Assembly: GCA_964348135.1 (NCBI GenBank)
Contig: CAYGBL010000002.1
Coordinates: 41,048 to 105,047 of the forward strand
Length of the DNA: 64,000 nucleotides
Source: an uncultured Actinomycetota bacterium
Lineage (GTDB): Bacteria; Actinomycetota; Aquicultoria; JACQXZ01; CAYGBL01
Direction: 5' to 3'
In this document: one piece after another, positions 1 through 64,000 of the stretch
Position numbering within the stretch: the first letter of the stretch is position 1
How the letters are laid out: every line of letters begins with the position of its first letter
Notes under the pieces: generated by a model
The model's database searches: none
What the model saw: the letters and a program-made list of their open reading frames with translations, nothing else
What the model was told of the DNA's origin: nothing
Program-made: the position numbers and the translations under genes

Positions 1-197
1 GGTCGCTGGGACTATACGTTTTGGCCGGGTGATCTCGGCAATTTTCCAGAGTCTTAAATCAGGTATCTCTGCTACGCCAATATTTGGATCAATGGTGGTG
101 AAAGGATAAGCAGCTATAGGAGCATTAGCCCTCGTTATGGCATTAAAAATCGTTGATTTGCCGGCATTTGGAAGGCCCACTATTCCTACTTGCATTA
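1..197 (-). CDS. ychF: Ribosome-binding ATPase YchF, N-terminal part (gene continues beyond window start)
   Basis: Reverse translation from 197 downward gives [49 protein letters not shown]. This carries the P-loop GxPNxGKST and the YchF/Obg-type N-terminal signature. Confidence 0.85.
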
Positions 198-300
198 GAT
201 CCTCCGTATGCAGTTAACCGTTGTCCATTCACTGTTTTTCACTCTTACTATCTTTGTCTTTACTCAGGGCTCTCAGCTCGAAGCTCTACAATCTTTATTG

Positions 301-504
301 CTACTCTTCACTCATTCTCTTTATAAAACCTCTAAACCTGCTGTCAAACCGAGATCGAAGCAGCCGTATTTTGTGACCGCAACCTAAACATTTCAGTCCT
401 ATATCCATCCCTACTTTAATAACTTCCCACTCATTAGTTCCACACGGATGGACCTTTTTCATCTTTACAACATCACCAAGAGAAACGGGAACAATCTTAG
501 CCAT
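301..504 (-). CDS. DUF951-family small protein (YyzM-like)
   Basis: 67-aa ORF with a CxxC...CxxC pattern (HPCGTNEW...CLGCGH). Small DUF951 genes are commonly found next to ychF in Firmicutes. Confidence 0.55.
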   Translation of the reverse strand: MAKIVPVSLGDVVKMKKVHPCGTNEWEVIKVGMDIGLKCLGCGHKIRLLRSRFDSRFRGFIKRMSEE

Positions 505-656
505 ATGCCACCATTCTTTCCCACTAATTCTAGCCGCAATTTATAGTCCTACTTTCAAACCTTCTTCCCTATCCAAATCCTAATTCCCTACTGCATTTTA
601 TATATCTATTATATGATAAAATGACTCCGTAAATTATGATTCTTAAGGAGGTATCT

Positions 657-932
657 GTGTCAACCCGAGCAGTGGTAACAGTAGTAGGACAGGATAAAAT
701 TGGTATCGTTGCTAATGTAAGCAGAGTATTGTCAGAATCAGGTTCTAATATTGAGGATATCAGTCAGACTATTGTAGACAAACTCTTCGCCATGATTATG
801 CTTATTACTGTTGATGAAAGTAGGACGCAACTTGCTGAACTTCAGAAAAAACTCAATAAACTGGGAAAAGAGATTGGAGTCCATATTACTGTCCAGCATG
901 AAGATATCTTCAGGTATATGCATAGAGTATAA
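657..932 (+). CDS. ACT-domain protein, UPF0237 family
   Basis: VVTVVGQDKIGIVANVSRVL is an ACT-domain signature. An SD site (AAGGAGG, 645-651) sits 5 nt ahead of an in-frame GTG at 657. The ATG at 636 lies inside that SD site. The gene is paired with the UPF0210 gene downstream. Confidence 0.75.
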   Translation: MSTRAVVTVVGQDKIGIVANVSRVLSESGSNIEDISQTIVDKLFAMIMLITVDESRTQLAELQKKLNKLGKEIGVHITVQHEDIFRYMHRV

Positions 933-1101
933 GAATAAGGATCCAAGGATTCCAGGATTCAAGCGAGGAAATTATTCAAGTGAGTTAAGTGATTAAGTCA
1001 TGGAACTTGTATAACTTATTCTCTCCCTTATTCTTCCGCTTGCAATCACTAGAATCCAAAAATCCTTTACCCGCTTAAATCCTATTTTCTCGACTTAAGG
1101 A

Positions 1102-2469
1102 GTGAAAATGCTAATCAGCCCGGGTGAAATTCTAGAGACTATCCGAATGATTGAAAGTGAGAAACTGGATATCCGCACTATTACTATGGGAATCAGTCTG
1201 CGCGATTGTATAACCAACCGCCTGTCGATATCAGCAGACAAGATTTACAAAAAAATTACCAGTTCAGCTCAGGGTTTCATTAAGACTGCAGAAGAGATCC
1301 AAACTAAATTTGGAATTCCTATCATAAACAAACGAATTGCTGTTACTCCCATCGCGTATGTTGCTGAGTCACTGGAAATAAAAGATTTTCTACCTCTAGC
1401 TCATATTCTCGATAAAGCAGCTAAGGAAGTGGTTATTGATTTTATAGGTGGTTATTCCGCTCTCGTACATAAGGGGATTACTCCGGGCGACCAATCTCTA
1501 ATGGAGTCAATACCCCAAGCACTTGCAGAAACTGAAAGAGTTTGTTCTTCGATAAATGTAGCTACAACCAAAGCAGGAATCAATATGGATGCAATTACAC
1601 TTATGGGAAAAATAATAAAGGATGCTGCTGAACTTACTGCAGAAAAAGATGGTATCGGTTGTGCAAAGCTGGTTACCTTCGCTAACATTCCAGAAGATAA
1701 TCCCTTTATGGCAGGTGCTTATCACGGTATGGGTGAAGGAGAAAAAGTAATCAATATTGGAATAAGCGGTCCCGGTGTAATAAGAGCGACCGTTGAGCGG
1801 CATCCAGATGCAAGCCTGCAAGAGCTTGCAGATATTATCAAACGAACTGCATTCAAAATAACCAGAGTAGGAGAACTGGTGGCGCGAGAGGCAGCCAGCA
1901 GGCTCGAATGCAACCTTGGAATCATTGATCTTTCTCTTGCTCCTACCCCAATAGAGGGAGACAGCGTCGCTCTTGTTCTCGAGGCTATGGGGATAGAGCG
2001 ATGCGGCGGCCCGGGAAGTATAGCTGCCCTTGCTCTTCTCAACGATGCGATGAAAAAGGGTGGTGCTATGGGTACTTCCTCTCCGGGCGGTCTTTCTGGT
2101 GCATTTATTCCCGTTAGTGAAGACTTTGCAATGGCCAAAGCTGTTGAAGATAAGATTTTGAGTCTGGAGAAATTAGAGACAATGACATCTGTGTGCTCCG
2201 TCGGTCTTGATATGATTGCTCTTCCGGGTAAAACTTCTGCAGAGACAATATCCGCCATTATTGCCGACGAGATAAGTATTGGGGTTTTCAATAATAAAAG
2301 TACAGCTTGCCGTCTTATTCCTGTTCCCGGAAAGGAGGAAGGAGAAAGGGCAGTTTTTGGCGGTCTTTTGGGAGAGACTCCTATCATTGCTGTAAGTAAA
2401 GTTAAAGCTGATAATTTTCTAAGAAGGGGAGGAAGAATACCTCCTCCCTTAAGAAGCTTGAATAATTAG
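1102..2469 (+). CDS. UPF0210 family protein (DUF711, PFL-like fold)
   Basis: 455 aa, with an SD site TTAAGGAGTGAAA immediately before the ATG. The UPF0237 plus UPF0210 gene pair is conserved in Firmicutes and archaea. Confidence 0.85.
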   Translation: MKMLISPGEILETIRMIESEKLDIRTITMGISLRDCITNRLSISADKIYKKITSSAQGFIKTAEEIQTKFGIPIINKRIAVTPIAYVAESLEIKDFLPLAHILDKAAKEVVIDFIGGYSALVHKGITPGDQSLMESIPQALAETERVCSSINVATTKAGINMDAITLMGKIIKDAAELTAEKDGIGCAKLVTFANIPEDNPFMAGAYHGMGEGEKVINIGISGPGVIRATVERHPDASLQELADIIKRTAFKITRVGELVAREAASRLECNLGIIDLSLAPTPIEGDSVALVLEAMGIERCGGPGSIAALALLNDAMKKGGAMGTSSPGGLSGAFIPVSEDFAMAKAVEDKILSLEKLETMTSVCSVGLDMIALPGKTSAETISAIIADEISIGVFNNKSTACRLIPVPGKEEGERAVFGGLLGETPIIAVSKVKADNFLRRGGRIPPPLRSLNN

Positions 2470-2477
2470 CAGTAAAA

Positions 2478-2822
2478 TTATGTATTCAGCGCGCGGAACT
2501 CACCGCTTTCTTGAACCTCAACCTTGTATCCCTCTATGCTTGAGGGAATCTGTTTTAGCAATTCCTGGGTCTTTTGCACAACATACACTTTGACGCACGG
2601 CTTACCTTCACACTTCCCTATGGCAACTCCCACAACACCTTTAATCGACATTAATCTGCCTTTATGTTTTTCAAGCACCAATTCAATCATCTTTGCAAAA
2701 ACAACTTCTTTCCTTAGCTTAGACCAGTAACTGAATAAATTTTGCCAATATATAAAGCCAGTAATAGGATGGGGAAGAGACATTCTCTCCCCCATAGTAA
2801 CACTTAGAAAAATTTTTATCAT
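2478..2822 (-). CDS. Small protein homologous to the N-terminal domain of the adjacent S1 protease (start uncertain)
   Basis: LVLEKHKGRLMSIKGVVGVAIGKCEGKPCVKVYV aligns with ITAQEKHNPQLLGTPGVVGTAVGLTAEGKPGVKVYT of the protease encoded at 2832-3914. Candidate internal start sites have weak SD sequences. Confidence 0.4.
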   Translation of the reverse strand: MIKIFLSVTMGERMSLPHPITGFIYWQNLFSYWSKLRKEVVFAKMIELVLEKHKGRLMSIKGVVGVAIGKCEGKPCVKVYVVQKTQELLKQIPSSIEGYKVEVQESGEFRALNT

Positions 2823-2831
2823 TACGTTAGG

Positions 2832-3914
2832 TTACTCACCATCAATGGTTACATGCAAATCAGAAAGGACATTATCAATATCATTAGCAATGGCTAGTTT
2901 CCCTGTTTGATCACCGGCAAACAGCAGACCTACTGGATTGTTATTTGGTTGAGTTACCAGCAGTGACCCGGAATCACCGGGCTTTATAAATGGCTTCCTG
3001 CTTTCGACTACAATCTGGTCTGCAAATAGAGCAATACCGGAGCTATAACCTACCATAAATATCCCCTTAACAGCAGTGATCTCTCCTTTGGTTAACTCCG
3101 TAGTCCTACCAAACTTCTGTACCTTCAAGCCGGGTACTGCACCAGTTGTCTCTGACTTTGGCGTTCCATATCCACTTGCCGGTGTGCTGTTGCGCAGTGA
3201 ACCTGTATCGGTGAGTGCAATAGCAGCATCAATATAATTAATACCAACCATGTTAAATGCAATCGGTTTGAAATCGTACAATGTTCCCAGACTATATTTG
3301 GGGTCCAATGAACAGTTTGTATCATATCGTCCAGGCTGTACCACATCACTACCAATAGGAGCTGTATTCTCCAGGGCATATACATGGTTATTGCTGAGCG
3401 CATATACATTTCCAGCGGTATCTTTAACCCGAGCACCTACGGTTCCAGCGCTACATTCACCAATGTTGCCAGTTGAAACTCCGATGGGAACAGGGCGCTC
3501 CCAGAAGGAAGTTGTAGACGGTTCCCGTTCCTTAGGGCCTTTCCCTTGATTGAGGCCCTGCCCAGGTTTTAGGGCAGTAATCTTGCCAGTTATTTGTACC
3601 TCCACAGGAATACCATCTAAAGTTTCAGGGATACCTGAAACTCCTGCTCTCTCCGTGTAGACCTTAACCCCAGGCTTTCCTTCAGCAGTTAATCCTACAG
3701 CTGTCCCAACAACACCCGGTGTACCCAGTAGTTGTGGATTATGCTTTTCCTGAGCGGTAATAGCGCGTTCCAAACCTGGTGGTTCTTCTTGTGGTGACGC
3801 GGCAAAGATTACTCCTGTTATAAACGTTAACAGAATCGCCATTATTGTAAACAGAGTAAGCTTACGCATAATATTTATTATTTCCTCCTTTCTGTATAGT
3901 ATTCGCATTAACAC
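2832..3914 (-). CDS. Secreted trypsin-like (S1 family) serine peptidase with N-terminal signal/TM and a pro-domain-like segment
   Basis: An N-terminal hydrophobic segment is followed by a C-terminal catalytic region containing GDSGS (a GDSGG-type serine motif). A possible NNHVYA histidine region is also present. Confidence 0.7.
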   Translation of the reverse strand: MLMRILYRKEEIINIMRKLTLFTIMAILLTFITGVIFAASPQEEPPGLERAITAQEKHNPQLLGTPGVVGTAVGLTAEGKPGVKVYTERAGVSGIPETLDGIPVEVQITGKITALKPGQGLNQGKGPKEREPSTTSFWERPVPIGVSTGNIGECSAGTVGARVKDTAGNVYALSNNHVYALENTAPIGSDVVQPGRYDTNCSLDPKYSLGTLYDFKPIAFNMVGINYIDAAIALTDTGSLRNSTPASGYGTPKSETTGAVPGLKVQKFGRTTELTKGEITAVKGIFMVGYSSGIALFADQIVVESRKPFIKPGDSGSLLVTQPNNNPVGLLFAGDQTGKLAIANDIDNVLSDLHVTIDGE

Positions 3915-4099
3915 AATTTGCCAACCGTATTTTTAAACCTTAACCCATCTCTTCTAGTTGAATATTTTAATAGCAAAAATTCGACAAATAACATTATTAT
4001 CCTGCAGCGTTCACAAATTCACAATATACACAAGGACATTGTGTTCTTTGTGCCGAATATTAAAAATCATTTATGCTGTATCTTTGAGGAGTACAATCT

Positions 4100-5461
4100 A
4101 TGAATAATTACCCCAAGATAGACAATACTTTTGCACCTCTTCTCAAAGATTGGCTGTCTCTAGGTAAGATATATCCTCAGGCTAAAGGATTAGAAAACTA
4201 TCTTATTAACCATAAAACAGATTTACCTCTTATTCCTCTTCTTACTGGTCGCATTAAAGAGATGCAGTACGAGGGTGAGATCAGTCTACTATATATGGAG
4301 TTATCAGAATGCAACGACGAAACCTCTAATATTTTGAATGCTGATGTAGACTCAATAGAACAATTATCCAAGCACATAGTAGAAATAAAAAGGCGCTATT
4401 TGCGAAGAAACGACCTCCTTGCAGAACTGGTAAAAGGCAGCAACTCACTAATTATAATACTCTCACCACCACGAACCAGCAGGGAAATCAGTAAAGAGGA
4501 TCTCACCAATATCGCAGCCAGGATACGGAACAATATAGAGAAGTCGTTACGAAAGAATTCATCCTTGTCTCCTCATTACAAACCTACCCTTCATACTGGT
4601 TTTGCATTTTTCCAACAACCTGGTAATGCCGCTATGGAAACCGCTTTAGCCATTGCGCTCGAACAAGCGATAATAAATTTTAAACAGTCATGTTGTCTGG
4701 AAAGAGAAGAAAGAGCAAAATCTATTGAGTCTTTTCTAAAAGTGCATGGTCTAACTACAATTTTGTCACCTATTTTTGACCTTAAAGGCATTAATCGCTT
4801 TGGTTGGAGAATTATGTGTTACGGACCAAATGGAAAAGTGCTTACACCGTATAAATTATTCAGTTCTATTAAAGAAAAGCCTTCATATTACACAATATAT
4901 CCCCTATATCTAAAGCATATTATGAGATCATTAGAAGACACAAATCGTATATTGTTTTTCCATATAGATCCAGATATTTTAAATATCCCCGAAATGTTGA
5001 AGCTCATAAGAAAATATCTTTCTGCTGAAATCTGCTCTCCCTCACGGATAGTCCTTGAATTAGATACCATATCCGTACTTAATGATCCTGATTACTACTT
5101 TCCAACTGCCCGCTTTCTAAGGGGTATAGGATTCGGATTAGCTTTTATAGGGGTTGGTTCACTACTTGAGGCGTGGGAGATTTTTGATAACATGAGCCCT
5201 GATTATCTTATAATAGATCCTCTACTCTTCAAACCTCAAAAATGCAATAGCGATTTAGACAATATGGCAATTGATTTTAAACATTTTGCCGACATCAAGA
5301 CTAAAAAATCGCCAAAAATAATATTTGAAATAGGTTCGGGTAATGAACTGGAAGTTCTCCATAAATCAAATGCAAACCTTATGCAAATAATCAATGATTC
5401 CACAAGTTACAAATCCAGAGCTTCCAGCTTTCTAACCTCTTTTATCTCAACTGCTTCTTAG
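4100..5461 (+). CDS. Degenerate GGDEF-EAL domain protein (both catalytic motifs lost), likely c-di-GMP sensor or scaffold
   Basis: Paralogue of the 8673-10040 gene. The EAL glutamate is replaced (RIMCYGPNG versus YEVFCRGPEG). The DDxGxG motif is replaced by IGVGS. Confidence 0.65.
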   Translation: MNNYPKIDNTFAPLLKDWLSLGKIYPQAKGLENYLINHKTDLPLIPLLTGRIKEMQYEGEISLLYMELSECNDETSNILNADVDSIEQLSKHIVEIKRRYLRRNDLLAELVKGSNSLIIILSPPRTSREISKEDLTNIAARIRNNIEKSLRKNSSLSPHYKPTLHTGFAFFQQPGNAAMETALAIALEQAIINFKQSCCLEREERAKSIESFLKVHGLTTILSPIFDLKGINRFGWRIMCYGPNGKVLTPYKLFSSIKEKPSYYTIYPLYLKHIMRSLEDTNRILFFHIDPDILNIPEMLKLIRKYLSAEICSPSRIVLELDTISVLNDPDYYFPTARFLRGIGFGLAFIGVGSLLEAWEIFDNMSPDYLIIDPLLFKPQKCNSDLDNMAIDFKHFADIKTKKSPKIIFEIGSGNELEVLHKSNANLMQIINDSTSYKSRASSFLTSFISTAS

Positions 5462-5833
5462 TACCTCCTCGACTTTTTCAACAACTTCTGCAGGTGTATG
5501 CTGAGACTTTACCAGATAGCTATTTGCTCCCAATTCCAGGCCCTTTTTAGAGTATCCCATATCACCTGTCACATTGGTAAGCAACACTACCGGAATATCA
5601 CTACAGCCGGGCTTCTGTTTCAGGAGCTGTAGAAATTCGAAGCCATCCATTTTAGGCATCATTAAATCCAAGAGGATTATATCTGGCCTTTCATTGCTCA
5701 AAACCGCAAGTGCTTCTTCACCATCTTCTTTTATCAGAACCTTATACCCTTCAAGTTCAAATTTTTTCTGATACATCCGATACATCAAAGGGTCATCCTC
5801 AATTATAAGAATCGTCGGCTTTTGTTCAACCAT
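5447..5833 (-). CDS. Stand-alone response regulator receiver (CheY-like REC domain)
   Basis: ILIIEDDPLMYRMY...IILLDLMMPKMDGFEFL is a typical REC sequence with the phospho-acceptor Asp in LLDLMMP. No output domain is present. Confidence 0.85.
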   Translation of the reverse strand: MVEQKPTILIIEDDPLMYRMYQKKFELEGYKVLIKEDGEEALAVLSNERPDIILLDLMMPKMDGFEFLQLLKQKPGCSDIPVVLLTNVTGDMGYSKKGLELGANSYLVKSQHTPAEVVEKVEEVLRSS

Positions 5834-5851
5834 AGAAAATCAGTCCTTTCT

Positions 5852-8518
5852 TTAAATTTTGCTTTCTTTCCCAGCCTCAACTACTTGGAGACCTTTTTCT
5901 ACGGGAAGACTGAAACTAAAAGTACTTCCTTTTTCTTTCTCACTTTCAACCCAAATATAACCTCCCTGCTCTTCCACTAAATACTTACATATGTAAAGAC
6001 CTAGACCTCCACCTTTTGTTGTAGTTAAGCACTTATCTGCAGTAACATACTTTCCGAATATTTTCTCTCTATCAGCTGTATCAATACCGATCCCCGTATC
6101 GGTTACTTCAGTTACCACACGATCCTGCGTCAATCTCGTTCTTACCTTTACGCTTCCTTGCGATGTAAATTTAATTGCATTTCCAATTAGATTCCAAAGA
6201 ATTTGTCTTACCTTATCAGGATCAGCTACAACCAATGGTAGTAAATCCGAGCTTTCCTCATATTCCAAAGCCAGCTCTTTATCGTAGGCTAAAGATGCCA
6301 GACTCTTCAACGTGTCTCGAATTATCTCTCCTAACTGTATTTTTTCTTTATTAAATTTAATACAGCCTTCTTCAATCTTGGAAAAGCTCAGCATATCTTC
6401 CACCAGACGAATTAGCCTCTCATTTCCTTCGTACACATCTTTTAGAATTCCTCGAACTTCGTTATTTGTCTCACCGATATCCCCCCTTAAGAGCAAAGAG
6501 ATATTGCCTTTTATGGCAGTCATAGGTGTACGCAGTTCATGGGATGCGATAGAGACAAATTCCGCTTTCATTCTATCTAGTTCCTTTTCTTCTGTAACAT
6601 CATGCAGAAGCCCAACTACGCCCAGGAAATCCCCGCCTTCTCTAAAAATCGAGGAAAAATTCGCGCTAATTACTTTACCCTGCCACATATACTCGAAGTG
6701 CGGAAAAGCGGCTCCTTTCTTAAACTCATCAATAATTTCAGAACCCAAGAGTTGATCAGCAAATCCAGGAACTAAATCCGTAAGATTTTTACAAATAAGC
6801 TCCTCCCAACAAAGCCCTAACAGATCTTCACAAACATGATTAGTAAGCACAACATCCAACATATCATCAGTAACCAAAACACCTTCGGCCATACTATGAA
6901 TTATCATGTCAGCTTTGGATTTTATTACCTCATGCTCTCCAAGCAATGCATCTGCAAACTGTTGAACTTCCTGATAAAGCCTTGCTCTTTGTATGGCTAA
7001 AGCAGCTTGATTACCAAAGGCGCAGAGCAGCCTTAATTCCTTGCTGGTAAACTCTTTAGGTTCTTCAGTTGCACAGCTAAGAACACCTATGACCTCCTTA
7101 CCTACTTTAAGGGGAACAGAGATCAATGAGGAGGCTTTCTCTCTACCACGTGGAAAGTAATCAAATAGGGGTTCTTTGCTAAGATCATTTATTATAAGAG
7201 GTGTTCCTTCTTTTGCTACTTTGCCCATAACTCCCTTACCAACCTTGAGAGGTATCATCTTCAAGGTTTCCGGACTTAGACCCCTGGCAATCTTAATCTC
7301 CAATTCTTGAGTCTCTTCATTAACAAGACGCACTGTATTATATTTTGTACTTAGCAACCTATTAGCCTCGTCAATAATCATTTCTAGTGTTTGATCCAGA
7401 TTGAGGTTTGCTCCTACTTTTTCGCTTATATGAATTAACCCCATAGTTTCTCTTGCTCTCTGAACCACTTGTTCAAAAAGTTGGGCATTAACAATTGCCG
7501 CTGCTCCTTGTGCTGCCAAAATGGAAAGAAGATTCAAATCCTCCTCCGTAAAGCAATAATCAGATTCTAAATTGCATACATTGAGAACTCCTACGATTTT
7601 TTTCTTTACCTTTAGGGGCACAGATAATGCCAATTTTATATCCTTATGCAGATTTAAATGTTTAAACAACCAATCCTTTCTTTCTGTTAAAAGCAATGGC
7701 TTCCCGTTCTGAGCTAACCATCCTTCAATCTCCTCTCCTATCTTTATCTTGGTTCCCACAACGCTCCCATCTGTCAATCCCCTGGAAATCTCCACTGTTA
7801 GGTCCCCACTTTGAGGATGATAAAGCATGAGAGTTACATAATCTGGTTTTAGAATTCTATTAGCTGTTTCTACTATGATGTTAAAAATCTCTTCTAATTT
7901 CAGGGTAGAATTAAGTGTTGTTTGAATGCGGGAAATAATAGAAAGCGTAGTTACCCTTTTCTCTAAATCCAGGGAGAGCCGCTTAAGTTTCAGTCCAATT
8001 CTATTCCGATGCTTTTCTCCATATCCTATATAGGCTCCCAGCAGACAAAATGCTACAAGAAAAGCCAGAGAAAGCAAAAAATTATCCAGGCTTTCCTTAT
8101 AAGGTAAATCTTTCAGATTATAGAAAAAGAAGAGAATATACGTTGCTATCATAACAGAAATAATCCAGATACTCTGAAGGGGGCCAAATACAATACCTGC
8201 CATTATAGCTAGACAATAGAATAAAGGAACAGCCTTGCTTTCTATGCCTCCAGTATAGAAAATAATGGCTGCAGATACAGAAAAATCAAGAAAAATAAAA
8301 ATATGTGCCAGCCAGAAGGAGCTATAAAGTTTAAAGACCAGCAGTAAAGTCGCAGCTAAATTATAGACACACGCAACTAGCAAAAGTCCATCAATTATTG
8401 ATATAGGAACATTTCCGGGTTTTAGAATATGGAGCAAAGCAAAAACAGAAAAGATTAAGAACCATCGTAACTTGACTACTGTTTTTTCATAATGCCGAAG
8501 CCTATCTAATTCCTGCAT
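5852..8518 (-). CDS. Sensor histidine kinase with multi-TM N-terminus, GAF/PAS sensor domains, HisKA and HATPase_c
   Basis: About six N-terminal TM helices. The H-box is SHELRTPMTAIKG. The ATP-lid motifs are TDTGIGIDTADREKIFGKY and GGGLGLYICKYLVEEQGG. Confidence 0.85.
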   Translation of the reverse strand: MQELDRLRHYEKTVVKLRWFLIFSVFALLHILKPGNVPISIIDGLLLVACVYNLAATLLLVFKLYSSFWLAHIFIFLDFSVSAAIIFYTGGIESKAVPLFYCLAIMAGIVFGPLQSIWIISVMIATYILFFFYNLKDLPYKESLDNFLLSLAFLVAFCLLGAYIGYGEKHRNRIGLKLKRLSLDLEKRVTTLSIISRIQTTLNSTLKLEEIFNIIVETANRILKPDYVTLMLYHPQSGDLTVEISRGLTDGSVVGTKIKIGEEIEGWLAQNGKPLLLTERKDWLFKHLNLHKDIKLALSVPLKVKKKIVGVLNVCNLESDYCFTEEDLNLLSILAAQGAAAIVNAQLFEQVVQRARETMGLIHISEKVGANLNLDQTLEMIIDEANRLLSTKYNTVRLVNEETQELEIKIARGLSPETLKMIPLKVGKGVMGKVAKEGTPLIINDLSKEPLFDYFPRGREKASSLISVPLKVGKEVIGVLSCATEEPKEFTSKELRLLCAFGNQAALAIQRARLYQEVQQFADALLGEHEVIKSKADMIIHSMAEGVLVTDDMLDVVLTNHVCEDLLGLCWEELICKNLTDLVPGFADQLLGSEIIDEFKKGAAFPHFEYMWQGKVISANFSSIFREGGDFLGVVGLLHDVTEEKELDRMKAEFVSIASHELRTPMTAIKGNISLLLRGDIGETNNEVRGILKDVYEGNERLIRLVEDMLSFSKIEEGCIKFNKEKIQLGEIIRDTLKSLASLAYDKELALEYEESSDLLPLVVADPDKVRQILWNLIGNAIKFTSQGSVKVRTRLTQDRVVTEVTDTGIGIDTADREKIFGKYVTADKCLTTTKGGGLGLYICKYLVEEQGGYIWVESEKEKGSTFSFSLPVEKGLQVVEAGKESKI

Positions 8519-8672
8519 CGCCGATTAACCCCGTACTCTTTTATAAGACTTCTAAAGAATTCTTCTTCCTTCTTCAAAATCCTAGTGTATACGCTCTCCT
8601 GAGATATTGTGATAAAGTAGGTATTGTCTTTTCTCTAAAGAATATTTATAAATAGGATTTATATGCAAAATT

Positions 8673-10040
8673 ATGGATAAGACAACTCTTATACGAACCA
8701 AAAAGAATAAAGCTACTGAATCCCGTGAAAAAACCAAGCAATTGCTGATGCACTGGCTTGAACTAGGATCACTTAGCAATGAAAATAAAAAGCTTAAGGA
8801 ACTACTCTATGATGAGGTAACCCAACTCCCGACCCTTCCTTTATTTCTTACTGAAATCGAAAGAATGCTAAAGGAAAATAAACACGTTGGTCTTCTCTAT
8901 ATCGATATAGTTAAAGAGACGGATATCGAAAGGATTTACGGGTGGAAGGTTTTTGATCAGATCATGAAATATGTAGGTGAAATTCTGGAGCAGCTTAAAG
9001 GAAAATACTTTCGAAAAGAAGATCGAATTATACCATTACTAAAAAATGGCAATTCTTTTATACTTCTCCTTTCCCCTGCCAGAGAAAAAGAGACAATATT
9101 GATTGAAGACCTGGCCAAACTACGAAGGCGTATTGAAGTTGAATTGAGATCAGCTCTAAAAAAGGCCATGCCTTCAATTTATAATAGATTTAATTGTCAG
9201 ATTGGCTGCACTATTATTGAGAGCGAACCAAATATGAGAACTGAGAGAGTAATATTCAATGCATTGGAGAAAGCAGAAGAGAATGCCAGCTTAAGAGAGT
9301 TTGCCGAAAAGACTCGCCAGATTGAAGAACTAAGAACTATCATCCACCAGGAAAAAATAACTACACTTTTTCAACCCATCCTCGAAATTGAGTCCAAGCG
9401 CATAATTGGCTATGAGGTCTTTTGCCGGGGGCCCGAGGGGAGGTTAAAGGATCCGCAGACTCTATATAATCTCGCTATAGAGGGAGATTTAGTATGGCAG
9501 CTGGACCGTCTTTGTCGGAAAAAAGCCCTTCTTAATGCGAAGAATCTTAAAGCCAATCAGCTTTTGTTTATTAATATAAGTCCACGTGCTGTGGGTGACC
9601 CGGAATTGAGAAAAACAGCTGAATCTCTTCTACTTTTACCCCACAAACTTACTCCTGATCGTATTGTCTTTGAAATTTCCGAGAGGTCTATGGTTGTGGA
9701 TACGGATTTATTTCGTTTAGTACTTAACTACTTTAAAGCGCTTTCCTTTCTTATTTCTGTTGATGACGCAGGATCAGGTTACTATACTGGATTGGAGATC
9801 ATTGCCAAGCTCAAGCCCGATTTTGTAAAAATCGATATTCCCCTATTGCGAGATATTGACAAAGACCCTGTTCGGCAAGAGATAGTAAATACTATAATTA
9901 GATTCGCATCCAAAGTGGGTGCAAGAACTGTAGCTGAGGGCATTGAAACCGCTGAGGAACTTAAGCTTTTAAAAGAGTTAGGTGTAGATTATGTGCAGGG
10001 TTTCTTCTTTTCTCCCCTTCTTGACAGTATACCTTCCTAG
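8673..10040 (+). CDS. GGDEF(degenerate)-EAL protein with intact EAL phosphodiesterase residues
   Basis: The EAL-type motifs are EVF, DDAGSGY, KIDIPLL and AEGIET. The GGDEF region lacks the GG(D/E)EF motif. Confidence 0.75.
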   Translation: MDKTTLIRTKKNKATESREKTKQLLMHWLELGSLSNENKKLKELLYDEVTQLPTLPLFLTEIERMLKENKHVGLLYIDIVKETDIERIYGWKVFDQIMKYVGEILEQLKGKYFRKEDRIIPLLKNGNSFILLLSPAREKETILIEDLAKLRRRIEVELRSALKKAMPSIYNRFNCQIGCTIIESEPNMRTERVIFNALEKAEENASLREFAEKTRQIEELRTIIHQEKITTLFQPILEIESKRIIGYEVFCRGPEGRLKDPQTLYNLAIEGDLVWQLDRLCRKKALLNAKNLKANQLLFINISPRAVGDPELRKTAESLLLLPHKLTPDRIVFEISERSMVVDTDLFRLVLNYFKALSFLISVDDAGSGYYTGLEIIAKLKPDFVKIDIPLLRDIDKDPVRQEIVNTIIRFASKVGARTVAEGIETAEELKLLKELGVDYVQGFFFSPLLDSIPS

Positions 10041-10257
10041 TTCAAACCCTAAATTCAAAGCACTAAATCCTAAATGGTTCGACAAATCTCACCATCCTGA
10101 GCCTGTCGAAGGACAATGTCAAACGACCAAAATAAAAATGTCCAAAACAAATCAGTTCTGAATTTTGAAATTTGAATTTAGAATTTGTTTATGATTTGGA
10201 GCTTAGGATTTAGAATTTAATCCTACAGAATATTTCCTACGTTCAGATAACATTAGC

Positions 10258-10467
10258 CTACTTCATTTCAGGTGCTTTCTCTCCAATGCGGTGCCTATGT
10301 AGAAAGGCAACAAGATCACTCTCAAGTACCCTATACTCTTTTCCAAGATAAATAGCAGGCAGACGCCCAGCCTTAATGTACCGATAGATGGTCATCTTGT
10401 TTACTTTAAGCAGTTCTGCAATTTCCTTAATAGTATAAATCTTTTCCATTAAAACTGTTAGCCCCAA
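10258..10467 (-). CDS. Excisionase-family helix-turn-helix DNA-binding protein
   Basis: YTIKEIAELLKVNKMTIYRYIKAGRLPAIYLGKEYRV matches the MerR-like, excisionase-type HTH. Confidence 0.7.
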   Translation of the reverse strand: MGLTVLMEKIYTIKEIAELLKVNKMTIYRYIKAGRLPAIYLGKEYRVLESDLVAFLHRHRIGEKAPEMK

Positions 10468-10510
10468 ATCCGTTTAATGCTGAGAATTCTTTATCCATAC
10501 GTATTTATTG

Positions 10511-11314
10511 TTAATTCCTACAGCCTCTCTTGAACAACTGGAGCAACCTCTCCTTAAAGCGAGGTATTGCAGGCAATCGCTTTTTACTTAATCCAGTAAT
10601 GTAAGGAAAAACTCTATTGTTAGGTGCCAATTGAAGGACACCTCTCTTGAGCATGTATATGATTACGAAAGTAAGTAAGCCAGTAAACAGATATGAATCA
10701 AGGGTGGGAATCTTATAAGGAAATGGTGAATCCACTCGGGAGTTGTATGTACTGGTACCAAAGGTCACATAAATTGTGCACTCTGTACCGGACGCATCAT
10801 TATATCCGGTTATCTTCACGTATAACCTTGCTCCCACCGGAAGAGTGCGTGCACTTGCATCAGTATAATTTACTGTTAAAATAGTGGGATTATTTAAAGC
10901 AATGCTTGTCTGTTTTGGAGTTGTGAAATAGTCGCCGTTTGTAGTATCCCCAACTGTTATATCTATCCCTGGTGAAGGATTCTTCGCCGGTTTGGTATAG
11001 TGCACATAAAGATTGAAGGTCCACGCTGAACCTGCACTGTAACTGTTGCCCGAAGCCTCAGCTGTATCCCCATACCAGGTATCAATAACCGCTGATGTTC
11101 CACCTGATAAAGCCCCACTATTTCTACTGGATTGTACCTCCGAAAGTGTATAAGAAAGTTCATCATCATAAGGAGCAGATTTTCCAGAATCATAATCCAG
11201 ATAGGTAAGCTGACTGGAGAGCGCGGTATTAGGCAGGCTCAGAAAAAGAACAATGAGTAAAATAATAGCATATATCTCACTGATAATATTGCGGTTGTTA
11301 TTTTTGAAGTACAT
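10511..11314 (-). CDS. Secreted/membrane-anchored hypothetical protein; candidate exosortase-G cargo
   Basis: An N-terminal signal-like TM is followed by a Ser/Thr/Gly/Tyr-rich beta-type ectodomain. The C-terminus reads PYKIPTLDSY followed by a TM (LFTGLLTFVIIYML), KRG and a basic tail. The gene is divergent from xrtG. Confidence 0.5.
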   Translation of the reverse strand: MYFKNNNRNIISEIYAIILLIVLFLSLPNTALSSQLTYLDYDSGKSAPYDDELSYTLSEVQSSRNSGALSGGTSAVIDTWYGDTAEASGNSYSAGSAWTFNLYVHYTKPAKNPSPGIDITVGDTTNGDYFTTPKQTSIALNNPTILTVNYTDASARTLPVGARLYVKITGYNDASGTECTIYVTFGTSTYNSRVDSPFPYKIPTLDSYLFTGLLTFVIIYMLKRGVLQLAPNNRVFPYITGLSKKRLPAIPRFKERLLQLFKRGCRN

Positions 11315-11764
11315 CGTTTTCAGGTTTACTTTTATTTACTATTATATCGATTATATTATATTATTTATTATTATACAATAATGATATAATATAGTATATT
11401 TTAATATACATCAAAACTACCGGAAAACCTCCATAAATTTGAAATAAATTTTAATTTTTAGGATTGGCCATCATAAAATAAGTCTTTGTCAGCAAAAGGC
11501 AAGTGTAGGCACCTAATATATGCATTTTTAAATTTCCGGACTGATTAAAGGTAGGCTTTACTTAGCGATTTCCAACTATATATTGTGCTATTTTATATGT
11601 TTAGCACAACATTTTGATATAAATTGCAGGTCTGATCATATTGCTAGCGAAATATCTCTTGACAAATAGATGATGCAACACCCGCACTAATTGAAGTAGC
11701 TCCTAGACATAGAACTTTAAATGTCACCAGTTTTCGCCCATAGGCAAAAACTATCCAAAATAAC

Positions 11765-12352
11765 ATGAAGCTTTATCTGTTTATAGCTATAACTATTCTT
11801 TACTTTGTCGTTGTCTTTTACTTCCGAAAGCATAAGGCCTGGCTTTCCTATTATCTCCTGGGTTCCTTTGGTTTCACTTTGATAGCTGTCTTAGCTATAA
11901 GACAGTTCGGGCTGGAAACCTATTGGGAGAAGATGCATCTTATACAGACCCATTTTGTTTCTACCCTCTTAGGCATTAAGGCACAAGTCTCCGGTTTTGA
12001 CACCATTGTTGTACCTGACCCGATCGGCTTGGTCTCCCTTAAAATAGGTATTGAATGCTCCGGTATTCTTGAGAGTGTCATTCTGATCGGTCTTATCCTT
12101 TTCTACCCTACGTATAAATCTGGAAGAAAGGTCTCACTAATAATTTTTGGTCTTATTATTACACTGGTAACCAATATAGTTCGTATACTGATTATTATTT
12201 TTATGACTCATTTCTTAGGACGGAGTGCTGTATTTTTCGCACATGCTATAGTTGGCCGCCTATTCTTCTTTGCCTGCGTCATTGCACTCTTCTGGTACAT
12301 CATCACACGGCCAACTATAGAGGAGGTTGGCAGGAAGTTGAGTATAACTTAG
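11765..12352 (+). CDS. xrtG: Exosortase family protein, XrtG-type (Gram-positive exosortase)
   Basis: 195-aa polytopic protein. The conserved Cys is in IGIECSGILES, the Arg is in TNIVRIL, and HAIVGR is also present. It sits immediately upstream of a multi-TM GT2, the typical XrtG context. Confidence 0.75.
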   Translation: MKLYLFIAITILYFVVVFYFRKHKAWLSYYLLGSFGFTLIAVLAIRQFGLETYWEKMHLIQTHFVSTLLGIKAQVSGFDTIVVPDPIGLVSLKIGIECSGILESVILIGLILFYPTYKSGRKVSLIIFGLIITLVTNIVRILIIIFMTHFLGRSAVFFAHAIVGRLFFFACVIALFWYIITRPTIEEVGRKLSIT

Positions 12353-12384
12353 AGTAATTTTTCTCTATCTATTCAAAAGAGTCT

Positions 12385-14247
12385 ATGTATAATTTATGGC
12401 TTTTCCTATTAATCTGGGGAGTATGGATATTGATGCCAATCATTATTGATGGCATAGATACTCTTCTCAGACTTTTTGTAGTCCTAATTTGGGGTAGAAA
12501 CTTTGAAGAACACAAAGTGGATGATGAGAAGCTTCCCCATATTACTATCCTCATTCCAGCCTACAATGAAGAGAAGATCATCAGTCGGTGCATAAACTCA
12601 ATAAAGGTGCAGGATTACCCCCAGGAAAAAATGGAAGTCATCGTCATCGATGATGGTAGTCTTGACGCAACCTCACTGGAAGTTGCTGCGCACATAAGTG
12701 CAAATGGCAAGAATGGCAATAATATCGTAAATGGATATAAGAACCGCCAAACTAAAACTGAATTCAATGGTGCACATAAAAATGGAGAAAACCATACTAA
12801 CGGTAAAGATCGACCACCCGAAATGAGGATAAACGGCAACCGTATTCCACTTCCAGAAGAATTCAATGGCTCTATTAAACTACTTTCTTCTGACCATGCC
12901 GGGAAACCTAATGCTCTTAATGCCGGTCTTGAACATATGAATCACAGTGAACTAGTAATAACTATAGATAGTGACGTAGTGCTGGCTCCTCATGCTATCC
13001 GGAACGCTGCTTGTGCTTTTCTGAAAAATCCTGAAATGGGAGCTGCGACCGGCAATATTGAAATAAGCTGGGACATCCTTGAAGAACGTGATTCTAAGGG
13101 TAATCTCGTTCTTGACAAGGAAGGCTCTATTGTAACTAAAAAACTTAATTTCTCCCAGAATCTTCTTGCCAGATGTCAGTTTCTTGAGTATCTTGATGCC
13201 TTTCGGCTAGGGAGACAATTTCAGAGCATTATTCACTCTACCTATATCCTTGCCGGTGCTTTCTCTATCTTCCGCAGGGATGTATTAGCAAAATCACCTC
13301 TTTACCGAAGCCATACTGTATCAGAGGATTTCGATTTGACCGTTGATATCCATAAGAAACAGGTCCATGTGGGATACATTGCAGACGCTAAAGCCTACTT
13401 AGAGCCTATCATAGAATGGGATACTCTTTATGCTCAGAGAGTTAGATGGTGCCGTGGTCAACTTGAAGTCTGCGGCCTACACCGGGAAATCATTGGAAAT
13501 AAATCTTTCGGACCAATTGGATGGTTTGGTTTTCCTCAAATGCTAATCCTTGACCATACCCTTTCCTTTCCACGTCTTATTTGGACTTTCCTTATCCTCT
13601 TCTTCCCTCTCTTTGGCTATTCTCCTAAAATCATTGCCACAGCCGTATTTTTTATGTATCTATTCTATGTGGGTCTTGCTTTCTTACAGACTGTGAGTGC
13701 TTACTTTATCGTAGATGAAGATACTAAGAAACAGATAGAAAAGACCCTTGCTTTTTGTTTGGTTCTCCCTATTTACCGCCTGATGACTTTCTACTTTCGT
13801 ATGTCAGGTTATCTCTTAACCCTAAAAGAACCGCCAAGATGGAAAGTAGAAAGTCCATTAGATGCTTTAAGAAAAAGAGTAGACAATATAAGGAACGGAA
13901 ATGGAGTAATAGCTAATGGCAGGGGAAATACGACCACTTTTTTTAAGCGTCTATCGCGGATTAGAGAAAGACTATATGGGAACATACTTACATTGAGAGA
14001 TAGAAGGTGCTTCGTAAAAACGGAAAGAAATAGTAAACCAAGACTATCGCCATCCCTTGGTACTGGTTTAGATAGACTCTTTAAAAAGTGCCGCGCACTC
14101 CAGGAAGACGGAAAATACAAAAAAGCTACTTTTCTTCTTAAAAATGCTTTAAAAGCTACAGAAAACTCAAAAGACCTGCTCCTTCTCTACATTGAGCTAG
14201 GAAGGTTATCATATATAGCTAAATGGGATAAGTCTAGCTCACCATAA
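12385..14247 (+). CDS. Family 2 glycosyltransferase, exosortase-G-associated type (N- and C-terminal TM helices, Asn/Gly-rich insertion, basic C-terminal tail)
   Basis: The GT2 signatures are ILIPAYNEE, VIVIDDGS, DSD and QRVRWCRGQ (a QxxRW-like motif). TM clusters flank the catalytic domain. Confidence 0.8.
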   Translation: MYNLWLFLLIWGVWILMPIIIDGIDTLLRLFVVLIWGRNFEEHKVDDEKLPHITILIPAYNEEKIISRCINSIKVQDYPQEKMEVIVIDDGSLDATSLEVAAHISANGKNGNNIVNGYKNRQTKTEFNGAHKNGENHTNGKDRPPEMRINGNRIPLPEEFNGSIKLLSSDHAGKPNALNAGLEHMNHSELVITIDSDVVLAPHAIRNAACAFLKNPEMGAATGNIEISWDILEERDSKGNLVLDKEGSIVTKKLNFSQNLLARCQFLEYLDAFRLGRQFQSIIHSTYILAGAFSIFRRDVLAKSPLYRSHTVSEDFDLTVDIHKKQVHVGYIADAKAYLEPIIEWDTLYAQRVRWCRGQLEVCGLHREIIGNKSFGPIGWFGFPQMLILDHTLSFPRLIWTFLILFFPLFGYSPKIIATAVFFMYLFYVGLAFLQTVSAYFIVDEDTKKQIEKTLAFCLVLPIYRLMTFYFRMSGYLLTLKEPPRWKVESPLDALRKRVDNIRNGNGVIANGRGNTTTFFKRLSRIRERLYGNILTLRDRRCFVKTERNSKPRLSPSLGTGLDRLFKKCRALQEDGKYKKATFLLKNALKATENSKDLLLLYIELGRLSYIAKWDKSSSP

Positions 14248-14461
14248 ATAATTTTTTCTTCTATTGAAGCTGAAAGAAGGCAAATTTTAACGATCAAACT
14301 TGATATCTCTCATGTGCAATACCAACAAACTGCTAAAATGGATAAAATTTTTGTTGCTCATGCAAAAAAGTGAAGGAAAATTTAAAAGGTGGTTGAATGT
14401 TATTATTATTAGTTTTATTATGAGCTATTAAACCTTAAGTATATGAGGAAGGAGCAATAGA

Positions 14462-15259
14462 ATGAAAAAGAGCAAAGAACTCTCCGGCTTACCTATCATA
14501 GCCCTCCATGAAGGCAAAGAGATAGGTAAAATAAGAGAACTAATAATTGATCCACAAAAAAGACAAGTTGTTGGATTCCTCATCGAAGACAGCGAGTGGT
14601 TTAGAAATCCCAAAACTTTACTTTATTCTTCTATCAAAGCATTGGGAGATGACGCAGTGATAGTAGAAACTGGAAATGCTGTTTCCAGCCTTTCTCAAAC
14701 AAATGAGCTTGAATCCCTCCTGGACCAAAAAGTAAATATTATCGATACTAGATGTATAAGTTCTGAGGGTCGTTATATGGGACGAATAACAGAGTTCCTG
14801 GTTGATACAAAAACCGGAAGAATATCAACCTTTGAGATAACCAGCCCCTCCAGCAGTCAGAAGCCGATTATGATGCCAGTAGAAGGAATATTGACTGTGG
14901 CCTCTGATTTTATAATCACTGAAGAACCAGAAAAAGCCAGCCGGCTTCACGCACAGACCATTAAGCCGTTAGATACTACTTTGAGCCGTCGCGAAATATC
15001 AGCTACACCTCCTGCTGCATCACAGGAAATGCGTAAGAAAGGTTCTGAGCCTAAACCCGATACTGAAAGTAGTGTAAGAAAAATTTTAGAAGAGCGCCAG
15101 GACGCCTATCTCGTGGGAAAAGAGGTACGTAAAGATGTAGCAGCTGACGATGGCACATTAATTATTAAGGCTGGTGATATCATAAACCCAGAAATCATTG
15201 AGAAAGCGAAACAAGCTGATAAATATCTCGCTCTTTCCTTTAGCATCAGGAGAACTTAG
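14462..15259 (+). CDS. PRC-barrel domain protein (two PRC-barrel repeats)
   Basis: SGLPIIALHEGKEIGKIRELIIDPQKRQVVGFLIE is repeated later as GRYMGRITEFLVDTKTGRISTFEI. The gene has a strong SD site (GAGGAAGGAG) and a sigma-A-like promoter (TTGAAT-17-TATTAT) upstream. Confidence 0.7.
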   Translation: MKKSKELSGLPIIALHEGKEIGKIRELIIDPQKRQVVGFLIEDSEWFRNPKTLLYSSIKALGDDAVIVETGNAVSSLSQTNELESLLDQKVNIIDTRCISSEGRYMGRITEFLVDTKTGRISTFEITSPSSSQKPIMMPVEGILTVASDFIITEEPEKASRLHAQTIKPLDTTLSRREISATPPAASQEMRKKGSEPKPDTESSVRKILEERQDAYLVGKEVRKDVAADDGTLIIKAGDIINPEIIEKAKQADKYLALSFSIRRT

Positions 15260-15656
15260 AATTCAACCCTAAATTTACTGCTTTATAATCACAACTTGCT
15301 GCGAACCTGATGAGCCTTTTGCCAAAAATAGGAGAGACTGTATTTCAATTAATACTGCAACCACGAACGTAAACCATCAAGGTCAGACAAAGGCTTTAAC
15401 CCTAAGCCGAGTTGAATCCGCGTATCCTGTATTCCTATTTATTCTTAGTTCACTTACAATCTATTTACGTTGGAGACAGCAAGTTATTTCCGGTCCTGGT
15501 TGGGATCCTTTTGCTTTTCTAGCTAATGCCCTTAAATTTGCTGGAAAAGGTATTGGTTACAGTGAACTTCACCGGCCACCTATAATTTCTCTTTTAACTT
15601 CGCTTATATTTCGCACCGGATTTATCTCCGAATCCGCTCTTTTTCTGGTAGATGGA

Positions 15657-17615
15657 ATGCTCCTCCTTCTGGGAATAATGGGCTTTTACTATCTGCTAAA
15701 GCTCCGGTTTCCCAGCTGGTTAAGTTTAATAGGTGCTCTTCTTTTTCTTTCTTTCCCAATTGTTTTAAATATGGCAACCACTGGTTATACTGATCTTCCC
15801 AGTACGGCAATATCTATATGGGTTGTATATTTTCTAGTTCTTGCTCTAGAAAAAGATAGACGCTTTCATTGGTTTGCCTGGCCATTACTCATTCTTGCTG
15901 CGCTCACCCGTTTTACCGGGTTTCTTCTTCTAATTCCTATCCTCCCTCTTATGATAGGTAGAGCAAGCATAGTGAGAAATCTTAAAGATATCGCTCTCGG
16001 TTCCATTTTCTCCTTGATTATTCTCGTGCCTCTTATGATATTTTATGGCAGAGAGTTTACTGATCCCATATTTCCCTTTGCGCATGCCTTCTTTGCAGTT
16101 AGTGAGCCTGCACCTTATCTCGAAAGTTTCGCCCTCAAGCCTGATCTCTTCTGGTTCTTTAGGAACCTGAAAGACTTTACCCTACAACCGCCATTGACTG
16201 TGCTCTTTCCATTGCTTGCCTTTCTTGTAGGGCTGGGATTATCCCTATACATTTTTAATCTTATAAAAACCACAAAAATAGATATTTTACGTTATTCTTT
16301 CATAATTGCTGCTTTACTTTTCTACATCTTTGTATTTTTTAAATTCGGTTTTATTATCCGACAAACGGTACTAGTAATAATAGGCATACTTTTATATCTT
16401 CACTTCCAAAAGGCAAATACTAGAGAGATAGGTCTGGATATCATATTTCTTTTATGGTTTTTGACTTATTTTGACTTTCACAGCCACGATCCAATCAAAG
16501 TTGAACGCTACTTTGTAGTTATGGCACCGGGAGTTGTCTATGCCATTCTATTGAGCCTCAACAGCCTACTCAATTTCATTAGGATAAAGGTATTCAAAAT
16601 TTCTTTCTCCATACTTATGTCTCTGGTTCTATTACTGGCTATCTCATTTTCTTTGACAAGTGTATTTAATAGTAAAGGGGGGAAGGACATACTGGTTGAT
16701 GATGCTATTAAAACCAGTAAATGGCTCAAGAAAAATGATAGACAGCTATCCAAAGCCAAGATTTATTCTGATCTCTGGCCCATTTTCAGCTGGTATTTGA
16801 AGCAGAGGGTTGACCCTATGCCTTCCTTTAAAGACAAACGTGCATTCAATCACGAGTTGGAAAAATACGATATAGATTACTATCTCACGATTAGGGATCG
16901 GCAGTTACCCTCCTATGAAACTAAAGCTCAAATCGGTACTGTCACAGTATTAAAAAAGAATGCCAGCAAGGTTAGTAGAAAGACCCGTATTCTTTACCTG
17001 GGTATGAACTGGGAACATTACTTGGAGGAAATACTGGACTTTAAATACTTCATGTTCTATGAGCCAGGCAAATATTATCTAGGAAAATCACTATATATAG
17101 ATGGATATACTCTAGAAGAATTAAGAAAATATCCTCTTATTATTCTCTATAACTTCAGATGGCATAATCGAAAAAAAGCAGAATTCTTGCTTAAAAGTTA
17201 TGTTAAGTCAGGAGGCAGTATAATTATCGAAGCTTCTGGAAACAACGGGAGTATGCCTTATAACCTTGAAGGGGATACTTTCCTAGGTGTATCCGTCTTC
17301 CGCGAAGCTCTTCCTGCTAAACCTGTTATAAAATTTAACCCCAAGCTATCTGTCTCAGAACTGAATTTTTCACCCTTCTTATCCAACAGTCAACCCTGGT
17401 ATGGAATGACATACGAAAATCTGGATAAAGAGACGCCCTTTACTGTACTGGCAACTGCTGACGAACATACCCTAATAGCTGAGCAAAGAATAGACCGGGG
17501 AAGAATAATCTGGATAGGATTTAATTTGGTATGGCATTCTTTTAACAAGAAAAACAAAGAAGAACAAGAGCTGCTTCAGAGACTATTAACTTATGCACTC
17601 CAAAGAGATTATTAA
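15657..17615 (+). CDS. GT-C family membrane glycosyltransferase-like protein (ArnT/PMT-like), N-terminus probably extends upstream of first ATG
   Basis: Many TM helices are followed by a roughly 300-aa C-terminal soluble domain. The reading frame is open and TM-rich from 15273 onward, with no ATG, GTG or TTG. Confidence 0.6.
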   Translation: MLLLLGIMGFYYLLKLRFPSWLSLIGALLFLSFPIVLNMATTGYTDLPSTAISIWVVYFLVLALEKDRRFHWFAWPLLILAALTRFTGFLLLIPILPLMIGRASIVRNLKDIALGSIFSLIILVPLMIFYGREFTDPIFPFAHAFFAVSEPAPYLESFALKPDLFWFFRNLKDFTLQPPLTVLFPLLAFLVGLGLSLYIFNLIKTTKIDILRYSFIIAALLFYIFVFFKFGFIIRQTVLVIIGILLYLHFQKANTREIGLDIIFLLWFLTYFDFHSHDPIKVERYFVVMAPGVVYAILLSLNSLLNFIRIKVFKISFSILMSLVLLLAISFSLTSVFNSKGGKDILVDDAIKTSKWLKKNDRQLSKAKIYSDLWPIFSWYLKQRVDPMPSFKDKRAFNHELEKYDIDYYLTIRDRQLPSYETKAQIGTVTVLKKNASKVSRKTRILYLGMNWEHYLEEILDFKYFMFYEPGKYYLGKSLYIDGYTLEELRKYPLIILYNFRWHNRKKAEFLLKSYVKSGGSIIIEASGNNGSMPYNLEGDTFLGVSVFREALPAKPVIKFNPKLSVSELNFSPFLSNSQPWYGMTYENLDKETPFTVLATADEHTLIAEQRIDRGRIIWIGFNLVWHSFNKKNKEEQELLQRLLTYALQRDY

Positions 17616-18625
17616 TGTCCAGCTTTCAAACCTCGCTGCTCGTTTATTGGAGTCAATGAAAAGATTAGCCTTGAAGACATGCACATTCTTACTATCTCCC
17701 AATATGCGCTCCCTTGCTCTTTTAAGGAACACCTCATTGTATTACTGAAAGGGCTCAATGTTCTCCATATGATAAGCTTGGCTGCAAGCCCCACAATAGT
17801 AACTAACCTTAGGAGTTGAAATGTCCAAAAGCCGTAGTGCTTCCTGAAGAATCTCAGCATACTTCTTCTGCATTCTACTACACTCCACTTAACGTCACCA
17901 TTATCCATTTGACATACGCTTCGCGCGGCATAATGAAAAATCTCAGCTTTCGATAAATAATGAATACGCCATCCAGCTAGTTTTATGCGATAACACCAAT
18001 CGAGGTCCTGAGAGTAGAGGGGAAATCCCTCATCAAGTAGACCAACTTCCTCTACCGCTTCTCTTCTCACCATCATACAGGCAGCATCTAGAAGATCAAC
18101 ATCTTGGGAATCATCATGATTCCACCAGCTCATCAAATATTTTCCGAAAACCCTATTTTTGGGAAAAAGTGTATCAAGAGAAGTACCCTTTACTATTTCA
18201 CTAAAGAGTGTGGGGAAGGTGCGTGCACAGGTAAGCTGAATGCTGCCACCAGGATTCACAATTTTGCCACCGACTGCGCCCACTTCGCTCTGGTCATTTA
18301 GGTATTCTAGCATTAGATCCAGGGCACTAGGCATAACTATAACATCAGATCCGAGAAGCATAATATATTTTCCTGTACTTTCACTCAGCGCTTGATTCAA
18401 TGCAGCAGAGAGATATCGGTTTTCATTGTTTACGATCAGTCTCACTTGAGGAAAGTATTCCTGAACCATAGCTTCACTACCATCACAGGAGGCATTGTCT
18501 ACCACAACAACTTCAACTCTTGCTTTGGTGTTTCGGTAGATACTTCGTAATACGTTCCCTAGATAGTCTCTGGTATTCCAACTCACTAAGCAGATTGATA
18601 CATCCGTCATCTTCAGTAACGTCAT
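17612..18625 (-). CDS. Family 2 glycosyltransferase
   Basis: The motifs are VSICLVSWNT and VVVVDNASCDGS. Confidence 0.8.
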   Translation of the reverse strand: MTLLKMTDVSICLVSWNTRDYLGNVLRSIYRNTKARVEVVVVDNASCDGSEAMVQEYFPQVRLIVNNENRYLSAALNQALSESTGKYIMLLGSDVIVMPSALDLMLEYLNDQSEVGAVGGKIVNPGGSIQLTCARTFPTLFSEIVKGTSLDTLFPKNRVFGKYLMSWWNHDDSQDVDLLDAACMMVRREAVEEVGLLDEGFPLYSQDLDWCYRIKLAGWRIHYLSKAEIFHYAARSVCQMDNGDVKWSVVECRRSMLRFFRKHYGFWTFQLLRLVTIVGLAAKLIIWRTLSPFSNTMRCSLKEQGSAYWEIVRMCMSSRLIFSLTPINEQRGLKAGH

Positions 18626-18631
18626 CTATTC

Positions 18632-19807
18632 TTATTTCCTAAGTGCTTCTGAATATATTTCAACCATACGCCGGGCGTTACTCTCCATATCACACTCCTT
18701 GGGAAGCTTACAATTCTCAGCCACATTTTTATACAAATGGTCATCGGTAATTAATGAAGTAATTTTTTTTGCCAAATCATCTACATTTCGAGGTTCGACT
18801 AAGAAGCCGTTTCTACTATCCTTAATAACCTCTGGAGTACCACCAACACACGTTGCTACTACAGGTACACCGGAAGCTAGTGCTTCCATAATTAGCATTG
18901 GAAGACCTTCATCAAAACTGGGAAGAACAACTACATCTGCAGAATTAATCCAAAGAGGAACTTCTGCGTGCGGCCTTTCTCCCACAAATCGTACCTGCGC
19001 AGAAATCCCTAGTTTCAAAACCGTATCTTTGAGTTGTTCTTCTAAAGAACCTGTCCCTACAAGGATAAACAGAGTATCATGCTTTGCTTTAATTATCTGG
19101 ACTGCTGAATGCATTAAATACGCTAAACCCTTAACACGTATCAATCCGCCTGCAAATAGAACTATTTTTGATGTTTTAGGCAATCCCAATTTCTGCCGCA
19201 CAGCTTTCTTCTCCCTCTGTTTGAATAAGTGCTTATTTACACCCATATTAATTACTGTCATTTTTTCTTCGCCAATACCATATTCTCTTCTTATCTTTTC
19301 TTTCAAAACTTCGCTTACTGCAACTATATAGTCTGCTTTTCTTAAAACAAATTTTGCTGCCAGTCTGGCTAATTTACTCTTCTGTGGAAAAACCGTTATA
19401 TCGGCTCGATGAGCAGTTATTACAACTGGTTTCCTGCTCAGATATTTACCGACCACCACTCCTATCAGTCCAGTTGGTATTACCCAATGAGCATGTATCA
19501 ACTCAACGCGTTCACTACGAACTACTCGCCAAGTCTTAATTATTCCGGATATCAGATAGCTTGCTACTCGCACAATAGGAATCCTTTCATACTCTGCCAG
19601 AAATTTTTCTTCTGATAGAAAGGAGAAACGATAGACTCTTATAGAGTCTTGAGAAAGCAAAACCTCATCGGCAATGAAAATTCGAGGAACAACAATGACA
19701 ATATCGCAATTCATCTTTTTTATTTGAATTGCTTGATCTCTTATAAAGCTTCCACTATCAGCCTTTCTACTTGTGGGATAGGCGGCAGTGAGAAGGCAGA
19801 TTTTCAT
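18632..19807 (-). CDS. Family 4 (GT-B) glycosyltransferase
   Basis: The C-terminal EGLPMLIMEALASGVPVVAT matches the GT4 E-x7-E region. Confidence 0.8.
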   Translation of the reverse strand: MKICLLTAAYPTSRKADSGSFIRDQAIQIKKMNCDIVIVVPRIFIADEVLLSQDSIRVYRFSFLSEEKFLAEYERIPIVRVASYLISGIIKTWRVVRSERVELIHAHWVIPTGLIGVVVGKYLSRKPVVITAHRADITVFPQKSKLARLAAKFVLRKADYIVAVSEVLKEKIRREYGIGEEKMTVINMGVNKHLFKQREKKAVRQKLGLPKTSKIVLFAGGLIRVKGLAYLMHSAVQIIKAKHDTLFILVGTGSLEEQLKDTVLKLGISAQVRFVGERPHAEVPLWINSADVVVLPSFDEGLPMLIMEALASGVPVVATCVGGTPEVIKDSRNGFLVEPRNVDDLAKKITSLITDDHLYKNVAENCKLPKECDMESNARRMVEIYSEALRK

Positions 19808-20640
19808 TTCTCCTTCTCCTCTTCTGCTCCAACCAACATAAAAAAATAGCTATTACCAATCCAAGGAATGACCCTTTCATAATCATATCTCGAAAATAAA
19901 TACTGAATACATTTGGGAACAAGGGGACCAAGAGGAGGGATATAGAGGGAGGGAAGAACGTGACGCATAATTCCTTTTGAAACCACTCTCATATCACTCC
20001 CCTCCGCTATATTCTCAATCCATTTTGGACTAAATCTAGTAGTTTCGACTGGGCTAATATATTTGTCGGAGATCTTGATTTTTAGCTTTCTGGACAGAAA
20101 CCTCCCTATTCTTGCCTCGTAGCCGCGTAGACTCTTTACAACTGGTATATCACCTAAAAATATTCTCACTGCTGGTTTTCCCACTCTCTTTAACTCATCC
20201 ATAAATCTCGGTATCTCCTCTAGGCTCAAATAGTGAATCATCCCGTTGCATATAATTACATCAAAGGTTCGGTCCTTAAAAGGAAGAGTACAGCTGTCAG
20301 CCTGGGCAAAAAACAGGTTTTGGTATCTCTGAGAAGAGGAAATTCTTAAAAGCATTCCCAGAGAAAGATCGATACCTACGGCAGCCTTTACTAGTGGCGC
20401 AAAGGCCTTAAGAAACAGACCATTCCCACACCCAATATCCAGGAAACAGTCCGTCTTCCTCAAACTGAGACAATATTGAATTTTCTCAATATCTTTTTCA
20501 AGGAATTCTCTATTCCAAGTGTCAGGAGAGCCTCTCAGTATGTATTCATCTTCGATTGTCCTGGCACGTTTGTCAAACCAGGAAGCGACATTCTTCGACC
20601 TTCTTCCACCAGAATAACTGTAGTATCGCTGCTCTTTCAT
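19804..20640 (-). CDS. Class I SAM-dependent methyltransferase
   Basis: LDIGCGNG is motif I, followed by an acidic residue at the end of beta-2. Confidence 0.75.
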   Translation of the reverse strand: MKEQRYYSYSGGRRSKNVASWFDKRARTIEDEYILRGSPDTWNREFLEKDIEKIQYCLSLRKTDCFLDIGCGNGLFLKAFAPLVKAAVGIDLSLGMLLRISSSQRYQNLFFAQADSCTLPFKDRTFDVIICNGMIHYLSLEEIPRFMDELKRVGKPAVRIFLGDIPVVKSLRGYEARIGRFLSRKLKIKISDKYISPVETTRFSPKWIENIAEGSDMRVVSKGIMRHVLPSLYIPPLGPLVPKCIQYLFSRYDYERVIPWIGNSYFFMLVGAEEEKEK

Positions 20641-22427
20641 CTCGTCCTGGTTAACAACCTAACCTCAGTTCTTTCGCCTGCTCTAATTGTAGGCAGAGGT
20701 ACTAAGACATGCTCGTTTCGATCTATCAAATCTTCCTTGTTCCCGTCAATAGAAACCCCTTTAACAGGCAACTTCAATGGAATTGCTATGGACGAATTTG
20801 AAACCGTTTGTTCGCCCCGATTTTCCACTTCAAATAAAAGATTTTCAGCACCAACTTGATTGTCACTTTTAATTCTCAAATTTTCCCTCTTGCGCCACCA
20901 ATCTACCAGCTCACTAAGCTTGGCAATCCACACATCTTTACCTTTAACCAAGGTATAGAGATACCGCAGCAAATCCATACGCATCTCTGAATCTCTATCA
21001 CCATACACACCAGCGTGAGCCAAAAAGACATAAAGCCCACCAATGCTCTCAATCCAACCAAGCTTTCTCTTAAACACTTTTTTGCAGTCTTCCACATTCA
21101 AACCACTAAAGTAAGGCTCCATATCCTGGGGGCCAGTCAAAGGAAGCTCTAAAACTTCATACTCCTTAATTTCACTCCCGCCGCTAAATAGTCTAAAAGG
21201 AAAATTAAAAGATATACCTTTACCATTAAAAGTCCGCTTTAAGGAAGTATCAGTATCGACAAAAGAGGAATCAAAAGAGACATCCTGCTTCTCCAGCAGT
21301 TCGCCCAGGTCGGATGTTCTTTGCAGCCAGGGAGCTCGAAATCCTCGGATGCTTTTTCCTGTTACCTTCTCCAGTTTTAAAAACGAATCTCTAATTTCCA
21401 ATTCCCTTCTACTGCTACTTATGTTATGGAAGGTCCCATTATGGTAGAGACCATGAGAAATAACCTCATGTCCTTCCTCTTCTAATTTTTTTACGCTATC
21501 TTCAGGCAGGCAAAAGGGTGGTTCACTAACCAGAGAAATTGTCGATCTTATTGTAAGTTCCTTTAGTGTTTTAAGTAGTTTAGGTAATCCTTTATAATAG
21601 GCATATCTTCTCGGTTCTACATCATGAGTAAAACAAAAGGCATAAGCAAAGGCGCAAGGCCACTTCCATATTCTGGGAACAAAGTGGGACGACCAATCTA
21701 AGGCATTAATAAAGGTTTGGTATAGAACCCACCCCGAAGGGTCGATAGGTGCTTGTGTGGTAAAGTGATCCACTTTGCTCTGTCTCCTCCGAGCCTGTTT
21801 TAAAAGAATACGATATGTAGCTAGACGCAAATTATAGGGAGCTATTTGATAAGCAAAATTACTAATCAATGAAAGTGGCTTCTGCTTCTTATTGTTATCA
21901 GCATAACTTTCAGCAAGCAGGCTGGAAAAACTTCTACCAATATCAAAAGTAAATAAAAAATGACCATCTACTGAAACTATCGCAGGATATGACTTTCTAC
22001 TGACTTCCATCTCTGCCAGGACTTCCACACCAGAACGAATCTCACACTCTATCAATCCATCAACTGGAATAAAAACCTCTGATAAATCGAAGGAATTAAG
22101 AAGAAAAGTTACCTTTTTAAACACCGGCCCTTTTTTAAATCTTAAAATACCTTTTTTAGTTCTCACTGTACTTCTACAAGAAATCCCAAAAATATTCTCT
22201 ACCAGCTCTTTACTCTGTTTCCCATCTTCCAAAGTCGAAAGTACAAAAAATATTTTAGTATCTATGGCTGGTTTAAATTCTTGTCTCAGTTCTTTTACGT
22301 CTAGCAAAGTAACTCCAGGGTATTCTGGACAATTTGCACTGCTAAAAGATATACCCTCGGTTCTTAGCACAACTGATAATCCATAAAGTGACTGACTAGA
22401 AGCAATAATTAGAGACTGCATACTCAT
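20637..22427 (-). CDS. Polysaccharide deacetylase (CE4/NodB-fold) with extra N-terminal domain
   Basis: The C-terminal half has the CE4-like motifs FTHDVEP, ISHGLYH and FRAPW. It resembles the polysaccharide-locus deacetylases found in exosortase EPS loci. Confidence 0.6.
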   Translation of the reverse strand: MSMQSLIIASSQSLYGLSVVLRTEGISFSSANCPEYPGVTLLDVKELRQEFKPAIDTKIFFVLSTLEDGKQSKELVENIFGISCRSTVRTKKGILRFKKGPVFKKVTFLLNSFDLSEVFIPVDGLIECEIRSGVEVLAEMEVSRKSYPAIVSVDGHFLFTFDIGRSFSSLLAESYADNNKKQKPLSLISNFAYQIAPYNLRLATYRILLKQARRRQSKVDHFTTQAPIDPSGWVLYQTFINALDWSSHFVPRIWKWPCAFAYAFCFTHDVEPRRYAYYKGLPKLLKTLKELTIRSTISLVSEPPFCLPEDSVKKLEEEGHEVISHGLYHNGTFHNISSSRRELEIRDSFLKLEKVTGKSIRGFRAPWLQRTSDLGELLEKQDVSFDSSFVDTDTSLKRTFNGKGISFNFPFRLFSGGSEIKEYEVLELPLTGPQDMEPYFSGLNVEDCKKVFKRKLGWIESIGGLYVFLAHAGVYGDRDSEMRMDLLRYLYTLVKGKDVWIAKLSELVDWWRKRENLRIKSDNQVGAENLLFEVENRGEQTVSNSSIAIPLKLPVKGVSIDGNKEDLIDRNEHVLVPLPTIRAGERTEVRLLTRTR

Positions 22428-22440
22428 GTCACTTCCTCAA

Positions 22441-23499
22441 TCAATCCATATGTTTGGTAAGAAACGGCCCAAATGTGCGAGTAAAAGCTAAAGGCATCTT
22501 GCTCCATAATTTTCTAAGCATTTGGAAGTTGGGAGCATTAGAGTCTAAAAAAGGGATTGTTTCCAAGCTATTTAAAAAGAAATAGAAGGGTACTTCCTGT
22601 TCATAGCCGCCCCATTTAGATTTAAAATTTCGCAAGCCCCTTTGATAAGGAGAACTCGCTCCAAAGTCAAAATAGCGATATCTATTTGTAGCTGCCCAAA
22701 CTATTGCCTTCCACAGCAACAAATCATTCGGGCAGAGATCAAGATATTTCTCGTCTGAAGCTGCATAGGCTTCAATCACCCGATCTTTAAAATGAAAAAG
22801 TAATAAACCGCCAATTACTCGATCATGATACATTACTAAGAGTAAACTTGCCTTGTTTTTTTCCCCCATTTTCTTCCAAATCTCCTTAAACAATTCTACA
22901 GAATACGGAGGAATCCCCAACCTCTTCCTGGTTTGTAAAAAAATCTGATAAAAAGAATCGACGTCAGAGAAATTCTCACCCCACCGAACCTTTACGTTGC
23001 TTTTTTCGGCCTTTCTTATTGCCCACCTCACTTTACCGTAATCTAAAGCTTTCCATATCTTCCCTACGTCAGGATCTAATGGGATAACTGTAGTAAGATA
23101 ATAACTGTATTTCACAAAATTCAGTTGCTCTACAATCTCAGGTAATAAGTTTAAGCTCTTAATCTCAACATATTTGCAATTCTCTTCTGCCGCTAAGTCT
23201 TTAGTAGCCTGCAAAAGTTCTTTCATCACCTGCTCATCTTTATATAAAGGTCCTCCTCTATCTCTCAAAGGAACTGAAACTAAACGTCTCCCTCGCCATC
23301 CTGAAAGATAAAAGAGGGGTAAAACTCCTTCAATAGCTCCTTTATTGTCTTTGGCTACAAGATAAAGATGTTGATGATGGAAAACTCTAGTCGCGTCCCG
23401 CCATTCAAGGGTGTGGTAGATTGTAGCAGAGGGATGAGAAAGGACAAAATCATTCCAGTTTTCTTCGTCCTGCGGTGATAACAGAGAAATTGAGGTCAT
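22441..23499 (-). CDS. FemAB-family / GNAT-fold acyltransferase-like protein
   Basis: The fold is FemAB/BioF2-like. This family recurs in exosortase-associated EPS loci. Confidence 0.6.
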   Translation of the reverse strand: MTSISLLSPQDEENWNDFVLSHPSATIYHTLEWRDATRVFHHQHLYLVAKDNKGAIEGVLPLFYLSGWRGRRLVSVPLRDRGGPLYKDEQVMKELLQATKDLAAEENCKYVEIKSLNLLPEIVEQLNFVKYSYYLTTVIPLDPDVGKIWKALDYGKVRWAIRKAEKSNVKVRWGENFSDVDSFYQIFLQTRKRLGIPPYSVELFKEIWKKMGEKNKASLLLVMYHDRVIGGLLLFHFKDRVIEAYAASDEKYLDLCPNDLLLWKAIVWAATNRYRYFDFGASSPYQRGLRNFKSKWGGYEQEVPFYFFLNSLETIPFLDSNAPNFQMLRKLWSKMPLAFTRTFGPFLTKHMD

Positions 23500-24520
23500 G
23501 ATCCCTTAATCTAGTATCATTAGAATTTTTTGCCTTTAAATTATTCTTCTGTATCCTGTAAAGTTCCCTCTTTAGACTTACTATCTGTGTTGCCACAAAT
23601 CCAAAGAAAAAGACTTGAATTCCGGCAACTATGAGAGTAACGGTAACTGCCATAAGAGGTCTATCAGGATTCAGTCGGCCTTGTAACCAGGTTGTAAAAA
23701 GAAAGCTGGCACAGATAAAGCCAGAAATAACCATTATAGCTCCCATAGCTCCGAAGAGCATAGCGGGTTTCTCATAGAAAGAGAACATCAAATGAGAAAG
23801 AATAGTTGCGCGCAAATGTAATTTTGACTTACCATTTTCCCTGGCTCTCAACATTGCTGGTATTTCTCTAATATGATGGCCTAAAGCAAGGGATTTGGCC
23901 AATATTTCCAGATGAATCTCCTTATCTTCTGATTCCAATTCCAGCTCATCAAAGACTCTCTTGCGGTAGGCCCTTAAAATACCAGTTATAGTTCGTAGTC
24001 TTCCTGGTAGTGCAAAACCTAGAAGTCTATTACCGATTTTGCTTAAAATCAATCTGTTATACGGAACTCCTACTACTTTTCCTCCCTTAGAATAAGGAGA
24101 TCCGACCACAATATCCAAAGATTGATCACTCTCTAACTCTCTAACCAACTTGGAAATATGATCCGCACTATAGGAAAGATCCGCATCCAGCGTCACCCAG
24201 ATGTCTCCTTGAGCAAAACTAAACCCTGTTCTCAAAGCACGCCCCCGACCATAGTTGGCAGAATGAGATAGAACCAGAATATGATCATTTGCAGAGGCTA
24301 TACTTTTAGCCAGCTCATAAGTACCATCAGTGCTCCCATCATCAACAATGATAAGCTCCCAGCTGGGAAAGTCTTTAAGCTCATCTACCACTTTTCCCAT
24401 AGTATTTACTACATTTTCTTCCTCATTATACATAGGGATGATAACCGAAATGTCCAAACTGACTCCCATCCAGACTAGATTACTAAGCGAATTCAGATGA
24501 GCTATCACATTCATTCGCAA
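23450..24520 (-). CDS. Polyprenyl-phosphate glycosyltransferase (GT2, GtrB/ArnC/DPM1-like) with C-terminal TM helices
   Basis: The motifs are ISVIIPMYNEE, IIVDDGSTDGT and DADLS, plus two C-terminal TM helices. The true start may be the internal Met MGVSL. Confidence 0.8.
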   Translation of the reverse strand: MRMNVIAHLNSLSNLVWMGVSLDISVIIPMYNEEENVVNTMGKVVDELKDFPSWELIIVDDGSTDGTYELAKSIASANDHILVLSHSANYGRGRALRTGFSFAQGDIWVTLDADLSYSADHISKLVRELESDQSLDIVVGSPYSKGGKVVGVPYNRLILSKIGNRLLGFALPGRLRTITGILRAYRKRVFDELELESEDKEIHLEILAKSLALGHHIREIPAMLRARENGKSKLHLRATILSHLMFSFYEKPAMLFGAMGAIMVISGFICASFLFTTWLQGRLNPDRPLMAVTVTLIVAGIQVFFFGFVATQIVSLKRELYRIQKNNLKAKNSNDTRLRDHDLNFSVITAGRRKLE

Positions 24521-24824
24521 CCGAATGCTGAATTCCTTCTTCTTCTATCTTTTAATCCGCCTGAAGACTCAACTTCTCACTATTTAGCGATATGGGAGCT
24601 AAGAGATTTATTTCAGTCTCCAACTTTTGGCACCAATATAGCTGTTAGCTGTTTATAATTATCGAAGGTAGGACCTTTTTATATGGCAGAGAACAAAGTA
24701 ATGGCCTATGTTCTTTGAAAATAATTCAGCTAATAATTTCTTTTATAAAATTTATTTTCTATTCAAAGGTCTAAAGATGCTAAGGAAGAATACTTATTTA
24801 TTAGCCTTCATGAGAGAACTTAAT

Positions 24825-25943
24825 ATGAAGATACTTTCCATTGTAGGTGCAAGACCTCAATTTATAAAAGCTGCTATGGTTTCAGGTGAGATCCGCAAGA
24901 ACCATCAAGAGATTCTCCTTCACACAGGCCAGCATTACGATACCAATCTTTCTCAACTCTTTTTCGATGAGCTATCCCTTCCTCAAGTAGATTACCATCT
25001 CGGCATAGGCTCTGATACGCATGGCAGGCAGACCGGAAAGATGCTCGCTGCGGTCGAAGAAGTGCTATTTCGAGAGAGTCCTGACTTGGTTATCGTTTAC
25101 GGAGATACTAACTCTACTCTGGCAGGTGCGCTGGCTGCGGCAAAACTTAATATACCGGTTGCTCATGTCGAGGCGGGGCTGAGAACCTACAATAAAACAA
25201 TACCGGAAGAAATCAATAGAACAGTTACGGATTGTGTATCGAATCTTCTATTTGCTCCTACCCAATCAGCAGTCAAGAATCTCAGAAAGGAGGGTATAAA
25301 CAAAGGAGTTCATAACACCGGGGACGTGATGTACGATGCAGTTCTTAAATACAAAAAGATTGCAGAGGAAAGGTCAGAAATCCTAAAGATACTGGACTTG
25401 GAATCAAAGAAATTTCTCGTGGCTACCATTCATCGAGCTGGAACCACTGATAATCCGGCCAGGCTAAGATCCGTAATAGAGGCACTTTCACAGATCGATG
25501 AGTTAATCATCTTTCCCGTTCATCCCCGCACGCGCAAAGCACTTGAAGTATTGGAACTATTGCCATTAAAGCAAGACCTTATTCGATTAATTCATCCTGT
25601 AGGATATCTGGATATGCTTATGCTGGTTAAGTCTGCACGGTTAGTAATAACTGATTCAGGAGGACTACAGAAAGAAGCCTACTTCCTAAAAACTCCGTGT
25701 GTTACCTGTATGGATGAAGATGAGTGGCCAGAAACAACTACAGCTGCAGCAAACAGGCTGGTGAGTACCGATACAGGAAAGATTATTGAAGCGGTAAGGC
25801 GACCCTACTTCCCTATAAAAGATGCCGATGAGTTTGGAGATGGCCATGCTGCCGAGAAAATGGTCAATATTATAGAGAGAATCTCAGATACTAGCGATTC
25901 AAAGGATATATATTCTTTTTCTTCTGTGCAACTAAGTTTATAG
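24825..25943 (+). CDS. wecB: UDP-N-acetylglucosamine 2-epimerase (non-hydrolysing)
   Basis: The sequence matches WecB/MnaA along its whole length (MKILSIVGARPQFIKAAMV, HTGQHYD, VHVEAGLRT). Homology and an SD-like sequence support a start at 24825 rather than the ORF-track start at 24708. Confidence 0.85.
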   Translation: MKILSIVGARPQFIKAAMVSGEIRKNHQEILLHTGQHYDTNLSQLFFDELSLPQVDYHLGIGSDTHGRQTGKMLAAVEEVLFRESPDLVIVYGDTNSTLAGALAAAKLNIPVAHVEAGLRTYNKTIPEEINRTVTDCVSNLLFAPTQSAVKNLRKEGINKGVHNTGDVMYDAVLKYKKIAEERSEILKILDLESKKFLVATIHRAGTTDNPARLRSVIEALSQIDELIIFPVHPRTRKALEVLELLPLKQDLIRLIHPVGYLDMLMLVKSARLVITDSGGLQKEAYFLKTPCVTCMDEDEWPETTTAAANRLVSTDTGKIIEAVRRPYFPIKDADEFGDGHAAEKMVNIIERISDTSDSKDIYSFSSVQLSL

Positions 25944-26060
25944 TGCGGGCACTTTCTAAGCTAAGTACCATGAAAATTTTGAACAGAGCTTGTATAATTC
26001 ACTACTTGATCACTCCCAAGTTTTTTTGAAAAAAAAATAGATAAAAGAGAATAGAATAAA

Positions 26061-27446
26061 TTGCAAGTATTACTCCTTAATCCTCCTCTTCAACATAAAA
26101 CCGTTGCTCGAGACATGGCAGGCGGCCTTGGCTTTGAGGTTGGAAATCATACAATTCTTCCTCCTCTTAATCTGGCATTAATGGCCTCTATTCTGCGCAT
26201 AAACGGACATAAGGTAAAAATCCTTGATCCTCAGGTGGAAGATCTTAGCAAAAGAGATTTTCTTTCGCTAATTATTTCTTTAGAACCAGAGGTTATCATT
26301 GGAAATATCTCTCTACCTTCCTTGAAAGAGGATGCATCTTTCCTAAAGGAGTTAAAAAATATTACCGGAGCAAGAATCATCCCCAGTACTGATATTAATT
26401 TTACTCCCATCCTGCAAGAAATACTTCTTTTAACCGGTGCCCGCGTCTGTATGCTTGGGGAGTGCGAACTTGAGATTGAAGAAATTATTAAAGGAAAGAT
26501 AGCGTCCGGTGTGGCCTTCCGTGAAAAGGAAAGGATCCAGCTCTTACCCTGTGAGCCCGTTAAAAACCTTGAACTACTCCCCATTCCCGCCCGTGATCTT
26601 CTCCGTAATGACAGATACTTATTTCCTTTCCTGGGAGCTAAAACTACCACTATGCAAACCAGCCGCGGCTGCCCCTTCTCCTGTTCTTATTACTGTCCCT
26701 ATCCGTTGATTCAAGGTGAAAAATGGCGGGCCATGAGTGCAGAACGGGTATATGCAGAATTAGAAGACATTGCAAACAACCTCACCATCTCTAACATATT
26801 CTTCCGTGATGCTTGCTTCACTCTCAATAAAGAAAGAACTGCTCAAATATGCGATCTCTTGATTAAAAATAAGCTTAATCTCACCTGGTGGTGTGAAACC
26901 CGCATAAATTGCTTGGACCGCGAAATTCTTTTCCAAATGAAAAACGCGGGGTGTAAAGGTATTAATATTGGTGTCGAAACAGGAAACCCACAAATTCTGA
27001 GTTCACAGGCAAAAGAAGGGGTTACAATAAGCAGTCTTAAGAGTTTATGCGAATTCGCTACTCGTGCAGGATTGCATCTGCATTTTCTCTTGCTGGTAGG
27101 TCTCCCTCAGGAGAACCGGAATTCTCTCTATGATACCTTCAAACTGGTAAGAGAACTCAAACCTGCTTCTCTGGGAATATCAGTAGTAACTCCCTATCCA
27201 GGAACACCTCTTTACTTCGATGCCAAGGAAAGAGGATGGATTGAGACAAGCGACTGGGAAAAGTACTCAGGAGATCATGCTGTCATGCATACCGACAAGT
27301 TGAGCAGCTTTGATATAACGTTTGCCCAAAAGATGCTCCAAGGTAGCTCTTTTCTCTCGAAACGTTCTGGTTTTGCAGCTTCCATTAGTCTGGGCATGCT
27401 TGATCAATTTTTTAGAGTATGGTCTTCCTTTGGGAACCCGAAATGA
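26061..27446 (+). CDS. B12-binding-domain radical SAM protein (class B), non-canonical CX3CX3C cluster motif
   Basis: An N-terminal cobalamin-binding-like domain is followed by a radical SAM core. The cluster motif is RGCPFSCSYYCPY, giving cysteine spacing 3 and 3 where 3 and 2 is usual. Confidence 0.7.
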   Translation: MQVLLLNPPLQHKTVARDMAGGLGFEVGNHTILPPLNLALMASILRINGHKVKILDPQVEDLSKRDFLSLIISLEPEVIIGNISLPSLKEDASFLKELKNITGARIIPSTDINFTPILQEILLLTGARVCMLGECELEIEEIIKGKIASGVAFREKERIQLLPCEPVKNLELLPIPARDLLRNDRYLFPFLGAKTTTMQTSRGCPFSCSYYCPYPLIQGEKWRAMSAERVYAELEDIANNLTISNIFFRDACFTLNKERTAQICDLLIKNKLNLTWWCETRINCLDREILFQMKNAGCKGINIGVETGNPQILSSQAKEGVTISSLKSLCEFATRAGLHLHFLLLVGLPQENRNSLYDTFKLVRELKPASLGISVVTPYPGTPLYFDAKERGWIETSDWEKYSGDHAVMHTDKLSSFDITFAQKMLQGSSFLSKRSGFAASISLGMLDQFFRVWSSFGNPK

Positions 27447-28420
27447 AAACAAAAACAGCTTTCTTAACAGGTAGCACAGGATTCATAGGGAAGCAATTGC
27501 TATTCAAACTTCTTAATCATAATTACAGGGTTTACAGTTTGGTACGAGATAATAATCAATTCTCCTCTTCTCTTTACAGCCATCCCCAGTTAATTACCCT
27601 CAAAGGCAAACTCAGCGATCTTACTGTTTTGCGAAAAGGCACTGCAGATGCCATTGTCGTTTTTCATCTTGCTTCGTCCCTCAGGCTGTTCGAGAAGAGA
27701 ACTGAACTTTACCATACAAACATCAAGGGAACCGAGAATCTGCTCAAAGCCTGTGGCCAAGCTAATCGTAAAATAAGGTTTATCTTCACCAGTAGTATTG
27801 AAGCTATAGGACCCAGTTCACAAGAATCTGCAAAACCTCCAGACACTCCTTCTCCCATTACAGATTACGGGAAATCCAAGCTCCAGGCAGAGAAAATCAT
27901 AAGAGCCTTTTGCCAAACACATCCTAACGTTACCTACACTATAGTCCGTGCAGGAAATGTTTATGACCTACAAAATGGTATAGTAAAGGCTATAGCGGAA
28001 ATTCTTAAAAGCGGCGGTTGGAAAGCGGCCCTCCTTTATCATATGTTTAAAGACCATTCTTTCTCTTTAATACACCTGAGGGATCTTTTGGATATACTAA
28101 CGCTTGTTGCCGTCAGTGAACAAGCTGAAAATAAAACTTACTTTGCGGTAGGAGAATCACTATCTATTAAGAAAATTATCTCAATAATCGAGCAAGGATC
28201 CAGAGTAAAAAAGGAATTGCCAACAACAGCATTCAGTAAAACAATGCTCGCTTTCTGGAATTTGGGGATAAAAGCAACAAAACAGAGTGACCTAATATCT
28301 TATCTCAGTTTATGTGGAAAAAGGAAATTTCAAAATTATTATGATGACCATATTGTTGCTGACTTGCACTATATTCCTAAAACCAGATTCGACCTTTGCT
28401 TTAAACAAAGTATTCAATGA
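27443..28420 (+). CDS. NAD-dependent epimerase/dehydratase (SDR family)
   Basis: FLTGSTGFIGKQL is the Rossmann GxxGxxG motif. The start overlaps the upstream stop in an ATGA arrangement. Confidence 0.8.
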   Translation: MKTKTAFLTGSTGFIGKQLLFKLLNHNYRVYSLVRDNNQFSSSLYSHPQLITLKGKLSDLTVLRKGTADAIVVFHLASSLRLFEKRTELYHTNIKGTENLLKACGQANRKIRFIFTSSIEAIGPSSQESAKPPDTPSPITDYGKSKLQAEKIIRAFCQTHPNVTYTIVRAGNVYDLQNGIVKAIAEILKSGGWKAALLYHMFKDHSFSLIHLRDLLDILTLVAVSEQAENKTYFAVGESLSIKKIISIIEQGSRVKKELPTTAFSKTMLAFWNLGIKATKQSDLISYLSLCGKRKFQNYYDDHIVADLHYIPKTRFDLCFKQSIQ

Positions 28421-29382
28421 GAATCTCTGTCATTATACCCACCTGTAACCGAAAAGAGATCCTTGGACGAACACTAAACGCTCTAAACAAACAGCACTAT
28501 CCTCAAGATGAATACGAGGTAATAATTGTTGATGATGGCAGTACTGATGGAACTTTAACCCACGTCTTGCAGCTGGCTCCAAAGTTGCATACTAAAATCA
28601 TCCTTCTGCAACAAAAACAGCAGGGACCAGCAGCAGCAAGGAACTTGGCTATTAAAGAAGCTAATGGAGAAATTTTACTATTCCTAAATGATGACACGGT
28701 TGCCGCTCCTGACCTCCTTCAGCAACATATGAAATTGCATGAAAAAGAACCGGATCTCAGAAATGGCGTCTTGGGCCGCGTAGTCTGGTCACCGGACATC
28801 AAGATTACCCCTTTTATGTATTGGCTGGAACACGGAGGTCCTCAATTTAAATACGATGAGATTAGGCAAGGAGAGATTAGCTGGCGCTACTTCTGGACTT
28901 GTAATCTTTCCCTTAAGCGGTACTTTCTTATTCAAAACGGCGTATTCGATGAAGACTTTCCTTATGCTGCCTGGGAAGATATAGAGTTAGGTTATAGATT
29001 GAGCAAATGCGGCCTGAAACTCCTCTATAACGAAGCTGCAGTCGGCTACCACTACCACAATATCACTCTGGAATCAGCAAAGGAAAAGATGCTGCTACAC
29101 GGCTGGAGTGCGACTATAATGGACAGAAAGGTTCCTCACGAAGCAAAACCATCCTCCCTCAAATATCCCTATAAACAGATTATTAGAACGTTAGATAATA
29201 TTCTGCTTTGCAAACCTACAATGTTCCTATTCTGGAGATTATCCAGGATAGCAGAAGATCGTGTCGCTCTAGGTTTTTTATTCAACCTAGTCACTTTACA
29301 TTACCGTATAGAAGGTCAAAGAAAAGCAGAGCTTGCCTTTAAAAAGAGAGAGCGAGGAGATAATGAAAGTCGTTGTAGCTAA
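28417..29382 (+). CDS. Family 2 glycosyltransferase
   Basis: The motifs are ISVIIPTCNR, VIIVDDGSTDGT and NDD. Confidence 0.8.
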   Translation: MRISVIIPTCNRKEILGRTLNALNKQHYPQDEYEVIIVDDGSTDGTLTHVLQLAPKLHTKIILLQQKQQGPAAARNLAIKEANGEILLFLNDDTVAAPDLLQQHMKLHEKEPDLRNGVLGRVVWSPDIKITPFMYWLEHGGPQFKYDEIRQGEISWRYFWTCNLSLKRYFLIQNGVFDEDFPYAAWEDIELGYRLSKCGLKLLYNEAAVGYHYHNITLESAKEKMLLHGWSATIMDRKVPHEAKPSSLKYPYKQIIRTLDNILLCKPTMFLFWRLSRIAEDRVALGFLFNLVTLHYRIEGQRKAELAFKKRERGDNESRCS

Positions 29383-30787
29383 CTCAGTAGGTAAAGATGC
29401 TAAAGGTAACCACTTCATCCATTTTCCCAGTCGCTGGACTGCCTGTGTAGGTAGGATTAAAGATTTTACCTATTATCCCTACGAGTTGGCTTACCTTTCT
29501 TCCCTTCTGAAGAAACGAACCAACCTGAAAGTGAAAATGGTAGATGGGAATCTTCTTCAGCTTAATGCTGAAGAATATTTTGATCTTCTGCTCAAAGAAG
29601 AACCGGATTGGCTGATTATGGAAACTTCAACGGCTGTCTACTCCGAGGATTTAAAACTTGCTTCCGCCATAAAAAGGCATTTGGGAACAAAGATCATCTT
29701 TACCGGTCAGCATCCCACTGCCTTCCCCCAAGAAGTCTTAGCCGACGGTGTGGATTTCGTATGCAGAGGAGAGTATGAGTTAACCGTACTTGCTCTTCTA
29801 CAAGGGAAAGATCCCAGAATTATAAAGGGTCTATATCCCAACCCGTCTGGAAATCTAGTAGATCTCAATCAATTACCTCTACCAGAGGACAAGGATATTT
29901 CACGCTTAAATTATGCTGGTATCAGTGGATGCGATTATAAAGAAATTGAGCTTTTTGCTTCTCGGGGCTGCCCTCTCTCCTGTATATTTTGCGTCTGCGG
30001 AAATCTATATTACAATCGGCCAAACTGGCGTCCCAGAAACATCAATGAAATTATCTCCGAAATCAATTATTTAAAAGAGCGATACCCGGAAATGGAAGGA
30101 ATATTTTTTGATGAGGAACAACACAATGGAAACAAACAGTTTGTTCATGTTCTCTCTGAAGAAATAGTCAAACACAAGCTAAATAGACTGAAATTCAGCG
30201 CAATGTGTAACTATTGGAACCTTGATGCTGAAATACTAAGATCGATGAAACAAGCAGGCTATTATAAACTTCGAATTGGAATCGAAACAGCAAGCATAAA
30301 AGTAGCTGACACAATACGTAAACCAATTAACATCCAAAAACTAAAAGAAGTGCTAAGAGAAGCCAAGAAAGCTGGAATTCGTATGTATGGAACTTTCATT
30401 TTTGGAGCTCCAGGATCTAGCAGAGAAGAAGATACCAAAACTATTCGTCTCCTATACCAATTGATTACGGAGAATCTACTTTCAGATTTTCAGTCATCCA
30501 TCTGCGTACCTCAACCAGGTACACCCTTCTACCAATGGGCAGAGGAAAACGGTTATCTGACTACTAAAGATTGGCGGAAGTACGATGGTTATAGGGCAGT
30601 CGTCAGCTATCCTCACTACCCAAAAGAAGCAATCGAGGAAATCTTCCAACTAAGCTGGCGTGTATGCGCAGCTAAGAGGATCAAACGCCTACCAGAGATT
30701 CCATATCTTGTGGCCAATCGATTGAAGAGATATGGTTTCTCACAGACAGCACGGGATATATTTAGAACGCTGCGAACTCACTTTTAA
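29363..30787 (+). CDS. B12-binding-domain radical SAM protein (class B), canonical CX3CX2C
   Basis: The cluster motif SRGCPLSCIFC is canonical. An SD site (GAGCGAGGAGA) lies before the ATG at 29363. It is a paralogue of the gene at 26061-27446. Confidence 0.75.
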   Translation: MKVVVANSVGKDAKGNHFIHFPSRWTACVGRIKDFTYYPYELAYLSSLLKKRTNLKVKMVDGNLLQLNAEEYFDLLLKEEPDWLIMETSTAVYSEDLKLASAIKRHLGTKIIFTGQHPTAFPQEVLADGVDFVCRGEYELTVLALLQGKDPRIIKGLYPNPSGNLVDLNQLPLPEDKDISRLNYAGISGCDYKEIELFASRGCPLSCIFCVCGNLYYNRPNWRPRNINEIISEINYLKERYPEMEGIFFDEEQHNGNKQFVHVLSEEIVKHKLNRLKFSAMCNYWNLDAEILRSMKQAGYYKLRIGIETASIKVADTIRKPINIQKLKEVLREAKKAGIRMYGTFIFGAPGSSREEDTKTIRLLYQLITENLLSDFQSSICVPQPGTPFYQWAEENGYLTTKDWRKYDGYRAVVSYPHYPKEAIEEIFQLSWRVCAAKRIKRLPEIPYLVANRLKRYGFSQTARDIFRTLRTHF

Positions 30788-30843
30788 TTATTTTTATGCC
30801 TCTCTATAATTCAAACTGATTTAATATCAAGCAGAATGGTTTC

Positions 30844-32202
30844 TCAAGTAGACAGATAACTTTGAATAGTACGCGCGGCTTTTCTTCCAGCACCCATGGC
30901 GAGGATCACCGTAGCTGCTCCTGTAACAATATCTCCACCAGCAAAAACACCAGGCTTGCTGGTAGCTCCCGTCTCAGAATCAGCCTCAATATAACCACGG
31001 GTAGTTAGGTTTAAATCAGGTATGGTAGTTAAGAGTAAGGGATTGGCACTAGTTCCAATAGCAACAATGACTACATCAACATCTAAAACAAATTGAGAAC
31101 CTTCTATGGGTAGAGGACGAGGCCTACCTGACTTATCTGGTTCACCAAGTTTCATTTTTAAACACTCCATTCCTGCTACCCAGCCATCACTTCCCAAAAC
31201 TCTAGTTGGGAGAGTAAGAGTCCTAAAATCAATTCCCTCTTCCCTGGCATGATGGGTCTCCTCAATCCTTGCCGGCATTTCATTTTCAGTTCGTCTGTAC
31301 ACCAGATAGACCTTTTCTGCTCCTAAACGCAGTGCAGTTCTGGCAGAATCCATAGCGACATTTCCACCGCCAATCACTGCAACTTTTTTACCTCTTTTTA
31401 TAGGAGTGTCGTACTCGGGAAAGAGATAAGCCTTCATTAAATTCGCTCTAGTTAAAAACTCGTTAGCAGAATAAACACCATTAAGATTTTCACCGGAAAT
31501 ATTCATAAAGAGTGGAAGTCCTGCTCCTGTGCCTATAAACACCGCATTGTACCCATCTTTAAGTAGCTCATCTACAGTAAAAAGTTTTCCCACCACTGCG
31601 CTTGTATGTATTTCGACACCCAACTTTCTCACAAAATCAATATCTGATCCTACAATGGATTTAGGGAGACGAAATTCTGGTATTCCGTATACTAAGACCC
31701 CTCCAGCTTTGTGAAGTGCCTCAAAGATGGTCACTTCATGTCCCATCCGGGCTAAATCACCCGCAGCAGTTAACCCTGCTGGCCCAGCACCAATTATTGC
31801 AACCCGCTTTCCTGTTTTTCTTTTTTTACGAGGTATCTTTATTTTTCCTTCCATTCTCTCCAAATCAGCAACAAACCGCTCCAACCGCCCGATGGCAACT
31901 GGCTCATCTTTCTTTGATAAAATACACATTTTTTCGCATTGATCCTCCTGCGGACATACCCTTCCGCAAATTGCGGGAAGACTGTTCTTCTCCTTGATTT
32001 TCCACGCTGCCTCTAGAAATTTTTCCTCTCGTATAAGTTTTATGAAAGCAGGAATATCAATCTCCACAGGGCAACCTCCTATGCAGGGAGATTTCTTACA
32101 TTGAAGGCAGCGAAGTGATTCCTCAAGTGCCTGCTCTGGTAAATATCCTAGAGCAACCTCCTCAAAGTTTTTAATACGTTCTTCAGGTATCTGTTCAGGC
32201 AT
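30844..32202 (-). CDS. nfnB: NADPH-dependent ferredoxin:NADP oxidoreductase large subunit (GltD-like, NfnB/SudA)
   Basis: Two FeS-cysteine clusters are followed by FAD- and NAD-binding GxGxxG motifs (IIGAGPAGL, VIGGGNVAMD). By homology the start is probably at MPEQIPEE. Confidence 0.8.
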   Translation of the reverse strand: MPEQIPEERIKNFEEVALGYLPEQALEESLRCLQCKKSPCIGGCPVEIDIPAFIKLIREEKFLEAAWKIKEKNSLPAICGRVCPQEDQCEKMCILSKKDEPVAIGRLERFVADLERMEGKIKIPRKKRKTGKRVAIIGAGPAGLTAAGDLARMGHEVTIFEALHKAGGVLVYGIPEFRLPKSIVGSDIDFVRKLGVEIHTSAVVGKLFTVDELLKDGYNAVFIGTGAGLPLFMNISGENLNGVYSANEFLTRANLMKAYLFPEYDTPIKRGKKVAVIGGGNVAMDSARTALRLGAEKVYLVYRRTENEMPARIEETHHAREEGIDFRTLTLPTRVLGSDGWVAGMECLKMKLGEPDKSGRPRPLPIEGSQFVLDVDVVIVAIGTSANPLLLTTIPDLNLTTRGYIEADSETGATSKPGVFAGGDIVTGAATVILAMGAGRKAARTIQSYLST

Positions 32203-32204
32203 TC

Positions 32205-33104
32205 TTACTTTTGGCACTCTTCGCACCCCACATGTGCTTTTGCTTTCTTTCTGGAAAGCTTCCATTTTTCCAGAGCCTGTTTCTCTTCATCTAAATAGAG
32301 ACGCTGACGTGCCATCAGCTGCTCGAAATCTACATCATGGCCGTTAAAATCAGGACCGTCAACACAAACAAATCTTGTCGAACCACCTACTGACACTCGA
32401 CAGGAACCGCACATTCCCGTGCCATCTACCATTATAGGGTTTAGGCTCACTATCGTTGGTACATTAAAGGGCTTAGTAGTCATAGAAACAAATTTCATCA
32501 TAATTGCTGGACCAATGGCCATAACCAAGTCAATCTTCTGCTTACTAATAATATCTTTTAGAGGATCGGTGACTACCCCTTTATGTCCTTTAGATCCATC
32601 ATCTGTGGTAATACGAACCTCATCGGAAACACTCCTGAGTTCAGATTCGTAGATAAGCAAGCTTTCATTTCTTGCACCAATAATGGAAATAATATAATTA
32701 CCCCGTTCTTTCAAGGAGCGTACAATAGGATACATTGTTGCTGCTCCAAATCCTCCACCAACGCAAACAACTTTACCGTATTTTCTCAGTTCAGTCGGAC
32801 GGCCAAGTGGCCCAATAACATCAGCTAGCTTGCTACCCTTTCGCATACGTGCCAGTTGTCTGGTGGTTTTACCAATCTCCTGAAATATTATAGTTATTGT
32901 TCCTTCTTCATATTCAAAGTCAGCTATTGTAAGGGGGACTCTCTCTCCATTCTCATTAATTCTTACCACTACAAATTGACCAGGTTGCGCTTTATTAGCG
33001 ATATCAGGCGCCACAACCGTAATTAAATTTGCTGCAGGTGCCAGTTTTTTCTTCTCCACAATTTTGAAACTTGTTTTTCTCCTCATATCATCAACCCTTT
33101 TCAC
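32205..33104 (-). CDS. nfnA: Ferredoxin-NADP reductase small subunit (NfnA/SudB, DHOD electron-transfer-subunit-like, 2Fe-2S)
   Basis: The N-terminal FKIVEKKKLAPAANLITVVAPDIANKAQPGQFVVV is followed by a C-terminal GMCGSCRVSVGGSTRFVCVDGPDF. Confidence 0.8.
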   Translation of the reverse strand: MKRVDDMRRKTSFKIVEKKKLAPAANLITVVAPDIANKAQPGQFVVVRINENGERVPLTIADFEYEEGTITIIFQEIGKTTRQLARMRKGSKLADVIGPLGRPTELRKYGKVVCVGGGFGAATMYPIVRSLKERGNYIISIIGARNESLLIYESELRSVSDEVRITTDDGSKGHKGVVTDPLKDIISKQKIDLVMAIGPAIMMKFVSMTTKPFNVPTIVSLNPIMVDGTGMCGSCRVSVGGSTRFVCVDGPDFNGHDVDFEQLMARQRLYLDEEKQALEKWKLSRKKAKAHVGCEECQK

Positions 33105-33240
33105 ATTTCAGCCATCTCACAAAATAATAACATCACTATATAGAAACTGACAATACTAGCAGACATTCAGCTATCAGATCCAGGACACTACTATTATGTT
33201 TATCTTAAGAGATAAATAGAAAAGAAACGTGTGGGACTTA

Positions 33241-34221
33241 TTAGAAAACTAAAGAATGAGCTTCTGCCTGTTCAACTTCCCATTTTCCGCATCTCCCACC
33301 CCAGCGTGCTAATGTCGTTCCGTCTATTTCAATTTTTACTACTTCACATGTGTTGGAACAGCCCTTACACATAAAACTGGAGGTGGAGTAGTTCATCTTC
33401 GAGATGGCAAATCCTTTGAAATTAGACTGATCCCTATTTCCTGCTGTTTCTTTAGCTAGAATTGCTGCGCCAATCGCTCCCATTACATCATAATAAGAAG
33501 GAATATATATCTCTGTTTTAAGAGCTTCTTCAAAAGCCCGCTTCATACCTAAATTGGCAGCTACTCCTCCTTGAAAAACAATAGGAGAAAGAAGCTCTTT
33601 TCCTTTGGCCAGATTGTTGAGGTAGTTTCTCACCAGAGCTTCACAAAGACCGTAGATTATCTCTTCAAGTGCATACCCTATCTGTTGTTTGTGAATCATA
33701 TCAGACTCGGCAAATACTGAGCATCTTCCAGCAATCTGGGCACCGTTTTTCGCCTTCATAGCAAATTCTCCAAATTCTTCAATGGGAATTCCTAGCCTGG
33801 ATGCCTGGTGATCCAAAAATGAACCTGTACCAGCAGCACATACTGTATTCATAGCAAAATCAACTACAACCTGATCCCTGAGCAAAATTATTTTTGAATC
33901 CTGCCCTCCAATTTCAAGTATGGTTCTCACGTCAGGAACAACTCTAAGAGCGGCAATAGCATGCGCTGTAATCTCATTCTTAATAACATCCGCACCCACA
34001 ATTACTCCGCTGAGATAACGAGCGGAACCGGTAGTTCCTGCTCCTCTAATGTCTACTGAAGCAGAAAGACCGCGGGCTAGTTCCTGTAAACCACTTTTTA
34101 CTGCTTCTATAGGTTGTCCCTTGGTGCGAAGATAGACTGATGAGATAATATCTTCTTTCTCATTTATAATCACTAAATTTGTACTAACTGAACCAACATC
34201 CACACCAAGATATCCAATCAT
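33241..34221 (-). CDS. BadF/BadG/BcrA/HgdC-type ATPase (CoA-substrate-specific enzyme activase)
   Basis: The sequence starts YLGVDVGSVSTNLVII. It has the acetate/sugar-kinase ATPase fold and two conserved cysteines (CKGCSNTC) near the C-terminus. An SD site (GGGAGGAAAA) lies before the ATG at 34221. Confidence 0.75.
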   Translation of the reverse strand: MIGYLGVDVGSVSTNLVIINEKEDIISSVYLRTKGQPIEAVKSGLQELARGLSASVDIRGAGTTGSARYLSGVIVGADVIKNEITAHAIAALRVVPDVRTILEIGGQDSKIILLRDQVVVDFAMNTVCAAGTGSFLDHQASRLGIPIEEFGEFAMKAKNGAQIAGRCSVFAESDMIHKQQIGYALEEIIYGLCEALVRNYLNNLAKGKELLSPIVFQGGVAANLGMKRAFEEALKTEIYIPSYYDVMGAIGAAILAKETAGNRDQSNFKGFAISKMNYSTSSFMCKGCSNTCEVVKIEIDGTTLARWGGRCGKWEVEQAEAHSLVF

Positions 34222-34247
34222 TTTTCCTCCCATCTAAAACAAGAGTT

Positions 34248-35387
34248 TCAGCCTGATGCTGATTCTTCTCTCGACGAAAAATCTACCATTTCCTTTGTTT
34301 CTCTCTTTGCCCGCAACAAATCCAAAAAAGCTTCCAACCTGGTTATAACACCGGCCTTTCCTGTTTGTTCGTCCACTACAAAGGTTATAAATGGAAGATC
34401 GTAGTCTATGCTTAGCCTAGGCAGAATACTCTTGGCAATAGTATCCGGCATACAAGTGAAGGGAAAGATCTGAATTACTCCATCAAAGCCTTCTTGAGCA
34501 AACCGGACTGAGTTTCCAATTGTTGGTAAACCTTCCCCTCCCACAAAGTGACCTAGATATGGCCTTGCTGCTTCTTCAATTTGGTGATGGCTAAAACCTG
34601 AAACAGGATTTTCCTTTGAAAAGCTGATCCAGTCAGAAAGATATACAGCCCGTTCAAGATACACTCCTGCTCTTCCCAACCAGTCTTCCATATCAAAGTT
34701 GAAAAAGGGTTCAAGTAGCATATAAAACTCCCCTACTATACCTACCTTAAGAGGATGTCGCTTCTTGTCCTTCTCTACCGAATCAATAATTGCCATTGCT
34801 GCATCCTTAGCCTCCTCGATCTCCTCTCGTGTGTATGCCTTGTCCATAAGATTTAGGGCTTTTCTGTAGGCCTTGGTGGTACTTCCTGGTACCAGCTCAT
34901 AGGCCCGCATTTGAAGCACACTTTTCTCTACATAATCCAAGGCTCGAGCCTTGGAAAAAGATACCTTAATGATATCTATAATTTCGCGAATGGACTTTCC
35001 AGGAGCTAATCTCCGACAAGTTTTGATAAAATTAATCCAACCTGCTCTGGGTGGTTCTAGAGTAATCATTTCAAATTGGTATCCCAAGTCCCTAAGGATT
35101 CTTTTCTGAATCTCGCCATAATAACCAAAGCGACAAGGACCAACTCCGCCAGCCATAACCAGAGTATCTGCTCCTGCCTCAAGTGCTTCAATGAAATTAC
35201 CAATAGTTACTTTTAAGGGAAGGCAAGCAAACTCTGGCGCGTATTTTACCCCTAATCTTAGAGTCTTTTCAGAGGTAATTGGGGGAACTACCACTTCAAC
35301 TCCTGCTCTCTTAAAGAGATCTCTCAGGAGTATATGAAGATTCCCCATATGTGGAAAACTAATCTTCATTACATCTTCCCTTGGCAC
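34248..35387 (-). CDS. 2-hydroxyacyl-CoA dehydratase-related subunit (DUF2229, activase-associated)
   Basis: The sequence is HgdB-like and the context is a conserved three-gene cluster with the activase. The probable start is MKISF at 35369. Confidence 0.6.
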   Translation of the reverse strand: MPREDVMKISFPHMGNLHILLRDLFKRAGVEVVVPPITSEKTLRLGVKYAPEFACLPLKVTIGNFIEALEAGADTLVMAGGVGPCRFGYYGEIQKRILRDLGYQFEMITLEPPRAGWINFIKTCRRLAPGKSIREIIDIIKVSFSKARALDYVEKSVLQMRAYELVPGSTTKAYRKALNLMDKAYTREEIEEAKDAAMAIIDSVEKDKKRHPLKVGIVGEFYMLLEPFFNFDMEDWLGRAGVYLERAVYLSDWISFSKENPVSGFSHHQIEEAARPYLGHFVGGEGLPTIGNSVRFAQEGFDGVIQIFPFTCMPDTIAKSILPRLSIDYDLPFITFVVDEQTGKAGVITRLEAFLDLLRAKRETKEMVDFSSREESASG

Positions 35388-36345
35388 GCATTAACATATC
35401 AACGAAAGCCTCTAGACGGGTTATCATTCCTGCTTCTCCACTATGTTCATCAATTACTAAAGACATTAAAGGAATTTTTCCAATTCTCTTTGATTCATAT
35501 TCCAGCAGACTTTGAATTAGGGAATCAGGACCGCATGCAAAGGCAAGAACATAAACAATTCCATCTACCTGTTCTTCCTTTAACCAATGAAAAGCAGCAC
35601 CAATTATATCTTTCTCATAAGTCCAAAACAGATGTTTTGGAAGCGTTGATGCCTCTCTTAAAATAGTTTTGTGAGGAATAGAGTCAGAAGTAACAACTTT
35701 TGCACCTAGTTTCTCCAAGCGGTTCATCAAATTCATAGTAATGTATGAATCAAAGATGTTATATTCGTGACCCACTATTCCTATAGTAACCGGTTTACTC
35801 CCATTTCCTTTTTCAGAACTATAAGCTGCATCTTCTAAGGCATTAACCCTTGGCACACCGTGCTTGAGTCTATATTGAAATCTCCAGTATTCCTTAACAG
35901 CTCCTATATAGGCGATAAAAATCTGAAGCGAGCTTCTGCTGAGTGCTTTACCCAAATTAAAAATGGAGGAATAAAAATGACGTCTTCCCTTCGTAAGGTC
36001 TATTTCTGGAGCCCAAATTGGAGGTAAAGCCTTGTCCACAGCTCCAATCATATCTGGTAATCCCAATAGTTTCGGGCAGGTATACGCTTTTTCCTCAACG
36101 CTTATAACGCGTGGTATAAAAAGAACGTCTACCAGATCTTTTAAAAATAATGCATGGCCATAATATAGCTTTACTGGAAGACAGAACTCGCTTTCTGCCT
36201 TTTCTACTCCCCTGTTCAGAATATCCCTATTGGTAGGAGGAGAAACCACAACCTCTGCTCCTAATGCTTGGAAAAAAGCTCTCCACAAAGGATGATAGTT
36301 ATAGTAAATGAGGCCACGAGGGATCCCAATTTTCACAGTTGACAT
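35359..36345 (-). CDS. 2-hydroxyacyl-CoA dehydratase-related subunit (second D-component-like protein)
   Basis: It is a paralogous partner of the previous gene in the same operon. Confidence 0.6.
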   Translation of the reverse strand: MSTVKIGIPRGLIYYNYHPLWRAFFQALGAEVVVSPPTNRDILNRGVEKAESEFCLPVKLYYGHALFLKDLVDVLFIPRVISVEEKAYTCPKLLGLPDMIGAVDKALPPIWAPEIDLTKGRRHFYSSIFNLGKALSRSSLQIFIAYIGAVKEYWRFQYRLKHGVPRVNALEDAAYSSEKGNGSKPVTIGIVGHEYNIFDSYITMNLMNRLEKLGAKVVTSDSIPHKTILREASTLPKHLFWTYEKDIIGAAFHWLKEEQVDGIVYVLAFACGPDSLIQSLLEYESKRIGKIPLMSLVIDEHSGEAGMITRLEAFVDMLMRAKGRCNED

Positions 36346-36525
36346 CTACGCCTCCTATAGGCATTCGAATAGGATAAAAGATTCGCTTCTAGAAGAGAAA
36401 TTCCTGTTTCCCAACCTTAACTACCACTCTGACAGGTTTTTTAAACTCCATATATTAATAATAACTTATGGAAAAGCTGTAATTCATATATCAGGTCGTT
36501 ATGGTATCATATCCTTGATTCTGGA

Positions 36526-37566
36526 GTGATTAAAATGAGAAAAAATCTCAAGACAATAATCGGTATCAGTGTCCTGGGTCTCGTTCTCGTTCTTTTAACC
36601 TTAAAATTCCTCGATTCCTCATTAAAACCAATAACAAAAGAAAAAATTCTTCTTGACACCCTGGTAACAATCAAAGTATATGAGAAAAACCAAAAAAGGG
36701 CCAGCCAGGCTATCAATAAGGCCTTTAAAGAAATAGAGATAATCGAAAGGACTGCCAATAATTTTGATTCAAAAAGCGATCTTTCAAAGTTAAACAGAGA
36801 AGCTGGAAATGAACCAGTTAAAGTATCACCTGATCTTTTTAAAATGATAGAGGTGAGTTTAAATTATAACAGAGTTCTCGATGGTGCTTTTGACATATCT
36901 ATTTTGCCACTTGTTGATCTATGGAGTTTTGGGAAAAGAAAAGATCCTCCGCGCAAATCCGATATTCTGAGCAAGCTATCTCTCGTCGGCATTGAAAAAG
37001 TCAAGATCAATAGTCAGGATCATACTGTGTCACTTGCTCCCAATACAGGCTTAGACTTAGGAGGTATCTCCAAGGGTTACGCAGTGGATAGGGCAATAGA
37101 AATACTTAAGGGAGAGGGAATTAATTCTGCACTTGTAACCACCGGCAGCACAACTCGCACTTTGGGACAAAAACCCGGTGGACAACTATGGCAGGTAGGA
37201 ATTCAACATCCACGCACACCTGATAAATTAATAGGTATAGTTAATGTAGGACAAAAGAGCATAAGCACATCGGGTGACTATCAGCGCTTTTTTATTAAAG
37301 ACGGCCGCCGCTATCACCATATTTTGCATCCTAAAACCGGGTACCCGGTGGAAGGAATAATAAGCGTAACTGTAATTACTGACCGAAGCTGCGCTGAAGC
37401 TGATGTTCTTTCAACTGGAATTTTTGTATTAGGTTACCCGCAAGGAATGGAATTTATTGAAAAGGCGCTAGACATTGAAGGGATAATAATCACTTCTGAC
37501 GGCAGAGTTCATCTCTCACGTGGGATGCAGGGAAAGATCAAGGATATGCCAAACAAAATCTTTTAA
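36526..37566 (+). CDS. apbE: FAD:protein FMN transferase (ApbE family lipoprotein)
   Basis: An N-terminal signal peptide is followed by the ApbE motifs DLGGISKGYAVD, ISTSGDYQRFF and HHILHPKTG. Confidence 0.85.
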   Translation: MIKMRKNLKTIIGISVLGLVLVLLTLKFLDSSLKPITKEKILLDTLVTIKVYEKNQKRASQAINKAFKEIEIIERTANNFDSKSDLSKLNREAGNEPVKVSPDLFKMIEVSLNYNRVLDGAFDISILPLVDLWSFGKRKDPPRKSDILSKLSLVGIEKVKINSQDHTVSLAPNTGLDLGGISKGYAVDRAIEILKGEGINSALVTTGSTTRTLGQKPGGQLWQVGIQHPRTPDKLIGIVNVGQKSISTSGDYQRFFIKDGRRYHHILHPKTGYPVEGIISVTVITDRSCAEADVLSTGIFVLGYPQGMEFIEKALDIEGIIITSDGRVHLSRGMQGKIKDMPNKIF

Positions 37567-37593
37567 TATCTAATCTTAAGGACATCCGAATTA

Positions 37594-38442
37594 CTAATGC
37601 CCATAAGTATGATATCGAGTTCTTGCTACACTTACCCTTAGCTTACGTGCGCTTCTCGAAGGAATTTGGGTCTTGGCTAACATCAAGGACCCCTCTATAC
37701 TCTCAGTCATTATGACCATCGGTGGACTGGCTTTTGCTCCAGGATTTACTGTAATATACTCTTGCACCTGGCTTTTAAATCCGGCTGCATCATAATAGAT
37801 TGTGTAAATTCCAGGTTGAACCAGAGTAAACATAAACTCTCCAGAAGCATTAGTCGGGATTACTGTCTTGTCAATTCTCACCACCGCTCCTGCAATAGGC
37901 CTGCCGTGATAGTCCTCAATGCGGCCATATATACTCCCTGTATCAACTGAAGCGTATCCTGATTTGTAGGTTATAAATTCCTGAGTAAACATCTTGCCAT
38001 AGGGTCCTCCATCTATAACGCCCACACCAATATTAGTGTATTCTGGTCGTAGTATGTTTTCTCGATGCTTCTCGCTTTTCATTAACGCACTATGAGCTAT
38101 TTGAACAGAGGGTGCTCCAGCAAGGTTCTCTCCCGCAATAAGCCAATTACTCACATTAAACCCAAGGATCCGATTAAGCAACCCACCTGAGACAGGAGAT
38201 TCATGAGCAAAATAGTTAAGGTCTATCATCTCTCTACTGTGCCTTCTTGCCATCTTTGTCATTGTGGAATCTGGTTTTAATATTGAAAGCCCTCTTACTA
38301 CCCTTTCTCTGTTTACTAAATCAACCATTCTTTGTTCATCAGGGAATAATTCGAAGGCCCACATCTCTGAACAGGTTGTAAAAACCAAAAGAAATGCACA
38401 AACTATTACTGCGACAGTTCTTAGGATTAGAGATTTTTTCAT
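37594..38442 (-). CDS. CAP-domain (SCP/PR1/YkwD-like) secreted protein with C-terminal carboxypeptidase-regulatory-like beta domain
   Basis: A signal peptide is followed by the CAP core (VDLVNRER...YFAHESP...GENL) and a C-terminal IYTIYYDAAGF segment. Confidence 0.7.
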   Translation of the reverse strand: MKKSLILRTVAVIVCAFLLVFTTCSEMWAFELFPDEQRMVDLVNRERVVRGLSILKPDSTMTKMARRHSREMIDLNYFAHESPVSGGLLNRILGFNVSNWLIAGENLAGAPSVQIAHSALMKSEKHRENILRPEYTNIGVGVIDGGPYGKMFTQEFITYKSGYASVDTGSIYGRIEDYHGRPIAGAVVRIDKTVIPTNASGEFMFTLVQPGIYTIYYDAAGFKSQVQEYITVNPGAKASPPMVIMTESIEGSLMLAKTQIPSRSARKLRVSVARTRYHTYGH

Positions 38443-38599
38443 TTGCTTTACCCCCTGCTGCAGTTTCTACAAAATAACTATCGGCAGTGGGTTGGCAAAC
38501 TTTACTGAGAGTGTAGAATGGTTAACAATATATACAAAATATGGAAGTTTTTGGTGGTTCGCGGTTACAGCAGTTTACTAAAAAGGCCGACTAAAAAGA

Positions 38600-38633
38600 G
38601 TCCGAGGCTCACATAGTCTCAAGAGCCTCGGAC
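38600..38633 (-). terminator. Rho-independent terminator downstream of the LPXTG gene
   Basis: An 11-bp stem (GTCCGAGGCTC and GAGCCTCGGAC) with a 12-nt loop. On the minus strand it is followed by TCTTTTTAG. Confidence 0.6.
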
Positions 38634-38668
38634 CCTATTATATTCTAATATGTCTGCTATTTATAGTT

Positions 38669-40189
38669 CTACAACTTAGTACGCATATCTTCCTTTATCA
38701 TATCCTCTACCTTACTTAATCTTGACAGTCCTATACCAGTTCCTATAAGGAATACAGCACCTAATATGTAGACCAACATATTTGCTCCTGTAAAAGGCAG
38801 CTCTTCAGGCAAAGCCTCTGGAGCGGGAGGAGCAGCAATTAGAACAGGTGCGGTTGGTGGACCAAAAATAACCGGGGCTACAACGGTAACGGTAGTTCTT
38901 ACAGTACTGCTTTCTGGATCTGTCTGATCGCTATCTATAGTTACGGTATTCTCTACCACTCCTCTGGTATCATCATTTATTCTTACATTGAAGGTATAGA
39001 TACCACTTGTATTAGGATCAATCTTGTCGAATCTCCAGACAAGGACTCCTCCCTCCAAATTTACTTCAGCATTATGATCTGTCGTAGCGCTACCTTCAAT
39101 GTATGTGGTTCCCGCAGGAATAGTGTCATACATAATTACATTGGTAAGAGTTGCATTACCATTATTCTTCCAGTGAAGAGCATATACAAGTATGTCACCC
39201 GGCTTCGCCTCTTCATGACTCACCACTTTAAGAATGAATGTATTAAAGTGTGGTCCTGGTGGAGGTGGTGGAGGTGGAGGAGGAGGTGGTGGTGGTGGAG
39301 GTGGTGGTGGTGGAGGAGGTGTTACTTCTTTTATTATCCTAACTGAGGTTTCAGCTGCACTGCCATATCCTGTTTTCGCTTCATTAGTACGCACTTGAGG
39401 TGCCTTTTCTAATATACGTAGTCTTACATTAATCACTTCCTGTGATCCCATTGCTTCAGGAAGATTGATTATCCAGTTTAATTTCTTTCCAGGCCCCGTT
39501 GAACTGAGAGCAGTACTCCACGATGCAACGGACACATATTCTGTATTAGGCGGTGGATTGTCCCAAACGGGAACATCGAGTAAAGCCTTTCCAGAGTTGT
39601 TGGTCACGGTTATACGATAATCTACATATCCTCCTATTGGTACTGCCGGCCAGCGTTGATCGTTACGCCCACCTACCCTCCTTGGAGGATATACAACATT
39701 TAAGTCTTTATCATAAGTTGTTACTACCAGCTTCTCGATAGGAACATCAGCCGCAGTAACTTTATTCGACTGCTCAGGGTCTTGCCCAATACCTTCATTA
39801 TGTTCGGCGTTTCCCTGTCCTTGCGATGATCCAGTATTGTCGGATGGCGAAGAAGTTTGATCCCCGGAACCTTGATCGCCTGGTGCGGGAGAATTAGGTT
39901 GACTGTCATTTTCTCCTTGATGCCCTTTGCCCGGATTGTCTCCCTCATGGCCCTTACCAGGATTATCTCCCTCATGGCCCTTACCAGGATTATCTCCAGG
40001 CCCTTTGGTCTCTTGCCCAGGAGAATTAGAAGATGGTGCAGATGCTTCTATATTCCAAAAACCTCCACTATTGTTCCCAGTATCACTTTTTCCCTGAGCA
40101 AAAGTTGGTGTTACAAAAGTGAAGAGAAAGGAAATCAAGACTATGCATACAATGAAATAATGCCTTCTTCTCGCAAATCTCATAATCAT
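38669..40189 (-). CDS. LPXTG-anchored cell-surface protein with low-complexity repeats, poly-proline tract and two DUF11 (conserved repeat) domains
   Basis: A signal peptide is followed by three GDNPGKGHEG repeats, a P22 tract, two TVTNN-type DUF11 domains, and a C-terminal LPFTG plus hydrophobic TM plus basic tail. Confidence 0.8.
   Translation of the reverse strand: MIMRFARRRHYFIVCIVLISFLFTFVTPTFAQGKSDTGNNSGGFWNIEASAPSSNSPGQETKGPGDNPGKGHEGDNPGKGHEGDNPGKGHQGENDSQPNSPAPGDQGSGDQTSSPSDNTGSSQGQGNAEHNEGIGQDPEQSNKVTAADVPIEKLVVTTYDKDLNVVYPPRRVGGRNDQRWPAVPIGGYVDYRITVTNNSGKALLDVPVWDNPPPNTEYVSVASWSTALSSTGPGKKLNWIINLPEAMGSQEVINVRLRILEKAPQVRTNEAKTGYGSAAETSVRIIKEVTPPPPPPPPPPPPPPPPPPPPPGPHFNTFILKVVSHEEAKPGDILVYALHWKNNGNATLTNVIMYDTIPAGTTYIEGSATTDHNAEVNLEGGVLVWRFDKIDPNTSGIYTFNVRINDDTRGVVENTVTIDSDQTDPESSTVRTTVTVVAPVIFGPPTAPVLIAAPPAPEALPEELPFTGANMLVYILGAVFLIGTGIGLSRLSKVEDMIKEDMRTKL
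39256..39322. repeat. GGN/CCN triplet microsatellite encoding a 22-residue poly-proline tract
   Basis: On the plus strand the tract reads ggtggaggtggtggaggtggaggaggagg and continues in the same pattern. Confidence 0.8.
39917..40006. repeat. Tandem 30-nt repeat (about 3 copies) encoding GDNPGKGHEG units
   Basis: The unit ctccctcatggcccttaccaggattat is repeated on the plus strand. Confidence 0.7.
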
Positions 40190-40539
40190 ACTCGCACACC
40201 TCTCTTATTGTTGGATTACTATATAAAAATACCGGCCAATTAGGCCGGTATCACTTCTGACTCCTTATAATCCAAAGTGACCTAGTCAGGATTATAATTC
40301 TTCGTCTCCACCAAGGTTTTCTTTGAAAAGTGGTGTTTAATAAAGAGGAGTTTTTGCTATAAGGCTTATTTATGGAATTGTAGGAAATTCTTGGGCTTAA
40401 GACTCTTTATATATTTACCCAAAAGCAATTATAAGCAATCAAAGATACTAAAGCAAGTTAAAATTTACCTGCCATTTAAAAATAAAACGGCTCTAGAGCC
40501 GTATGGAATAATTTGGTAATATGTTATTCAGTTTGTTAT

Positions 40540-40767
40540 TTACCGCTTCTTCACCCTGATACTTCTCTTTCCCCCTATGATGTAAATAAAACCCAGTCCT
40601 GTCCTTGTCTTCATTTTTTCTCTTCTAGACTCCAACCGGACAAATACAAGAATAACGAGTAGTATGAAAATAGCTGTTGCGAACCAATAGACAAAGGATA
40701 ATTCTACTCCCGTGGCTACCATACTATTCCAAAAGGAAAGTGTGACATTCCAGAAATTCGTCATCAT
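40540..40767 (-). CDS. Small 2-TM membrane protein (hypothetical)
   Basis: An SD site (GGGAGAATA) lies before the ATGATG start. A downstream terminator on the minus strand (ACGGCTCTAGAGCCGT followed by TTTATTTTT) sits at about 40478-40502. Confidence 0.45.
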   Translation of the reverse strand: MMTNFWNVTLSFWNSMVATGVELSFVYWFATAIFILLVILVFVRLESRREKMKTRTGLGFIYIIGGKRSIRVKKR

Positions 40768-41573
40768 TATTCTCCCAGGATTCCGTCTCTGAAAATTATC
40801 GGAACAAAGATGTTGCACTTAAGGTAAAATCTGCAAGATGTACAGTGAAAAAGTGGTTATGTGGAAAGCAAGTTTAAGTTTGACGTAGACTACTTTTGGA
40901 GATTGTTGTAAGTATTTAGGAAGTCTAAGTAATCCGTAATCCGTAATCCCGGGTATTCATTAAGTAAATTTTAACAAATGTGCTTTAGTATATATGACCA
41001 TTAATATGCGGACCATATTGTAACATTAATTATCTTCAATATTTTAATTAACTTGTTCTTTAGAAGATCGGCCACTCTTCTTTTCTTACATTGCCAGGTA
41101 CATCATCTTTAAATGGACTAATAAGTAGCAAATTTGCACACAATAGCAATAAAAATGTAAACTATTTTTCTGTCCGCAGCTGCAACTGTAAATCTTTTAT
41201 ACTGATCTAAGGTAAGTGTTAATGATCCGATATCAAGCTTTAAACCAAGAACAATCAAAATCATTATATTTTGCACAGCCCAATGGCAACATGGCTGAGT
41301 TTAAAAATATGCAAACATATACAAGACATGTGCTTGTTCAATTAAGTTATTTTAAATGAACATCACGTCTATCTTCTTTAAATTGATAATTTGAGGATTT
41401 AACTCGACATTTGATAATTTATGAAACGGAAGCGTCTTGTTAAATGCGGAAATAACTACTAGAAGTAATCTTGCTGATATTTTTGAACAATTGATAAGTT
41501 GAGTATGTGTAATGTATTCTAGACAATATATTTTAAAATCTTGTATAATCCCATCCATATAATATCTAAACAG

Positions 41574-44243
41574 CTAGCCAGATGCTGCTGAAGATACCTT
41601 TGCTTCTTTTCTGCTAAAGATGAACTTCCCATCTTCTACATTTACTTCTATAAAATCTCCCTCTTTAAATTCTCCCTTCAGTAATTTCAAGGCTAGTGAG
41701 TCTTGAATATTTTTCTGTATTACTCTTTTAAGAGGCCTAGCTCCGAATACAGGATCATAACCTTTCTCTGCTAGTAGCTTCCCAGCTGCTCTTGTTAAGG
41801 TTAAGGTAAGTCTCCGCTTAGCTAAGGAAGTTTTTAGATAGTCAACCTGTATATCTACAATCCTCTCAATTACCTCTTTAGTTAACACACGGAAAATTAT
41901 AATTTCATCAATCCTATTGAGAAACTCTGGCCGAAAAGACTTTCTTAGCTCCTCCATAACCTTTTCTTTCATCTGCTCATAACTTATTTTTTCTTCACGC
42001 AAAGCAGGACCAAACCCCAGTAGAAGAGTCCTGTTTATATACTGGGTTCCAATATTTGAGGTCATGATAATTAAAGTATTTCTAAAGTCGACTGTTCGAC
42101 CGTGTCCATCAGTTAATCTACCATCATCAAGAACCTGTAATAAAATATTGAATACATCAGGAGCAGCTTTCTCAATCTCGTCCAAAAGAATTACCGAATA
42201 GGGTCTTCTTCTTACAGCCTCTGTCAACTGGCCTCCTTCTTCATATCCTACATATCCCGGAGGAGCCCCAATCAAACGCGCTACTGTATGTTTCTCCATA
42301 TACTCGCTCATATCCAACCTAATCATTGCCTTCTCATCATCAAAGAGGAATTCTGCCAATGATCTAGCTAGTTCTGTTTTCCCTACGCCTGTTGGTCCTA
42401 AAAAGATAAATGAACCAATAGGTCGATTCGGATCTTGTAGGCCAGCCCGAGCTCTTCTGACAGCATTAGACACGAGTGTAATAGCTTCGTCTTGACCCAC
42501 TACTCTCTCCTTAAGCCGTTCTTCCATATGTACAAGCTTCTCCAGTTCGCCTTCCATCAATCTCGTCACTGGAATCCCTGTCCATTTTGAGACTACTTCG
42601 GCAATATCTTCTTCATCCACCTCTTCTTTAAGCATTTTTTCATCCTTCTGAATTTTACTAAGCTGTCGATTTTGCTGATCCAATTTTTTTTCCAAATCTA
42701 TGAGTTCGCCATAGCGAATTCGAGCAACTTTGTCCAAATCACCTTCACGCTCTGCTTTTTGTTCTTCGGCCTTCGCTTTTTCTATCTTTTCCTTGAACTC
42801 TCTTATCGTCTTTATAGTTTCTTTTTCTTTAATCCAGTGGGCTTTCATCTTTTCGCTTTGTTTTCCTAAGCTTTCTAAAGTTTTTTCTAATTTCTGCAGT
42901 TGCTCCTGAGAGGTTTTATCTTTTTCCTTTTTGAGAGCCTGTCTCTCAACCTCTAGCTGCTTAATCCTTCTTTCAATCTCATCAATTTCTGTAGGCATAC
43001 TGTCTATCTCTATGCGCAATCTGGAAGCTGCTTCATCAATTAGATCGATAGCCTTATCTGGAAGAAAGCGATCAGATATATATCGAGTGGAAAGTGTTGA
43101 AGCAGCAACCAGAGCCGTATCTTGAATACGAACTCCATGATGAATTTCGTAGCGCTCTTTTATCCCCCTGAGAATAGCAATTGTATCTTCAATAGATGGT
43201 TCTCTAACAATTATGGGCTGGAATCGTCTTTCTAAAGCAGCATCCTTCTCAACATATTTGCGATATTCATTCAAAGTAGTTGCTCCTACTGCTCTTAATT
43301 CGCCTCGAGCAAGCATCGGTTTTAACATGCTTGCCGCATCAACAGCACCTTCAGCAGCACCCGCACCTACTATCGTATGAAGTTCATCTATGAAAATAAT
43401 TATCTCTCCTTCAGCCTTTTTAATTTCACGAAGAACTGCTTTTAGTCTCTCTTCAAATTCACCGCGGAACTTTGTTCCAGCAATTAAGGAACCAATATCA
43501 AGTGCTATTACTTTTTTATTCTTCAAACTCTCTGGCACATCTCCGCTCACTATCCGCTGTGCCAGTCCTTCAACTATAGCTGTTTTACCTACTCCTGGAT
43601 CACCAATTAATACAGGATTGTTTTTTGTTCTTCTAGACAAAACTTGAATTACACGTCTAATTTCACTATCTCGACCCACTACTGGGTCTAACTGGTTTCG
43701 ACGTGCCAAATCAGTAAGATCTCTTCCATATCGCTCTAGAGCTTGGTATTTTTCTTCCGGATTAGGATCTGTCACTCGCTGTCCTCCTCTTACCTCTAGA
43801 AGAACTTTGTAGATACTATCTTTGTTTACTCCTTTTCTTTTTAGCAGTTCTGAGGCAGGTCCTCCCTCTTCGCAAATTGCAATTAGCAAATGTTCAACAC
43901 TTACGTATTCGTCTTTGAAATTTTCTGCTTCTGTACTGGCAAGCTCAAATACTCGTCTTACCCTAGAACTGGCATACGTTTCTCCGACTGCACCATAGAC
44001 CTTGGGCAGCTTTTTAATCTCTTCTTTTAGTTCCCTAGACAGTTCCTCCTTGTTTACATTCAACCTCTCTAAGATGGAAGCAGCGATTCCTTCTGTGTGT
44101 TGTAAAAGTCCAGCTAGCAGATGTTCTACTTCTATCTGTTGCTGATTATAATTTGCAGTCAATCTCTGAGCTTGAGCTATAGCCTCTCTCGCTCGCTCTG
44201 TAAATTTATCCCATAGCATTTCCTTCAACTCCCTATCACTCAA
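41574..44243 (-). CDS. clpB: ATP-dependent chaperone ClpB
   Basis: Two AAA+ modules ([17 protein letters not shown] and [19 protein letters not shown]) flank a long coiled-coil middle domain. The start may be the internal Met at 44219, which has a strong SD site (GGGAGTTGAAGGAA). Confidence 0.9.
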
Positions 44244-44634
44244 TAGGAACCTTTATAATCCCACTGGAGCGCACTTTTTCAATTTTTGGAGAAAGACGTC
44301 TATGAAGAGAAGAAATTTGAGCTTCTAATTCTCCGCGTATATCCTCAAATTCGTGCTCCATATTGTTTATCAGATTTCGCATATCCTTAATCTTCTCTCG
44401 TAGTTCAATAATCATCTTAACCCCAGCTAAGTTTATTCCCTCTTCATGGGTCAGCTCCTGAATGGCTTTCAATCTCTCTATATCTTCGTCCGAGTAGAGG
44501 CGTCTCTTATTCGCAGACCTTTTAGGATGAAGCAATCCTCTCCTCTCATAGATTCGCAGCGTTTGAGGATGGCAGTCAGCTAACTGAGCCGCGACACTAA
44601 TTATATAAACGGGCCGCTTATTATCCCTTGCCAT
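44236..44634 (-). CDS. hspR: MerR-family heat-shock repressor HspR
   Basis: [38 protein letters not shown] is a MerR-type HTH. The gene sits directly after dnaJ, as in the actinobacterial dnaK-grpE-dnaJ-hspR operon. Confidence 0.8.
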
Positions 44635-44636
44635 TT

Positions 44637-45761
44637 TTATCCCTTCTTCCTCTGTGCAATATAATTGGAGATCTCCGTTCGAGGATCCCTCTGGTTAAGT
44701 TGGGCAAATTCACTTAATACCTCTCTCTCTTTTCTTCCCAGTTTTGTAGGTACTACAATCTGAGCGGTAACATACATATTACCCTTTCTATTGGTCCTAG
44801 GCTCTGGTACTCCTCTACCACTCAAACGAAATACCTGTCCACTTTGCGTTCCAGACGGAACCTTCAGTGAGAGTGCTCCATCTAATGTAGGTATCTCAAC
44901 TTTTGTCCCTAAGGCAGCTTCACTGAATGTAAGGGGAAGATCAAGATATAAATCACTACCTAGTCGCTTAAACAGAGGATGCTCGCTTATTTTGGTGACA
45001 ATGTAAAGATCTCCTGAGGGTCCTCCTCGGAAACCAGCTTCACCTTCACCCTTAATCTTTATCTTTGACCCATTATCAACACCTGCCGGAATCCTGACAT
45101 TTATCTTCTTAGTCTCCGGAGCCCTTCCAGTACCCCGACAGTTAGCACACGGATTATCAATTATAGTACCTCGCCCAAGGCAACGATTGCAGGTCGTGCT
45201 CAAGCTGAAAAAGCCCTGATTCTGAGCAACAAATCCTGTGCCATTGCAGTGTGGGCATACCCGTGAAGAAGTGCCTGGTTTGGCTCCCGTACCATTACAT
45301 TTAGGACAGGTTGTTTCTTTGGTAATGTTAAGTTTAGTAGTGGCTCCACGAGCAGCATCTTCAAAAGAAAGGTTAAGTTGATAATAAATATCCTTGCCTC
45401 TCTCTGCAGCACTAGTGCCAGAACGGGATCTACCCATAAAAATGTCAAATATATCTCCAAACCCACCAAGATCCGTGAATACATCTTCAAAGCCAGTGGA
45501 CTTAAAGCCTCGGAATCCCTGAGTTCCATATGCTCCAGCTCCAAACATAGAAGTCATTTGGTCATACTCTGCTCTCTTTTTTTGATCTCCTAAAACTTCA
45601 TAAGCCTGCGATATCTCTTTGAACTTCTCTTCTGTCTCTTTACCACTGGGATTAGCATCTGGATGATATTTCCGAGCCAACTTCCGATAAGCATCTTTTA
45701 TTTCCTTTTGACTGGCTTTTTTAGAAACACCAAGTATCTCGTACAAATCTTTTCCGTTCAT
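44637..45761 (-). CDS. dnaJ: Chaperone DnaJ
   Basis: It has a J-domain (YEILGV...KLARKYHPD), a G/F-rich region and four CxxCxGxG zinc-finger repeats. Confidence 0.9.
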
Positions 45762-45934
45762 TTAAGTCACCCAATAAGAGTCAATTAAAGTCATGCTGAA
45801 TTTAACTAACTATTAATTTAAGATAAAAGCCATAAGCTAAGCCTAAATCTGAATCTTGCATTCCAATTGCCTTGAGAACTCAATTCTCTACCAGAAACAT
45901 TCTATCAGCTCAGTTCACTCATTCTACAAATATT

Positions 45935-46501
45935 CTATTTCTTAGCGACCTTTACCATTGCAGGTCTTATAACTCTGCCCTTGAAAGTATAACCCTGCCT
46001 TAAAACGTCAACTACTGTGTTGTCAGCATATTCATCACTATGAACCTTCATAACTGCCTCATGCACCTGGGGATCAAACTCCTTACCAATGGCTTCAATC
46101 ACTTTCAATCCCTCATGGTGAAGCATATCCTTCAGTTCACCATAAACCATCTCAATTCCCTTTACCAGTTTATCAAAGTCTTTGCTGTTTTCAGCTGCTA
46201 TGAGAGCCAACTCAAAATTGTCTACAATGGGTAAAAGTTTACTTATTAAATCTTGAGCTGCTAATTCCAAAAATTGCGTTTGCTCCCTTAAGAGTCTTTT
46301 TTTGTAATTCTCAAACTCTGCTTTCAATCTCTTTAAATGGTCTAAATATTCTGCAGCTTCAGCTTTCTTTACTTCTAAATCCTTTCTTAACTTTTCCAGT
46401 TCATTTTTTGATATCCCTATTTTCTCCTCAGCCTCTTCTTCTACTTTAGCTTCTTCTTTCCGTTCCTGCTTGTCTTCATCTTCTGGCTTCTTACCAACCA
46501 C
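45935..46501 (-). CDS. grpE: Nucleotide exchange factor GrpE
   Basis: An acidic, coiled-coil N-terminus is followed by FENYKKR and a C-terminal beta domain. Confidence 0.85.
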   Translation of the reverse strand: MVGKKPEDEDKQERKEEAKVEEEAEEKIGISKNELEKLRKDLEVKKAEAAEYLDHLKRLKAEFENYKKRLLREQTQFLELAAQDLISKLLPIVDNFELALIAAENSKDFDKLVKGIEMVYGELKDMLHHEGLKVIEAIGKEFDPQVHEAVMKVHSDEYADNTVVDVLRQGYTFKGRVIRPAMVKVAKK

Positions 46502-46582
46502 TATTTAACACCCCCTATTCATTTCAAAAAAATATTTCCTCGGGAAGGGATACTCCTCTAACACCCTTTAAATGTTAACTTT

Positions 46583-47032
46583 TTAACTTTCGCCTGATTC
46601 AACAGCTACCTTTACTCGCTTGGTCTCAACTTCCTTAGCTGTAGGCATTCTAATTTCTAGAACTCCCTCTTTAAAAGTAGCTTTTGCTTTATTTTTTTGG
46701 ATAGATGCTGGTAGTGGTACTGCTCTTTCAAAAGTACCGTAACGTCTCTCTAACCTGTAGTAATTTTCCTCTTTTGCTTCTTTAAAAAACTTTCTCTCTC
46801 CTTTGATAGTTAGCATATCCTCATCTACAGTAATATCTATATCTTTAGCTGTAAGACCTGGTAATTCTGCTTTAACTACTATCTCCTTGTCAGATTCATA
46901 CATGTCTACAGCTGGTGACCATACTCCCCGAGCAAAGCGCTCCCATTCACCTGAAGTACGGCCAAAAAATCTGCCAAGTTCATCAGGGAGACTAAGCAAA
47001 TCTCTCCATGGATCCCACTTAATTATTGCCAT
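46583..47032 (-). CDS. Hsp20/alpha-crystallin small heat-shock protein
   Basis: It contains an alpha-crystallin domain. An SD site (AAGGAGG) lies before the ATG that encodes MAIIKWDPW. Confidence 0.8.
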   Translation of the reverse strand: MAIIKWDPWRDLLSLPDELGRFFGRTSGEWERFARGVWSPAVDMYESDKEIVVKAELPGLTAKDIDITVDEDMLTIKGERKFFKEAKEENYYRLERRYGTFERAVPLPASIQKNKAKATFKEGVLEIRMPTAKEVETKRVKVAVESGES

Positions 47033-47098
47033 CTTTAACACCTCCTTACGGTAATTCTCACAAGATATTCCCTTCCCGCATTACTTCAATTTCCGTCT

Positions 47099-48958
47099 TT
47101 ATTTCTGCTGCTCATCTTGATCCTCATCAACAACCTCAGCGTCAACTACTCCTTCCTCATCACCTTTTTCTTGAGTCTCACTTTTTTCTCCAGAACCTTC
47201 AGCTTTCTTCTGCGCATAGAGAACTTCAGCTAGACGGTGAGATAACTGCACTAGTTTCTCACTTGCTTGCTTTATTCGTTCAACATCAATCCCTTTCAAA
47301 GCTTCCTTTACTTCACTTACTGCTTTTTCAATTTCATCCTTTTCGGAGGCGCTTATTTTATCTCCTACCTCTTTAATTGACCTTTCAGTAGAATAAACCA
47401 GATTGTCTGCATTGTTACGAATTTCAGCGTCTTCTCTTCTCTTATGGTCTTCTTCTGCATGTGTTTCTGCTTCCTTTATCATCCGGTTAATCTCATCCTC
47501 ACCTAAAGCCGTAGATCCTGTAATAGTCATACTCTGTTCTTTTCTAGTACCCAAATCCTTTGCAGAGACGTGAACAATACCATTAGCATCTATGTCAAAG
47601 GCAACCTCAATCTGAGGAATACCTCTGGGTGCTGATGGAATACCTACCAGTTGAAAACGGCCTAGGGTCTTATTATAGGCAGCCATCTCTCTCTCACCCT
47701 GTAACACATGAATCTCTACACTAGTCTGATTATCTTCAGCGGTAGAAAAGATTTCACTCTTCTTAGTAGGTATAGTGGTATTTCTATCAATTAGTTTAGT
47801 AAAGATGCCACCTTTAGTCTCGATACCTAAGGTAAGAGGAGTAACATCCAAAAGTAAAACCTCTTTAACCTCGCCTTTGAGTACACCCGCTTGAATGGCC
47901 GCTCCTACAGCTACAACTTCATCAGGATTCACACCCCTATGGGGCTCCTTTCCACCAGTAAGTTTCCGTACCAAATCCTGCACTGCTGGCATTCTGGTAG
48001 CACCACCAACCAGTATTACATGCTCAATATCTTTAGGTTCAAGACCCGCATCTTTCATAGCTTGATTAAATGGTTCAATACATTTTTCTAAAAGATCTGC
48101 AGTCATTTTGTTCAGTTCTGATCTGGAAAGAGCCATATCAAGATGAAGAGGCCCTTCTGCGGTCGCAGTTATAAAGGGTAAATTAATATTAGTCGTAGTA
48201 ACAGTAGAAAGCTCACATTTAGCTTTCTCTGCAGCCTCTTGCAACCTTTGATGAGCCATGCGGTCTTTCCGTAAGTCTACTCCATATTTTGCTTTGAAAT
48301 CATCCGCCATCCAGTCAACAATTTTCTGGTCCCAATCATCTCCACCAAGATGGGTATTTCCGCTTGTTGCTTTTACATCAAAAACGCTAGGTTCATCTCC
48401 TTTGCCTGGTTCGATCTCAAGAATTGAAACATCAAAAGTGCCTCCGCCTAAGTCGAAAACGAGAACTGTCTGTTCATTCTCCTCCTCCAAACCATAAGCA
48501 AGAGTAGCTGCCGTCGGCTCATTAATAATACGGAGAACATTCAAGCCTGCAATCTGTCCGGCTTCCTTAGTCGCAGTTCTCTGAGCATCATCAAAATAGG
48601 CTGGTACAGTTACAACTGCATCAGTAATTTTTTCACCTAAATAGTCTTCTGCACTCTGCCTCATCTTTTGTAAAACCATGGCTGAAATTTCTTGCGGCAT
48701 ATATTCCTTGTCATCTATCTTTATCTTATCCTTTGTGCCCATTTTCCTTTTTATTGAGCGAATGGTCCGCTCAGGATTGGTTATGGCCTGCCTTTTAGCC
48801 ACTTCCCCTACTAACCGCTCTCCAGTTTTACTAAAAGCAACAACAGACGGAGTTATCCTCCCTCCTTCCGCACTGGGAATTACAACAGGTTCTCCACCCT
48901 CCAGGACAGCAACACAAGAGTTTGTAGTCCCTAAATCAATACCTACTGCTCTTGCCAT
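47099..48958 (-). CDS. dnaK: Chaperone DnaK (Hsp70)
   Basis: The key motifs are [13 protein letters not shown] and [10 protein letters not shown], and the match runs the full length. An SD site (AAGGAG) lies 8 nt before the ATG that encodes MARAVG. Confidence 0.95.
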
Positions 48959-49009
48959 TTTCTTCACTCCTTCAGATTTAATAACATGCTTATACTGTAT
49001 ATAATATAT

Positions 49010-49034
49010 AAGTTGATAATATTATTGTCAAGTT
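49010..49034 (-). promoter_or_regulatory. dnaK operon promoter (TTGACA-17-TATATT on minus strand) overlapped by a HAIR-like inverted repeat (TTGA-N11-TCAA), candidate HspR operator
   Basis: The minus-strand sequence is AACTTGACAATAATATTATCAACTTATATATT. The -35 and -10 hexamers are near consensus, and the TTGA-N11-TCAA spacing matches the HAIR core. Confidence 0.45.
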
Positions 49035-49284
49035 ATTTATATTTAATATTCGTAAGATACCCAAAATATTAAAATTTAAACATGGGAATGCTTAAAAAGT
49101 GGGTTGTTATTAAAAGAAGAGTTCAATCTTTGATGGAACTTGTTACAAAGCTTGAATAGAGGCTAGAAGTCTATAAAATCCTGGCTCACGTTGGATTATC
49201 TATATTAGCATGAATCCCTCACCCATAAGCACTTTTTGCCTCTCCTTATAGTCTATTCCTTTTCAAATAAACACCTATTATACC

Positions 49285-50808
49285 TTAATGCATACACTCA
49301 AAGGGACTGCAAGTAGCATTACGATAGAGTTTTGCCTCATACAAAGATTCATCAGCCTGTTTAACTAATTGCTCCTTATTGGTTGCGGTAAGAGGATATG
49401 TGGCAATGCCCAAACTTATTGTAAGCTGAATGGGTTTACTATCCCTTCTCCGTCCCCTGAATACCGTTTCTTCTACTATAAGACGCAGTTTGCAGGCAAC
49501 AGTGAAAGCATCTTCGTACTTAACTTGGGGCAGAAGAACCACAAATTCCTCGCCACCATATCTGGCAACCAAATCCTCTTCCCTTGTCCGATTTTGCAGC
49601 AATCTCGCAAGATGTCTTAATACCTCATCTCCTCTTATATGACCATAGCGATCATTTATCTCTTTGAAAAAGTCGATATCTATAATTATCAAACTGACGG
49701 GGATTTTATTTTTCTCACCATTAGCTATTACTTTAACCAATTCCTGTGAAAAATAACGGTAATTGTACAGACCGGTTAAACCATCCCGAATTGCTGACTG
49801 TTCAGTCTCTTTATAACGGTTGGCATTCTCAAGCGCATTATTAGCTTGGGAAGTTACCCCTTCTAAAAACCTCAAATCTTCGTACGTAAAACCATAAGGT
49901 TTCTGCTTTGTAGCAATAATTACTCCTCTTACCTTCCCATTATTAAAAAGAGGAGCAGCAATTATTGACCTTGCGTTACCCGTAAGACACACCATGGCAG
50001 GATCTTCCTTTGCATCAGAGATGTAGATTGATTGATTATGTTTTACCACCCAACCTATCGCTGTATAATTATTCTCAATTTTAATCTCCCTTAACTCATT
50101 CTCATTCACCCCAGAAGATGCTTTTATAGCAAGGCTGTTGCCATTACCTAACATTAAGGCACAGGAGTCTGGAGAAATCCTCCGCTTTATAATCTCTAAT
50201 ACTTTGTTTGCAACTTCATCAAGCTGAAGACTACCAGTTATCACCTTTCCGCTTTCATAAAGACGATCAAGGTGTATATTTATGGTATACATCCGATTTA
50301 TTAAAATGCCTATTAAAATGCCAACCAGAACCATAAAAACAACCTGGACAGTATTCTGCCGCATCAGATCACTAGAGAGGCCAATGCTTTTAAATATAAA
50401 AGTATACATGACTGCTGCCGCAATTGCTGTGGACGTGCTTAATTTAACGCCTCCTCTTACTGCAGCCAGAATTATAGGGAAATATACAATGGAAAGGTAA
50501 GAGGGAATATACAAGCGTGATGTTAGTATGAATACTGCCGTAAGAGCAAGGGCTATGCTGACTGTTATCAGGTTACGTATAAATACCGAGTTGGTATAGT
50601 AATAAATTACTCGTGAGATCAAACCGCCATCAGTTAAATCCCAGTGTATGACCCCTAAAAAAATCGCCAAACCATAAAGCATAAGAAGATTTTTAACGGG
50701 AAGTTTTAGCGAGGAAATTCCAACTAAGAGTAGAACTACTAAAATGATAACGACTAGTTTACTTTGATTCTGTTTCATGATTAAATCCACAATTGTAAAA
50801 TCTAACAA
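49285..50808 (-). CDS. Membrane-bound diguanylate cyclase (multi-TM, GAF, GGDEF with intact GGEEF)
   Basis: The motifs are RYGGEEFVV and the upstream I-site-like RGDE. About six N-terminal TM helices are present. Confidence 0.8.
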   Translation of the reverse strand: MLDFTIVDLIMKQNQSKLVVIILVVLLLVGISSLKLPVKNLLMLYGLAIFLGVIHWDLTDGGLISRVIYYYTNSVFIRNLITVSIALALTAVFILTSRLYIPSYLSIVYFPIILAAVRGGVKLSTSTAIAAAVMYTFIFKSIGLSSDLMRQNTVQVVFMVLVGILIGILINRMYTINIHLDRLYESGKVITGSLQLDEVANKVLEIIKRRISPDSCALMLGNGNSLAIKASSGVNENELREIKIENNYTAIGWVVKHNQSIYISDAKEDPAMVCLTGNARSIIAAPLFNNGKVRGVIIATKQKPYGFTYEDLRFLEGVTSQANNALENANRYKETEQSAIRDGLTGLYNYRYFSQELVKVIANGEKNKIPVSLIIIDIDFFKEINDRYGHIRGDEVLRHLARLLQNRTREEDLVARYGGEEFVVLLPQVKYEDAFTVACKLRLIVEETVFRGRRRDSKPIQLTISLGIATYPLTATNKEQLVKQADESLYEAKLYRNATCSPFECMH

Positions 50809-50883
50809 AATTTAAGTCTAGCTATATACATTTTACTCAATATCTATTATACTATAGGACAAAATATACAGTCACAGTTTTCA

Positions 50884-51558
50884 TTGCAGAAACAAAGGAG
50901 GTGTGTGTTGCAGACAGCGAAGCCAGTATTATATGGCACCACAAGTTCCAGCAATCGTCCAAACTACCAAAAGATGTCAGATGATTTACTGGTGAGGCTA
51001 GCACAGAGAGGTGATGAAAACGCTCAAAACTTCTTGATCAATAAGTACGAATATCTAGTTCACTTCAAAGCCAGATCGTACTTTCTCCACGGAGCCGATC
51101 ACGATGATACCATCCAGGAAGGAATGATCGGACTCTACAAGGCCATCAGAGATTACCGCAACACTAAGTTATGCTCCTTCCGTTCTTTTGCTCTCTTATG
51201 CATTACCCGCCAAATAATTACTGCAGTTAAAACTGCTACTCGGAAAAAACATTCCCCTCTTAACAGTTATGCATCCCTAAATGCTAATGTCTTTGACGAG
51301 GATGCGGGAAGCACTTTGCTTGATGTTATGACAAGTTCAAGGGCAGAGGATCCACTTGATCTCTTTATCGTGGAAGAAGAGATCGATAATATCAGAAGAG
51401 TAATGAAGGATGTTTTGAGCGAGCTGGAATGGAATGTCCTGGTTGCTTATATAGATGGAAAAAGCTATCAGGAAATAGCCAACCAGCTAAACAAGCATAC
51501 CAAAGTGATTGACAATGCGCTATATCGAGTTAAGTTGAAACTCAAGGAATTGAGGTAG
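50884..51558 (+). CDS. sigH: RNA polymerase sigma factor SigH (sigma-70 family, Spo0H-like)
   Basis: ARSYFLHGADHDDTIQEGMIGLYKAIRDY...SFALLCITRQIITAVKTATRKKHSPLNSYASL aligns closely with Bacillus SigH. The real start is probably GTG or TTG at 50905 or 50908, after the SD site AAAGGAGG. Confidence 0.9.
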   Translation: MQKQRRCVLQTAKPVLYGTTSSSNRPNYQKMSDDLLVRLAQRGDENAQNFLINKYEYLVHFKARSYFLHGADHDDTIQEGMIGLYKAIRDYRNTKLCSFRSFALLCITRQIITAVKTATRKKHSPLNSYASLNANVFDEDAGSTLLDVMTSSRAEDPLDLFIVEEEIDNIRRVMKDVLSELEWNVLVAYIDGKSYQEIANQLNKHTKVIDNALYRVKLKLKELR

Positions 51559-51596
51559 TCCTACAGCTCTCTCAAGCTGGAGAAAAGAGGTACTCC

Positions 51597-51803
51597 TTAT
51601 GAGTGCCTTTTTTCATTCTCTATCTTCATTTTTTCACTTCTCATAAACACAGCCCAGAAAGCTCCGAGTACTACCGCAGTTGTTCCTGCTAACTGATAAT
51701 CAATGCTTCCAAAAAGATGCTGCACTAAAGCGTTTACGCTAAAGGCAGGAACAGCCATAAAGAAAAAGTTAGCAATGCTATGGTTCAACATTTTTTGCCA
51801 CAT
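51597..51803 (-). CDS. Small 2-TM membrane protein (hypothetical)
   Basis: A strong SD site (GGGAGGATAAG) lies immediately before the ATG. Confidence 0.45.
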   Translation of the reverse strand: MWQKMLNHSIANFFFMAVPAFSVNALVQHLFGSIDYQLAGTTAVVLGAFWAVFMRSEKMKIENEKRHS

Positions 51804-52012
51804 CTTATCCTCCCTACATCTACTGTCTTACCAAAGAGACTATCGTCAAAAACACCTTGGACTTTAGGACTTCTGCCCTTACTCTAAGACACGAAGATAT
51901 AGGGAATATTTTTCAACAGGACTCTATAAAGTAAGTGTAAATATACTCCATAGAGATATCTCCACTAATTGGTGGTATTAAAGACAGCTTTTCAAGTGAT
52001 ACAATTTCTTTT

Positions 52013-52992
52013 ATGAAGGAAAACAAAAAAAATGAATCTCCACTAGATGCCTATTCGAAGGCTGTAGTAGATGTTGCCGAAAGAGTAAGTCCTTCCGTAG
52101 TCAATATAAGTGTTACTGTTAAAATGCAGACTCCTATTTACTCTCCTGGGATAAGGCAGGAGACAACAGGAAGCGGATCAGGAACTATTGTTGCGCCTGA
52201 TGGCTTTATTCTCACTAATAGCCATGTTGTCCATAATGGTACTAGGATAAGAGTTACTTTAAACGATGGTAGTACTTTCAGTGCTCAATTAATGGGTGAA
52301 GACCCTGCAACAGACTTAGCAGTACTAAGAATAAACGCTTCAGGACTTCCCACAGTGGAGATGGGTAACTCTGACACTTTAAAGGTGGGACAGCTTGTTA
52401 TTGCTATTGGAAATCATCTAGGATTTCAAACCACGTTACCACTGGTGTTATAAGCGCGCTTGGTCGATCCTTAAGAACGGAAAGCGGTCGTTTAATTGAA
52501 AATATAATTCAAACTGATGCAGCTCTGAATCCGGGTAGCTCTGGTGGCCCGCTTGTAGATAGCAAAGGTATAGTAATTGGTATAAATACTGCAATTATTC
52601 GTCCAGCACAAGGTATTTGCTTTGCTATCCCTATAAATACAGCTCGCTTGGTCACGGGTCTCCTTATTACCAAAGGTAAAGTTGAAAGAGGATTCCTAGG
52701 AATCTCTGGACAGCGTCGTCCTATTCACAGAAAGCTAGTTATTGCCCACAAGCTTCTATCGGACCAAGGTGTTTTTGTAATTCAAGTAACGCCAAACAGC
52801 CCAGCTGAGAAAGCAGGGCTTAGAGTACGGGATATGATTATTGCTTCAAACGATACTTCTATAGGAAGCATCGACGACCTTCACAGGCTTTTGACAGAAA
52901 AACCTAATAACCAGCCCATGTCCCTTACGATCCTGAGAAGATCACAGAAAATAATACTCGAAGTACTACCCTCTCCAGCTGAAATTGGGTAA
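52013..52992 (+). pseudogene. htrA: HtrA/DegP-family serine protease with PDZ domain, interrupted by a -1 frameshift near 52428-52440
   Basis: Frame 1 carries the His and Asp catalytic regions (TNSHVV and DLAVL). After GFQTT the homology continues in another frame (TTGVISALGRS...NPGSSGGPLVD...PDZ) through 52992. A single base is missing within ACCAC-GTTACC. Confidence 0.7.
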
Positions 52993-53379
52993 TGTCCCCA
53001 GGAACAGCGGTTTAATGGAGTCTCGCTATCCCCCACGGAAAAAGACGTTAACGAAAATACATATATTTTTAAAACCTTAAAGGTTTTCAGATATAAATAT
53101 CGAAATCCTTCTTGGTCTGGGTGCTAGCAGTATTGTAAATCGTTATCATTATAGTAAGGTTCGAAACAGCTTTTGCACCAGCGCTAAGGAGTTATCCTGG
53201 CCTAAGGGTTTGACCTAAGGCATGGCCTTTACTTTAATAAGACTCTAAAGTGATTTCAGTAATTGGCACCCGGACTCAAAGTCAAGAGCCATCTTTAAAC
53301 CCTTCGCTAGGAATCCGATAGCTTCCTGTTTCAACCTCGTTTTTCCAGTCACAGTAATTGCTAAAATATAGGAGAAGGC

Positions 53380-53661
53380 TTGTTAAGGAATTTCCTGAAA
53401 AAAAGATCAATTAATAGCAAATCGCCAAAGAGATTAGGTTCTGAAATACTAAAAGTTAGAGGTAATCTCTTTACCATCGAATATTTCCAAGGCCCAAGAT
53501 CTTACCAGGGAAACTACTCAATTATTGCCCAAACTGAATATAGGGGACGGCCTATCTCAATCAACGACTGTGGTTACGGACTTGACCATGCTCGTATCTT
53601 GATAAAGCGGCTGATCTTCCTTACATTGGATAGTGAGGGGCTGGATTACGGCTCACATTAA
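53380..53661 (+). CDS. Hypothetical small protein
   Basis: A 93-aa ORF with an SD site (AGGAG) 5 nt before a TTG start. No family was recognised. Confidence 0.3.
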   Translation: MLRNFLKKRSINSKSPKRLGSEILKVRGNLFTIEYFQGPRSYQGNYSIIAQTEYRGRPISINDCGYGLDHARILIKRLIFLTLDSEGLDYGSH

Positions 53662-53665
53662 AATG

Positions 53666-53884
53666 CAACAACCCAAGTAACCTTCCTTATCACTTCTAGC
53701 GGCCGCGCCTTTGCGCTTTTTTACCGCTCTCCACTTGGCTACTTGGGTTGCTCTTCTATTATCGGCCTTGTGCAGCAAAACCTTAATGCTAAATGGTAAA
53801 ACCCAAGGTTCCAGACACCTACCCGGAATGCGCCCTCTGCGCTCTCCCACCAAAATCCCTGTCCAGCCACTTGGGTTTCGCATA
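53666..53884. repeat. Tandem pair of homologous ~90-nt hairpin-forming elements (CCCAAG...CTTGGG arms around GCGC-N4/5-GCGC cores)
   Basis: Unit 1 spans 53666-53753 and unit 2 spans 53795-53884. In each, an 11-nt arm and a 10-nt arm form a perfect inverted repeat, and the units also share GCTCTCC and CCACTTGG blocks. Confidence 0.45.
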
Positions 53885-53925
53885 TAGGTATCGTCTACGA
53901 AGAAATATTCTTAAGAATATTGTTA

Positions 53926-54117
53926 CTAGAAAATTGCTTCAATATGACTTATAGCTACTCTAACTGTCCTATATAGGGGATCCCCTTCAAGGTGAAGCGT
54001 GCCGTTACTCACCGCTTCCGCTATACCCGAATATTTCCTATTTGTTGTTGACACATTTACTTTCTTTCCTATTAATTTCAGTTCTTTTAATAAGAATTCT
54101 AACTCCTGTTGATTCAT
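53926..54117 (-). CDS. Small hypothetical protein (start at MNQQELEF)
   Basis: An SD site (GGGAGGGAAA) lies 5 nt before the internal ATG. The 63-aa product has no recognised family. Confidence 0.4.
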   Translation of the reverse strand: MNQQELEFLLKELKLIGKKVNVSTTNRKYSGIAEAVSNGTLHLEGDPLYRTVRVAISHIEAIF

Positions 54118-54570
54118 AAGAATTTCCCTCCCTATATTACTTTTGTTCATTATTTCTACATATAAACTCATTGTCCTTTTCAGACTTTATATTGTTCTTA
54201 AGCACATATGGATATATGTCTTTTATCTATCTTCCGTATTCCAGTTATTATGCTTTATAATAATCCAACTTTTTCAAATACTTTTTTCAGTTTATTAATA
54301 TTTCACCGTACTTTCTTCTTTCGCTTTCTTCTTAACAGTTGGCTCCTTGATTATTACTGAACAATATTCAATCTAATTAGCTGCTGGAGTACTGAAATTG
54401 AGTTACTCCAATACATTTATGAACTCAAATATTTTATTTTTTTACCAGGATTCCCATCATTGTTGTGGAAAATATAATTGTCTGGGTGCTACCTTTTAGC
54501 TACCGAAGCAAATGTTGAGCAATAAAGACAAAGCAAAAAACATATTTTATGCTGAAAGGAGCTGAGAATT

Positions 54571-54690
54571 ATGGCCAAGAGCAGATCAAGAAAGAAAACT
54601 ACTACGCGTTCTAAGCTGGTTACCGTGCGTAGCTACCGTAGAAAAGATGGAACCCGTGTGCACGGATATAAGCGGCATACGGCCCGTTAA
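54571..54690 (+). CDS. Small highly basic protein (39 aa) with a (R/K)KDGT-x-V-x-GY-x-R type motif
   Basis: The SD site GAAAGGAG lies 10 nt before the ATG. The ORF encodes MAKSRSRKKTTTRSKLVTVRSYRRKDGTRVHGYKRHTAR. A Rho-independent terminator follows. The ORF is below the 60-aa cutoff of the ORF track. Confidence 0.5.
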   Translation: MAKSRSRKKTTTRSKLVTVRSYRRKDGTRVHGYKRHTAR

Positions 54691-54734
54691 CTCGAATTTT
54701 TATAGTCCCAGATAGACACCCAGACAGGCAATCA

Positions 54735-54768
54735 AAAGGACAGCCTTATGGCTGTCCTTTTCATTTTG
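54735..54768 (+). terminator. Rho-independent terminator
   Basis: The stems AAAGGACAGCC and GGCTGTCCTTT enclose a TTAT loop, followed by TTTCATTTTG. Confidence 0.7.
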
Positions 54769-54838
54769 TTCAAAGTTTTAGGTTAAGATTTCAGATTTAA
54801 GATCCTTTAGCCTAAAGTCTGTAGCATTCAACGATTTC

Positions 54839-54914
54839 TGGAGCGGGCAACGGGACTTGAACCCGCGACCTTCAGCTTGGGAAGCTGACGTTCTACCAAC
54901 TAAACTATGCCCGC
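54839..54914 (-). tRNA. tRNA-Gly (anticodon CCC)
   Basis: The minus-strand sequence is GCGGGCATAGTTTAGTTGGTAGAACGTCAGCTTCCCAAGCTGAAGGTCGCGGGTTCAAGTCCCGTTGCCCGCTCCA. It folds into a cloverleaf with a 7-bp acceptor stem, a U33-CCC-A37 anticodon loop, a TTCAAGT T-loop and an encoded CCA. Confidence 0.85.
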
Positions 54915-54987
54915 TCAAAAATCATCCACATTTATATTACAATAATTTTACTTAGCGCCCAATGTTTACTGCTTGACACCTTTATTG

Positions 54988-55467
54988 TTAAAGTTCAGTT
55001 TCAAGTCTCTTCTTTCTAACTCTCTCTAAAATAAACATTATTCCGCTTATAACGCTTAGAACCGCTCCTGCTATTACCTGTTTCCATGAAATAGTATGGG
55101 CTACCTCATAACCGTAAGTTATAATTTCTAATTCCTCAACATGGATATCCAGATCTCCGCCATGTTGAGTACAAGCTCTATTGAATACTCCTTTAACCCT
55201 TAGTTTATCACCTCTAAATTTATAATTTCCCTTATAAATAATTTTTCGAGCTTCTGACATTTTCATCCAAAGACCTATTGCACTTTTTCCGTCGTGCACA
55301 TTAACCCATGCAAAATTACTCCTTCTCATCACATCACCAATAACTTCTCCTTCATAAGTTACCATCTTTCCATCATATTCTTTAGCCTTTTCAATAAGAT
55401 CAATCGAAGATACAGCTTCAGCCCAACTGATCCATGTTAAAACAAAAAAAATAACCAGAATAAGCAT
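54988..55467 (-). CDS. Membrane-anchored OB-fold (BOF/YgiW-like) protein encoded immediately after trkH
   Basis: An N-terminal signal/TM is followed by KEYDGKMVTYEGEVIGDV...FAWVNVHDGKSAIGLWM, a YDG...V.G.V...F.L.DG.G.I pattern. A C-terminal TM is also present. The ORF track extends the ORF to 55554, overlapping trkH; the probable start is at 55467. Confidence 0.5.
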   Translation of the reverse strand: MLILVIFFVLTWISWAEAVSSIDLIEKAKEYDGKMVTYEGEVIGDVMRRSNFAWVNVHDGKSAIGLWMKMSEARKIIYKGNYKFRGDKLRVKGVFNRACTQHGGDLDIHVEELEIITYGYEVAHTISWKQVIAGAVLSVISGIMFILERVRKKRLETEL

Positions 55468-55478
55468 ACATGTAGCTC

Positions 55479-56984
55479 TCAACGACCTCTCACCCCGGCA
55501 ATAATGATTCCGAGCAGCGCAGATACAGAGAGAAACTCTAACCTTCCCGCCCACATTTGTAAGATGAAAACTATTTTAAGGAGAGCAGGCATCTGCGGTG
55601 ATGTTATCCCTGCTGTCAACCCGACGTTAGCTGTTGCTGAGACAGATTCGAATATAGCCTCTCCAAAGCTGTAGCCATAGTACATAGAAAAGAAAGCTCC
55701 TAGTGTATAGGAAGTAAAATAGGCGATAGATATAAACATGACATTACGCACATGTTTATCCTCAAGGACCACATTACGCAAATGATGATATGTTTCTACA
55801 ACTACTGCCGATGGAGGAGAAATTAGTCTCTTTACTTGCCGTAGAAAACTTTTAAATATTATTCCAATTCTCAAAGCCTTTACCCCTCCAGCGGTTGATC
55901 CTGCGCCTCCTCCTAAAGCCATAGCAATAGTAATAGCACCCATAGCAAGGGATTTCCATTCCAGAGGAAACTGCCTGGCATTGATTGTCATAAATCCGGT
56001 ACCACTATGCGCGGATAAAAGCTGAAAAAAACCTTTTCTGAAAAGACTAGCTATGCTGGTATAGGCTTCTAACTTAGTCAGGGCCAATGTAGCAACAACA
56101 AAAGTAAGGAAAATGGTTGAAGTTAGCGAGAGTACCTCGATATTTCTAAATAATTCTCGCCGGTTATTGTTCCAGAGAGCATAGTGTAATCCAAAGTTGA
56201 GAGTCCCGGCAATCATAAGAGGGAAAACAACTATTTCGTAGGGCAAACTGTGAAAATATAGAATGCTTTGCGATTGAGGTGCGAATCCTCCTGTGTCGAA
56301 AGCGGCCATAAATATATACAATCCCTGCATCAATGCTCTAACTGGCGGAACTCCTTCCAGAATTCCTACCAGCCAAAGCGCAGAGCTTCCTACGATCATA
56401 TAGGTAAAGCTTACCGTCCAAATAAAACGAGCAGTCTGGATTACATTGGGGAGAATCCTTTCTTCCCTTGCTTCGCTTTCATACATTGTATAAGCACCAG
56501 GAAGCATTCCACGCGTGAAAAGGGTCAGAGCTGCAACTACAATTCCCTGACCTCCAATAAAGTGGGTTAAATGTCGCCAAAAATTTATTCCTTGTGGAAG
56601 ATGATCTATATCTTGAACAAGTACTAACCCCGTAGTAGCAAAGCCACTCATAGCATCGAAACTCGCGTCCAGAAAGCTTCCAAAGTGACCACTCAAGTAG
56701 AGAGGGATGGCTCCCAAAGGCATCGCAACTAGCCAGGTAACAGGTACTATAATTAATCCATGCAGCCATTTAATATCCTTGACAACCGGACACAATAAGA
56801 GAAAAAAATATCCCACGATAAAACTTATGGAAGCACCTATTACAAACCATATGGCAACTGCCCACTCGGCAAAAAAGAGCGACACTATTAGAGGAAAGAT
56901 CATGGCAATGCCAATACCAACTATGAGTCTTCCCAAATAATGACCTACTGTCTTAAGATCTTCGATCCTTGGGCGCCTAAGCAT
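55479..56984 (-). CDS. trkH: TrkH/KtrB-family potassium uptake transporter
   Basis: A polytopic protein with repeated M1-P-M2 units and glycine-containing selectivity-filter segments (TTGL, TGF, NVGL). Confidence 0.85.
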   Translation of the reverse strand: MLRRPRIEDLKTVGHYLGRLIVGIGIAMIFPLIVSLFFAEWAVAIWFVIGASISFIVGYFFLLLCPVVKDIKWLHGLIIVPVTWLVAMPLGAIPLYLSGHFGSFLDASFDAMSGFATTGLVLVQDIDHLPQGINFWRHLTHFIGGQGIVVAALTLFTRGMLPGAYTMYESEAREERILPNVIQTARFIWTVSFTYMIVGSSALWLVGILEGVPPVRALMQGLYIFMAAFDTGGFAPQSQSILYFHSLPYEIVVFPLMIAGTLNFGLHYALWNNNRRELFRNIEVLSLTSTIFLTFVVATLALTKLEAYTSIASLFRKGFFQLLSAHSGTGFMTINARQFPLEWKSLAMGAITIAMALGGGAGSTAGGVKALRIGIIFKSFLRQVKRLISPPSAVVVETYHHLRNVVLEDKHVRNVMFISIAYFTSYTLGAFFSMYYGYSFGEAIFESVSATANVGLTAGITSPQMPALLKIVFILQMWAGRLEFLSVSALLGIIIAGVRGR

Positions 56985-57204
56985 GAAACCAACCTATAAG
57001 CAGCACAACTACAAAAGCTAGTATTAAGAGAAAAATTGCGAAGGTAATAGTAGTCAAAATTCCGAGAATATACATGACTATCATAGGTAGCTTTTTCTGA
57101 GAAAAGACAAACAAGTTTAATCCCCGCATTTTAATAAATTTATCAGGTTTTTCTATGACCTGCGTAACAAAGATTTTCTACTTAGTTTTTCGAGGTTCAG
57201 CAGT

Positions 57205-57704
57205 CTAAGCCCTTCTAAGGCAAAGTCTTCTGTCAAAGATAAAGAGAATTCCAGAAACAACAATTAGTACTACTGCAAGCACGACTCTTCCCGTCTTTAT
57301 TGTATGCTTAATTGTATATTCGCTTTTTATTTTCTTGAGAGATGTGACATGGATATCCATATCTTGCCCATGCTGGGCGCAGGCTCTATTAAACACCCCT
57401 CTATTTTAACTGTGTCGCCATGGTGCTCATAGTCCCCTTTTAGACCGATAATTTGAACCCTCTCCTTGGGTATCCATATGCCTGTAGCATTGACTCCATC
57501 GCTCACATTTATCCACGCATATCTTCCGCGTACCATTATATCTCCTACCACTTCACCTTGATACAAAACTCTTTTACCGTTAAACATCCTGGGATTCTCA
57601 ATCAATTGAGTGCTGGAAACAGTCTCTGCTGAAGCGGTATTGGAAAAGGATGAGGCAAGAATTAATACCTGAAGGGATACCATGAAAAGACAAAGTATAA
57701 CCAC
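57205..57704 (-). pseudogene. Frameshifted paralogue of the BOF-like membrane protein (split into 125-aa and 63-aa ORFs)
   Basis: The N-terminal part (57327-57704) and the C-terminal part (57205-57396, FNRACAQHGQDMDIHV) both match the 54988-55467 protein. The frames join at a G4 (plus-strand C4) tract at 57402-57405, where the intact frame would need one more G. Confidence 0.6.
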
Positions 57705-58041
57705 TCACAAGATCGAAAATTACATCCAGGTATGATAAAAAATGACCGCTAAGATAGTGGGGAACTGCACCAAGAAACGTTGCTGCGACCCATGATGTTG
57801 ACACAACCACTAGTCCCTGGGTCCAGGTTAAATCCCTGGCTGGCTGAATTGCAATGGTAAGTATGAAACCGACAATAAAACATAATGTTGCTCCAATTGT
57901 AAAGTCTATAGCAGCAGACCACTCCTGGAAGAATAGACAAGTAATAAGGGGAACAAGCATCAGCAGACCAGCGCCGATAATTATCTTCCCAATGAAAAAC
58001 CCAATAACTTGAAAGTCTGCTACTCTTGGCCTAAGGAGCAC
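57598..58041 (-). pseudogene. Truncated trkH fragment (N-terminal ~110 codons of a TrkH paralogue)
   Basis: MLLRPRVADFQVIGFFIGKIIIG...YLSGHFLSYLDVIFDLVSG matches the first ~110 residues of the intact TrkH and then diverges and terminates. Confidence 0.6.
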
Positions 58042-58075
58042 TCAGTCTACCTTTCTCACTGTATACTGCATAACA

Positions 58076-58759
58076 TCAGGATTCACTGCTGCGCGCGGGC
58101 ATTCTTCCCAGCATGATATCTCTTAACCGCTGCTCCTTATCTATCCCTGTAAGAGCAATCACTCCGTCGCCAGGATGCAGATCTGTGTTTCCTCTTGGTA
58201 TGATAACCTCATCATCCCTAACAAGAGCCACCAGAACACAATCACGCGGGAGTCCCAAGTCCTTGATCTTTTTGTTGCAGACTATACATCTATCAGTAGG
58301 TAATTCTACTTCTACAAGGGCTAATTTCCCCTTCCGTAGAGCCTGAAGAGTGATGATATCACCAATGCTTGACTCTTCTTCTATCAATTTAGCAATAATG
58401 GTAGTGCTGCTTATTCCGTCAACACCAAGCTCATGAAAGATGCGCTCATTTCTAGGGTTATTAATCCGCGCAACCGATCTTGGTACGCTATAATTGACTA
58501 CCGCCAGCTGACACGCAACCAGGTTGTCATCATCGTCTCCGGTAACGGCAGCGAAAACATTGGCGCGGTCAATCCCAGCATCTTCCAGGTATTTAGCGTC
58601 ACAGGCATCTCCGTTTATGACCAAAATCTTTTTATTTTCCGCAAGTTTTTCACATTTCTCCAAATTTCTCTCAATAACCGCAACATCATGCCCTCTGGAA
58701 GAAAAAGTAGTAGCTAGAAACTGACCAACTTTGCCACCACCTGCGATAATTATATACAT
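58076..58759 (-). CDS. TrkA/KtrA-type RCK (NAD-binding) subunit of K+ uptake system
   Basis: IIIAGGGKVG is a Rossmann motif. A C-terminal RCK_C domain is present. Confidence 0.85.
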   Translation of the reverse strand: MYIIIAGGGKVGQFLATTFSSRGHDVAVIERNLEKCEKLAENKKILVINGDACDAKYLEDAGIDRANVFAAVTGDDDDNLVACQLAVVNYSVPRSVARINNPRNERIFHELGVDGISSTTIIAKLIEEESSIGDIITLQALRKGKLALVEVELPTDRCIVCNKKIKDLGLPRDCVLVALVRDDEVIIPRGNTDLHPGDGVIALTGIDKEQRLRDIMLGRMPARSSES

Positions 58760-58776
58760 ACAAACTCCTCCTTCTA

Positions 58777-59448
58777 TTATCCTCTAAAGCAGGTTTCAGC
58801 CGCTAGACCCAGGTGTTCCCCAGCTTTCTCCAAGCTGGTAACCTTTACGGCTGCAATTAGGAGATCGTCAGCTTCAATTTCAGTCTCTTCTCTAGGAACA
58901 AGGACAATGCTATCTCGAATCAGAGAGGATATTCTCATCTCTCCTGGTATTTCTATCTCTGAAATACTTTTACCAACAATCTTTTCCCCTGCACGGAACT
59001 CAACAACCTCAACGTCGTTTTTCCCCAAAGTAAGGTGGCTGGTAAAATGGCTCTGCAGAATTTTATTTCTAATTTTGTTCGCAACTATGGTTGTACCGCA
59101 AATTACCTCCAGCCCTAATTTTTCGTAGGTCGGTGCTCTTTCGGGATTATAGAGTCTCGCAATTACTCTGGGGACCTTAAATATTCGCTTAGCCACTTGA
59201 GCTGCCATAATATTTGTGTTATCAAGATCAGTAAGTGCAGCAAAGGCATCTGCATTTTCAATTCCAGCTTCCCGAAGCACTGTTTCATCAAAACCATTAC
59301 CGACAATTGTTAACCCATTAAACGCAGTACCAAGACGCCTGAATGCCCTTGGTTCAACATCGATAATAACTACGTTGTGGCCCTCACCGGAAAGAAGGGT
59401 AGCAAGCTGTGATCCTACCCTGCCACATCCCACTATCACAATAAACAT
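58777..59448 (-). CDS. Second TrkA/KtrA-type RCK subunit
   Basis: IVIVGCGRVGSQLA is a Rossmann motif. It is a paralogue of the previous gene. Confidence 0.85.
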   Translation of the reverse strand: MFIVIVGCGRVGSQLATLLSGEGHNVVIIDVEPRAFRRLGTAFNGLTIVGNGFDETVLREAGIENADAFAALTDLDNTNIMAAQVAKRIFKVPRVIARLYNPERAPTYEKLGLEVICGTTIVANKIRNKILQSHFTSHLTLGKNDVEVVEFRAGEKIVGKSISEIEIPGEMRISSLIRDSIVLVPREETEIEADDLLIAAVKVTSLEKAGEHLGLAAETCFRG

Positions 59449-59833
59449 ATCTATCCGCCTCCCTGGAATGCAAAAGACCTTTATCCCAATTGAGCAAATA
59501 TTTAGGCTTTCAGTGGATAAAGGCCGTTTACCTTTTCATATAAACAATCTTCCTGGATCAGTTGGAAAAATTCTTTGCTAATCTAGGGTATCATAGTACT
59601 CTGTATTTACGCTGTCAATAACCTAAAGTCACTAAATACGCTTATGAAATTTTAAACAATGACTGGTGACTCATTTCAAGGTTTATCATATTCTTGCTAT
59701 CTCCTCGTAAAAATGGTTTTGCTTCTCTTGAGAAGGCTCTTTCATCTGGTAATGTTTAACAAATATGAATGGCATAAACCCACTGTTATGTTAGATTCTT
59801 AATATTTTTTGATACTTTGTGATATTTTTTTCA

Positions 59834-59862
59834 TTGACTATAGATGCCAAAAGTCCTAAAAT
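59834..59862 (+). promoter_or_regulatory. Sigma-A-type promoter (TTGACT-17-TAAAAT) driving the M-box leader
   Basis: The -35 TTGACT at 59834-59839, a 17-nt spacer, and the -10 TAAAAT at 59857-59862. Confidence 0.6.
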
Positions 59863-59879
59863 TATGCAGACAAACCAAT

Positions 59880-60100
59880 ATCCGTTAGGTGAGGCAACTG
59901 CTTGAACATAGGCCACTGCCCGGAAATGTCTAAAGACGCCAATGGGTAGAACAGGTATTACCGGCTTAAGGTTTTACCTAAAGTGGCTCCCCACCAGAGT
60001 TGGGGTTACGTCATGTAGTGTCAAAGCTAAACGAGGGAGGAAGATAAAACAAAATATTACTTATCCTTAACCTTTCCTCGGAAAGGTTTTCTTTTTGTAA
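59880..60100 (+). promoter_or_regulatory. M-box (ykoK leader) Mg2+ riboswitch with intrinsic terminator expression platform
   Basis: GTTAGGTGAGGC...CTGCCC..AAATGTCTAAAGACGCCAATGGGT..AACAG...TAAGGT...AGTG.CAAAGCTAAACGA matches the conserved M-box blocks of the B. subtilis mgtE leader. A terminator (CCTTTCC-TC-GGAAAGG plus TTTTCTTTTTG) lies at 60071-60097, just before the mgtE SD site. Confidence 0.85.
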
Positions 60101-60113
60101 GGAGGTGAAAATA

Positions 60114-61916
60114 ATGCGTGTTTACTTGACCCAATTGCTAAATAAGCCCGTTTTTGATTGCGAAGCCAGGTTTCTTGGAAAGATAAGCGATATAGCCGTA
60201 ACCACTGGCGAGATCTTTCCCCGAGCATCCAGTATAGCTCTTGCTAAGGATAAAGAACCTTTTATGCTTTCCTGGACCTTTGTTAAAGCATTCGATGCCG
60301 AACATATTGAGCTAAGTGCGAAGCAAAACGAGCTCAAACTCACTTTTTTACAGCCTAATGAAATTCTTCTTAGCCGTGACCTTCTAGATAAACAAATAGT
60401 AGATACACAAGGATTAAAGGTCGTAAGAGTTAATGATCTTAAGCTTACTCAAAGCGATAGTGAGCTTCGTCTTTTAGGTGCTGATGTTGGAGCTAGGGGA
60501 GTCCTGAGACGTTTGGGGCTAGAGAGGGCAGTTGATTTTCTGTCAAGACCGTTCAGATTTAGGCTTCCTGAAAATTTGATAGCCTGGAATTATATAGACC
60601 TTCTGGAAAAGGATTTATCAGCGGTTAAGCTCTCCGTCAGCCATAAAAGATTAAATGAACTCCATCCTGCTGACATTGCTGACATTCTAATTCAGCTTGA
60701 TCAGGTACAAAGAACCAAAGTTTTCCAATATCTTGACAATATCAGGGCCGCTGATGCCATTACAGAGAGTGAACCCGATCTCCAGAGTAGCTTGTTTGAA
60801 AGTTTAGACAATGAACGCGCTTCTGACATCTTGGAGGTTATGCCTCCTGATGACGCTGCTGATATTATCGCCGGGCTTCCCTATGAAAAGGCTCAGATTC
60901 TGTTAAATCTGATGGGAGTAAAAGAGGCTTCAGACATTCGCAAACTGCTTGGATATAAAGAAAATACAGCAGGTGGAATCATGACTACCGACTATATTAC
61001 AACCAAAAATAGTCAAACTGTTGAGGACACAATAAAAAGATTAAGAAGCTTAGCTCCTGACCCTGAAACAGTATCATATGTATATGTGGTAGATGACAAC
61101 AATGTACTAACTGGAGTTCTTCCTTTAAGAGACCTTGTAATGGCTTCAGCTGAGACTCGGGTAAGTGCAATTATGATTCCAGAAATTATTAAAGTAAGTG
61201 TAGACGATGATCAGGAAGAGGTAGCTAACAAGATTAGCAAATATGACCTATTGGCAGTCCCAGTGGTCGACGAACAAGAACACCTTATGGGAATAGTAAC
61301 TGTTGACGACGTACTGGAAGTTATGGAAAAAGAGAGTGTAGAAGACATCTCGATTCTAGCTGGAACACCCTCTCTTGCTCTCAAAACAAAACCAGCGGTT
61401 TCCCTAATCCAGCGCTCCGGGTGGTTAGTTATTCTTCTATTGGCTGGCGCCATCACCGGCACTATTCTCAAAGCATATTCACAGCTTCTTCAGTCTATGA
61501 TAGCCCTTGCTTTCTTCATTCCTTTAATTATCCGTCTTGGCGACGATATAAGCATCCAATCCATTGCGCTTATGCTTCAGGCGATAAAGACGGGAGAGGT
61601 TAACCGGTACCAGATTTTAAAGAAAACACTCGGTGATATAGAAGTTGGAGTCTTTATCGGCGTTATTTCAGGAATAGTAGTTTGGGTGCTCACTCTTCTG
61701 TGGAAACTCCGCCCTGATTTAGGTGCAATAATCGGTGTATCTTTAGCAGTAACCGCAGCCTGTGCTTCAATTATTGGCACACTGATTCCAATTATCCTGA
61801 ACAGATTTAACATTGACCCATCCTCCAACTGGGGCCCGGCAATCACTACTTTTGTAGGAGCACTAGGTCTCTTAATTTATTTAGGAATTGCAGCACTCTT
61901 TCAATATAGTTTCTAG
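60114..61916 (+). CDS. mgtE: Magnesium transporter MgtE with N-terminal PRC-barrel-like extension
   Basis: The SD site AAGGAGG lies 8 nt before the ATG. The sequence has MgtE_N and tandem CBS domains (VYVVDDNNVLTGVLPLRDLV, LLAVPVVDEQEHLMGIVTVDDV) and five C-terminal TM helices. An extra roughly 150-aa N-terminus resembles the PRC-barrel proteins in this window. Confidence 0.85.
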   Translation: MRVYLTQLLNKPVFDCEARFLGKISDIAVTTGEIFPRASSIALAKDKEPFMLSWTFVKAFDAEHIELSAKQNELKLTFLQPNEILLSRDLLDKQIVDTQGLKVVRVNDLKLTQSDSELRLLGADVGARGVLRRLGLERAVDFLSRPFRFRLPENLIAWNYIDLLEKDLSAVKLSVSHKRLNELHPADIADILIQLDQVQRTKVFQYLDNIRAADAITESEPDLQSSLFESLDNERASDILEVMPPDDAADIIAGLPYEKAQILLNLMGVKEASDIRKLLGYKENTAGGIMTTDYITTKNSQTVEDTIKRLRSLAPDPETVSYVYVVDDNNVLTGVLPLRDLVMASAETRVSAIMIPEIIKVSVDDDQEEVANKISKYDLLAVPVVDEQEHLMGIVTVDDVLEVMEKESVEDISILAGTPSLALKTKPAVSLIQRSGWLVILLLAGAITGTILKAYSQLLQSMIALAFFIPLIIRLGDDISIQSIALMLQAIKTGEVNRYQILKKTLGDIEVGVFIGVISGIVVWVLTLLWKLRPDLGAIIGVSLAVTAACASIIGTLIPIILNRFNIDPSSNWGPAITTFVGALGLLIYLGIAALFQYSF

Positions 61917-61925
61917 GAGTGAACG

Positions 61926-63170
61926 ATGATTGCTGCCTTGAAGAAAAGAAAACCATTTCTCTACTTAGGAATCCTGGGGCCCGGGATTATCACTGCCTTC
62001 GCGGACAATGATGCAGGGGGTATTACTACTTACTCAATTGCTGGAGCGCACTATGGTTATCAATTGCTGTGGCTTCTCTTTCTGATTACTTTTAGTCTTG
62101 TAATTATTCAAGAAATGGCAGCAAGAATGGGTACGGTAACTAACAAAGGATTGGCTGCTCTCATTCGAGAACAGTTCGGACTTAAGCTCACGATGTTCTG
62201 TATGATCGCTTTGCTCATTGCGAATGTAGCAACTACGGCATCCAATTTTGCAGGAATTACTGCGAGTTTGGAGATTTTGGGTATTGCAAGATATATCGGA
62301 CTTCCTATCATGGTACTAATCGTATGGTTGTTAGTGGTTCGTGGTTCATATAAAAGTGTGGAGAAGGTTTTTCTTGTCCTCTGTCTTGCCTATTTTAGCT
62401 ATGTTGCTACCGGTTTTATCGTCAATGTGGATTGGCCCCAAGCTCTACGGTATACACTTATCCCTAGCTTCAAATGGGATCTTGATTTTATTCTTATCTC
62501 TATTGCTCTCGTCGGCACGACTGTTACGCCGTGGATGCAATTTTTTATTCAGGCAAGTGTAGTAGATAAAGGTGTAAAAATTGACAAGTATCCATACCAA
62601 CGAGCTGACGTTGTGGTTGGATCTTTCTTTACTGATTTTATTGCATACTTCATTATTATATGTACTGCAGCGACTCTTTTTCAGGCAGGCATTACTATCA
62701 ACTCCGCTGAAGACGCTGCATTGGCCTTAAGACCCCTGGCAGGTCGTTATGCTGAACTTCTCTTTGTAGCAGGATTTTTTAACGCTTCGACTTTGGCTGC
62801 TTTTATTCTTCCTCTTTCAACTTCTTATGCTATCTGTGAGGCCTTCGGTTGGGAGGCTGGAATTGATAGATCTTTTAATGAAGCCCCAATGTTTATTATT
62901 ATTTACACATTTTCCATAATTGTTGGTGCCTTTATTGTGCTAATCCCAAAGATATCACTCATCTCAGTGATGCTTCTTGCTCAGGATGTTAATGGAATCC
63001 TTCTCCCTATCATTCTTATATTTATGTTGCTCATAATTAACGATAAATCAGTAATGGGTAACTATACTAACAGTTTTCTATTTAATATAGTTGCCTGGGC
63101 AACAGCGATATTTGTAATAATCCTGACTTTGCTACTTCTTATATTTTCTATAATTCCTTTATTTGGCTAG
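61926..63170 (+). CDS. mntH: Nramp-family divalent metal (Mn2+/Fe2+) transporter
   Basis: GPGIITAFADNDAGGITTYS contains the DPGN-like motif. About 11 TM helices are predicted. Confidence 0.85.
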   Translation: MIAALKKRKPFLYLGILGPGIITAFADNDAGGITTYSIAGAHYGYQLLWLLFLITFSLVIIQEMAARMGTVTNKGLAALIREQFGLKLTMFCMIALLIANVATTASNFAGITASLEILGIARYIGLPIMVLIVWLLVVRGSYKSVEKVFLVLCLAYFSYVATGFIVNVDWPQALRYTLIPSFKWDLDFILISIALVGTTVTPWMQFFIQASVVDKGVKIDKYPYQRADVVVGSFFTDFIAYFIIICTAATLFQAGITINSAEDAALALRPLAGRYAELLFVAGFFNASTLAAFILPLSTSYAICEAFGWEAGIDRSFNEAPMFIIIYTFSIIVGAFIVLIPKISLISVMLLAQDVNGILLPIILIFMLLIINDKSVMGNYTNSFLFNIVAWATAIFVIILTLLLLIFSIIPLFG

Positions 63171-63180
63171 GTGATAGTAT

Positions 63181-63768
63181 ATGCGTTTTACTGAAAAACT
63201 TATTAGGCTTCCTATCTTCGACAATCAGAACGACCGTATAGGCCATGTACACGACCTAGGAATTCAAAGGTCCCCAGGCTACCCCAAAATAAACTGCTTG
63301 GCTATAATGCTTTATGAAGTAGAAAATATTGCCGGCTACACGCTTTTAGAAGCTGCTCAAAATATTGTAGTAGCAGTAAGCTGGGAAGAAGTGGCCAAAC
63401 TTACCTCAGAAGACCTACTGCTTAAGAAACCTTGGAATAAAACCAAGCTTTATACGTGGAGCAAGGAAGAAGTCTTTTTGGGTAGAGACCTTCTTAACGT
63501 CCAGGTCGTAGATAATAAGGGATACCGGATACAACGTGTCGATGATCTTATCTTAGAGCTAAGGGACACTAACCTCTTCCTCGCAGGTATCTACACAGGA
63601 GTGGGAAGCAGACTCTCCCGCTTTAATCTGGCAAAAGCCAGTGAACATCTATTAAAGACCTTTGACATTAAGATTCATGAACATTTAATACCGTGGACCT
63701 CAGTTAAAACTTACGGCCCTGAATATGACGAGATAACGCTAAATGTGGGAGTCAAAGAAAGGAAATGA
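63181..63768 (+). CDS. PRC-barrel-like hypothetical protein
   Basis: DLLNVQVVDNKGYRIQRVDDLIL resembles the mgtE N-terminal segment LLDKQIVDTQGLKVVRVNDLKL. Confidence 0.5.
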   Translation: MRFTEKLIRLPIFDNQNDRIGHVHDLGIQRSPGYPKINCLAIMLYEVENIAGYTLLEAAQNIVVAVSWEEVAKLTSEDLLLKKPWNKTKLYTWSKEEVFLGRDLLNVQVVDNKGYRIQRVDDLILELRDTNLFLAGIYTGVGSRLSRFNLAKASEHLLKTFDIKIHEHLIPWTSVKTYGPEYDEITLNVGVKERK

Positions 63769-64000
63769 AAGAAAAAATAGAATTGCGAAGTAGAATCCTT
63801 GCTGCACGTGATCTCCTATCATCGGAAGAACGAGCTAAAAAAAGCCTTCAAATCAAATCACAACTAACGCCGCTTTCAGAATATCAGAAAGCCAAAACCA
63901 TCATGTTTTACTTTTCCTTCGGTAGCGAAGTAGAAACCATTACGTTAATCAAGGAAGCAATGTCTCAAGGAAAAGTCGTAGCGTTACCCCTAACTGTACC
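63765..64000 (+). CDS. 5-formyltetrahydrofolate cyclo-ligase (MTHFS), N-terminal part (continues past window end)
   Basis: KEKIELRSRILAARDLLSSEER...IMFYFSFGSEVETITLIKEAMSQGKVVALP matches the MTHFS N-terminal pattern. The start overlaps the upstream stop in an ATGA arrangement. Confidence 0.7.
   Translation, partial: MKEKIELRSRILAARDLLSSEERAKKSLQIKSQLTPLSEYQKAKTIMFYFSFGSEVETITLIKEAMSQGKVVALPLTV

What the first reader, a model, noticed from the sequence alone, without database searches (positions are those of the whole stretch)
10258..15259. Exosortase-G (XrtG) locus with paired multi-TM GT2, a divergently encoded secreted protein and an excisionase-type HTH
The 195-aa protein at 11765-12352 has the exosortase-family Cys, Arg and His containing TM core. 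Immediately downstream is a 620-aa GT2 with TM segments on both sides of the catalytic domain. This XrtG plus dedicated-glycosyltransferase arrangement is known from Gram-positive bacteria, and its substrate and sorting signal are essentially undefined. Here the pair is flanked upstream by a divergently transcribed secreted protein with a C-terminal TM anchor, and downstream by a PRC-barrel protein. An excisionase-family HTH gene is adjacent. If cargo and regulator are encoded in cis, this compact locus would be a good place to work out what XrtG does.
Basis: partly seen in the sequence, partly recalled or inferred. Interest (0 to 1): 0.7.

Follow-up and report, generated by a model that had tools for sequence, protein, structure and literature searches.

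The report
Distant XrtG-type protein-sorting locus with cargo
An uncultured actinobacterium carries a distant relative of the Gram-positive XrtG exosortase system, in which a membrane protease-like enzyme, two sugar-transferring enzymes and a neighbouring secreted protein with a matching tail signal probably work together to fix that protein to the cell surface.

Summary
The 195-aa protein is a real exosortase-family member. It passes the TIGR04178 signature and has the Cys98/Arg140/His160 triad. XrtG is its best specific model, but it scores below the curated cut-off (91.6 vs 102.75 bits). The partner GT2 is also sub-threshold (271 vs 364). The host is a deep-branching uncultured Actinomycetota, not a Firmicute. 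The claim that the XrtG signal is undefined is outdated, because a Firmicu-CTERM cargo model exists. That model does not hit this locus.

In 36 of 37 related loci, a secreted protein next to or fused with the XrtG-like gene ends in [IV]-P-x-L-[G/S/D], a TM helix, and [KR][KR]G. The window's 267-aa protein carries this signal (IPTLD…KRGVLQL). It is the only window ORF that does, and it is homologous to the xrtG-adjacent protein of another MAG (E = 8e-9). So cis-encoded cargo is supported. The gene is, however, uniquely inverted, has Asp where Gly is usual, and has a 40-aa tail beyond the KRGVL basic cluster.

The HTH and PRC genes are lineage-specific. This is a new variant of a known kind, of moderate interest.

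The parts
11765..12352 (+). XrtG-like exosortase-family intramembrane enzyme, 195 aa, about 5 TM helices. Catalytic-triad codons: Cys98 12056-12058, Arg140 12182-12184, His160 12242-12244.
   Evidence: TIGR03110 91.6 bits, below the 102.75 cut-off; TIGR04178 54.9, pass; PF09721 pass. (residue conservation). (AF2 pLDDT 84.9, all-helical apart from one beta-hairpin at 80-93).
10511..11314 (-). Candidate cargo, 267 aa. It has a Sec-type signal peptide (about aa 1-33), a Ser/Thr-rich (26%) beta-rich ectodomain, and a tripartite sorting signal followed by a basic cytoplasmic tail.
   Evidence: anatomy. (only 1 of 201 window ORFs has motif + TM + basic tail). (homology to L012's xrtG-adjacent protein, E=8e-9). 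(signal recurs in 36/37 loci). (orphan at whole-protein level).
10697..10717 (-). Signature motif Y200-K-I-P-T-L-D206 of the cargo's sorting signal. The consensus elsewhere is [FY]-S-[VI]-P-[TAV]-L-G.
   Evidence: Asp206 replaces a Gly found in 16/16 reference tails. A close relative, L045, has Ser at this position.
10514..10696 (-). TM helix of the signal (aa 207-222), basic cluster K223-R-G-V-L-Q-L229, and a further basic tail through aa 267 (aa 228-267 = 40 aa with 10 K/R and 1 D/E).
   Evidence: The post-helix [KR][KR]G[VT]L[RQ][LVM] is shared with L004, L044, L046, L047 and L012. Long tails also occur in L010 and L047.
12385..14247 (+). Partner GT2, 620 aa, processive-synthase type with TM segments flanking the catalytic domain. 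It carries an N/G/K-rich insert at about aa 105-165 and a cytoplasmic tail of about 125 aa.
   Evidence: TIGR03111 271 bits, below the 364 cut-off; next best PgaC/IcaA 105 bits. (DDGS, GKPNALN, DSD, SED, QRVRW). (directly downstream of xrtG in almost all related loci). (closest solved: 6yv7, BcsA).
15342..17615 (+). GT-C-type membrane glycosyltransferase (PMT_2 N-terminal domain plus PTPS_related C-terminal domain), about 757 aa, at least 10 TM helices. Probable ATT start preceded by an AGGAGA Shine-Dalgarno. The first canonical start is at 15657.
   Evidence: PMT_2 coverage improves from profile positions 33-159 to 2-159 with the extension. (conserved coding sequence upstream of 15657 with no ATG/GTG/TTG). 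(present in most related loci).
14462..15259 (+). Protein with two PRC-barrel domains, 265 aa. A lineage-specific accessory located between the GT2 and the GT-C.
   Evidence: PF05239, 57.4 bits, two stretches. (recurs only in the nearest relatives L004, L005, L010).
10258..10467 (-). Small HTH_17 / excisionase-family DNA-binding protein (69 aa from TTG; an ATG at codon 8 would give 62 aa). It lies 43 nt downstream of the cargo gene on the same strand.
   Evidence: It recurs only in L013, as a tandem HTH abutting xrtG. No integrase was found among the scanned neighbours.
11315..11764 (.). 450-nt AT-rich divergent intergenic region between the cargo gene and xrtG. It presumably holds both promoters.
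   Evidence: sequence. (promoter-like sites not clearly enriched). (no Rfam family). (not conserved with relatives). (no remnant of a co-directional cargo gene).
8673..10040 (+). Degenerate-GGDEF plus EAL protein, 455 aa. A c-di-GMP-linked gene that recurs upstream of the system in the nearest relatives.
   Evidence: EAL 165.9 bits; GGDEF 27 bits. (EAL genes upstream in L004, L010, L014, L044, L046).
17612..30787 (.). Adjacent glycan synthesis and modification genes: GT2, GT4, SAM-methyltransferase, polysaccharide deacetylase, FemAB/GNAT-like acyltransferase, GT2, UDP-GlcNAc 2-epimerase, two B12-radical-SAM enzymes, NAD-epimerase, GT2. Context only, not the core system.
   Evidence: The first four are syntenic in L004, and similar enzymes sit beside the cores of L006 and L009.

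Best explanation
The locus is a four-part, dedicated protein-sorting and glycan system of the XrtG type, in a divergent non-Firmicute form.

Shown:
- An exosortase-family enzyme with the Cys/Arg/His triad.
- Immediately downstream, a processive-synthase-type GT2.
- Further downstream, a GT-C glycosyltransferase.
- Next to the enzyme gene, a Sec-secreted protein whose tail has the tripartite signal (IPTLD motif, TM helix, KRGVLQL basic patch). In related loci this signal is almost always encoded directly upstream of, or fused to, the XrtG-like gene.

Inferred mechanism:
1. The cargo is exported by Sec and held in the membrane by its C-terminal helix. This places the motif at the outer membrane face, where Cys98 sits at the start of a TM helix.
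2. The enzyme cleaves at or near the motif through a thioester intermediate, as proposed for archaeosortase ArtA.
3. The new C-terminus is passed to a nucleophile on an envelope acceptor. The most plausible acceptor is the glycan or glycolipid made by the partner GT2 and GT-C, possibly after deacetylation or aminoacylation by the neighbouring deacetylase or FemAB-like enzymes.

The GGDEF-EAL neighbour suggests c-di-GMP-linked control. The HTH and PRC genes are lineage-specific additions.
For: - Family assignment.
- TIGR03110 score continuum from this clade (73-92 bits) through intermediates (100-117) to classical XrtG (130-203), with XrtG always the best specific model.
- Conserved gene order cargo-XrtG-GT2-(PRC)-GT-C. 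It matches the described L. plantarum system of CTERM protein, XrtG and two GTs (PMC12854382).
- Signal-bearing neighbour in 36/37 evaluable loci: 28 on the same strand with gaps of -10 to +115 nt, 7 in-frame fusions, and the window's divergent gene.
- At least 11 further fusion representatives.
- The signal sits on at least three unrelated ectodomain families (hhalign), as expected for a sorting tag.
- The window's tail is the only such tail among 201 ORFs and matches the extended consensus including KRGVLQL.
- Homology to L012's cargo, E=8e-9.
- GT2 motifs D, DxD, SED and QRVRW.
- GT-C domains.
- Mechanistic precedent: ArtA Cys thioester with a lipid amine acceptor (PMC7157517); Cys/Arg/His triad and tripartite signals (bioRxiv 10.1101/2023.06.07.544157).
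Against: - No experiment exists on any XrtG system. Cleavage, the acceptor and even catalysis are all inferred.
- The window's cargo gene is the only one of 37 on the opposite strand and 450 nt away.
- Its motif ends in Asp where 16/16 reference tails have Gly.
- A basic tail continues well past the signal helix.
- The ectodomain is an orphan in 5.8 billion proteins and could not be modelled (pLDDT 47).
- Both enzymes fall below the curated family cut-offs, and the Firmicu-CTERM model does not match.
- About 14% of family representatives lack the Cys.
Confidence: 0.6

Rival explanations
1. The 267-aa protein is an ex-cargo or an ordinary bitopic membrane protein. It descends from the cargo class but is no longer processed. 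Inversion of the gene, the Gly-to-Asp change and the long basic tail mark a decoupling, so it stays anchored by its own TM helix, and the XrtG-like enzyme here has no cis substrate.
For: It is the only divergent arrangement among 37 loci. It has Asp at a position that is Gly in 16/16 reference tails. Its basic tail is 40 aa beyond KRGVL, against 5-16 aa in most loci. It is an orphan ectodomain.
Against: L045, whose XrtG is 64% identical, has Ser at the same motif position. L010 and L047 have tails of 60-78 aa after the signal. An ArtA substrate with a non-C-terminal tripartite signal is on record (reference cited in PMC7157517). The extended consensus, including KRGVLQL, is intact, and no other candidate cargo lies in the window.
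Confidence: 0.2
2. The XrtG-like protein is not a protein-sorting peptidase here. It is instead a structural or accessory membrane subunit of the GT2/GT-C polysaccharide machinery, and the upstream or fused extracellular domains are simply its partners or N-terminal domains, never cleaved.
For: The GT2 is invariably adjacent. In-frame fusions in which the 'signal' helix is the enzyme's own TM1 are equally compatible with an uncleaved multidomain protein. The nucleophile Cys is Ser in 17 and another residue in 5 of 154 representatives.
Against: Cys, Arg, His and Asn137 are conserved at 86-100% in an otherwise divergent family, which points to catalysis. The short motif is conserved across unrelated ectodomains exactly at the outer-face boundary. 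Separate cargo genes carry their own TM helix and basic patch, the classical signal design.
Confidence: 0.12
3. The IPTL[G/D] + TM + basic tails are variant signals for a classical sortase (LPXTG-like) rather than for the XrtG-like enzyme.
For: The organism has LPXTG-type substrates (an LPFTG protein at 38669-40189). L009's tail scores marginally on the LPXTG anchor model (16.4 bits vs 15.9).
Against: The motif lacks the near-invariant Thr at position 4 of sortase signals (own knowledge). The tails are adjacent to or fused with XrtG-like genes in 36/37 loci, including methanogen MAGs. No sortase gene was seen among the window ORFs scanned.
Confidence: 0.03
4. One reading: the excisionase-type HTH is the dedicated cis regulator of the system.
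For: It lies 43 nt downstream of the cargo gene on the same strand. L013, a Saccharibacteria MAG, has a tandem HTH_17 protein abutting xrtG. No integrase is nearby, so a role as a small transcription factor is more likely than excision.
Against: It is absent from 35 of 37 related loci, including all the nearest relatives. The recurring regulatory neighbours are EAL / GGDEF-EAL proteins in the nearest relatives and LytTR response regulators in L006 and L009.
Confidence: 0.15

Closest known systems
XrtG system of Firmicutes (TIGR03110 XrtG, TIGR03111 glycosyltransferase, TIGR04145 Firmicu-CTERM cargo, second associated GT; e.g. L. plantarum LP_RS09075-09090, PMC12854382)
   Same: It has the same enzyme fold family, with XrtG as the best specific model, and the same small size of about 190-200 aa. 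The gene logic is the same: one adjacent cargo, then the sortase-like enzyme, then a GT2 and a second GT. Cargo-enzyme fusions occur in both groups.
   Different: Scores fall below the curated cut-offs for both enzyme and GT2. The host is Actinomycetota, and the clade extends to Chloroflexota, Saccharibacteria and methanogens. The cargo does not match the 191-position Firmicu-CTERM model and its ectodomain is unrelated. The signal motif is [IV]PxLG rather than the ..V/S-x-G.. junctions seen in classical fusions. In the window the cargo gene is inverted.
Archaeosortase A / PGF-CTERM (Haloferax volcanii ArtA)
   Same: It belongs to the same superfamily (TIGR04178 signature) and has a Cys/Arg/His triad at the outer membrane face. 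The substrate signal is tripartite. There is precedent for a substrate whose signal is not at the extreme C-terminus.
   Different: ArtA serves many substrates spread over the genome and attaches a lipid. Here a single adjacent cargo is paired with two glycosyltransferases, which points to a glycan-linked acceptor. ArtA is larger and only distantly related in sequence.
Exosortase A / PEP-CTERM EPS loci
   Same: It is an exosortase-family enzyme embedded in a polysaccharide-biosynthesis locus, with likely glycosylated cargo.
   Different: XrtA scores only 31.7 bits here (cut-off 208). PEP-CTERM is a many-to-one system of diderm bacteria. This one is a one-to-one system in a monoderm-type lineage with a different motif.
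Sortase / LPXTG
   Same: The tripartite signal design and the proposed Cys thioester transpeptidation are analogous, and the motif is superficially similar (xPxxG).
   Different: The enzyme fold is unrelated, and the signal lacks the conserved Thr. The cargo is genetically tied to the XrtG-like gene rather than to a sortase.

Membership tests
XrtG (NCBIfam TIGR03110, exosortase family protein XrtG) | Whole-protein score at or above the curated cut-off of 102.75 bits | tested here: not met
   91.6 bits, E=5.7e-26, full-length alignment 7-187 to profile 4-183 of 187. It is the best specific model. Clade members score 73-92, intermediates 100-117, classical members 130-203.
XrtG (NCBIfam TIGR03110) | Adjacent TIGR03111-family glycosyltransferase | tested here: inconclusive
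   The GT2 lies 33 nt downstream and its best hit is TIGR03111, but at 271.1 bits against a cut-off of 363.95. The adjacency is conserved in almost all related loci.
XrtG (NCBIfam TIGR03110) | Cognate cargo carrying the Firmicu-CTERM domain (TIGR04145) | tested here: not met
   No hit at E<=10 for the 267-aa protein, its tail, or the cargo of L004, L006 and L009. The model does hit classical fusions at 81-98 bits. hhalign finds no relation.
XrtG (NCBIfam TIGR03110) | Restriction to Firmicutes / Gram-positive bacteria (as I recall the family description) | tested here: not met
   DnaK's best named relatives are Actinomycetota MAGs, Ca. Subteraquimicrobiales, Solincola and Geothermincolia at 72-77% identity. 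This is a monoderm-type lineage but not a Firmicute. The clade also occurs in Chloroflexota, Saccharibacteria and methanogen MAGs.
Exosortase/archaeosortase superfamily (TIGR04178, PF09721) | Signature region scoring above cut-off | tested here: met
   TIGR04178 54.9 bits (cut-off 23); PF09721 39.1 bits (cut-off 25.7).
Exosortase/archaeosortase superfamily (TIGR04178, PF09721) | Conserved Cys, Arg and His at the ends of TM helices | tested here: met
   Cys98 (ECSG), Arg140 (NxxRI) and His160 (HAxVGR) are present. They are conserved in 132, 153 and 147 of about 154 representatives. Spatial proximity could not be measured, because no coordinates are returned.
Exosortase/archaeosortase superfamily (TIGR04178, PF09721) | Peptidase or transpeptidase activity on the cognate signal | not testable with these tools
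   This needs expression and mass spectrometry. No XrtG experiment was found in the literature.
Tripartite C-terminal protein-sorting signal | Short signature motif, then a TM helix, then a basic cluster | tested here: met
   YKIPTLD (200-206), SYLFTGLLTFVIIYML (207-222), KRG (223-225). The same design is found in 36/37 related loci.
Tripartite C-terminal protein-sorting signal | Location at or very near the C-terminus | tested here: inconclusive
   About 42-45 residues follow the helix, depending on where its end is drawn (one search counts 45 after the uncharged stretch). Most relatives have 5-16, while L010 has 78 and L047 about 60.
Tripartite C-terminal protein-sorting signal | Co-occurrence or adjacency with the sorting enzyme across genomes | tested here: met
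   The signal-bearing gene is adjacent or fused in 36/37 loci. Genome-wide co-occurrence could not be tested, because only loci were held, not genomes.
Processive membrane-embedded GT2 synthases (BcsA/PgaC/NodC/chitin-synthase type) | D, DxD, [ST]ED and Q(R/Q)xRW motifs, with TM helices flanking the catalytic domain | tested here: met
   DDGS89, DSD195, SED313, QRVRW351; TM at 6-24 and about 393-434. Secondary hits are PgaC/IcaA 105 bits, NodC and CelA. BcsA is among the PDB hits.
GT-C glycosyltransferases (PMT_2 / PTPS_related) | Pfam PMT_2 and PF10131 above gathering score, in a polytopic membrane protein | tested here: met
   PMT_2 44.5 bits (cut-off 26.1), covering profile positions 2-159 of 160 with the ATT-start extension. 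PF10131 46.2 bits (cut-off 26.4). At least 10 hydrophobic segments.
Excisionase (recombination directionality factor) | HTH_17 / TIGR01764 domain | tested here: met
   TIGR01764 53.9 bits (cut-off 28.8); PF12728 58 bits.
Excisionase (recombination directionality factor) | Association with an integrase and attachment sites | tested here: not met
   No integrase or recombinase domain was found among the scanned neighbours across 1-30 kb. No convincing flanking inverted or direct repeats were found. The domain alone does not make it an excisionase.

The most novel reading that the evidence does not exclude
The window belongs to an unnamed exosortase subclass, sister to or on the fringe of XrtG, that spans Actinomycetota, Chloroflexota, Saccharibacteria and methanogenic archaea. 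This subclass has its own cognate signal, which could be called 'PTLG-CTERM': [FY]S[VI]P[TA]LG + TM + [KR][KR]G.

In many members the cargo is translated as one polypeptide with the enzyme, so the signal helix is the enzyme's own TM1. That would imply cis, single-turnover self-processing by a sortase-like enzyme. The released ectodomain would then be transferred onto the polysaccharide or glycolipid built by the dedicated GT2/GT-C pair.
Probability: 0.25. Interest if true: 0.75.

Novelty: new variant of a known kind. Interest (0 to 1): 0.5.

Why it matters
Exosortases and archaeosortases are widespread, yet it is still unproven whether they are one-step transpeptidases, and the acceptor is unknown for every bacterial member. 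XrtG systems are the most compact form, with one enzyme, one adjacent cargo and two glycosyltransferases, but they have never been studied experimentally.

This work extends that system well outside the Firmicutes. It gives a concrete, testable signal, [IV]PxLG-TM-[KR][KR]G, found on unrelated ectodomains. It also identifies natural cargo-enzyme fusions that could serve as self-contained reporters of cleavage.

For this window specifically, the value is moderate. The organism is uncultured, and its cargo gene is the atypical one (inverted, Asp for Gly, long tail). A relative such as L004, L044 or L046, or a natural fusion, would be a better experimental entry point than this locus.

Tried and rejected
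1. Active invertible element around the cargo+HTH block: only weak 14-16-nt inverted repeats and no recombinase. Rejected; treated as a fixed rearrangement.
2. Riboswitch or other known RNA in the 450-nt intergenic region and other gaps: no Rfam match at E<=1. The region is not conserved with L004 or L010.
3. Remnant of an ancestral co-directional cargo gene in 11315-11764: none by translation or tblastn.
4. Homologues of the 267-aa protein by database search: only itself.
5. Firmicu-CTERM or any other named sorting-signal model on the tails: none, apart from a marginal LPXTG-anchor hit on L009.
6. Relatedness of cargo ectodomain families by hhalign: none beyond the 7-residue motif.
8. Structure of the cargo: pLDDT 46.7, unusable, so no fold search was run.
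9. XrtG-GT2 fusions as the explanation for C-terminally extended representatives: rejected, no GT2 similarity and no Pfam domain.
10. Organism name through exact cluster look-up: no names returned. DnaK homologues were used instead.
11. PilZ or another c-di-GMP-binding domain in the GT2 tail: Pfam reports none. Not pursued further.

Full report
**Observation**

The same arrangement, with identical proteins, occurs on contigs of two other assemblies (GCA_012975005.1 and GCA_012974985.1). The divergent orientation is therefore real.

The window is a metagenomic contig of about 40% GC. Its DnaK is 72-77% identical to DnaK of uncultured Actinomycetota, including Ca. Subteraquimicrobiales, Ca. Solincola, Ca. 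Geothermincolia and Anoxymicrobiaceae.

The 195-aa protein's best specific model is TIGR03110 (XrtG), at 91.6 bits and E=5.7e-26 over its full length. The curated cut-off is 102.75. It passes the general exosortase/archaeosortase signature TIGR04178 (54.9 vs 23) and PF09721.

The GT2's best model is the XrtG-associated TIGR03111, at 271 bits against a cut-off of 364. The next best is PgaC/IcaA at 105 bits.

Scanning a gradient of related proteins shows a continuum. This clade scores 73-92 bits, intermediates 100-117, and classical XrtG 130-203. XrtG is always the best specific hit. The honest label is 'XrtG in the broad sense, outside the curated boundary'.

Cys98 (ECSG), Arg140 and His160 are present. 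Across about 154 representative clusters these positions are Cys in 132 (Ser in 17), Arg in 153 and His in 147. Asn137 is invariant.

**What is already known**

NCBIfam contains TIGR04145 (Firmicu-CTERM sorting-domain protein, 191 positions) and NF045489 (XrtG N-terminal extension domain-like protein). Both hit classical XrtG fusion proteins.

A 2026 paper lists a 'complete XrtG system' in L. plantarum as a Firmicu-CTERM protein, XrtG and two associated glycosyltransferases (PMC12854382). That transcriptomic mention is the only paper in the library that names XrtG or Firmicu-CTERM. Experimentally the system is still a blank.

**Comparative genomics**

- The word-index search found only 15 clusters. 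A profile search of 1.84 billion representatives found 316 related clusters, 66 of them at E<1e-30.
- Loci were collected through exact look-ups and a genome scan. The hosts are Actinomycetota, Chloroflexota (Dehalococcoidia, Anaerolineae, Ktedonobacterales), Saccharibacteria, an Eubacteriales MAG, and Methanobacteriaceae, Methanomicrobiales and Methanofastidiosia MAGs.
- A GT2 homologous to the window's lies directly downstream of the XrtG-like gene in essentially every locus.
- A PMT_2/PTPS_related GT-C protein is present in most loci.
- The PRC protein occurs only in the nearest relatives (L004, L005, L010).
- EAL or GGDEF-EAL genes lie upstream in the window, L004, L010, L014, L044 and L046.
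- An HTH_17 protein recurs only in L013 (for the partner tally; for L044-L047).

**The cargo**

In 24 of 33 initially evaluable loci, a secreted protein is encoded on the same strand and ends between 10 nt inside and 115 nt before the XrtG-like gene. In 7 loci it is fused in frame. One locus (L013) has none. The window is the only one with the gene on the opposite strand, 450 nt away.

Four further close relatives add four more same-strand cases. The total is 36 of 37.

All these proteins end in a tripartite signal:

| Locus | Tail |
|---|---|
| L004 | YSIPVLGW-PLLFLASLFFPFLLV-RRGVLRM |
| L044 | YSIPILGW…KKGVLRV |
| L046 | SSIPTLGY…KKGTLQL |
| L014 | YNIPTLG…RRRVLYI |
| L009 | YSVPTLGF…RKRNG |
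| Dehalococcoidia loci | QWSPASVLG…SRRRK |
| Methanobacteriaceae fusions | FYSVPSPW…KKRWW |

The window's protein ends in PYKIPTLDS-YLFTGLLTFVIIYML-KRGVLQL, followed by a basic tail (aa 228-267: 40 aa, 10 K/R, 1 D/E). It is the only one of 201 window ORFs of at least 50 aa with such a tail.

The ectodomains belong to at least three unrelated families: a large Ig-like-repeat type; the type shared by the window, L012 and L010; and the classical Firmicu-CTERM domain. hhalign finds only the 7-residue motif in common. That is how a sorting tag behaves.

At whole-protein level the 267-aa product is an orphan. It does align with the xrtG-adjacent 314-aa protein of an Actinobacteria MAG (L012) over 114 residues that include the signal (27% identity, E=8e-9).

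The protein does score with exosortase models, and orthologous loci do carry a resembling neighbour.

**Caveats for the window's cargo**

- The gene is inverted.
- The last motif residue is Asp, where 16/16 reference tails have Gly.
- The signal is not at the extreme C-terminus.

Mitigating points: L045, whose XrtG is 64% identical, has Ser at that position. L010 and L047 have tails of 60-78 aa. An ArtA substrate with an internal tripartite signal is cited in PMC7157517. I put the probability that the protein is a true substrate at about 0.6.

**Fusions**

Of 164 representatives, 25 have N-terminal extensions of at least 60 aa. At least 11 of these end in [FY][FYT]S[VI]P[TVA][LI]G, either directly before the enzyme's TM1 or about 20 residues before it. 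An example is P0038: …FYSVPVLG-ALIVLFIALLVAPLAWLL-RRRRRWLMYYVL…. Here the helix and basic patch are the counterparts of the window enzyme's N-terminal LYLFIAITILYFVVVFYF-RKHKAWLSYYLL.

This fixes the topology by inference. TM1 runs from outside to inside, the basic patch is cytoplasmic, and the motif and Cys98 both lie at the outer face. It also raises the possibility of cis self-processing.

Classical XrtG shows fusions too, and NCBIfam has a model named for them. The fusion phenomenon as such is therefore not new. Some representatives instead carry C-terminal extensions with LPAVLG or KVLG motifs and a terminal TM + basic tail.

**The other parts**

- **GT2.** It has the DDGS, DSD, SED and QRVRW motifs and flanking TM segments of processive synthases such as BcsA, PgaC and NodC.
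- **GT-C gene.** It is longer than annotated. The frame is open for 128 codons upstream of the first canonical start, with no ATG, GTG or TTG. That stretch is nevertheless 52% identical to the N-terminus of L006's orthologue. It completes the PMT_2 domain, with profile coverage rising from 33-159 to 2-159 and the score from 35.6 to 44.5 bits. An AGGAGA lies 6 nt before an ATT at 15342, giving 757 aa against 754 in L006.
- **Downstream region (17.6-30.8 kb).** It encodes further GT2 and GT4 enzymes, a methyltransferase, a polysaccharide deacetylase, a FemAB/GNAT-like acyltransferase, UDP-GlcNAc 2-epimerase, an NAD-epimerase and two B12-radical-SAM enzymes. The first four are syntenic in L004.

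**Mechanism (inferred)**

1. Sec exports the cargo, which is retained by its C-terminal helix.
2. The XrtG-like enzyme attacks at the IPTL(D/G) motif through Cys98, forming a thioester, as proposed for ArtA (PMC7157517).
3. A nucleophile on an envelope acceptor resolves the intermediate.

The invariant pairing with a processive GT2 and a GT-C makes a glycan or glycolipid the most plausible acceptor or co-substrate. The neighbouring deacetylase or FemAB-like enzyme could supply a free amine. This last point is speculation.

Whether any exosortase is a one-step transpeptidase remains unproven (bioRxiv 10.1101/2023.06.07.544157). The recurrent EAL neighbours suggest c-di-GMP-linked control. The HTH is probably a lineage-specific small regulator, co-oriented with the cargo gene, and there is no sign of an integrase or an invertible element.

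**Verdict**

It is right about the kind of system and about cis cargo. It is wrong or outdated on strict family membership, on the state of knowledge, and on the importance of the HTH and PRC genes, and it misses the GT-C gene.

This is a new variant of a known kind: a non-Firmicute, sub-threshold XrtG-type system with a distinct [IV]PxLG signal. Interest is moderate (0.5). The clade-level findings (the signal, its breadth including archaeal MAGs, and the fusions) are more interesting than this particular locus, whose cargo gene is the atypical one.

Noticed in passing
window 15270-15657: The GT-C gene has 128 conserved in-frame codons upstream of its first canonical start, with no ATG, GTG or TTG among them. 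An AGGAGA at 15330-15335 followed 6 nt later by ATT at 15342 suggests a non-canonical ATT start. Public gene calls (614 aa) and the mechanical ORF (652 aa) both truncate TM1 and the conserved GPGWDPFAFLANAL loop.
   Followed up: yes
window 38669-40189 (-): A 506-aa DUF11-repeat surface protein ends in LPFTG + TM + basic tail, a classical sortase substrate. The organism therefore probably runs a sortase system alongside the XrtG-like one. No sortase gene was seen among the window ORFs scanned.
   Followed up: partly
P0008-P0011, P0013; census: The presumed nucleophile Cys is replaced by Ser in 17 of 154 family representatives (ESSA/ESSG), and by Asn, Thr, Gln, Pro or Tyr in five others (e.g. 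P0078 IENSG, P0091 IETSG). The neighbouring Ser99 is nearly invariant. L046, a Ser variant, still has a normal SSIPTLG cargo upstream.
   Followed up: partly
P0019, P0037, P0032, P0022: Some XrtG-like proteins carry C-terminal extensions: an extra TM and an extracytoplasmic region with no Pfam domain. P0019 has three repeats, each ending in LPAVLG. Others have KVLG about 40 aa before a terminal TM + Lys/Arg tail. Cargo-like modules can apparently be fused after the enzyme as well as before it.
   Followed up: no
L013:7485-7979 (+): In a Saccharibacteria MAG, the slot directly upstream of xrtG that normally holds the cargo gene is occupied by a 164-aa protein made of two HTH_17 domains. This is the only other locus with an HTH_17 neighbour. 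The contig ends just after xrtG.
   Followed up: no
L023, L025, L031, L036, L039 (Methanobacteriaceae and Methanomicrobiales MAGs): Archaeal MAGs encode in-frame cargo-XrtG-like fusions with a variant junction, FYSVPSPW, directly before TM1. They are followed by the GT2 and, a few kb away on the opposite strand, the GT-C. If the binning is correct, an XrtG-type system exists in methanogens.
   Followed up: partly
window 22441-23499 (-), 26061-27446 (+), 29333-30787 (+): A FemAB/GNAT-like acyltransferase and two B12-binding radical-SAM enzymes sit in the adjacent glycan locus. L009 also has a B12-radical-SAM gene next to its XrtG core. FemAB-type enzymes build the amine nucleophile used by classical sortases, which is suggestive here but untested.
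   Followed up: no
window 12385-14247, aa ~105-165 and ~495-620 of the GT2: The GT2 catalytic domain is interrupted by a low-complexity insert of about 60 aa, rich in Asn, Gly and Lys. The protein also has a cytoplasmic tail of about 125 aa with no recognised domain. No PilZ was found, despite the c-di-GMP genes nearby.
   Followed up: no
L027:797-4270 and downstream: In an Eubacteriales MAG the cargo-XrtG fusion is 1157 aa. The GT2 and GT-C similarities map to one and the same downstream ORF, which suggests a GT2-GT-C fusion.
   Followed up: no
L004:8700-8973 and L010:373-566: The leader regions upstream of the cargo genes of two different relatives from the same sample are highly similar to each other, but not to the window's intergenic region. 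This may be a conserved promoter or leader in that sublineage.
   Followed up: no
window 4100-5461 (+), 5447-8518 (-), 8673-10040 (+): The upstream side is dense in signalling genes: a weak-EAL protein, a response regulator, a GAF-GAF-PAS histidine kinase, and a degenerate-GGDEF/EAL protein. In L006 and L009 the equivalent position holds a histidine kinase and a LytTR response regulator.
   Followed up: partly

Follow-up and report, generated by a model that had tools for sequence, protein, structure and literature searches.

A predicted secreted protein with a tripartite C-terminal tail as candidate dedicated substrate of an adjacent XrtG-like exosortase

The gene at 10511..11314 encodes a small protein that is predicted to be secreted to the cell surface. 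We consider this protein, with a probability of roughly 70%, to serve one-to-one as dedicated substrate of an XrtG-like exosortase whose gene lies 450 bp away in divergent orientation. It bears the tripartite tail of motif, transmembrane helix and basic cluster that the earlier note had described (IPTLD, helix 207-222, KRG), and a tail of this type is shared by exosortase-adjacent genes in about 20 loci, so that the central idea of that note, a candidate XrtG cargo, is well supported. The window is the whole stretch of 64,000 nucleotides (64 kb) analysed here. Exosortase systems are widespread and known almost wholly through comparative genomics. To our knowledge, cleavage by an XrtG-type exosortase has never been shown experimentally, and these systems are without biochemical characterisation. 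Current annotation models (NCBIfam 20.0, Pfam) name neither the enzyme clade nor its [IV]-P-x-[LF]-G tail.

Structure of the candidate cargo gene and its product

The open reading frame (267 aa, ATG start) was confirmed and comprises the following features, in the order of the protein:

10511..11314, minus strand: cargo gene for a 267-aa secreted protein with C-terminal sorting tail (stop codon 10511-10513)
11216..11314, minus strand: predicted signal peptide, residues 1-33 (MYFKNNNRN, hydrophobic core, TALS/SQ with the slash at the predicted cut; inspection, Kyte-Doolittle, AF2)
10712..11215, minus strand: ectodomain, residues 34-201, predicted β-sandwich, cargo family A (low-confidence AF2 model)
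10697..10711, minus strand: motif IPTLD, residues 202-206 (alignment of clade tails)
10649..10696, minus strand: hydrophobic transmembrane helix SYLFTGLLTFVIIYML, residues 207-222, abutting the motif without spacer
10640..10648, minus strand: basic cluster KRG, residues 223-225 (clade alignment)
10514..10639, minus strand: basic C-terminal extension of 42 residues, 226-267 (10 K/R, one acidic residue)

The N-terminus looks like a signal peptide, with basic residues ahead of a hydrophobic segment at residues 9-33 (core 9-28; Kyte-Doolittle peak 7-37) and a helix at residues 5-26 in the AF2 model; the predicted cleavage site was placed by inspection. At the other end of the protein, residues 207-222 have a Kyte-Doolittle value of 1.4-1.7 and are followed by K223 and R224, and the AF2 model places the C-terminal helix at residues 205-223. 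The residues VLQL after KRG line up with the clade pattern [KR][KR]G-x-L-[QRK]-[LMI]. Sequence conservation ends after about six residues of the extension, whose length had been put at about 37 residues and was counted here as 42.

Thr (13.7%), Ser (12%), Tyr (9%) and Gly (8%) are abundant in the ectodomain, in agreement with the earlier description. About ten β-strands were predicted by an AF2 model based on a five-sequence alignment, with a mean pLDDT of 55.9, i.e. at low confidence, and a Foldseek search with this model against the PDB yielded nothing beyond generic matches of the jelly-roll, CBM and TNF-like kinds, with query TM-scores of 0.27 or below. An exhaustive phmmer search of 1.84 billion representative proteins yielded three homologues only (P0017, P0018 and P0019, E about 1e-6), and word-index searches with the window protein and with the family-A alignment returned the protein itself and that of locus L009 only. 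The ectodomain aligns with P0017, P0019, L009 and P0018. For P0017 and P0019 (close relative L009) the homology extends over the full length, signal peptide and tail included, and an XrtG-like gene is located directly downstream of each. The comparison of homologues, put forward earlier as a check on the cargo idea, thus found XrtG-like genes beside both tail-keeping proteins of the three. The remaining homologue, P0018, carries a Loki-CTERM tail instead of the [IV]PxLG tail; its isolated 42-residue tail scored 21.6 bits against the Loki-CTERM model (cut-off 19.9), the full protein 16.5 bits, below cut-off.

The full-length homology to P0017 and P0019 argues against a spurious open reading frame or an unexpressed pseudogene, in which the extension would have arisen by read-through when an ancestral stop codon was lost. 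Such an origin is highly improbable. It could account for the lack of Pfam and NCBIfam matches (in scans of the whole protein and of isolated tails with E up to 10, all sorting-signal models remained without match), for the lack of an obvious Shine-Dalgarno sequence upstream of the frame, and for the comparison with locus L004, in which the cargo stops seven residues past RRG (VLRMRPA, then stop) where the window protein runs on (VLQLAPNN...). Yet a lost stop codon may well explain the extension with the gene still functional. Moreover, the GC content of the cargo gene (0.41) is similar to that of the adjoining genes, versus 0.29-0.32 in intergenic DNA, and the same protein was present on four contigs from three independent samples with no residue changed, which excludes an assembly error. 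The gene is real.

The exosortase clade and the tail of its neighbouring genes

The cargo gene is separated from the exosortase gene by a divergent intergenic region, and the genes around them form a locus with these members:

8673..10040, plus strand: degenerate-GGDEF/EAL c-di-GMP phosphodiesterase (domain profiles, synteny)
10258..10467, minus strand: excisionase-family HTH_17 DNA-binding protein, 69 aa (TIGR01764 53.9 bits, PF12728 58 bits)
11315..11764, no strand: divergent intergenic region between cargo gene and xrtG-like gene, 450 bp, AT-rich (28.9% GC)
11765..12352, plus strand: XrtG-like exosortase, 195 aa, Cys98/Arg140/His160 (TIGR03110, TIGR04178, PF09721)
12385..14247, plus strand: membrane GT2, like TIGR03111 (XrtG-associated) and PgaC/BcsA/NodC (TIGR03111 271 bits)
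14462..15259, plus strand: PRC-barrel protein conserved in this locus type (comparison of related loci)
15657..17615, plus strand: PTPS_related (PF10131) polytopic membrane protein, third conserved component of the XrtG cassette (related loci)

The best NCBIfam match of the exosortase was XrtG (TIGR03110) with 91.6 bits, under the family cut-off of 102.75; the generic model TIGR04178 was matched above its cut-off (54.9 versus 23 bits). Its catalytic residues are intact in the alignment (ECSG with Cys98, NxxR with Arg140, and H160). Sequence identities were 24-27% to canonical XrtG and ranged between 37 and 64% within its own XrtG-like clade of about 20 loci, whose hosts are mostly Actinomycetota and Coriobacteriia MAGs. 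In some exosortases of the clade, Ser replaces the catalytic Cys.

Every clade locus with upstream sequence contains a neighbouring gene for a tail-bearing protein. The tail consists of [IV]-P-[TSAVI]-[LF]-G, a hydrophobic stretch of about 16 residues and a basic cluster [KR][KR]G-x-L, and was found in L004, L005, L006/L007/L043, L008, L009, L013, L014, L015, L016, L017, L019, L021, L045, L046, L049 and L050 (about 20 loci). The tail gene lies immediately upstream of the exosortase gene, except in L015, where other genes stand between. Adjacency of tail-bearing genes to the XrtG-like clade was strict among the loci compared. By their ectodomains, the cargos of the clade form no fewer than three families (A, B and C), which have the tail alone in common. 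Four loci from Coriobacteriia-type MAGs (L020, L022, L023 and L024) encode cargo and exosortase as one in-frame fusion, with the layout ...FFSVPTLGE...helix...RRRRRWLSFYALG..., and these substrate-enzyme fusions would imply that the cargo is processed by the exosortase domain fused to it.

The tail pattern is beyond chance. A scan of 1440 frames of at least 80 aa, from 546 kb of window and related loci, for [IV]P.[LF][GDSN] followed by a hydrophobic stretch and basic residues matched the exosortase-adjacent gene in each locus that gave any match; only two further frames matched, one of which entered the count twice through near-identical loci. Within the 64-kb window, neither a second candidate tail nor, among ORFs of at least 100 aa, the sortase signature TLxTC was found. 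A scan of metagenome DNA for VPTLGWP[LF][LF], a pattern that let Phe stand at Leu positions, gave 28 matches in a collection evidently without known positives, all of which were short, non-coding or due to chance and lacked an XrtG in their vicinity.

Divergence of the window copy

Judged by its sequence, the window copy is a divergent member of the clade. At residue 206 it has Asp (codon GAT), whereas Gly occupies this position in the 17 other tails that were aligned over the motif; of the 18 aligned tails, 17 share an invariant Pro and Gly, and the window protein keeps I, P and L. As the conserved segment, P-x-LDSY with the transmembrane helix and KRG had been put forward for checking: IPTL(G), the helix and the basic cluster are indeed conserved, DSY is not. 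A tail profile built without the window sequence scored the isolated window tail at 11.8 bits and the full window protein at 6.2 bits. The same profile gave 41-54 bits for other clade members, which were mostly training sequences or near-identical relatives, and the score of the window tail has by itself no significance in a database of 2599 frames. Replacing Asp206 by Gly in silico (D206G) raised the score of the tail from 11.8 to 19.9 bits. The cargo gene is also encoded on the strand opposite to xrtG, whereas all other loci have both on the same strand.

The Asp in the motif, the weak profile score with the roughly 8 bits regained by D206G, the divergent orientation and the long basic extension are compatible with a decayed or repurposed cargo. 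Uncleavable after the exchange of Gly for Asp, the protein would then be a single-pass type-I membrane surface protein with a 45-residue basic cytoplasmic tail, independent of the exosortase. We regard this as unlikely. P203, L205, the length of the helix and KRG-VLQL are all still in register, and the adjoining exosortase is intact and without another candidate cargo in the window. As to the extension, the number of residues after the basic cluster is 3-17 in most clade members versus 42 in the window; long extensions also occur at four other loci in three lineages (46 aa in L015, 75 aa in L009/P0019, 66 aa in L049). Since these retain the motif Gly, a long extension is no sign of decay.

Known sorting systems, proposed mechanism and the surrounding locus

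Criteria for a dedicated type of tripartite sorting signal have been set out by Haft (bioRxiv 10.1101/2023.06.07.544157, section 5), and the window system largely agrees with them. The window protein possesses an N-terminal signal peptide, as judged by inspection, and a hydrophobic transmembrane segment followed by a basic cluster. A signature motif exists at the level of the clade, with Asp for Gly in the window. The signal is common to otherwise unlike proteins (families A, B and C), and a homologue with a different signal is known (P0018). Cargo and exosortase are paired by adjacency in about 20 loci (in L015 they are near each other) and by fusion in four; the window pair is adjacent but divergent. 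As to the XrtG family, its typical cassette is represented downstream of the exosortase by the GT2, whose best model is TIGR03111, and by the PTPS_related membrane protein.

The system most similar in layout is Firmicu-CTERM/XrtG of the Bacillota (TIGR04145, TIGR03110, TIGR03111, PTPS-related or TIGR03766). It is likewise a dedicated one-cargo system, in which the gene for a cargo with signal peptide and motif-helix-basic tail neighbours that of a small exosortase (about 195 aa); genes for a membrane GT2 and a polytopic PTPS-related protein come next, and c-di-GMP genes are located upstream (e.g. L. lactis pBV60). In Lactococcus, Lachnospira/Eubacterium and L. plantarum, the product of the gene directly upstream of xrtG carries the annotation Firmicu-CTERM (TIGR04145). 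The earlier statement that no XrtG sorting signal has been defined therefore does not stand, although the window protein falls outside that model. This shared layout (cargo, xrtG, TIGR03111-like GT2, PTPS-related) and an N-terminal domain common to large family-B cargos and canonical Firmicu-CTERM proteins (L021 versus L031, E 3e-5) would be expected if the window protein were a divergent member of the defined Firmicu-CTERM family, the known XrtG cargo. TIGR04145.2 (cut-off 50 bits), which gave 86-250 bits on canonical cargos, failed however to match the window protein or any of the clade cargos even with E up to 10, and no relationship exists between the window ectodomain and the 191-position Firmicu_CTERM domain. 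From the canonical loci we derived T-[AG]-G-[ATS]-S-[TS]-G-[PA] as the signature that precedes the helix; it occurs in L011, L012 and L025-L042 and is absent from the window tail. Membership in the Firmicu-CTERM family is thus extremely unlikely. The two systems differ in their motif (T-[AG]-G-[ATS]-S-[TS]-G-P there, [IV]-P-x-[LF]-G here), in their hosts (Bacillota there, mostly Actinomycetota and Coriobacteriia MAGs here) and in the opposite strand of the window cargo gene; in addition, both the exosortase and the GT2 of the window score under the family cut-offs.

IPTL-CTERM (TIGR04174) is a signal of Proteobacteria and relatives with many copies per genome, whereas here one cargo per locus is tied to an XrtG-like enzyme. 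Its signature similarly starts with [IV]-P-T-L and abuts the transmembrane helix, with basic residues after it; it is found, for example, on an S-layer protein of Methylomirabilis (PMC8671808). The identity of the window's IPTL with these signature residues, together with the cargo of L008, which scores just above the cut-off of the LPXTG_anchor model (16.1 versus 15.9 bits), could point to a tail that is read by another enzyme elsewhere in the genome, either an LPXTG-type sortase or an IPTL-CTERM exosortase. Several results make this a very improbable option. TIGR04174.1 (cut-off 20.5 bits) had no match to the window and clade tails at E up to 10, while its consensus peptide, used as positive control, scored 52.3 bits. 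The LPXTG model TIGR01167 did not match the window tail, the window ORFs of at least 100 aa are devoid of a TLxTC sortase signature, and the tail follows the XrtG-like gene across phyla, even in fused form.

PEP-CTERM/XrtA and PGF-CTERM/ArtA share with the window system a tripartite signal whose motif abuts the helix without spacer and a membrane-embedded Cys/Arg/His enzyme. Systems of this type are linked to exopolysaccharide loci (bioRxiv 10.1101/2023.06.07.544157), as is the window system. In contrast, the window motif is different, its enzyme is much smaller, the relation of enzyme to substrate is one-to-one and not one-to-many, and the window host is presumably monoderm; ArtA attaches a lipid, while the acceptor in the window system is a matter of candidates only. 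The family midcut-by-XrtH (NF033207) offers a precedent for an IPTL-like exosortase recognition segment away from the extreme C-terminus, since the IPTL control peptide matched it at positions 33-63 of 175. It has no sequence match to the window protein, and the link is a lead, given by the family name and by the position at which the control peptide matched the profile. Similar to choice-of-anchor and Loki-CTERM proteins, the window ectodomain family uses alternative anchors ([IV]PxLG in P0017, P0019 and L009, Loki-CTERM in P0018), but the window protein belongs to no named family; large family-B cargos match choice_anch_T weakly.

In the proposed mechanism, the N-terminal signal peptide would drive Sec export, and helix 207-222 with the basic cluster would anchor the protein in the membrane with its ectodomain outside. 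The membrane-embedded exosortase (Cys98/Arg140/His160) would recognise [IV]-P-x-[LF]-G, here IPTLD, beside the helix and cleave at the motif, whereby the helix and all beyond it, including the 42-residue extension, would be discarded. The ectodomain would then probably be transferred to an acceptor in the envelope, candidates being a lipid and the polysaccharide product of the adjoining PgaC/BcsA-like GT2. Control of the whole locus by c-di-GMP seems likely.

On a wider scale, and tentatively, we propose as a serious possibility that the window is part of a previously undescribed sister system of XrtG/Firmicu-CTERM, comprising a distinct small-exosortase clade, the [IV]PxLG-CTERM tail and the fusions, in which the window copy could be an uncleavable, membrane-retained variant or carry a cytoplasmic tail with gained function. 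Such a system would extend exosortase-dependent sorting of surface proteins to Actinomycetota-type lineages, at a c-di-GMP-associated polysaccharide locus. A 195-aa enzyme with a single adjacent substrate and a crisp five-residue signature is a compact pair, unusually tractable for study, and the natural fusions, the Cys-to-Ser enzyme variants and the Gly-to-Asp substrate variant provide natural test material. Together they make the cleavage site, the acceptor and the need for the motif Gly directly testable.

The window locus is related to Actinomycetota MAG loci and, except for the cargo slot, collinear with L004, the proteins being 51-75% identical in amino-acid sequence. A GGDEF/EAL gene is located just upstream of the cargo slot also in L004, L009, L045, L046, L050 and the L. 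lactis plasmid L011. The GT2 has its best match in TIGR03111 (271 bits, below the cut-off of 364) and is 65% identical to its L004 counterpart. Glycosylation of the ectodomain by this enzyme, as suggested in the earlier note, found no support: it resembles processive polysaccharide synthases of the PgaC/BcsA/NodC type, and we infer that the PTPS_related/PMT_2 membrane protein would be the more plausible protein glycosyltransferase.

In the 450-bp intergenic region, no Rfam family, riboswitch or RNA element and no remnant of a family-B cargo was found, and promoter-like sites were not clearly above shuffled expectation. An invertible segment was considered for the flipped module of cargo and HTH_17 genes and rejected, the flanking inverted repeats being unconvincing. 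The HTH_17 gene follows the cargo gene downstream on the same strand after a gap of 43 bp, and its product is possibly a regulator; the pairing of cargo and HTH_17 recurs on L003, and multi-repeat HTH_17 proteins flank the cargo gene of L015. The true start of the PTPS_related gene may lie upstream of 15657, as the open frame from 15273 aligns with L004 over 743 aa.

The proposed cargo gene and its neighbourhood

A 267-residue open reading frame lies at 10511..11314 of the minus strand and agrees exactly with the one quoted in the earlier note. The identical protein occurs on four contigs from three samples, so the frame, its Asp206 and its C-terminal extension are not sequencing artefacts. 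An N-terminal hydrophobic segment terminating ...TALS/SQ is followed by a middle part high in Thr, Ser, Tyr and Gly. The tripartite motif-TM-basic tail proposed in the note is present, and the extension behind it, put there at about 37 residues, is slightly longer:

residues 202-206: IPTLD, signature position of the tail
residues 207-222: SYLFTGLLTFVIIYML, helix position
residues 223-225: KRG, directly after SYLFTGLLTFVIIYML
residues 226-267: C-terminal extension, 42 aa, with 10 Lys/Arg and one acidic residue

An AF2 model of the protein was poor (pLDDT 55.9), with about ten strands in a sandwich and two terminal helices, and Foldseek matched it to generic jelly-roll and CBM folds. The surrounding genes are as follows (L and P numbers denote related loci and proteins, respectively):

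8673..10040 (+): degenerate-GGDEF/EAL protein, upstream of the cargo slot
10258..10467 (same strand as the cargo gene): HTH_17 protein of the excisionase family, 69 aa, 43 bp downstream of the cargo gene
between the cargo gene and the divergently transcribed exosortase gene set: spacer of 450 bp, 29% GC
11765..12352 (+): exosortase, 195 aa; best NCBIfam match XrtG (TIGR03110), 91.6 bits, below the cut-off of 102.75
12385..14247 (+): membrane GT2; best match XrtG-associated TIGR03111, 271 bits (cut-off 364), then PgaC, NodC and CelA
14462..15259 (+): PRC-barrel protein
15657..17615 (+): PTPS_related (PF10131) polytopic membrane protein

The exosortase scores above the cut-off of the generic exosortase signature TIGR04178. 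The PTPS_related frame is open from 15273 (+), and 743 residues of it can be aligned with its homologue in L004; the first ATG, at 15657, is therefore probably downstream of the true start. Beyond the cassette, the window encodes further glycosyltransferases, a methyltransferase and a polysaccharide deacetylase; no second candidate cargo was found in its 64 kb. It also holds an M-box (Mg2+) riboswitch at 59874-60045 (+; 136.8 bits) upstream of the ORF 60105-61916, and a tRNA gene at 54842-54914 (-).

A search of the 450-bp spacer against Rfam returned no element. An imperfect 26-nt inverted repeat within this AT-rich region (11565-11627, 73% complementary, 11-nt spacer) may be an operator. At L015, the cargo gene lies between genes for proteins with 3-5 HTH_17 repeats in tandem (L015:2267-3058 and L015:5485-5979); these proteins and the HTH_17 protein of the window (10258-10467) may be regulators of their loci. 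Within its GT2 domain, the XrtG-associated GT2 of the window (12385-14247, +) contains a low-complexity stretch rich in Asn and Gly, inserted at about residues 105-165; in the GT2 at L049:861-4100 the insertion is an NGNGNG... run. This GT2 is also longer than the TIGR03111 model by a C-terminal extension of ~130 residues.

Two groups of XrtG-like loci

Fourteen relatives of the window exosortase (42-64% identity) were collected, GTDB species genomes contributed 32 loci, and all taxon labels are those given by the MAG depositors. The loci fall into two groups. Canonical XrtG from Bacillota shares 24-33% identity with the window enzyme and is preceded by a gene whose product carries T-[AG]-G-[ATS]-S-[TS]-G-P, a helix and KRKK at its C-terminus and matches TIGR04145.2 with 86-250 bits. 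A "complete XrtG system" of the same kind was described in L. plantarum in 2026 (PMC12854382). An XrtG sorting signal had therefore already been defined, contrary to the earlier note.

The second group, the clade of the window, shares 37-64% identity with the window exosortase and occurs in MAGs of Actinomycetota, Coriobacteriia and Ca. Geothermocultoraceae, with a few labelled Saccharibacteria, Methanofastidiosia or Methanomicrobia. All clade loci with upstream sequence encode a protein with the C-terminal order [IV]-P-[TSAVI]-[LF]-G, ~16 hydrophobic residues and [KR][KR]G-x-L.... None of these cargos matched TIGR04145, IPTL-CTERM, PEP-CTERM or other NCBIfam/Pfam sorting models, while a control peptide reached 52.3 bits with the IPTL-CTERM model.

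The archaeal-binned contigs L014 (Methanofastidiosia label) and L017 (Methanomicrobia label) hold XrtG-like genes with small VPTLG/VPSLG cargos (162-169 aa), representing either lateral transfer or mis-binning. Five XrtG-like proteins (P0009, P0010, P0011, P0012 and P0014; loci L049:269-868 and L050:3092-3679) have Ser in place of the catalytic Cys (ESS[AG] vs ECS[AG]), and the genes keep an adjacent cargo with an IPTLG-type tail (L050: ...SSIPTLGYPLLFLTVTFFIFALVKKGTLQLERVQT*). On the Aneurinibacillus plasmid NZ_CP116888.1 (L010:6304-6954), the gene ahead of an annotated xrtG encodes a 'hypothetical protein' ending ...NTVPSFTVYGIGVATIGAGFILAKRRKKGGVC, which did not match Firmicu-CTERM; its VPSF is similar to the [IV]P[TS][LF] start of the clade signature, and the tail may be an intermediate form.

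The tail among cargo families and fusions

The clade tail behaves as a sorting signal rather than as part of one protein family. Clade cargos comprise at least three ectodomain families, with similarity across them limited to the last ~30 residues:

family A: window, P0017, P0019/L009, P0018
family B: L004, L015, L006, L008, L019, L021, fusions
family C: L013, L016

The window and L004 are collinear gene by gene (51-75% identity) except at the cargo slot, which holds a family-B cargo in L004 and a family-A cargo with the HTH gene, in reverse orientation, in the window. A pattern scan of 1440 frames in 546 kb found motif, helix and basic cluster in only two off-target frames, one counted twice owing to near-identical loci. 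Checked against the criteria that Haft published for tripartite sorting signals (bioRxiv 10.1101/2023.06.07.544157), the system shows a signature, a helix and a basic cluster, a signal peptide, passengers unrelated to one another, alternative anchors and adjacency to the enzyme. A DNA pattern scan of metagenome contigs returned a recurrent conserved short frame, ...QDVPTFGWPFLYFTGR.SW.LSIEYC, in unrelated contigs (L051, L052, L055, L058, L059, L068 and L069); this is probably an RNA or a non-coding element under conservation, with no relation to the cargo system.

In four Coriobacteriia-type MAG loci, a frame of 900-1200 residues joins the cargo directly to the exosortase:

L020:2956-6579, in-frame fusion
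L022:716-4270, in-frame fusion
L023:3049-6570, in-frame fusion
L024:3871-6546, in-frame fusion

The junction reads ...FFSVPT[LF]GE..., one helix, a basic cluster (RRRR/RRRRR, QRK or SKRR) and WL.[FM]Y; after ...FFSVPTLGE and a short linker, the single helix replaces the first helix of the exosortase. The fusions tie the predicted substrate to the enzyme, fix the topology with the ectodomain outside and the basic cluster inside, and suggest that the exosortase domain processes the cargo fused to it.

The window protein, its relatives and its predicted processing

The window cargo is nearly an orphan. A word-index search returned only the protein itself, and exhaustive phmmer against 1.84 billion representatives yielded three relatives (P0017, P0018 and P0019; E about 1e-6) aligning from signal peptide through tail. 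The earlier note asked whether homologues are confined to genomes with xrtG. P0017 (ending ...PIPALGWYLMLAVIIGFMFIAIRKGSLRLKRVKT) and P0019 (...VPTLGWPLLLAAVSFLTFFMIKKGKLSPR..., then a 75-residue extension) keep the tail and are directly followed by an ORF starting like the window exosortase (...FYFRRRRAWLGYYLF... and ...WLFRRHKAWLSYYLLGAFGLTL...). P0018 shares the ectodomain but differs in its tail: the isolated 42 residues pass Loki-CTERM (21.6 vs 19.9 bits), and the full protein stays below the cut-off (16.5 bits). The gene for P0018 has GT2 genes around it, and no exosortase was found within 7 kb.

The window protein is an atypical member of its cargo group. Asp206 (GAT) replaces the Gly of all 17 other aligned tails. 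A profile built from tails other than that of the window scored 41-54 bits on clade members, which were mostly training sequences or near-identical relatives, and 11.8 bits (tail alone) or 6.2 bits (full protein) on the window protein, so that the tail alone would not be significant; in-silico D206G raised the tail to 19.9 bits. What identifies the protein as a putative cargo is its ectodomain homology, together with register and position. The gene and xrtG point in opposite directions, and no flanking inverted repeats that could account for its inversion were found. That the protein is a processed cargo is judged likely, at roughly 70%, and a membrane-retained derivative is the less likely reading.

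The extension, called unusual in the earlier note, has long counterparts in L015 (46 residues, likewise very basic), L009/P0019 (75 residues, including a second hydrophobic segment) and L049 (66 residues). Its start, VLQLAP, aligns with the terminal VLRMRPA* of L004 and TLQLERVQT* of L050, and loss of an ancestral stop codon would be a simple explanation. If the exosortase removes everything past the motif, extensions would be under little constraint. NCBIfam "midcut-by-XrtH", likened by family name only, offers a named precedent for exosortase signals that are not terminal.

In the model with the most support, the protein would be exported by Sec and held in the membrane by its C-terminal helix. 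The Cys98/Arg140/His160 exosortase would then recognise the signature next to the helix and cut there, and the ectodomain would be passed to an envelope acceptor. The PgaC/BcsA-like GT2 suggests that this may be a polysaccharide, and the ArtA precedent a lipid. The system resembles Firmicu-CTERM/XrtG in its way of working and shares its cassette, but cargo, enzyme and GT2 each fall below the corresponding family thresholds and the clade signature is another. The clade motif has [IV]PTL in common with IPTL-CTERM but is not recognised by the IPTL-CTERM model, and none of the papers in the collection searched mentions the motif or an actinobacterial exosortase signal.

EAL/GGDEF genes are conserved upstream in the window, L004, L009, L045, L046, L050 and the L. 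lactis plasmid, a placement common to the clade and a canonical XrtG locus, which suggests c-di-GMP control of XrtG-type systems. EAL or GGDEF-EAL genes lie directly upstream of the cargo slot at 8673-10040 (+) in the window, L004:3936-6736, L046:1590-4399 and L011:4413-6098 (L. lactis plasmid).

Follow-up and report, generated by a model that had tools for sequence, protein, structure and literature searches.

Membrane transferases of the ArnT and GT39/PMT_2 families transfer single sugars from polyprenyl monophosphate. Among members of the FemAB family (Acetyltransf_6), dependence on tRNA is not universal. AprD4 and AprD3 together carry out C3' deoxygenation, a radical dehydration followed by NADPH-dependent reduction, and aminoglycoside biosynthesis is the only known setting of AprD4 (PMC5461906), a 1,2-diol dehydratase that binds no cobalamin (PMC12931638). 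For HpnJ, a B12 radical SAM enzyme that does not methylate, a ring contraction of glucosamine has been proposed (PMC9204698). Relatives of ArnT, the FemAB family, AprD4 and HpnJ are encoded in the locus described below.

Extent and conservation of the locus

The DNA analysed (a stretch of 64 kb, referred to as the window) originates from an uncultured marine-sediment bacterium. An initial annotation had recognised a surface-glycan locus of twelve consecutive genes at 15273-30787. All twelve ORFs were found at these coordinates, and their families were confirmed in searches of Pfam, NCBIfam or the PDB (Table 1). The assignment to surface glycans was upheld; no gene was moved to an unrelated family, and none of the known teichoic-acid or S-layer clusters was matched above the cut-off. 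Comparison with a relative (L002/L040) revealed the same gene order, with approximately 60% amino-acid identity, which identifies a conserved locus and excludes a chance run of ORFs. The observation made in the initial annotation is confirmed and its interpretation is partly supported.

Table 1. Features of the exosortase unit and the adjoining glycan locus (positions in the window).
Position	Strand	Feature	Length (aa)	Matches and remarks
10511-11314	-	Candidate exosortase substrate		Secreted, Ser/Thr/Asn-rich; C-terminal motif, TM helix, basic patch (YKIPTLDSYLF...KRGVL)
11765-12352	+	XrtG-like exosortase	195	TIGR03110, TIGR04178, Pfam Exosortase_EpsH
12385-14247	+	Membrane GT2, XrtG-associated type, synthase-like	620	TIGR03111; TM helices predicted
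14462-15259	+	PRC-barrel protein	265	Pfam PRC; between membrane GT2 and GT-C
15342-17615	+	GT-C, ArnT/GT39-like	~757	Pfam PMT_2, PTPS_related; C-terminal extracytoplasmic domain
17612-18625	-	Soluble GT2	337	Pfam Glycos_transf_2, 90.9 bits
18632-19807	-	GT4	391	Pfam Glycos_transf_1, 146 bits
19804-20640	-	Class I SAM methyltransferase	278	Pfam Methyltransf_11/25
20637-22427	-	CE4 deacetylase, cytoplasmic, three-part	596	Pfam Polysacc_deac_1, residues 280-381
22441-23499	-	FemAB-family (GNAT Acetyltransf_6) transferase, cytoplasmic	352	TIGR03019; Pfam Acetyltransf_6, FemAB
23450-24520	-	Polyprenyl-phosphate GT2, GtrB/ArnC/DPMS/AglJ-like	356	NCBIfam and PDB matches
24708-25943	+	WecB, UDP-GlcNAc 2-epimerase		TIGR00236, 320.6 bits (cut-off 210)
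26061-27446	+	AprD4-family radical SAM, putative sugar 1,2-diol dehydratase	461	PDB 6fd2, NF033070
27443-28420	+	Extended SDR, putative keto-reductase partner	325	Pfam Epimerase
28417-29382	+	Soluble GT2, co-travelling with the AprD4-like gene	321	EpsD-like, 202 bits (cut-off 370)
29363-30787	+	HpnJ-like radical SAM with B12-binding domain	474	Pfam B12-binding, Radical_SAM

The left boundary had been drawn too narrowly, as the GT-C gene goes with the exosortase operon: the genes for the exosortase, the membrane GT2, the PRC-barrel protein and the GT-C form one plus-strand unit (11765-17615). The order exosortase, membrane GT2, GT-C is retained in the related contigs L040 and L043 and also in L042, where the exosortase is fused to its substrate; the position of the PRC-barrel gene is kept in L040 and L041. 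The proposed link to an exosortase was thereby borne out, with a corrected distance: the gene ends 3 kb from the start of the twelve-gene locus and 8-10 kb from the CE4 and FemAB genes, not about 6 kb away. The exosortase (59% identity to its L040 orthologue) scored 91.6 bits against the XrtG model TIGR03110, under the cut-off of 102.75, and 54.9 bits against the exosortase/archaeosortase signature TIGR04178, over the cut-off of 23. The membrane GT2 reached 271 bits with TIGR03111 (cut-off 364, not reached) and 105 bits with PgaC/IcaA, and its orthologues adjoin the exosortase and/or GT-C genes in L040, L042 and L043.

The protein encoded at 10511-11314, with a hydrophobic segment at the N-terminus and a TM helix at residues 209-227, is a candidate substrate of the exosortase. 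It had no NCBIfam match, Firmicu-CTERM included, and its sorting signal fits no curated model; proteins encoded beside the exosortase in L040, L043 and L042 end with a similar signal. Since the exosortase unit and the GtrB-like GT2 recur in relatives, the system therefore extends over approximately 10.5-30.8 kb, from the gene of the candidate sorting-signal protein to the second radical SAM gene.

On balance, we favour the view that the genes from 10511 to 30787, about 20 kb, make up a single composite system for envelope glycoconjugates, with an XrtG-like exosortase operon as its base. Three parts can, with modest confidence, be distinguished: (i) a core kept in relatives, which appears to comprise the Ser/Thr-rich secreted sorting-signal protein, the exosortase, the membrane synthase-like GT2, the ArnT/GT39-like GT-C, the GtrB/ArnC-like GT2, the GT4 and methyltransferase, and usually WecB; (ii) the cytoplasmic CE4 and FemAB-family proteins, whose genes seem to be a lineage-specific insertion into the minus-strand operon; and (iii) what looks somewhat more like a portable four-gene cassette than not, encoding the AprD4-family radical SAM, SDR, GT2 and HpnJ-like B12 radical SAM.

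Glycosyltransferases and the proposed aminosugar branch

The GT-C protein exceeded the cut-off for both PMT_2 (35.6 bits) and PTPS_related (46.6 bits), and at least nine TM helices were predicted. Its AF2 model (pLDDT 88) retrieved ArnT (5f15/5ezm, E 5e-8) as the top Foldseek match, followed by STT3/AglB/PglB, and Asp55 in the GPGWD loop (first loop) is invariant in 29 homologues. The reading frame contains no ATG, GTG or TTG upstream of 15657, and the first ~100 residues are conserved among relatives despite the lack of a canonical start; translation is likely to begin at the ATT at 15342, downstream of an AGGAG at 15330.

For the polyprenyl-phosphate GT2, the NCBIfam scores were 116 bits for AglJ and 104 bits for ArnC, and the best PDB matches were DPMS (5mlz), ArnC (9bhc/8vxh) and GtrB (5eke); both predicted TM helices are C-terminal. 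Orthologues with 51-77% identity occur in L038, L040, L042 and L043. The pairing with GT-C noted earlier holds for the window and for the four related contigs in which the GT-C surroundings were readable (4/4); a GtrB orthologue accompanies the GT-C gene in each.

The CE4 protein consists of an N-terminal domain unassigned to any family, a CE4 core (residues ~255-500) and a C-terminal beta domain. The motifs THD, HxxxxH, RxPW and LAH are all invariant, and PDB matches included the PgdA protein HP0310 (3qbu) and 3rxz. Few proteins share this architecture: a word-indexed search gave 6 clusters, and of 1.84 billion representatives 59 match at E≤1e-30. An XrtA-type exosortase-locus deacetylase was ruled out (27 bits with TIGR03006, cut-off 276), and the ArnD models gave no match. 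Its substrate may be attached to a lipid or to a nucleotide, or may be an oligosaccharide. The closest family of the neighbouring FemAB-family protein is the XrtA-associated TIGR03019 (205.6 bits over the full length, under the cut-off of 260). Neither a TM helix nor a signal peptide was predicted in these two proteins. In 4/4 contexts the gene immediately upstream of the CE4 homologue is the FemAB gene, and the quartet of GtrB, FemAB, CE4 and methyltransferase genes is kept in the window, L040 and L038, the remaining locus being variable.

Among the other minus-strand genes, the soluble GT2 has 64% identity to its L040 orthologue, and the GT4 is TuaC-like (191 bits, under the cut-off of 550). 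The methyltransferase gene overlaps its neighbours by 4 nt, and in L042 and L043 a methyltransferase domain is fused with the GT4 orthologue. WecB is missing in L040 and found in L038, L042, L043 and L044. The wecB gene is whole in the window; the NCBI record splits it by an NN gap. The 64-kb window encodes neither a priming phosphoglycosyltransferase nor Wzx or Wzy, and we found no ABC exporter and no flippase of the GtrA type in it, which leaves the assembly and export route of the soluble GT2/GT4 products unexplained.

The AprD4-like cassette

The first radical SAM enzyme matched AprD4 (PDB 6fd2) over its full length (E 1.9e-68, residues 3-426), with 34-36% identity across ~420 residues, and scored 282 bits with NF033070, under the cut-off of 500. 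It shares the unusual CX3CX3C motif of AprD4 (C204/C208/C212) and fails the Pfam B12-binding cut-off (26.8 against 32.1). Protein clusters with 44-62% identity to it number at least 120. The SDR gene overlaps the stop codon of the AprD4-like gene by 4 nt; its product contains GxxGxxG and Y142xxxK146, and its nearest PDB relatives include epimerases as well as reductases. No TM helix was predicted for the adjacent GT2, orthologues of which, found beside AprD4-like genes, show 33-49% identity. The homology to AprD4, the CX3CX3C motif and the adjacency of the SDR and GT2 genes make sugar deoxygenation more likely than C-methylation for this enzyme, and at 34-36% identity conservation of the AprD4 reaction type is not guaranteed.

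In 20 informative species genomes, mostly with loci of the Wzx/Wzy type, the AprD4-like gene was adjoined by an SDR gene in 16, by the GT2 gene in 18 and by both in 14; four of these loci are without an SDR. In five, the second radical SAM has an orthologue at this place. The triad of AprD4-like, SDR and GT2 genes lies among Wzx, Wzy, Wza and Wzc genes in Scalindua and one other contig, and the order of the four-gene cassette is repeated in L002 and three Patescibacteria loci. Orthologues of the second radical SAM (45-71% identity) adjoin the AprD4-like gene in L002, L010, L012, L015, L020, L023 and L030. This second enzyme has the canonical CX3CX2C motif, exceeds the Pfam B12-binding cut-off (42.5 bits against 32.1) and scored 181 bits with the HpnJ model TIGR03471, under the cut-off of 577.6. 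Of the two, only the HpnJ-like enzyme looks truly B12-type.

Alternative readings and proposed mechanism

The initial annotation had regarded both radical SAM enzymes as cobalamin-dependent, C-methylating or epimerising a glycan sugar, and the FemAB and CE4 genes as a standard exosortase-EPS module. We consider this improbable, even though in both enzymes a radical SAM core follows a Rossmann-type domain at the N-terminus, TIGR03019 is the best family of the FemAB gene, and the second enzyme, which passes the B12-binding threshold, groups with HpnJ, placed in reviews near the sugar/alkyl C-methylases Fom3 and MoeK5. The cobalamin assignment stands for the second enzyme and fails for the first, an AprD4 homologue with CX3CX3C and a sub-threshold B12-binding score; AprD4 itself binds no cobalamin (PMC12931638), and the gene conserved beside it here encodes a nicotinamide-dependent SDR, which resembles the pairing of dehydration and reduction in AprD4/AprD3. 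The FemAB half of the module survives as a nearest-family match under the cut-off, whereas the CE4 half is contradicted by its TIGR03006 score. Less improbable, if still unlikely, is archaeal Agl-like protein glycosylation. The GtrB/AglJ-like enzyme would prime polyprenyl monophosphate, the soluble GT2, GT4, methyltransferase, radical SAM and SDR enzymes would extend and tailor the lipid-bound oligosaccharide, and GT-C would then move it, en bloc, onto the exosortase substrate with its many Ser/Thr/Asn residues. This would account for the missing phosphoglycosyltransferase. It is in line with AglJ as the top NCBIfam match of the polyprenyl-phosphate GT2, with weak matches of the GT2s and GT4 to AglG and Agl16, with AglB, PglB and STT3 among the GT-C model matches, and with a sorting-signal protein encoded beside the exosortase in four lineages. 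GT-C homologues with 37-41% identity occur in Methanobacteriaceae, one genome of which clusters GT-C, GT4, methyltransferase, small GT2, WecB and synthase-like GT2 genes, a grouping that also accords with the view favoured above. However, the best structural and family matches of GT-C are the single-sugar transferases ArnT and GT39/PMT_2, no WWDxG-type oligosaccharyltransferase motif was found on reading its sequence, all Agl-family scores are far under the cut-offs, and the 64-kb window yielded no flippase.

A specialised-metabolite cluster (an aminoglycoside-like or glycolipid natural product) instead of an envelope glycan is very unlikely. It is suggested by the AprD4 homologue, with its aminoglycoside precedent, together with the deacetylase, glycosyltransferases and SDR; deacetylases, GT4s and radical SAM enzymes do occur together in aminoglycoside-like clusters. 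Nevertheless, the window contains no gene for 2-deoxy-scyllo-inosose synthase, an aminotransferase, resistance or an exporter, the triad is surrounded by Wzx, Wzy, Wza and Wzc genes in other phyla, and here it is linked to the exosortase, membrane synthase-like GT2 and GT-C. The least probable reading, barely credible in our view, is a hopanoid-type lipid head-group pathway (HpnA/HpnI/HpnK/HpnJ-like), in which a GT2 would place GlcNAc on a membrane lipid, the deacetylase would free the amine and the HpnJ-like enzyme would contract the ring. The locus does encode a deacetylase and GT2s, HpnJ (181 bits) and HpnA (78 bits) are the best NCBIfam matches of the second radical SAM and the SDR, and the substrate of HpnJ is a glucosaminide (PMC9204698). 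Both scores are, however, far under the cut-offs (577 and 368), squalene-hopene cyclase and HpnH are absent from the window, and orthologues of the second radical SAM sit in polysaccharide loci of Patescibacteria and Omnitrophota. HpnK, moreover, presumably belongs to a different family than the CE4 deacetylase found here.

The model that we prefer, by a slight preponderance of the evidence, combines an Arn-like lipid-linked aminosugar branch (GtrB-like GT2, CE4, FemAB and GT-C) with a portable deoxysugar cassette, its chemistry being proposed from homology and gene linkage. The GtrB-like enzyme would place a HexNAc on polyprenyl phosphate at the inner membrane face, from UDP-GlcNAc or from UDP-ManNAc made by WecB. 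CE4 would then remove the N-acetyl group in the cytoplasm, much as ArnD removes a formyl group, and the FemAB-family enzyme would re-acylate the free amine from aminoacyl-tRNA or another acyl donor. The modified sugar would be flipped, and GT-C would attach it outside the cell to the polymer of the membrane GT2 or else to the sorting-signal protein. Separately, the AprD4-like enzyme may abstract a hydrogen from a sugar with elimination of the vicinal hydroxyl, the SDR would reduce the resulting ketone to give a deoxy sugar, and the co-travelling GT2 would provide the substrate or install the product. The HpnJ-like enzyme may add a further radical step, C-methylation or ring rearrangement. Across many phyla, polysaccharide loci carry this AprD4 relative together with a putative reductase and a glycosyltransferase.

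Layout of the glycan locus

The interval 15273-30787 is filled by twelve consecutive ORFs. The initial annotation had described these as a twelve-gene surface-glycan locus, and all of its family calls were reproduced by Pfam, NCBIfam and PDB sequence searches (WecB, for example, scored 320.6 bits with TIGR00236, above the cut-off of 210). As shown in the table below, three tightly packed transcription units extend across this interval. The genes of the minus-strand operon overlap by 50, 4 and 4 nt or are separated by gaps of 13 and 6 nt, and the final four genes of the plus-strand operon overlap by 4, 4 and 20 nt. The G+C content (~40%) is even along the locus. Scanning of the 11.2-31 kb region for promoters and terminators revealed no more sites than were found in shuffled sequence.

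Features of the window discussed in this part (window positions)
Feature	Positions	Strand	Remarks
Signalling genes flanking the exosortase operon	4100-10040 and 49285-50808		REC-only response regulator, 888-aa histidine kinase, EAL phosphodiesterase (8673-10040), weak EAL-like gene (4100-5461), GAF-GGDEF cyclase
ORF beside the exosortase	10511-11314	-	carries the shared C-terminal pattern
Exosortase	11765-12352	+	TIGR03110 (XrtG) 91.6 bits, cut-off 102.75; general signature TIGR04178 54.9 bits, cut-off 23
Membrane GT2	12385-14247	+	best match TIGR03111, 271 bits, cut-off 364
PRC-barrel protein	14462-15259	+	Pfam PRC
GT-C, tail of the exosortase unit	15342-17615	+	convergent with the minus-strand operon
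Minus-strand operon	24520 down to 17612	-	order: GtrB-like GT2, FemAB, CE4, methyltransferase, GT4, GT2
Plus-strand operon	24708-30787	+	order: WecB, radical SAM, SDR, GT2, radical SAM
First radical SAM (AprD4-like)	26061-27446	+
SDR of the triad	27443-28420	+
GT2 of the triad	28417-29382	+
Second radical SAM (HpnJ-like)	29363-30787	+
Right-hand neighbours	30844-36345	-	NfnAB/GltD-like pair (gltA-type NADPH oxidoreductase and DHOD-B-like FAD/FeS subunit), BcrAD/BadFG ATPase, two DUF2229 activase-type proteins
DUF11-repeat surface protein	38669-40189	-	LPFTG sortase signal, 23 consecutive prolines, GDNPGKGH(E/Q) repeats
ORF-poor stretch	40244-41573		1.3 kb, 34% G+C, no ORF of at least 100 aa; between the LPXTG protein gene and clpB
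M-box magnesium riboswitch	59874-60045	+	Rfam RF00380, 136.8 bits; upstream of the MgtE gene
MgtE transporter	60105-61916		N-terminal PRC-barrel domain
Second PRC-barrel protein	63181-63768

A public sequence, JABAOH010003833.1 (GCA_012974985.1), is 99.86% identical to the window; its assembly is a pooled deep marine sediment metagenome from the Gulfs of the Kathiawar Peninsula (PMC8319310). The NCBI record read for comparison, L001, carries at its positions 9024-9040 (~25100 of the window, inside wecB) a 17-nt insertion with NN and a duplicated GGAGATACTAACT, which breaks wecB into two called genes; the window has no such insertion and contains an intact ORF of 411 codons. Elsewhere the two sequences differ by twelve single bases, which indicates another assembly of the same population. 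This population is also represented by a contig of 172.8 kb. The SDR start codon is annotated differently in the public record than in the window.

Its assignment as a glycan locus is upheld, and it holds nothing outside known kinds of system. Two of its features are uncharacterised: (i) the triad of AprD4-like radical SAM, SDR and GT2 genes, as a recurrent module of polysaccharide loci, and (ii) the GtrB-FemAB-CE4 branch feeding the GT-C beside an XrtG-like exosortase. We infer every mechanistic step from homology and gene linkage. A secondary-metabolite cluster was considered and rejected, as was a teichuronic or teichoic acid cluster, for which the TuaC and TuaG matches lay far under cut-off.

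Domain and profile searches of the 64-kb window detected neither a priming phosphoglycosyltransferase nor Wzx, Wzy, an ABC exporter or a small flippase. In this respect the window differs from a Wzx/Wzy-dependent heteropolysaccharide locus, whose priming enzyme, Wzx and Wzy are present around the triad in other phyla. The genes for priming and export may lie elsewhere in the genome, or the membrane GT2 may both make and export the backbone. A rival explanation, drawn by analogy with the archaeal Agl pathway, is that soluble glycosyltransferases may build the glycan by extending a polyprenyl-monophosphate sugar.

The GtrB-like/GT-C branch and the FemAB-CE4 pair

The GtrB-like GT2 (356 aa) has C-terminal transmembrane (TM) helices at residues 253-271 and 291-309, and its closest solved relatives are all polyprenyl-phosphate glycosyltransferases (Pyrococcus DPMS 5mlz, ArnC 9bhc/8vxh and Synechocystis GtrB 5eke). 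The GT-C protein exceeded the cut-offs of two Pfam models (PMT_2, 35.6 bits, cut-off 26.1; PTPS_related, 46.6 bits, cut-off 26.4), and its relatives are labelled 'glycosyltransferase family 39' at NCBI. The AF2 model of GT-C, built from 29 homologues (pLDDT 88, pTM 0.85), had ArnT as its top Foldseek match (5f15/5ezm, E 5e-8, TM 0.61), followed by STT3/AglB/PglB, ALG9/12, AftA and Pmt1/2/4. Asp55 in the first outer loop (GPGWD) is invariant among the 29 homologues, and the C-terminal ~290 residues are predicted to form a soluble domain like the STM3548/IFT52-type GATase1-like folds. Four related contigs (L040, L038/L041, L042 and L043) have both genes, as does the window. The relatives and TM helices of the GtrB-like GT2, together with the fold evidence for GT-C, make extracytoplasmic transfer from a lipid-linked sugar, as the initial annotation had proposed, a well-founded prediction from family, structure-match and model evidence.

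The GT-C frame is open from 15273, with no in-frame ATG, GTG or TTG ahead of 15657; the ~100 N-terminal residues encoded by the segment 15273-15656 are conserved and contain the catalytic-loop motif GPGWD. The sequence AGGAG at 15330, with ATT (15342) 7 nt on, suggests a non-canonical ATT start. In the public record GT-C appears as a shortened protein of 614 aa; its homologues have 754-797 aa.

A GtrB-like polyprenyl-phosphate GT2 paired with a polytopic GT-C is also found in the GtrA/GtrB/GtrC- and CsbB/YfhO-type systems. In contrast to these, the window contains no ORF for a GtrA-type flippase (the related contig L042 has an LPG_synthase_TM-type membrane protein beside GT-C instead), and chemical editing of the sugar seems to precede its transfer.

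The CE4 protein (596 aa) retains the THD, HxxxxH, RxPW and LxH motifs in its core, and its nearest structures are HP0310 PgdA and 3rxz. The AF2 model of the whole protein, based on six sequences, was poor (pLDDT 61), and from it we trust the match of the CE4 core alone; the N-terminal domain is tentatively modelled as GATase1-like. This architecture is rare: a word-indexed search of 5.8 billion sequences returned six clusters, and an exhaustive profile search of 1.84 billion representatives returned 59 at E<=1e-30, with the N-terminal domain covered by only a handful. A FemAB-family gene lies immediately upstream of CE4 in all four contexts that were read. Since CE4 and FemAB have neither a signal peptide nor a TM helix, both are predicted to be cytoplasmic. 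In this the CE4 protein differs from exported polymer deacetylases and resembles ArnD. Given that the operon of the FemAB-CE4 pair is headed by a polyprenyl-phosphate GT2, the simplest reading is that a lipid-linked HexNAc would be deacetylated by CE4 and then re-acylated by FemAB. By analogy only, such a sequence recalls the NodB/NodA/NodS steps of Nod-factor synthesis.

The Arn pathway (ArnC GT2, ArnD CE4 deformylase, ArnT GT-C) follows the same logic with the same three protein folds. ArnC is among the best PDB matches of the polyprenyl-phosphate GT2, ArnT is the best structural match of GT-C, and a cytoplasmic CE4 could unmask an amine on the lipid-linked sugar. However, the window encodes no ArnA, ArnB or ArnE/F, its three-part CE4 has no match to the ArnD models, and a FemAB-family transferase and a methyltransferase are added. 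Lipid A is an unlikely acceptor in view of the LPXTG protein encoded in the window and of the Gram-positive type of the XrtG family. The XrtA/PEP-CTERM EPS loci share with the window a FemAB-family gene adjoining CE4 in an exosortase-linked glycan locus, and the window FemAB aligns end to end with TIGR03019. Unlike in those loci, this FemAB scores under the family cut-off (205.6 bits, cut-off 260), the exosortase is XrtG-like rather than XrtA, and CE4, with its extra N- and C-terminal domains, has the fold alone in common with TIGR03006 (27.4 bits, cut-off 276). CE4 is thus not a member of the XrtA-locus deacetylases, and its earlier designation as an exosortase-type deacetylase had to be abandoned. 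To our knowledge, the FemAB-plus-deacetylase pair of exosortase loci has long been unexplained. The left half of the locus would give it a concrete, testable function, namely amine editing on a lipid-linked sugar.

The exosortase unit and conservation of the locus in relatives

The proposed link between an exosortase and the glycan locus stands. The exosortase gene is located in the plus-strand unit of GT-C itself, in which the exosortase, membrane GT2 and PRC-barrel genes precede GT-C with short gaps, and the left border of the locus is to be placed further left than 15273. Proteins encoded beside the exosortases end alike in four lineages, with the pattern Y-[SK]-[IV]-P-x-[LF]-[GD], a hydrophobic helix and basic residues. 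No NCBIfam match to Firmicu-CTERM or to any other sorting domain was obtained for these exosortase-adjacent proteins at E<=1. In L042 (4974-7994) the presumed substrate continues in frame, at its C-terminus, into the exosortase domain, giving a protein of 1006 aa with the layout surface protein, YSVPTLG-TM-RFRRRR signal, exosortase; the fusion may be genuine or may reflect a missed stop codon.

The XrtG system, described in Lactiplantibacillus plantarum, comprises XrtG, one or more TIGR03111 glycosyltransferases and a Firmicu-CTERM protein (PMC12854382). The window resembles it in that XrtG is the best match of the exosortase, the GT2 encoded directly after it is most similar to the XrtG-associated GT2, and the adjoining secreted protein combines a motif, a TM helix and basic residues at its C-terminus. 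It differs in that the exosortase and the GT2 are both under their family cut-offs (the XrtG model gave 93.7 bits for the L040 orthologue, also under cut-off), in the lack of a match between its C-terminal signal and the Firmicu-CTERM model, and in the addition of GT-C and a lipid-linked sugar branch. We know of no biochemistry for the XrtG family; an XrtG-like exosortase is now tied to a GT-C/GtrB glycosylation route.

The exosortase operon is flanked by signalling genes, which may point to control of the synthase-like GT2 by c-di-GMP. In L042 and L043 the equivalent flanking position is held by a histidine kinase and a LytTR regulator.

Contigs of further relatives were taken from a search for GT-C homologues, and their gene neighbourhoods were then read. 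Metagenome contig scans, run once with GT-C alone and once with a two-sequence alignment, found no relative, so the synteny is derived from protein searches and contig look-ups. In one relative, a JGI metagenome contig (L002, extended as L040), the same genes were found in the same order, at 48-71% amino-acid identity, WecB being the sole gene missing. As in the window, the right-hand neighbour of this contig is a gltA-like NADPH oxidoreductase gene, and 5' of GT-C are located genes for a sorting-signal protein, an exosortase, a 671-aa GT2 and a PRC-barrel protein. Other neighbourhoods are summarised in the following table.

Gene neighbourhoods of GT-C homologues in other relatives
Contig	GT-C identity to window	Neighbourhood
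L041/L038	66%	PRC, GT-C, several GT4s, Wzx, four other radical SAM genes, MT-CE4-FemAB-GtrB, WecB, gltA-like neighbour
L043	48%	sorting-signal protein, exosortase, membrane GT2, WecB, GT-C, GT4::methyltransferase fusion, GtrB orthologue (54%)
L042	47%	as L043, with the exosortase fused to the substrate and the LPG_synthase_TM-type protein after GT-C
L044 (Methanobacteriaceae MAG)	40%	GT-C, GT4, methyltransferase, GT2, Wzx, GT2, WecB, UDP-sugar dehydrogenase, chitin-synthase-like GT2

These neighbourhoods reveal a conserved core consisting of GT-C, the GtrB-like GT2, GT4 and methyltransferase, WecB and the membrane GT2. In the bacterial lineage the exosortase is joined to this core on all four informative contigs; in L044 no exosortase was detected within 10 kb of GT-C. 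We regard the FemAB-CE4 pair, like the radical SAM cassette on the right, as an addition to the core. The methyltransferase is a separate gene in the window and a domain fused to the GT4 orthologue in L042 and L043.

In place of the AprD4-like cassette, the closest relative of the left operon (L038 12995-18092, L041 10304-13404) has another set of four radical SAM genes, of which two encode B12-binding domains, one is of the SPASM type and one is plain; genes for Wzx and a nucleotidyltransferase are present as well. The glycan island therefore seems to vary in its radical SAM tailoring. The right-hand neighbours of the window locus also flank it in L038, L040, L042 and L043, which indicates that the island occupies a fixed chromosomal site.

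Several further features of the window are listed in the first table. The LPFTG signal of the DUF11-repeat protein indicates that the organism also uses classical sortase anchoring. PRC-barrel domains recur, in two further proteins besides MgtE. The ORF-poor stretch next to clpB gave no Rfam match at the gathering threshold.

The radical SAM enzymes and the AprD4-like triad

The initial annotation had assigned both radical SAM enzymes to the cobalamin-dependent class B and had suggested C-methylation or epimerisation of a sugar. By domain content, the class B label fits the second enzyme, which has a radical SAM core, the canonical CX3CX2C motif and a B12-binding Pfam match of 42.5 bits (cut-off 32.1), but not the first, for which the same Pfam model gave 26.8 bits. 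As the first enzyme is instead an AprD4 homologue with a CX3CX3C motif, the idea of two cobalamin enzymes performing C-methylation was not upheld.

The best named relative of the second enzyme is HpnJ (TIGR03471), at 181 bits far under the cut-off of 577.6. HpnJ does not act as a methylase and has been proposed to contract the glucosamine ring in a hopanoid; in similarity networks it clusters near the C-methylases Fom3 and MoeK5 (PMC9204698). The likeness to the HpnI/HpnK/HpnJ branch comprises this closest named family, the presence of a GT2 and a deacetylase, and a glucosaminide as the characterised substrate class. Apart from the low score, the window differs from that branch in its gene context, and the orthologues reside in polysaccharide loci of Patescibacteria, Omnitrophota and Planctomycetota. 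A hopanoid pathway was considered and rejected; no hopanoid genes were found within the window.

The first enzyme (461 aa) matched the sequence of the AprD4 structure 6fd2 over nearly its full length (E 1.9e-68, residues 3-426 against 9-428; identity 36% by HMMER and 34% by BLASTP). Its C204-x3-C208-x3-C212 aligns with GCPYPCRFYC of AprD4, and CX3CX3C is invariant in 14 family members; Lv et al. in 2016 reportedly found this non-canonical [4Fe-4S] motif to characterise AprD4. With the AprD4 model NF033070 the score was 282.3 bits against a cut-off of 500, which places the protein in a sister clade of AprD4 and not among its equivalogs. This clade is large, with at least 120 protein clusters at 44-62% identity to the window protein, its members being 30-34% identical to AprD4. 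AprD4 is a radical SAM 1,2-diol dehydratase whose product is reduced by the NADPH-dependent AprD3, resulting in 3'-deoxygenation (PMC5461906). A 2026 review describes AprD4 as lacking cobalamin binding although it is placed in class B similarity networks (PMC12931638).

The SDR gene is translationally coupled to the AprD4-like gene, and its product has intact GxxGxxG and YxxxK motifs and a sequence that fits either a reductase or an epimerase. The AprD4/AprD3 system of apramycin is matched in the full-length AprD4 similarity, the CX3CX3C motif, the N-terminal Rossmann-like domain and a translationally coupled gene for a predicted nicotinamide-dependent oxidoreductase. However, the window enzyme belongs to a separate clade, its putative partner is an extended SDR, and its genes reside in polysaccharide loci with a dedicated GT2 rather than in an aminoglycoside cluster.

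The contexts of AprD4-like genes were surveyed using one genome per species (33 loci), and 20 loci had a homologue of at least 39% identity and adequate flanks. Among these 20, the same-strand neighbour was an orthologue of the window GT2 in 18 and an extended SDR in 16, both being present in 14; an orthologue of the second radical SAM (at least 40% identity) was found within 6 kb in 5 of the 20. AprD4-like loci were detected in Omnitrophota, Elusimicrobiota, Nitrospirota, Planctomycetota (Scalindua), Patescibacteria, Desulfobacterota, Ignavibacteriota, Gammaproteobacteria and Myxococcota, and the triad also on a short Methanoregulaceae contig. The window order radical SAM, SDR, GT2, radical SAM is repeated in L002 and in three Patescibacteria genomes. 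Where annotated, the surroundings of the triad are ordinary Wzx/Wzy/Wza/Wzc polysaccharide loci.

If CE4 were a general companion of the triad, glucosaminide substrates would be implied, as they are for AprD4 and HpnJ. This idea was dropped, as CE4 occurs within 10 kb in only 4 of the 33 genomes (Scalindua, L018, and GT2-CE4 fusions in Nostoc and Wenzhouxiangella). The AprD4-like homologues of Nostoc calcicola FACHB-3891 (L028 11043-12827) and Wenzhouxiangella (L029 4839-6629) are distant (36-37% identity) and have no adjacent SDR gene; the fusion, an ORF of ~595 aa with a GT2 and a CE4 domain, is located ~2.5 kb downstream.

We consider it possible, though somewhat short of probable, that the triad is an unrecognised cross-phylum module making deoxygenated sugars for surface polysaccharides, by radical dehydration and subsequent reduction, and that it is joined here to an exosortase-linked Arn-like branch, in which a lipid-linked aminosugar would be deacetylated, re-acylated and exported by GT-C. 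No description of such a module was found in the literature on radical SAM deoxysugar routes in capsule and O-antigen loci. If this joint reading is true, the triad would represent a deoxysugar route unlike those already known, which use nucleotide-sugar 4,6-dehydratases or depend on PMP. An AprD4 sister clade with tight links to genes for a reductase and a glycosyltransferase, in the polysaccharide loci of numerous phyla, most of them uncultured, would extend AprD4 chemistry to cell envelopes, and would suggest that bacteria of candidate phyla bear as yet unknown deoxy or rearranged sugars on their surfaces.
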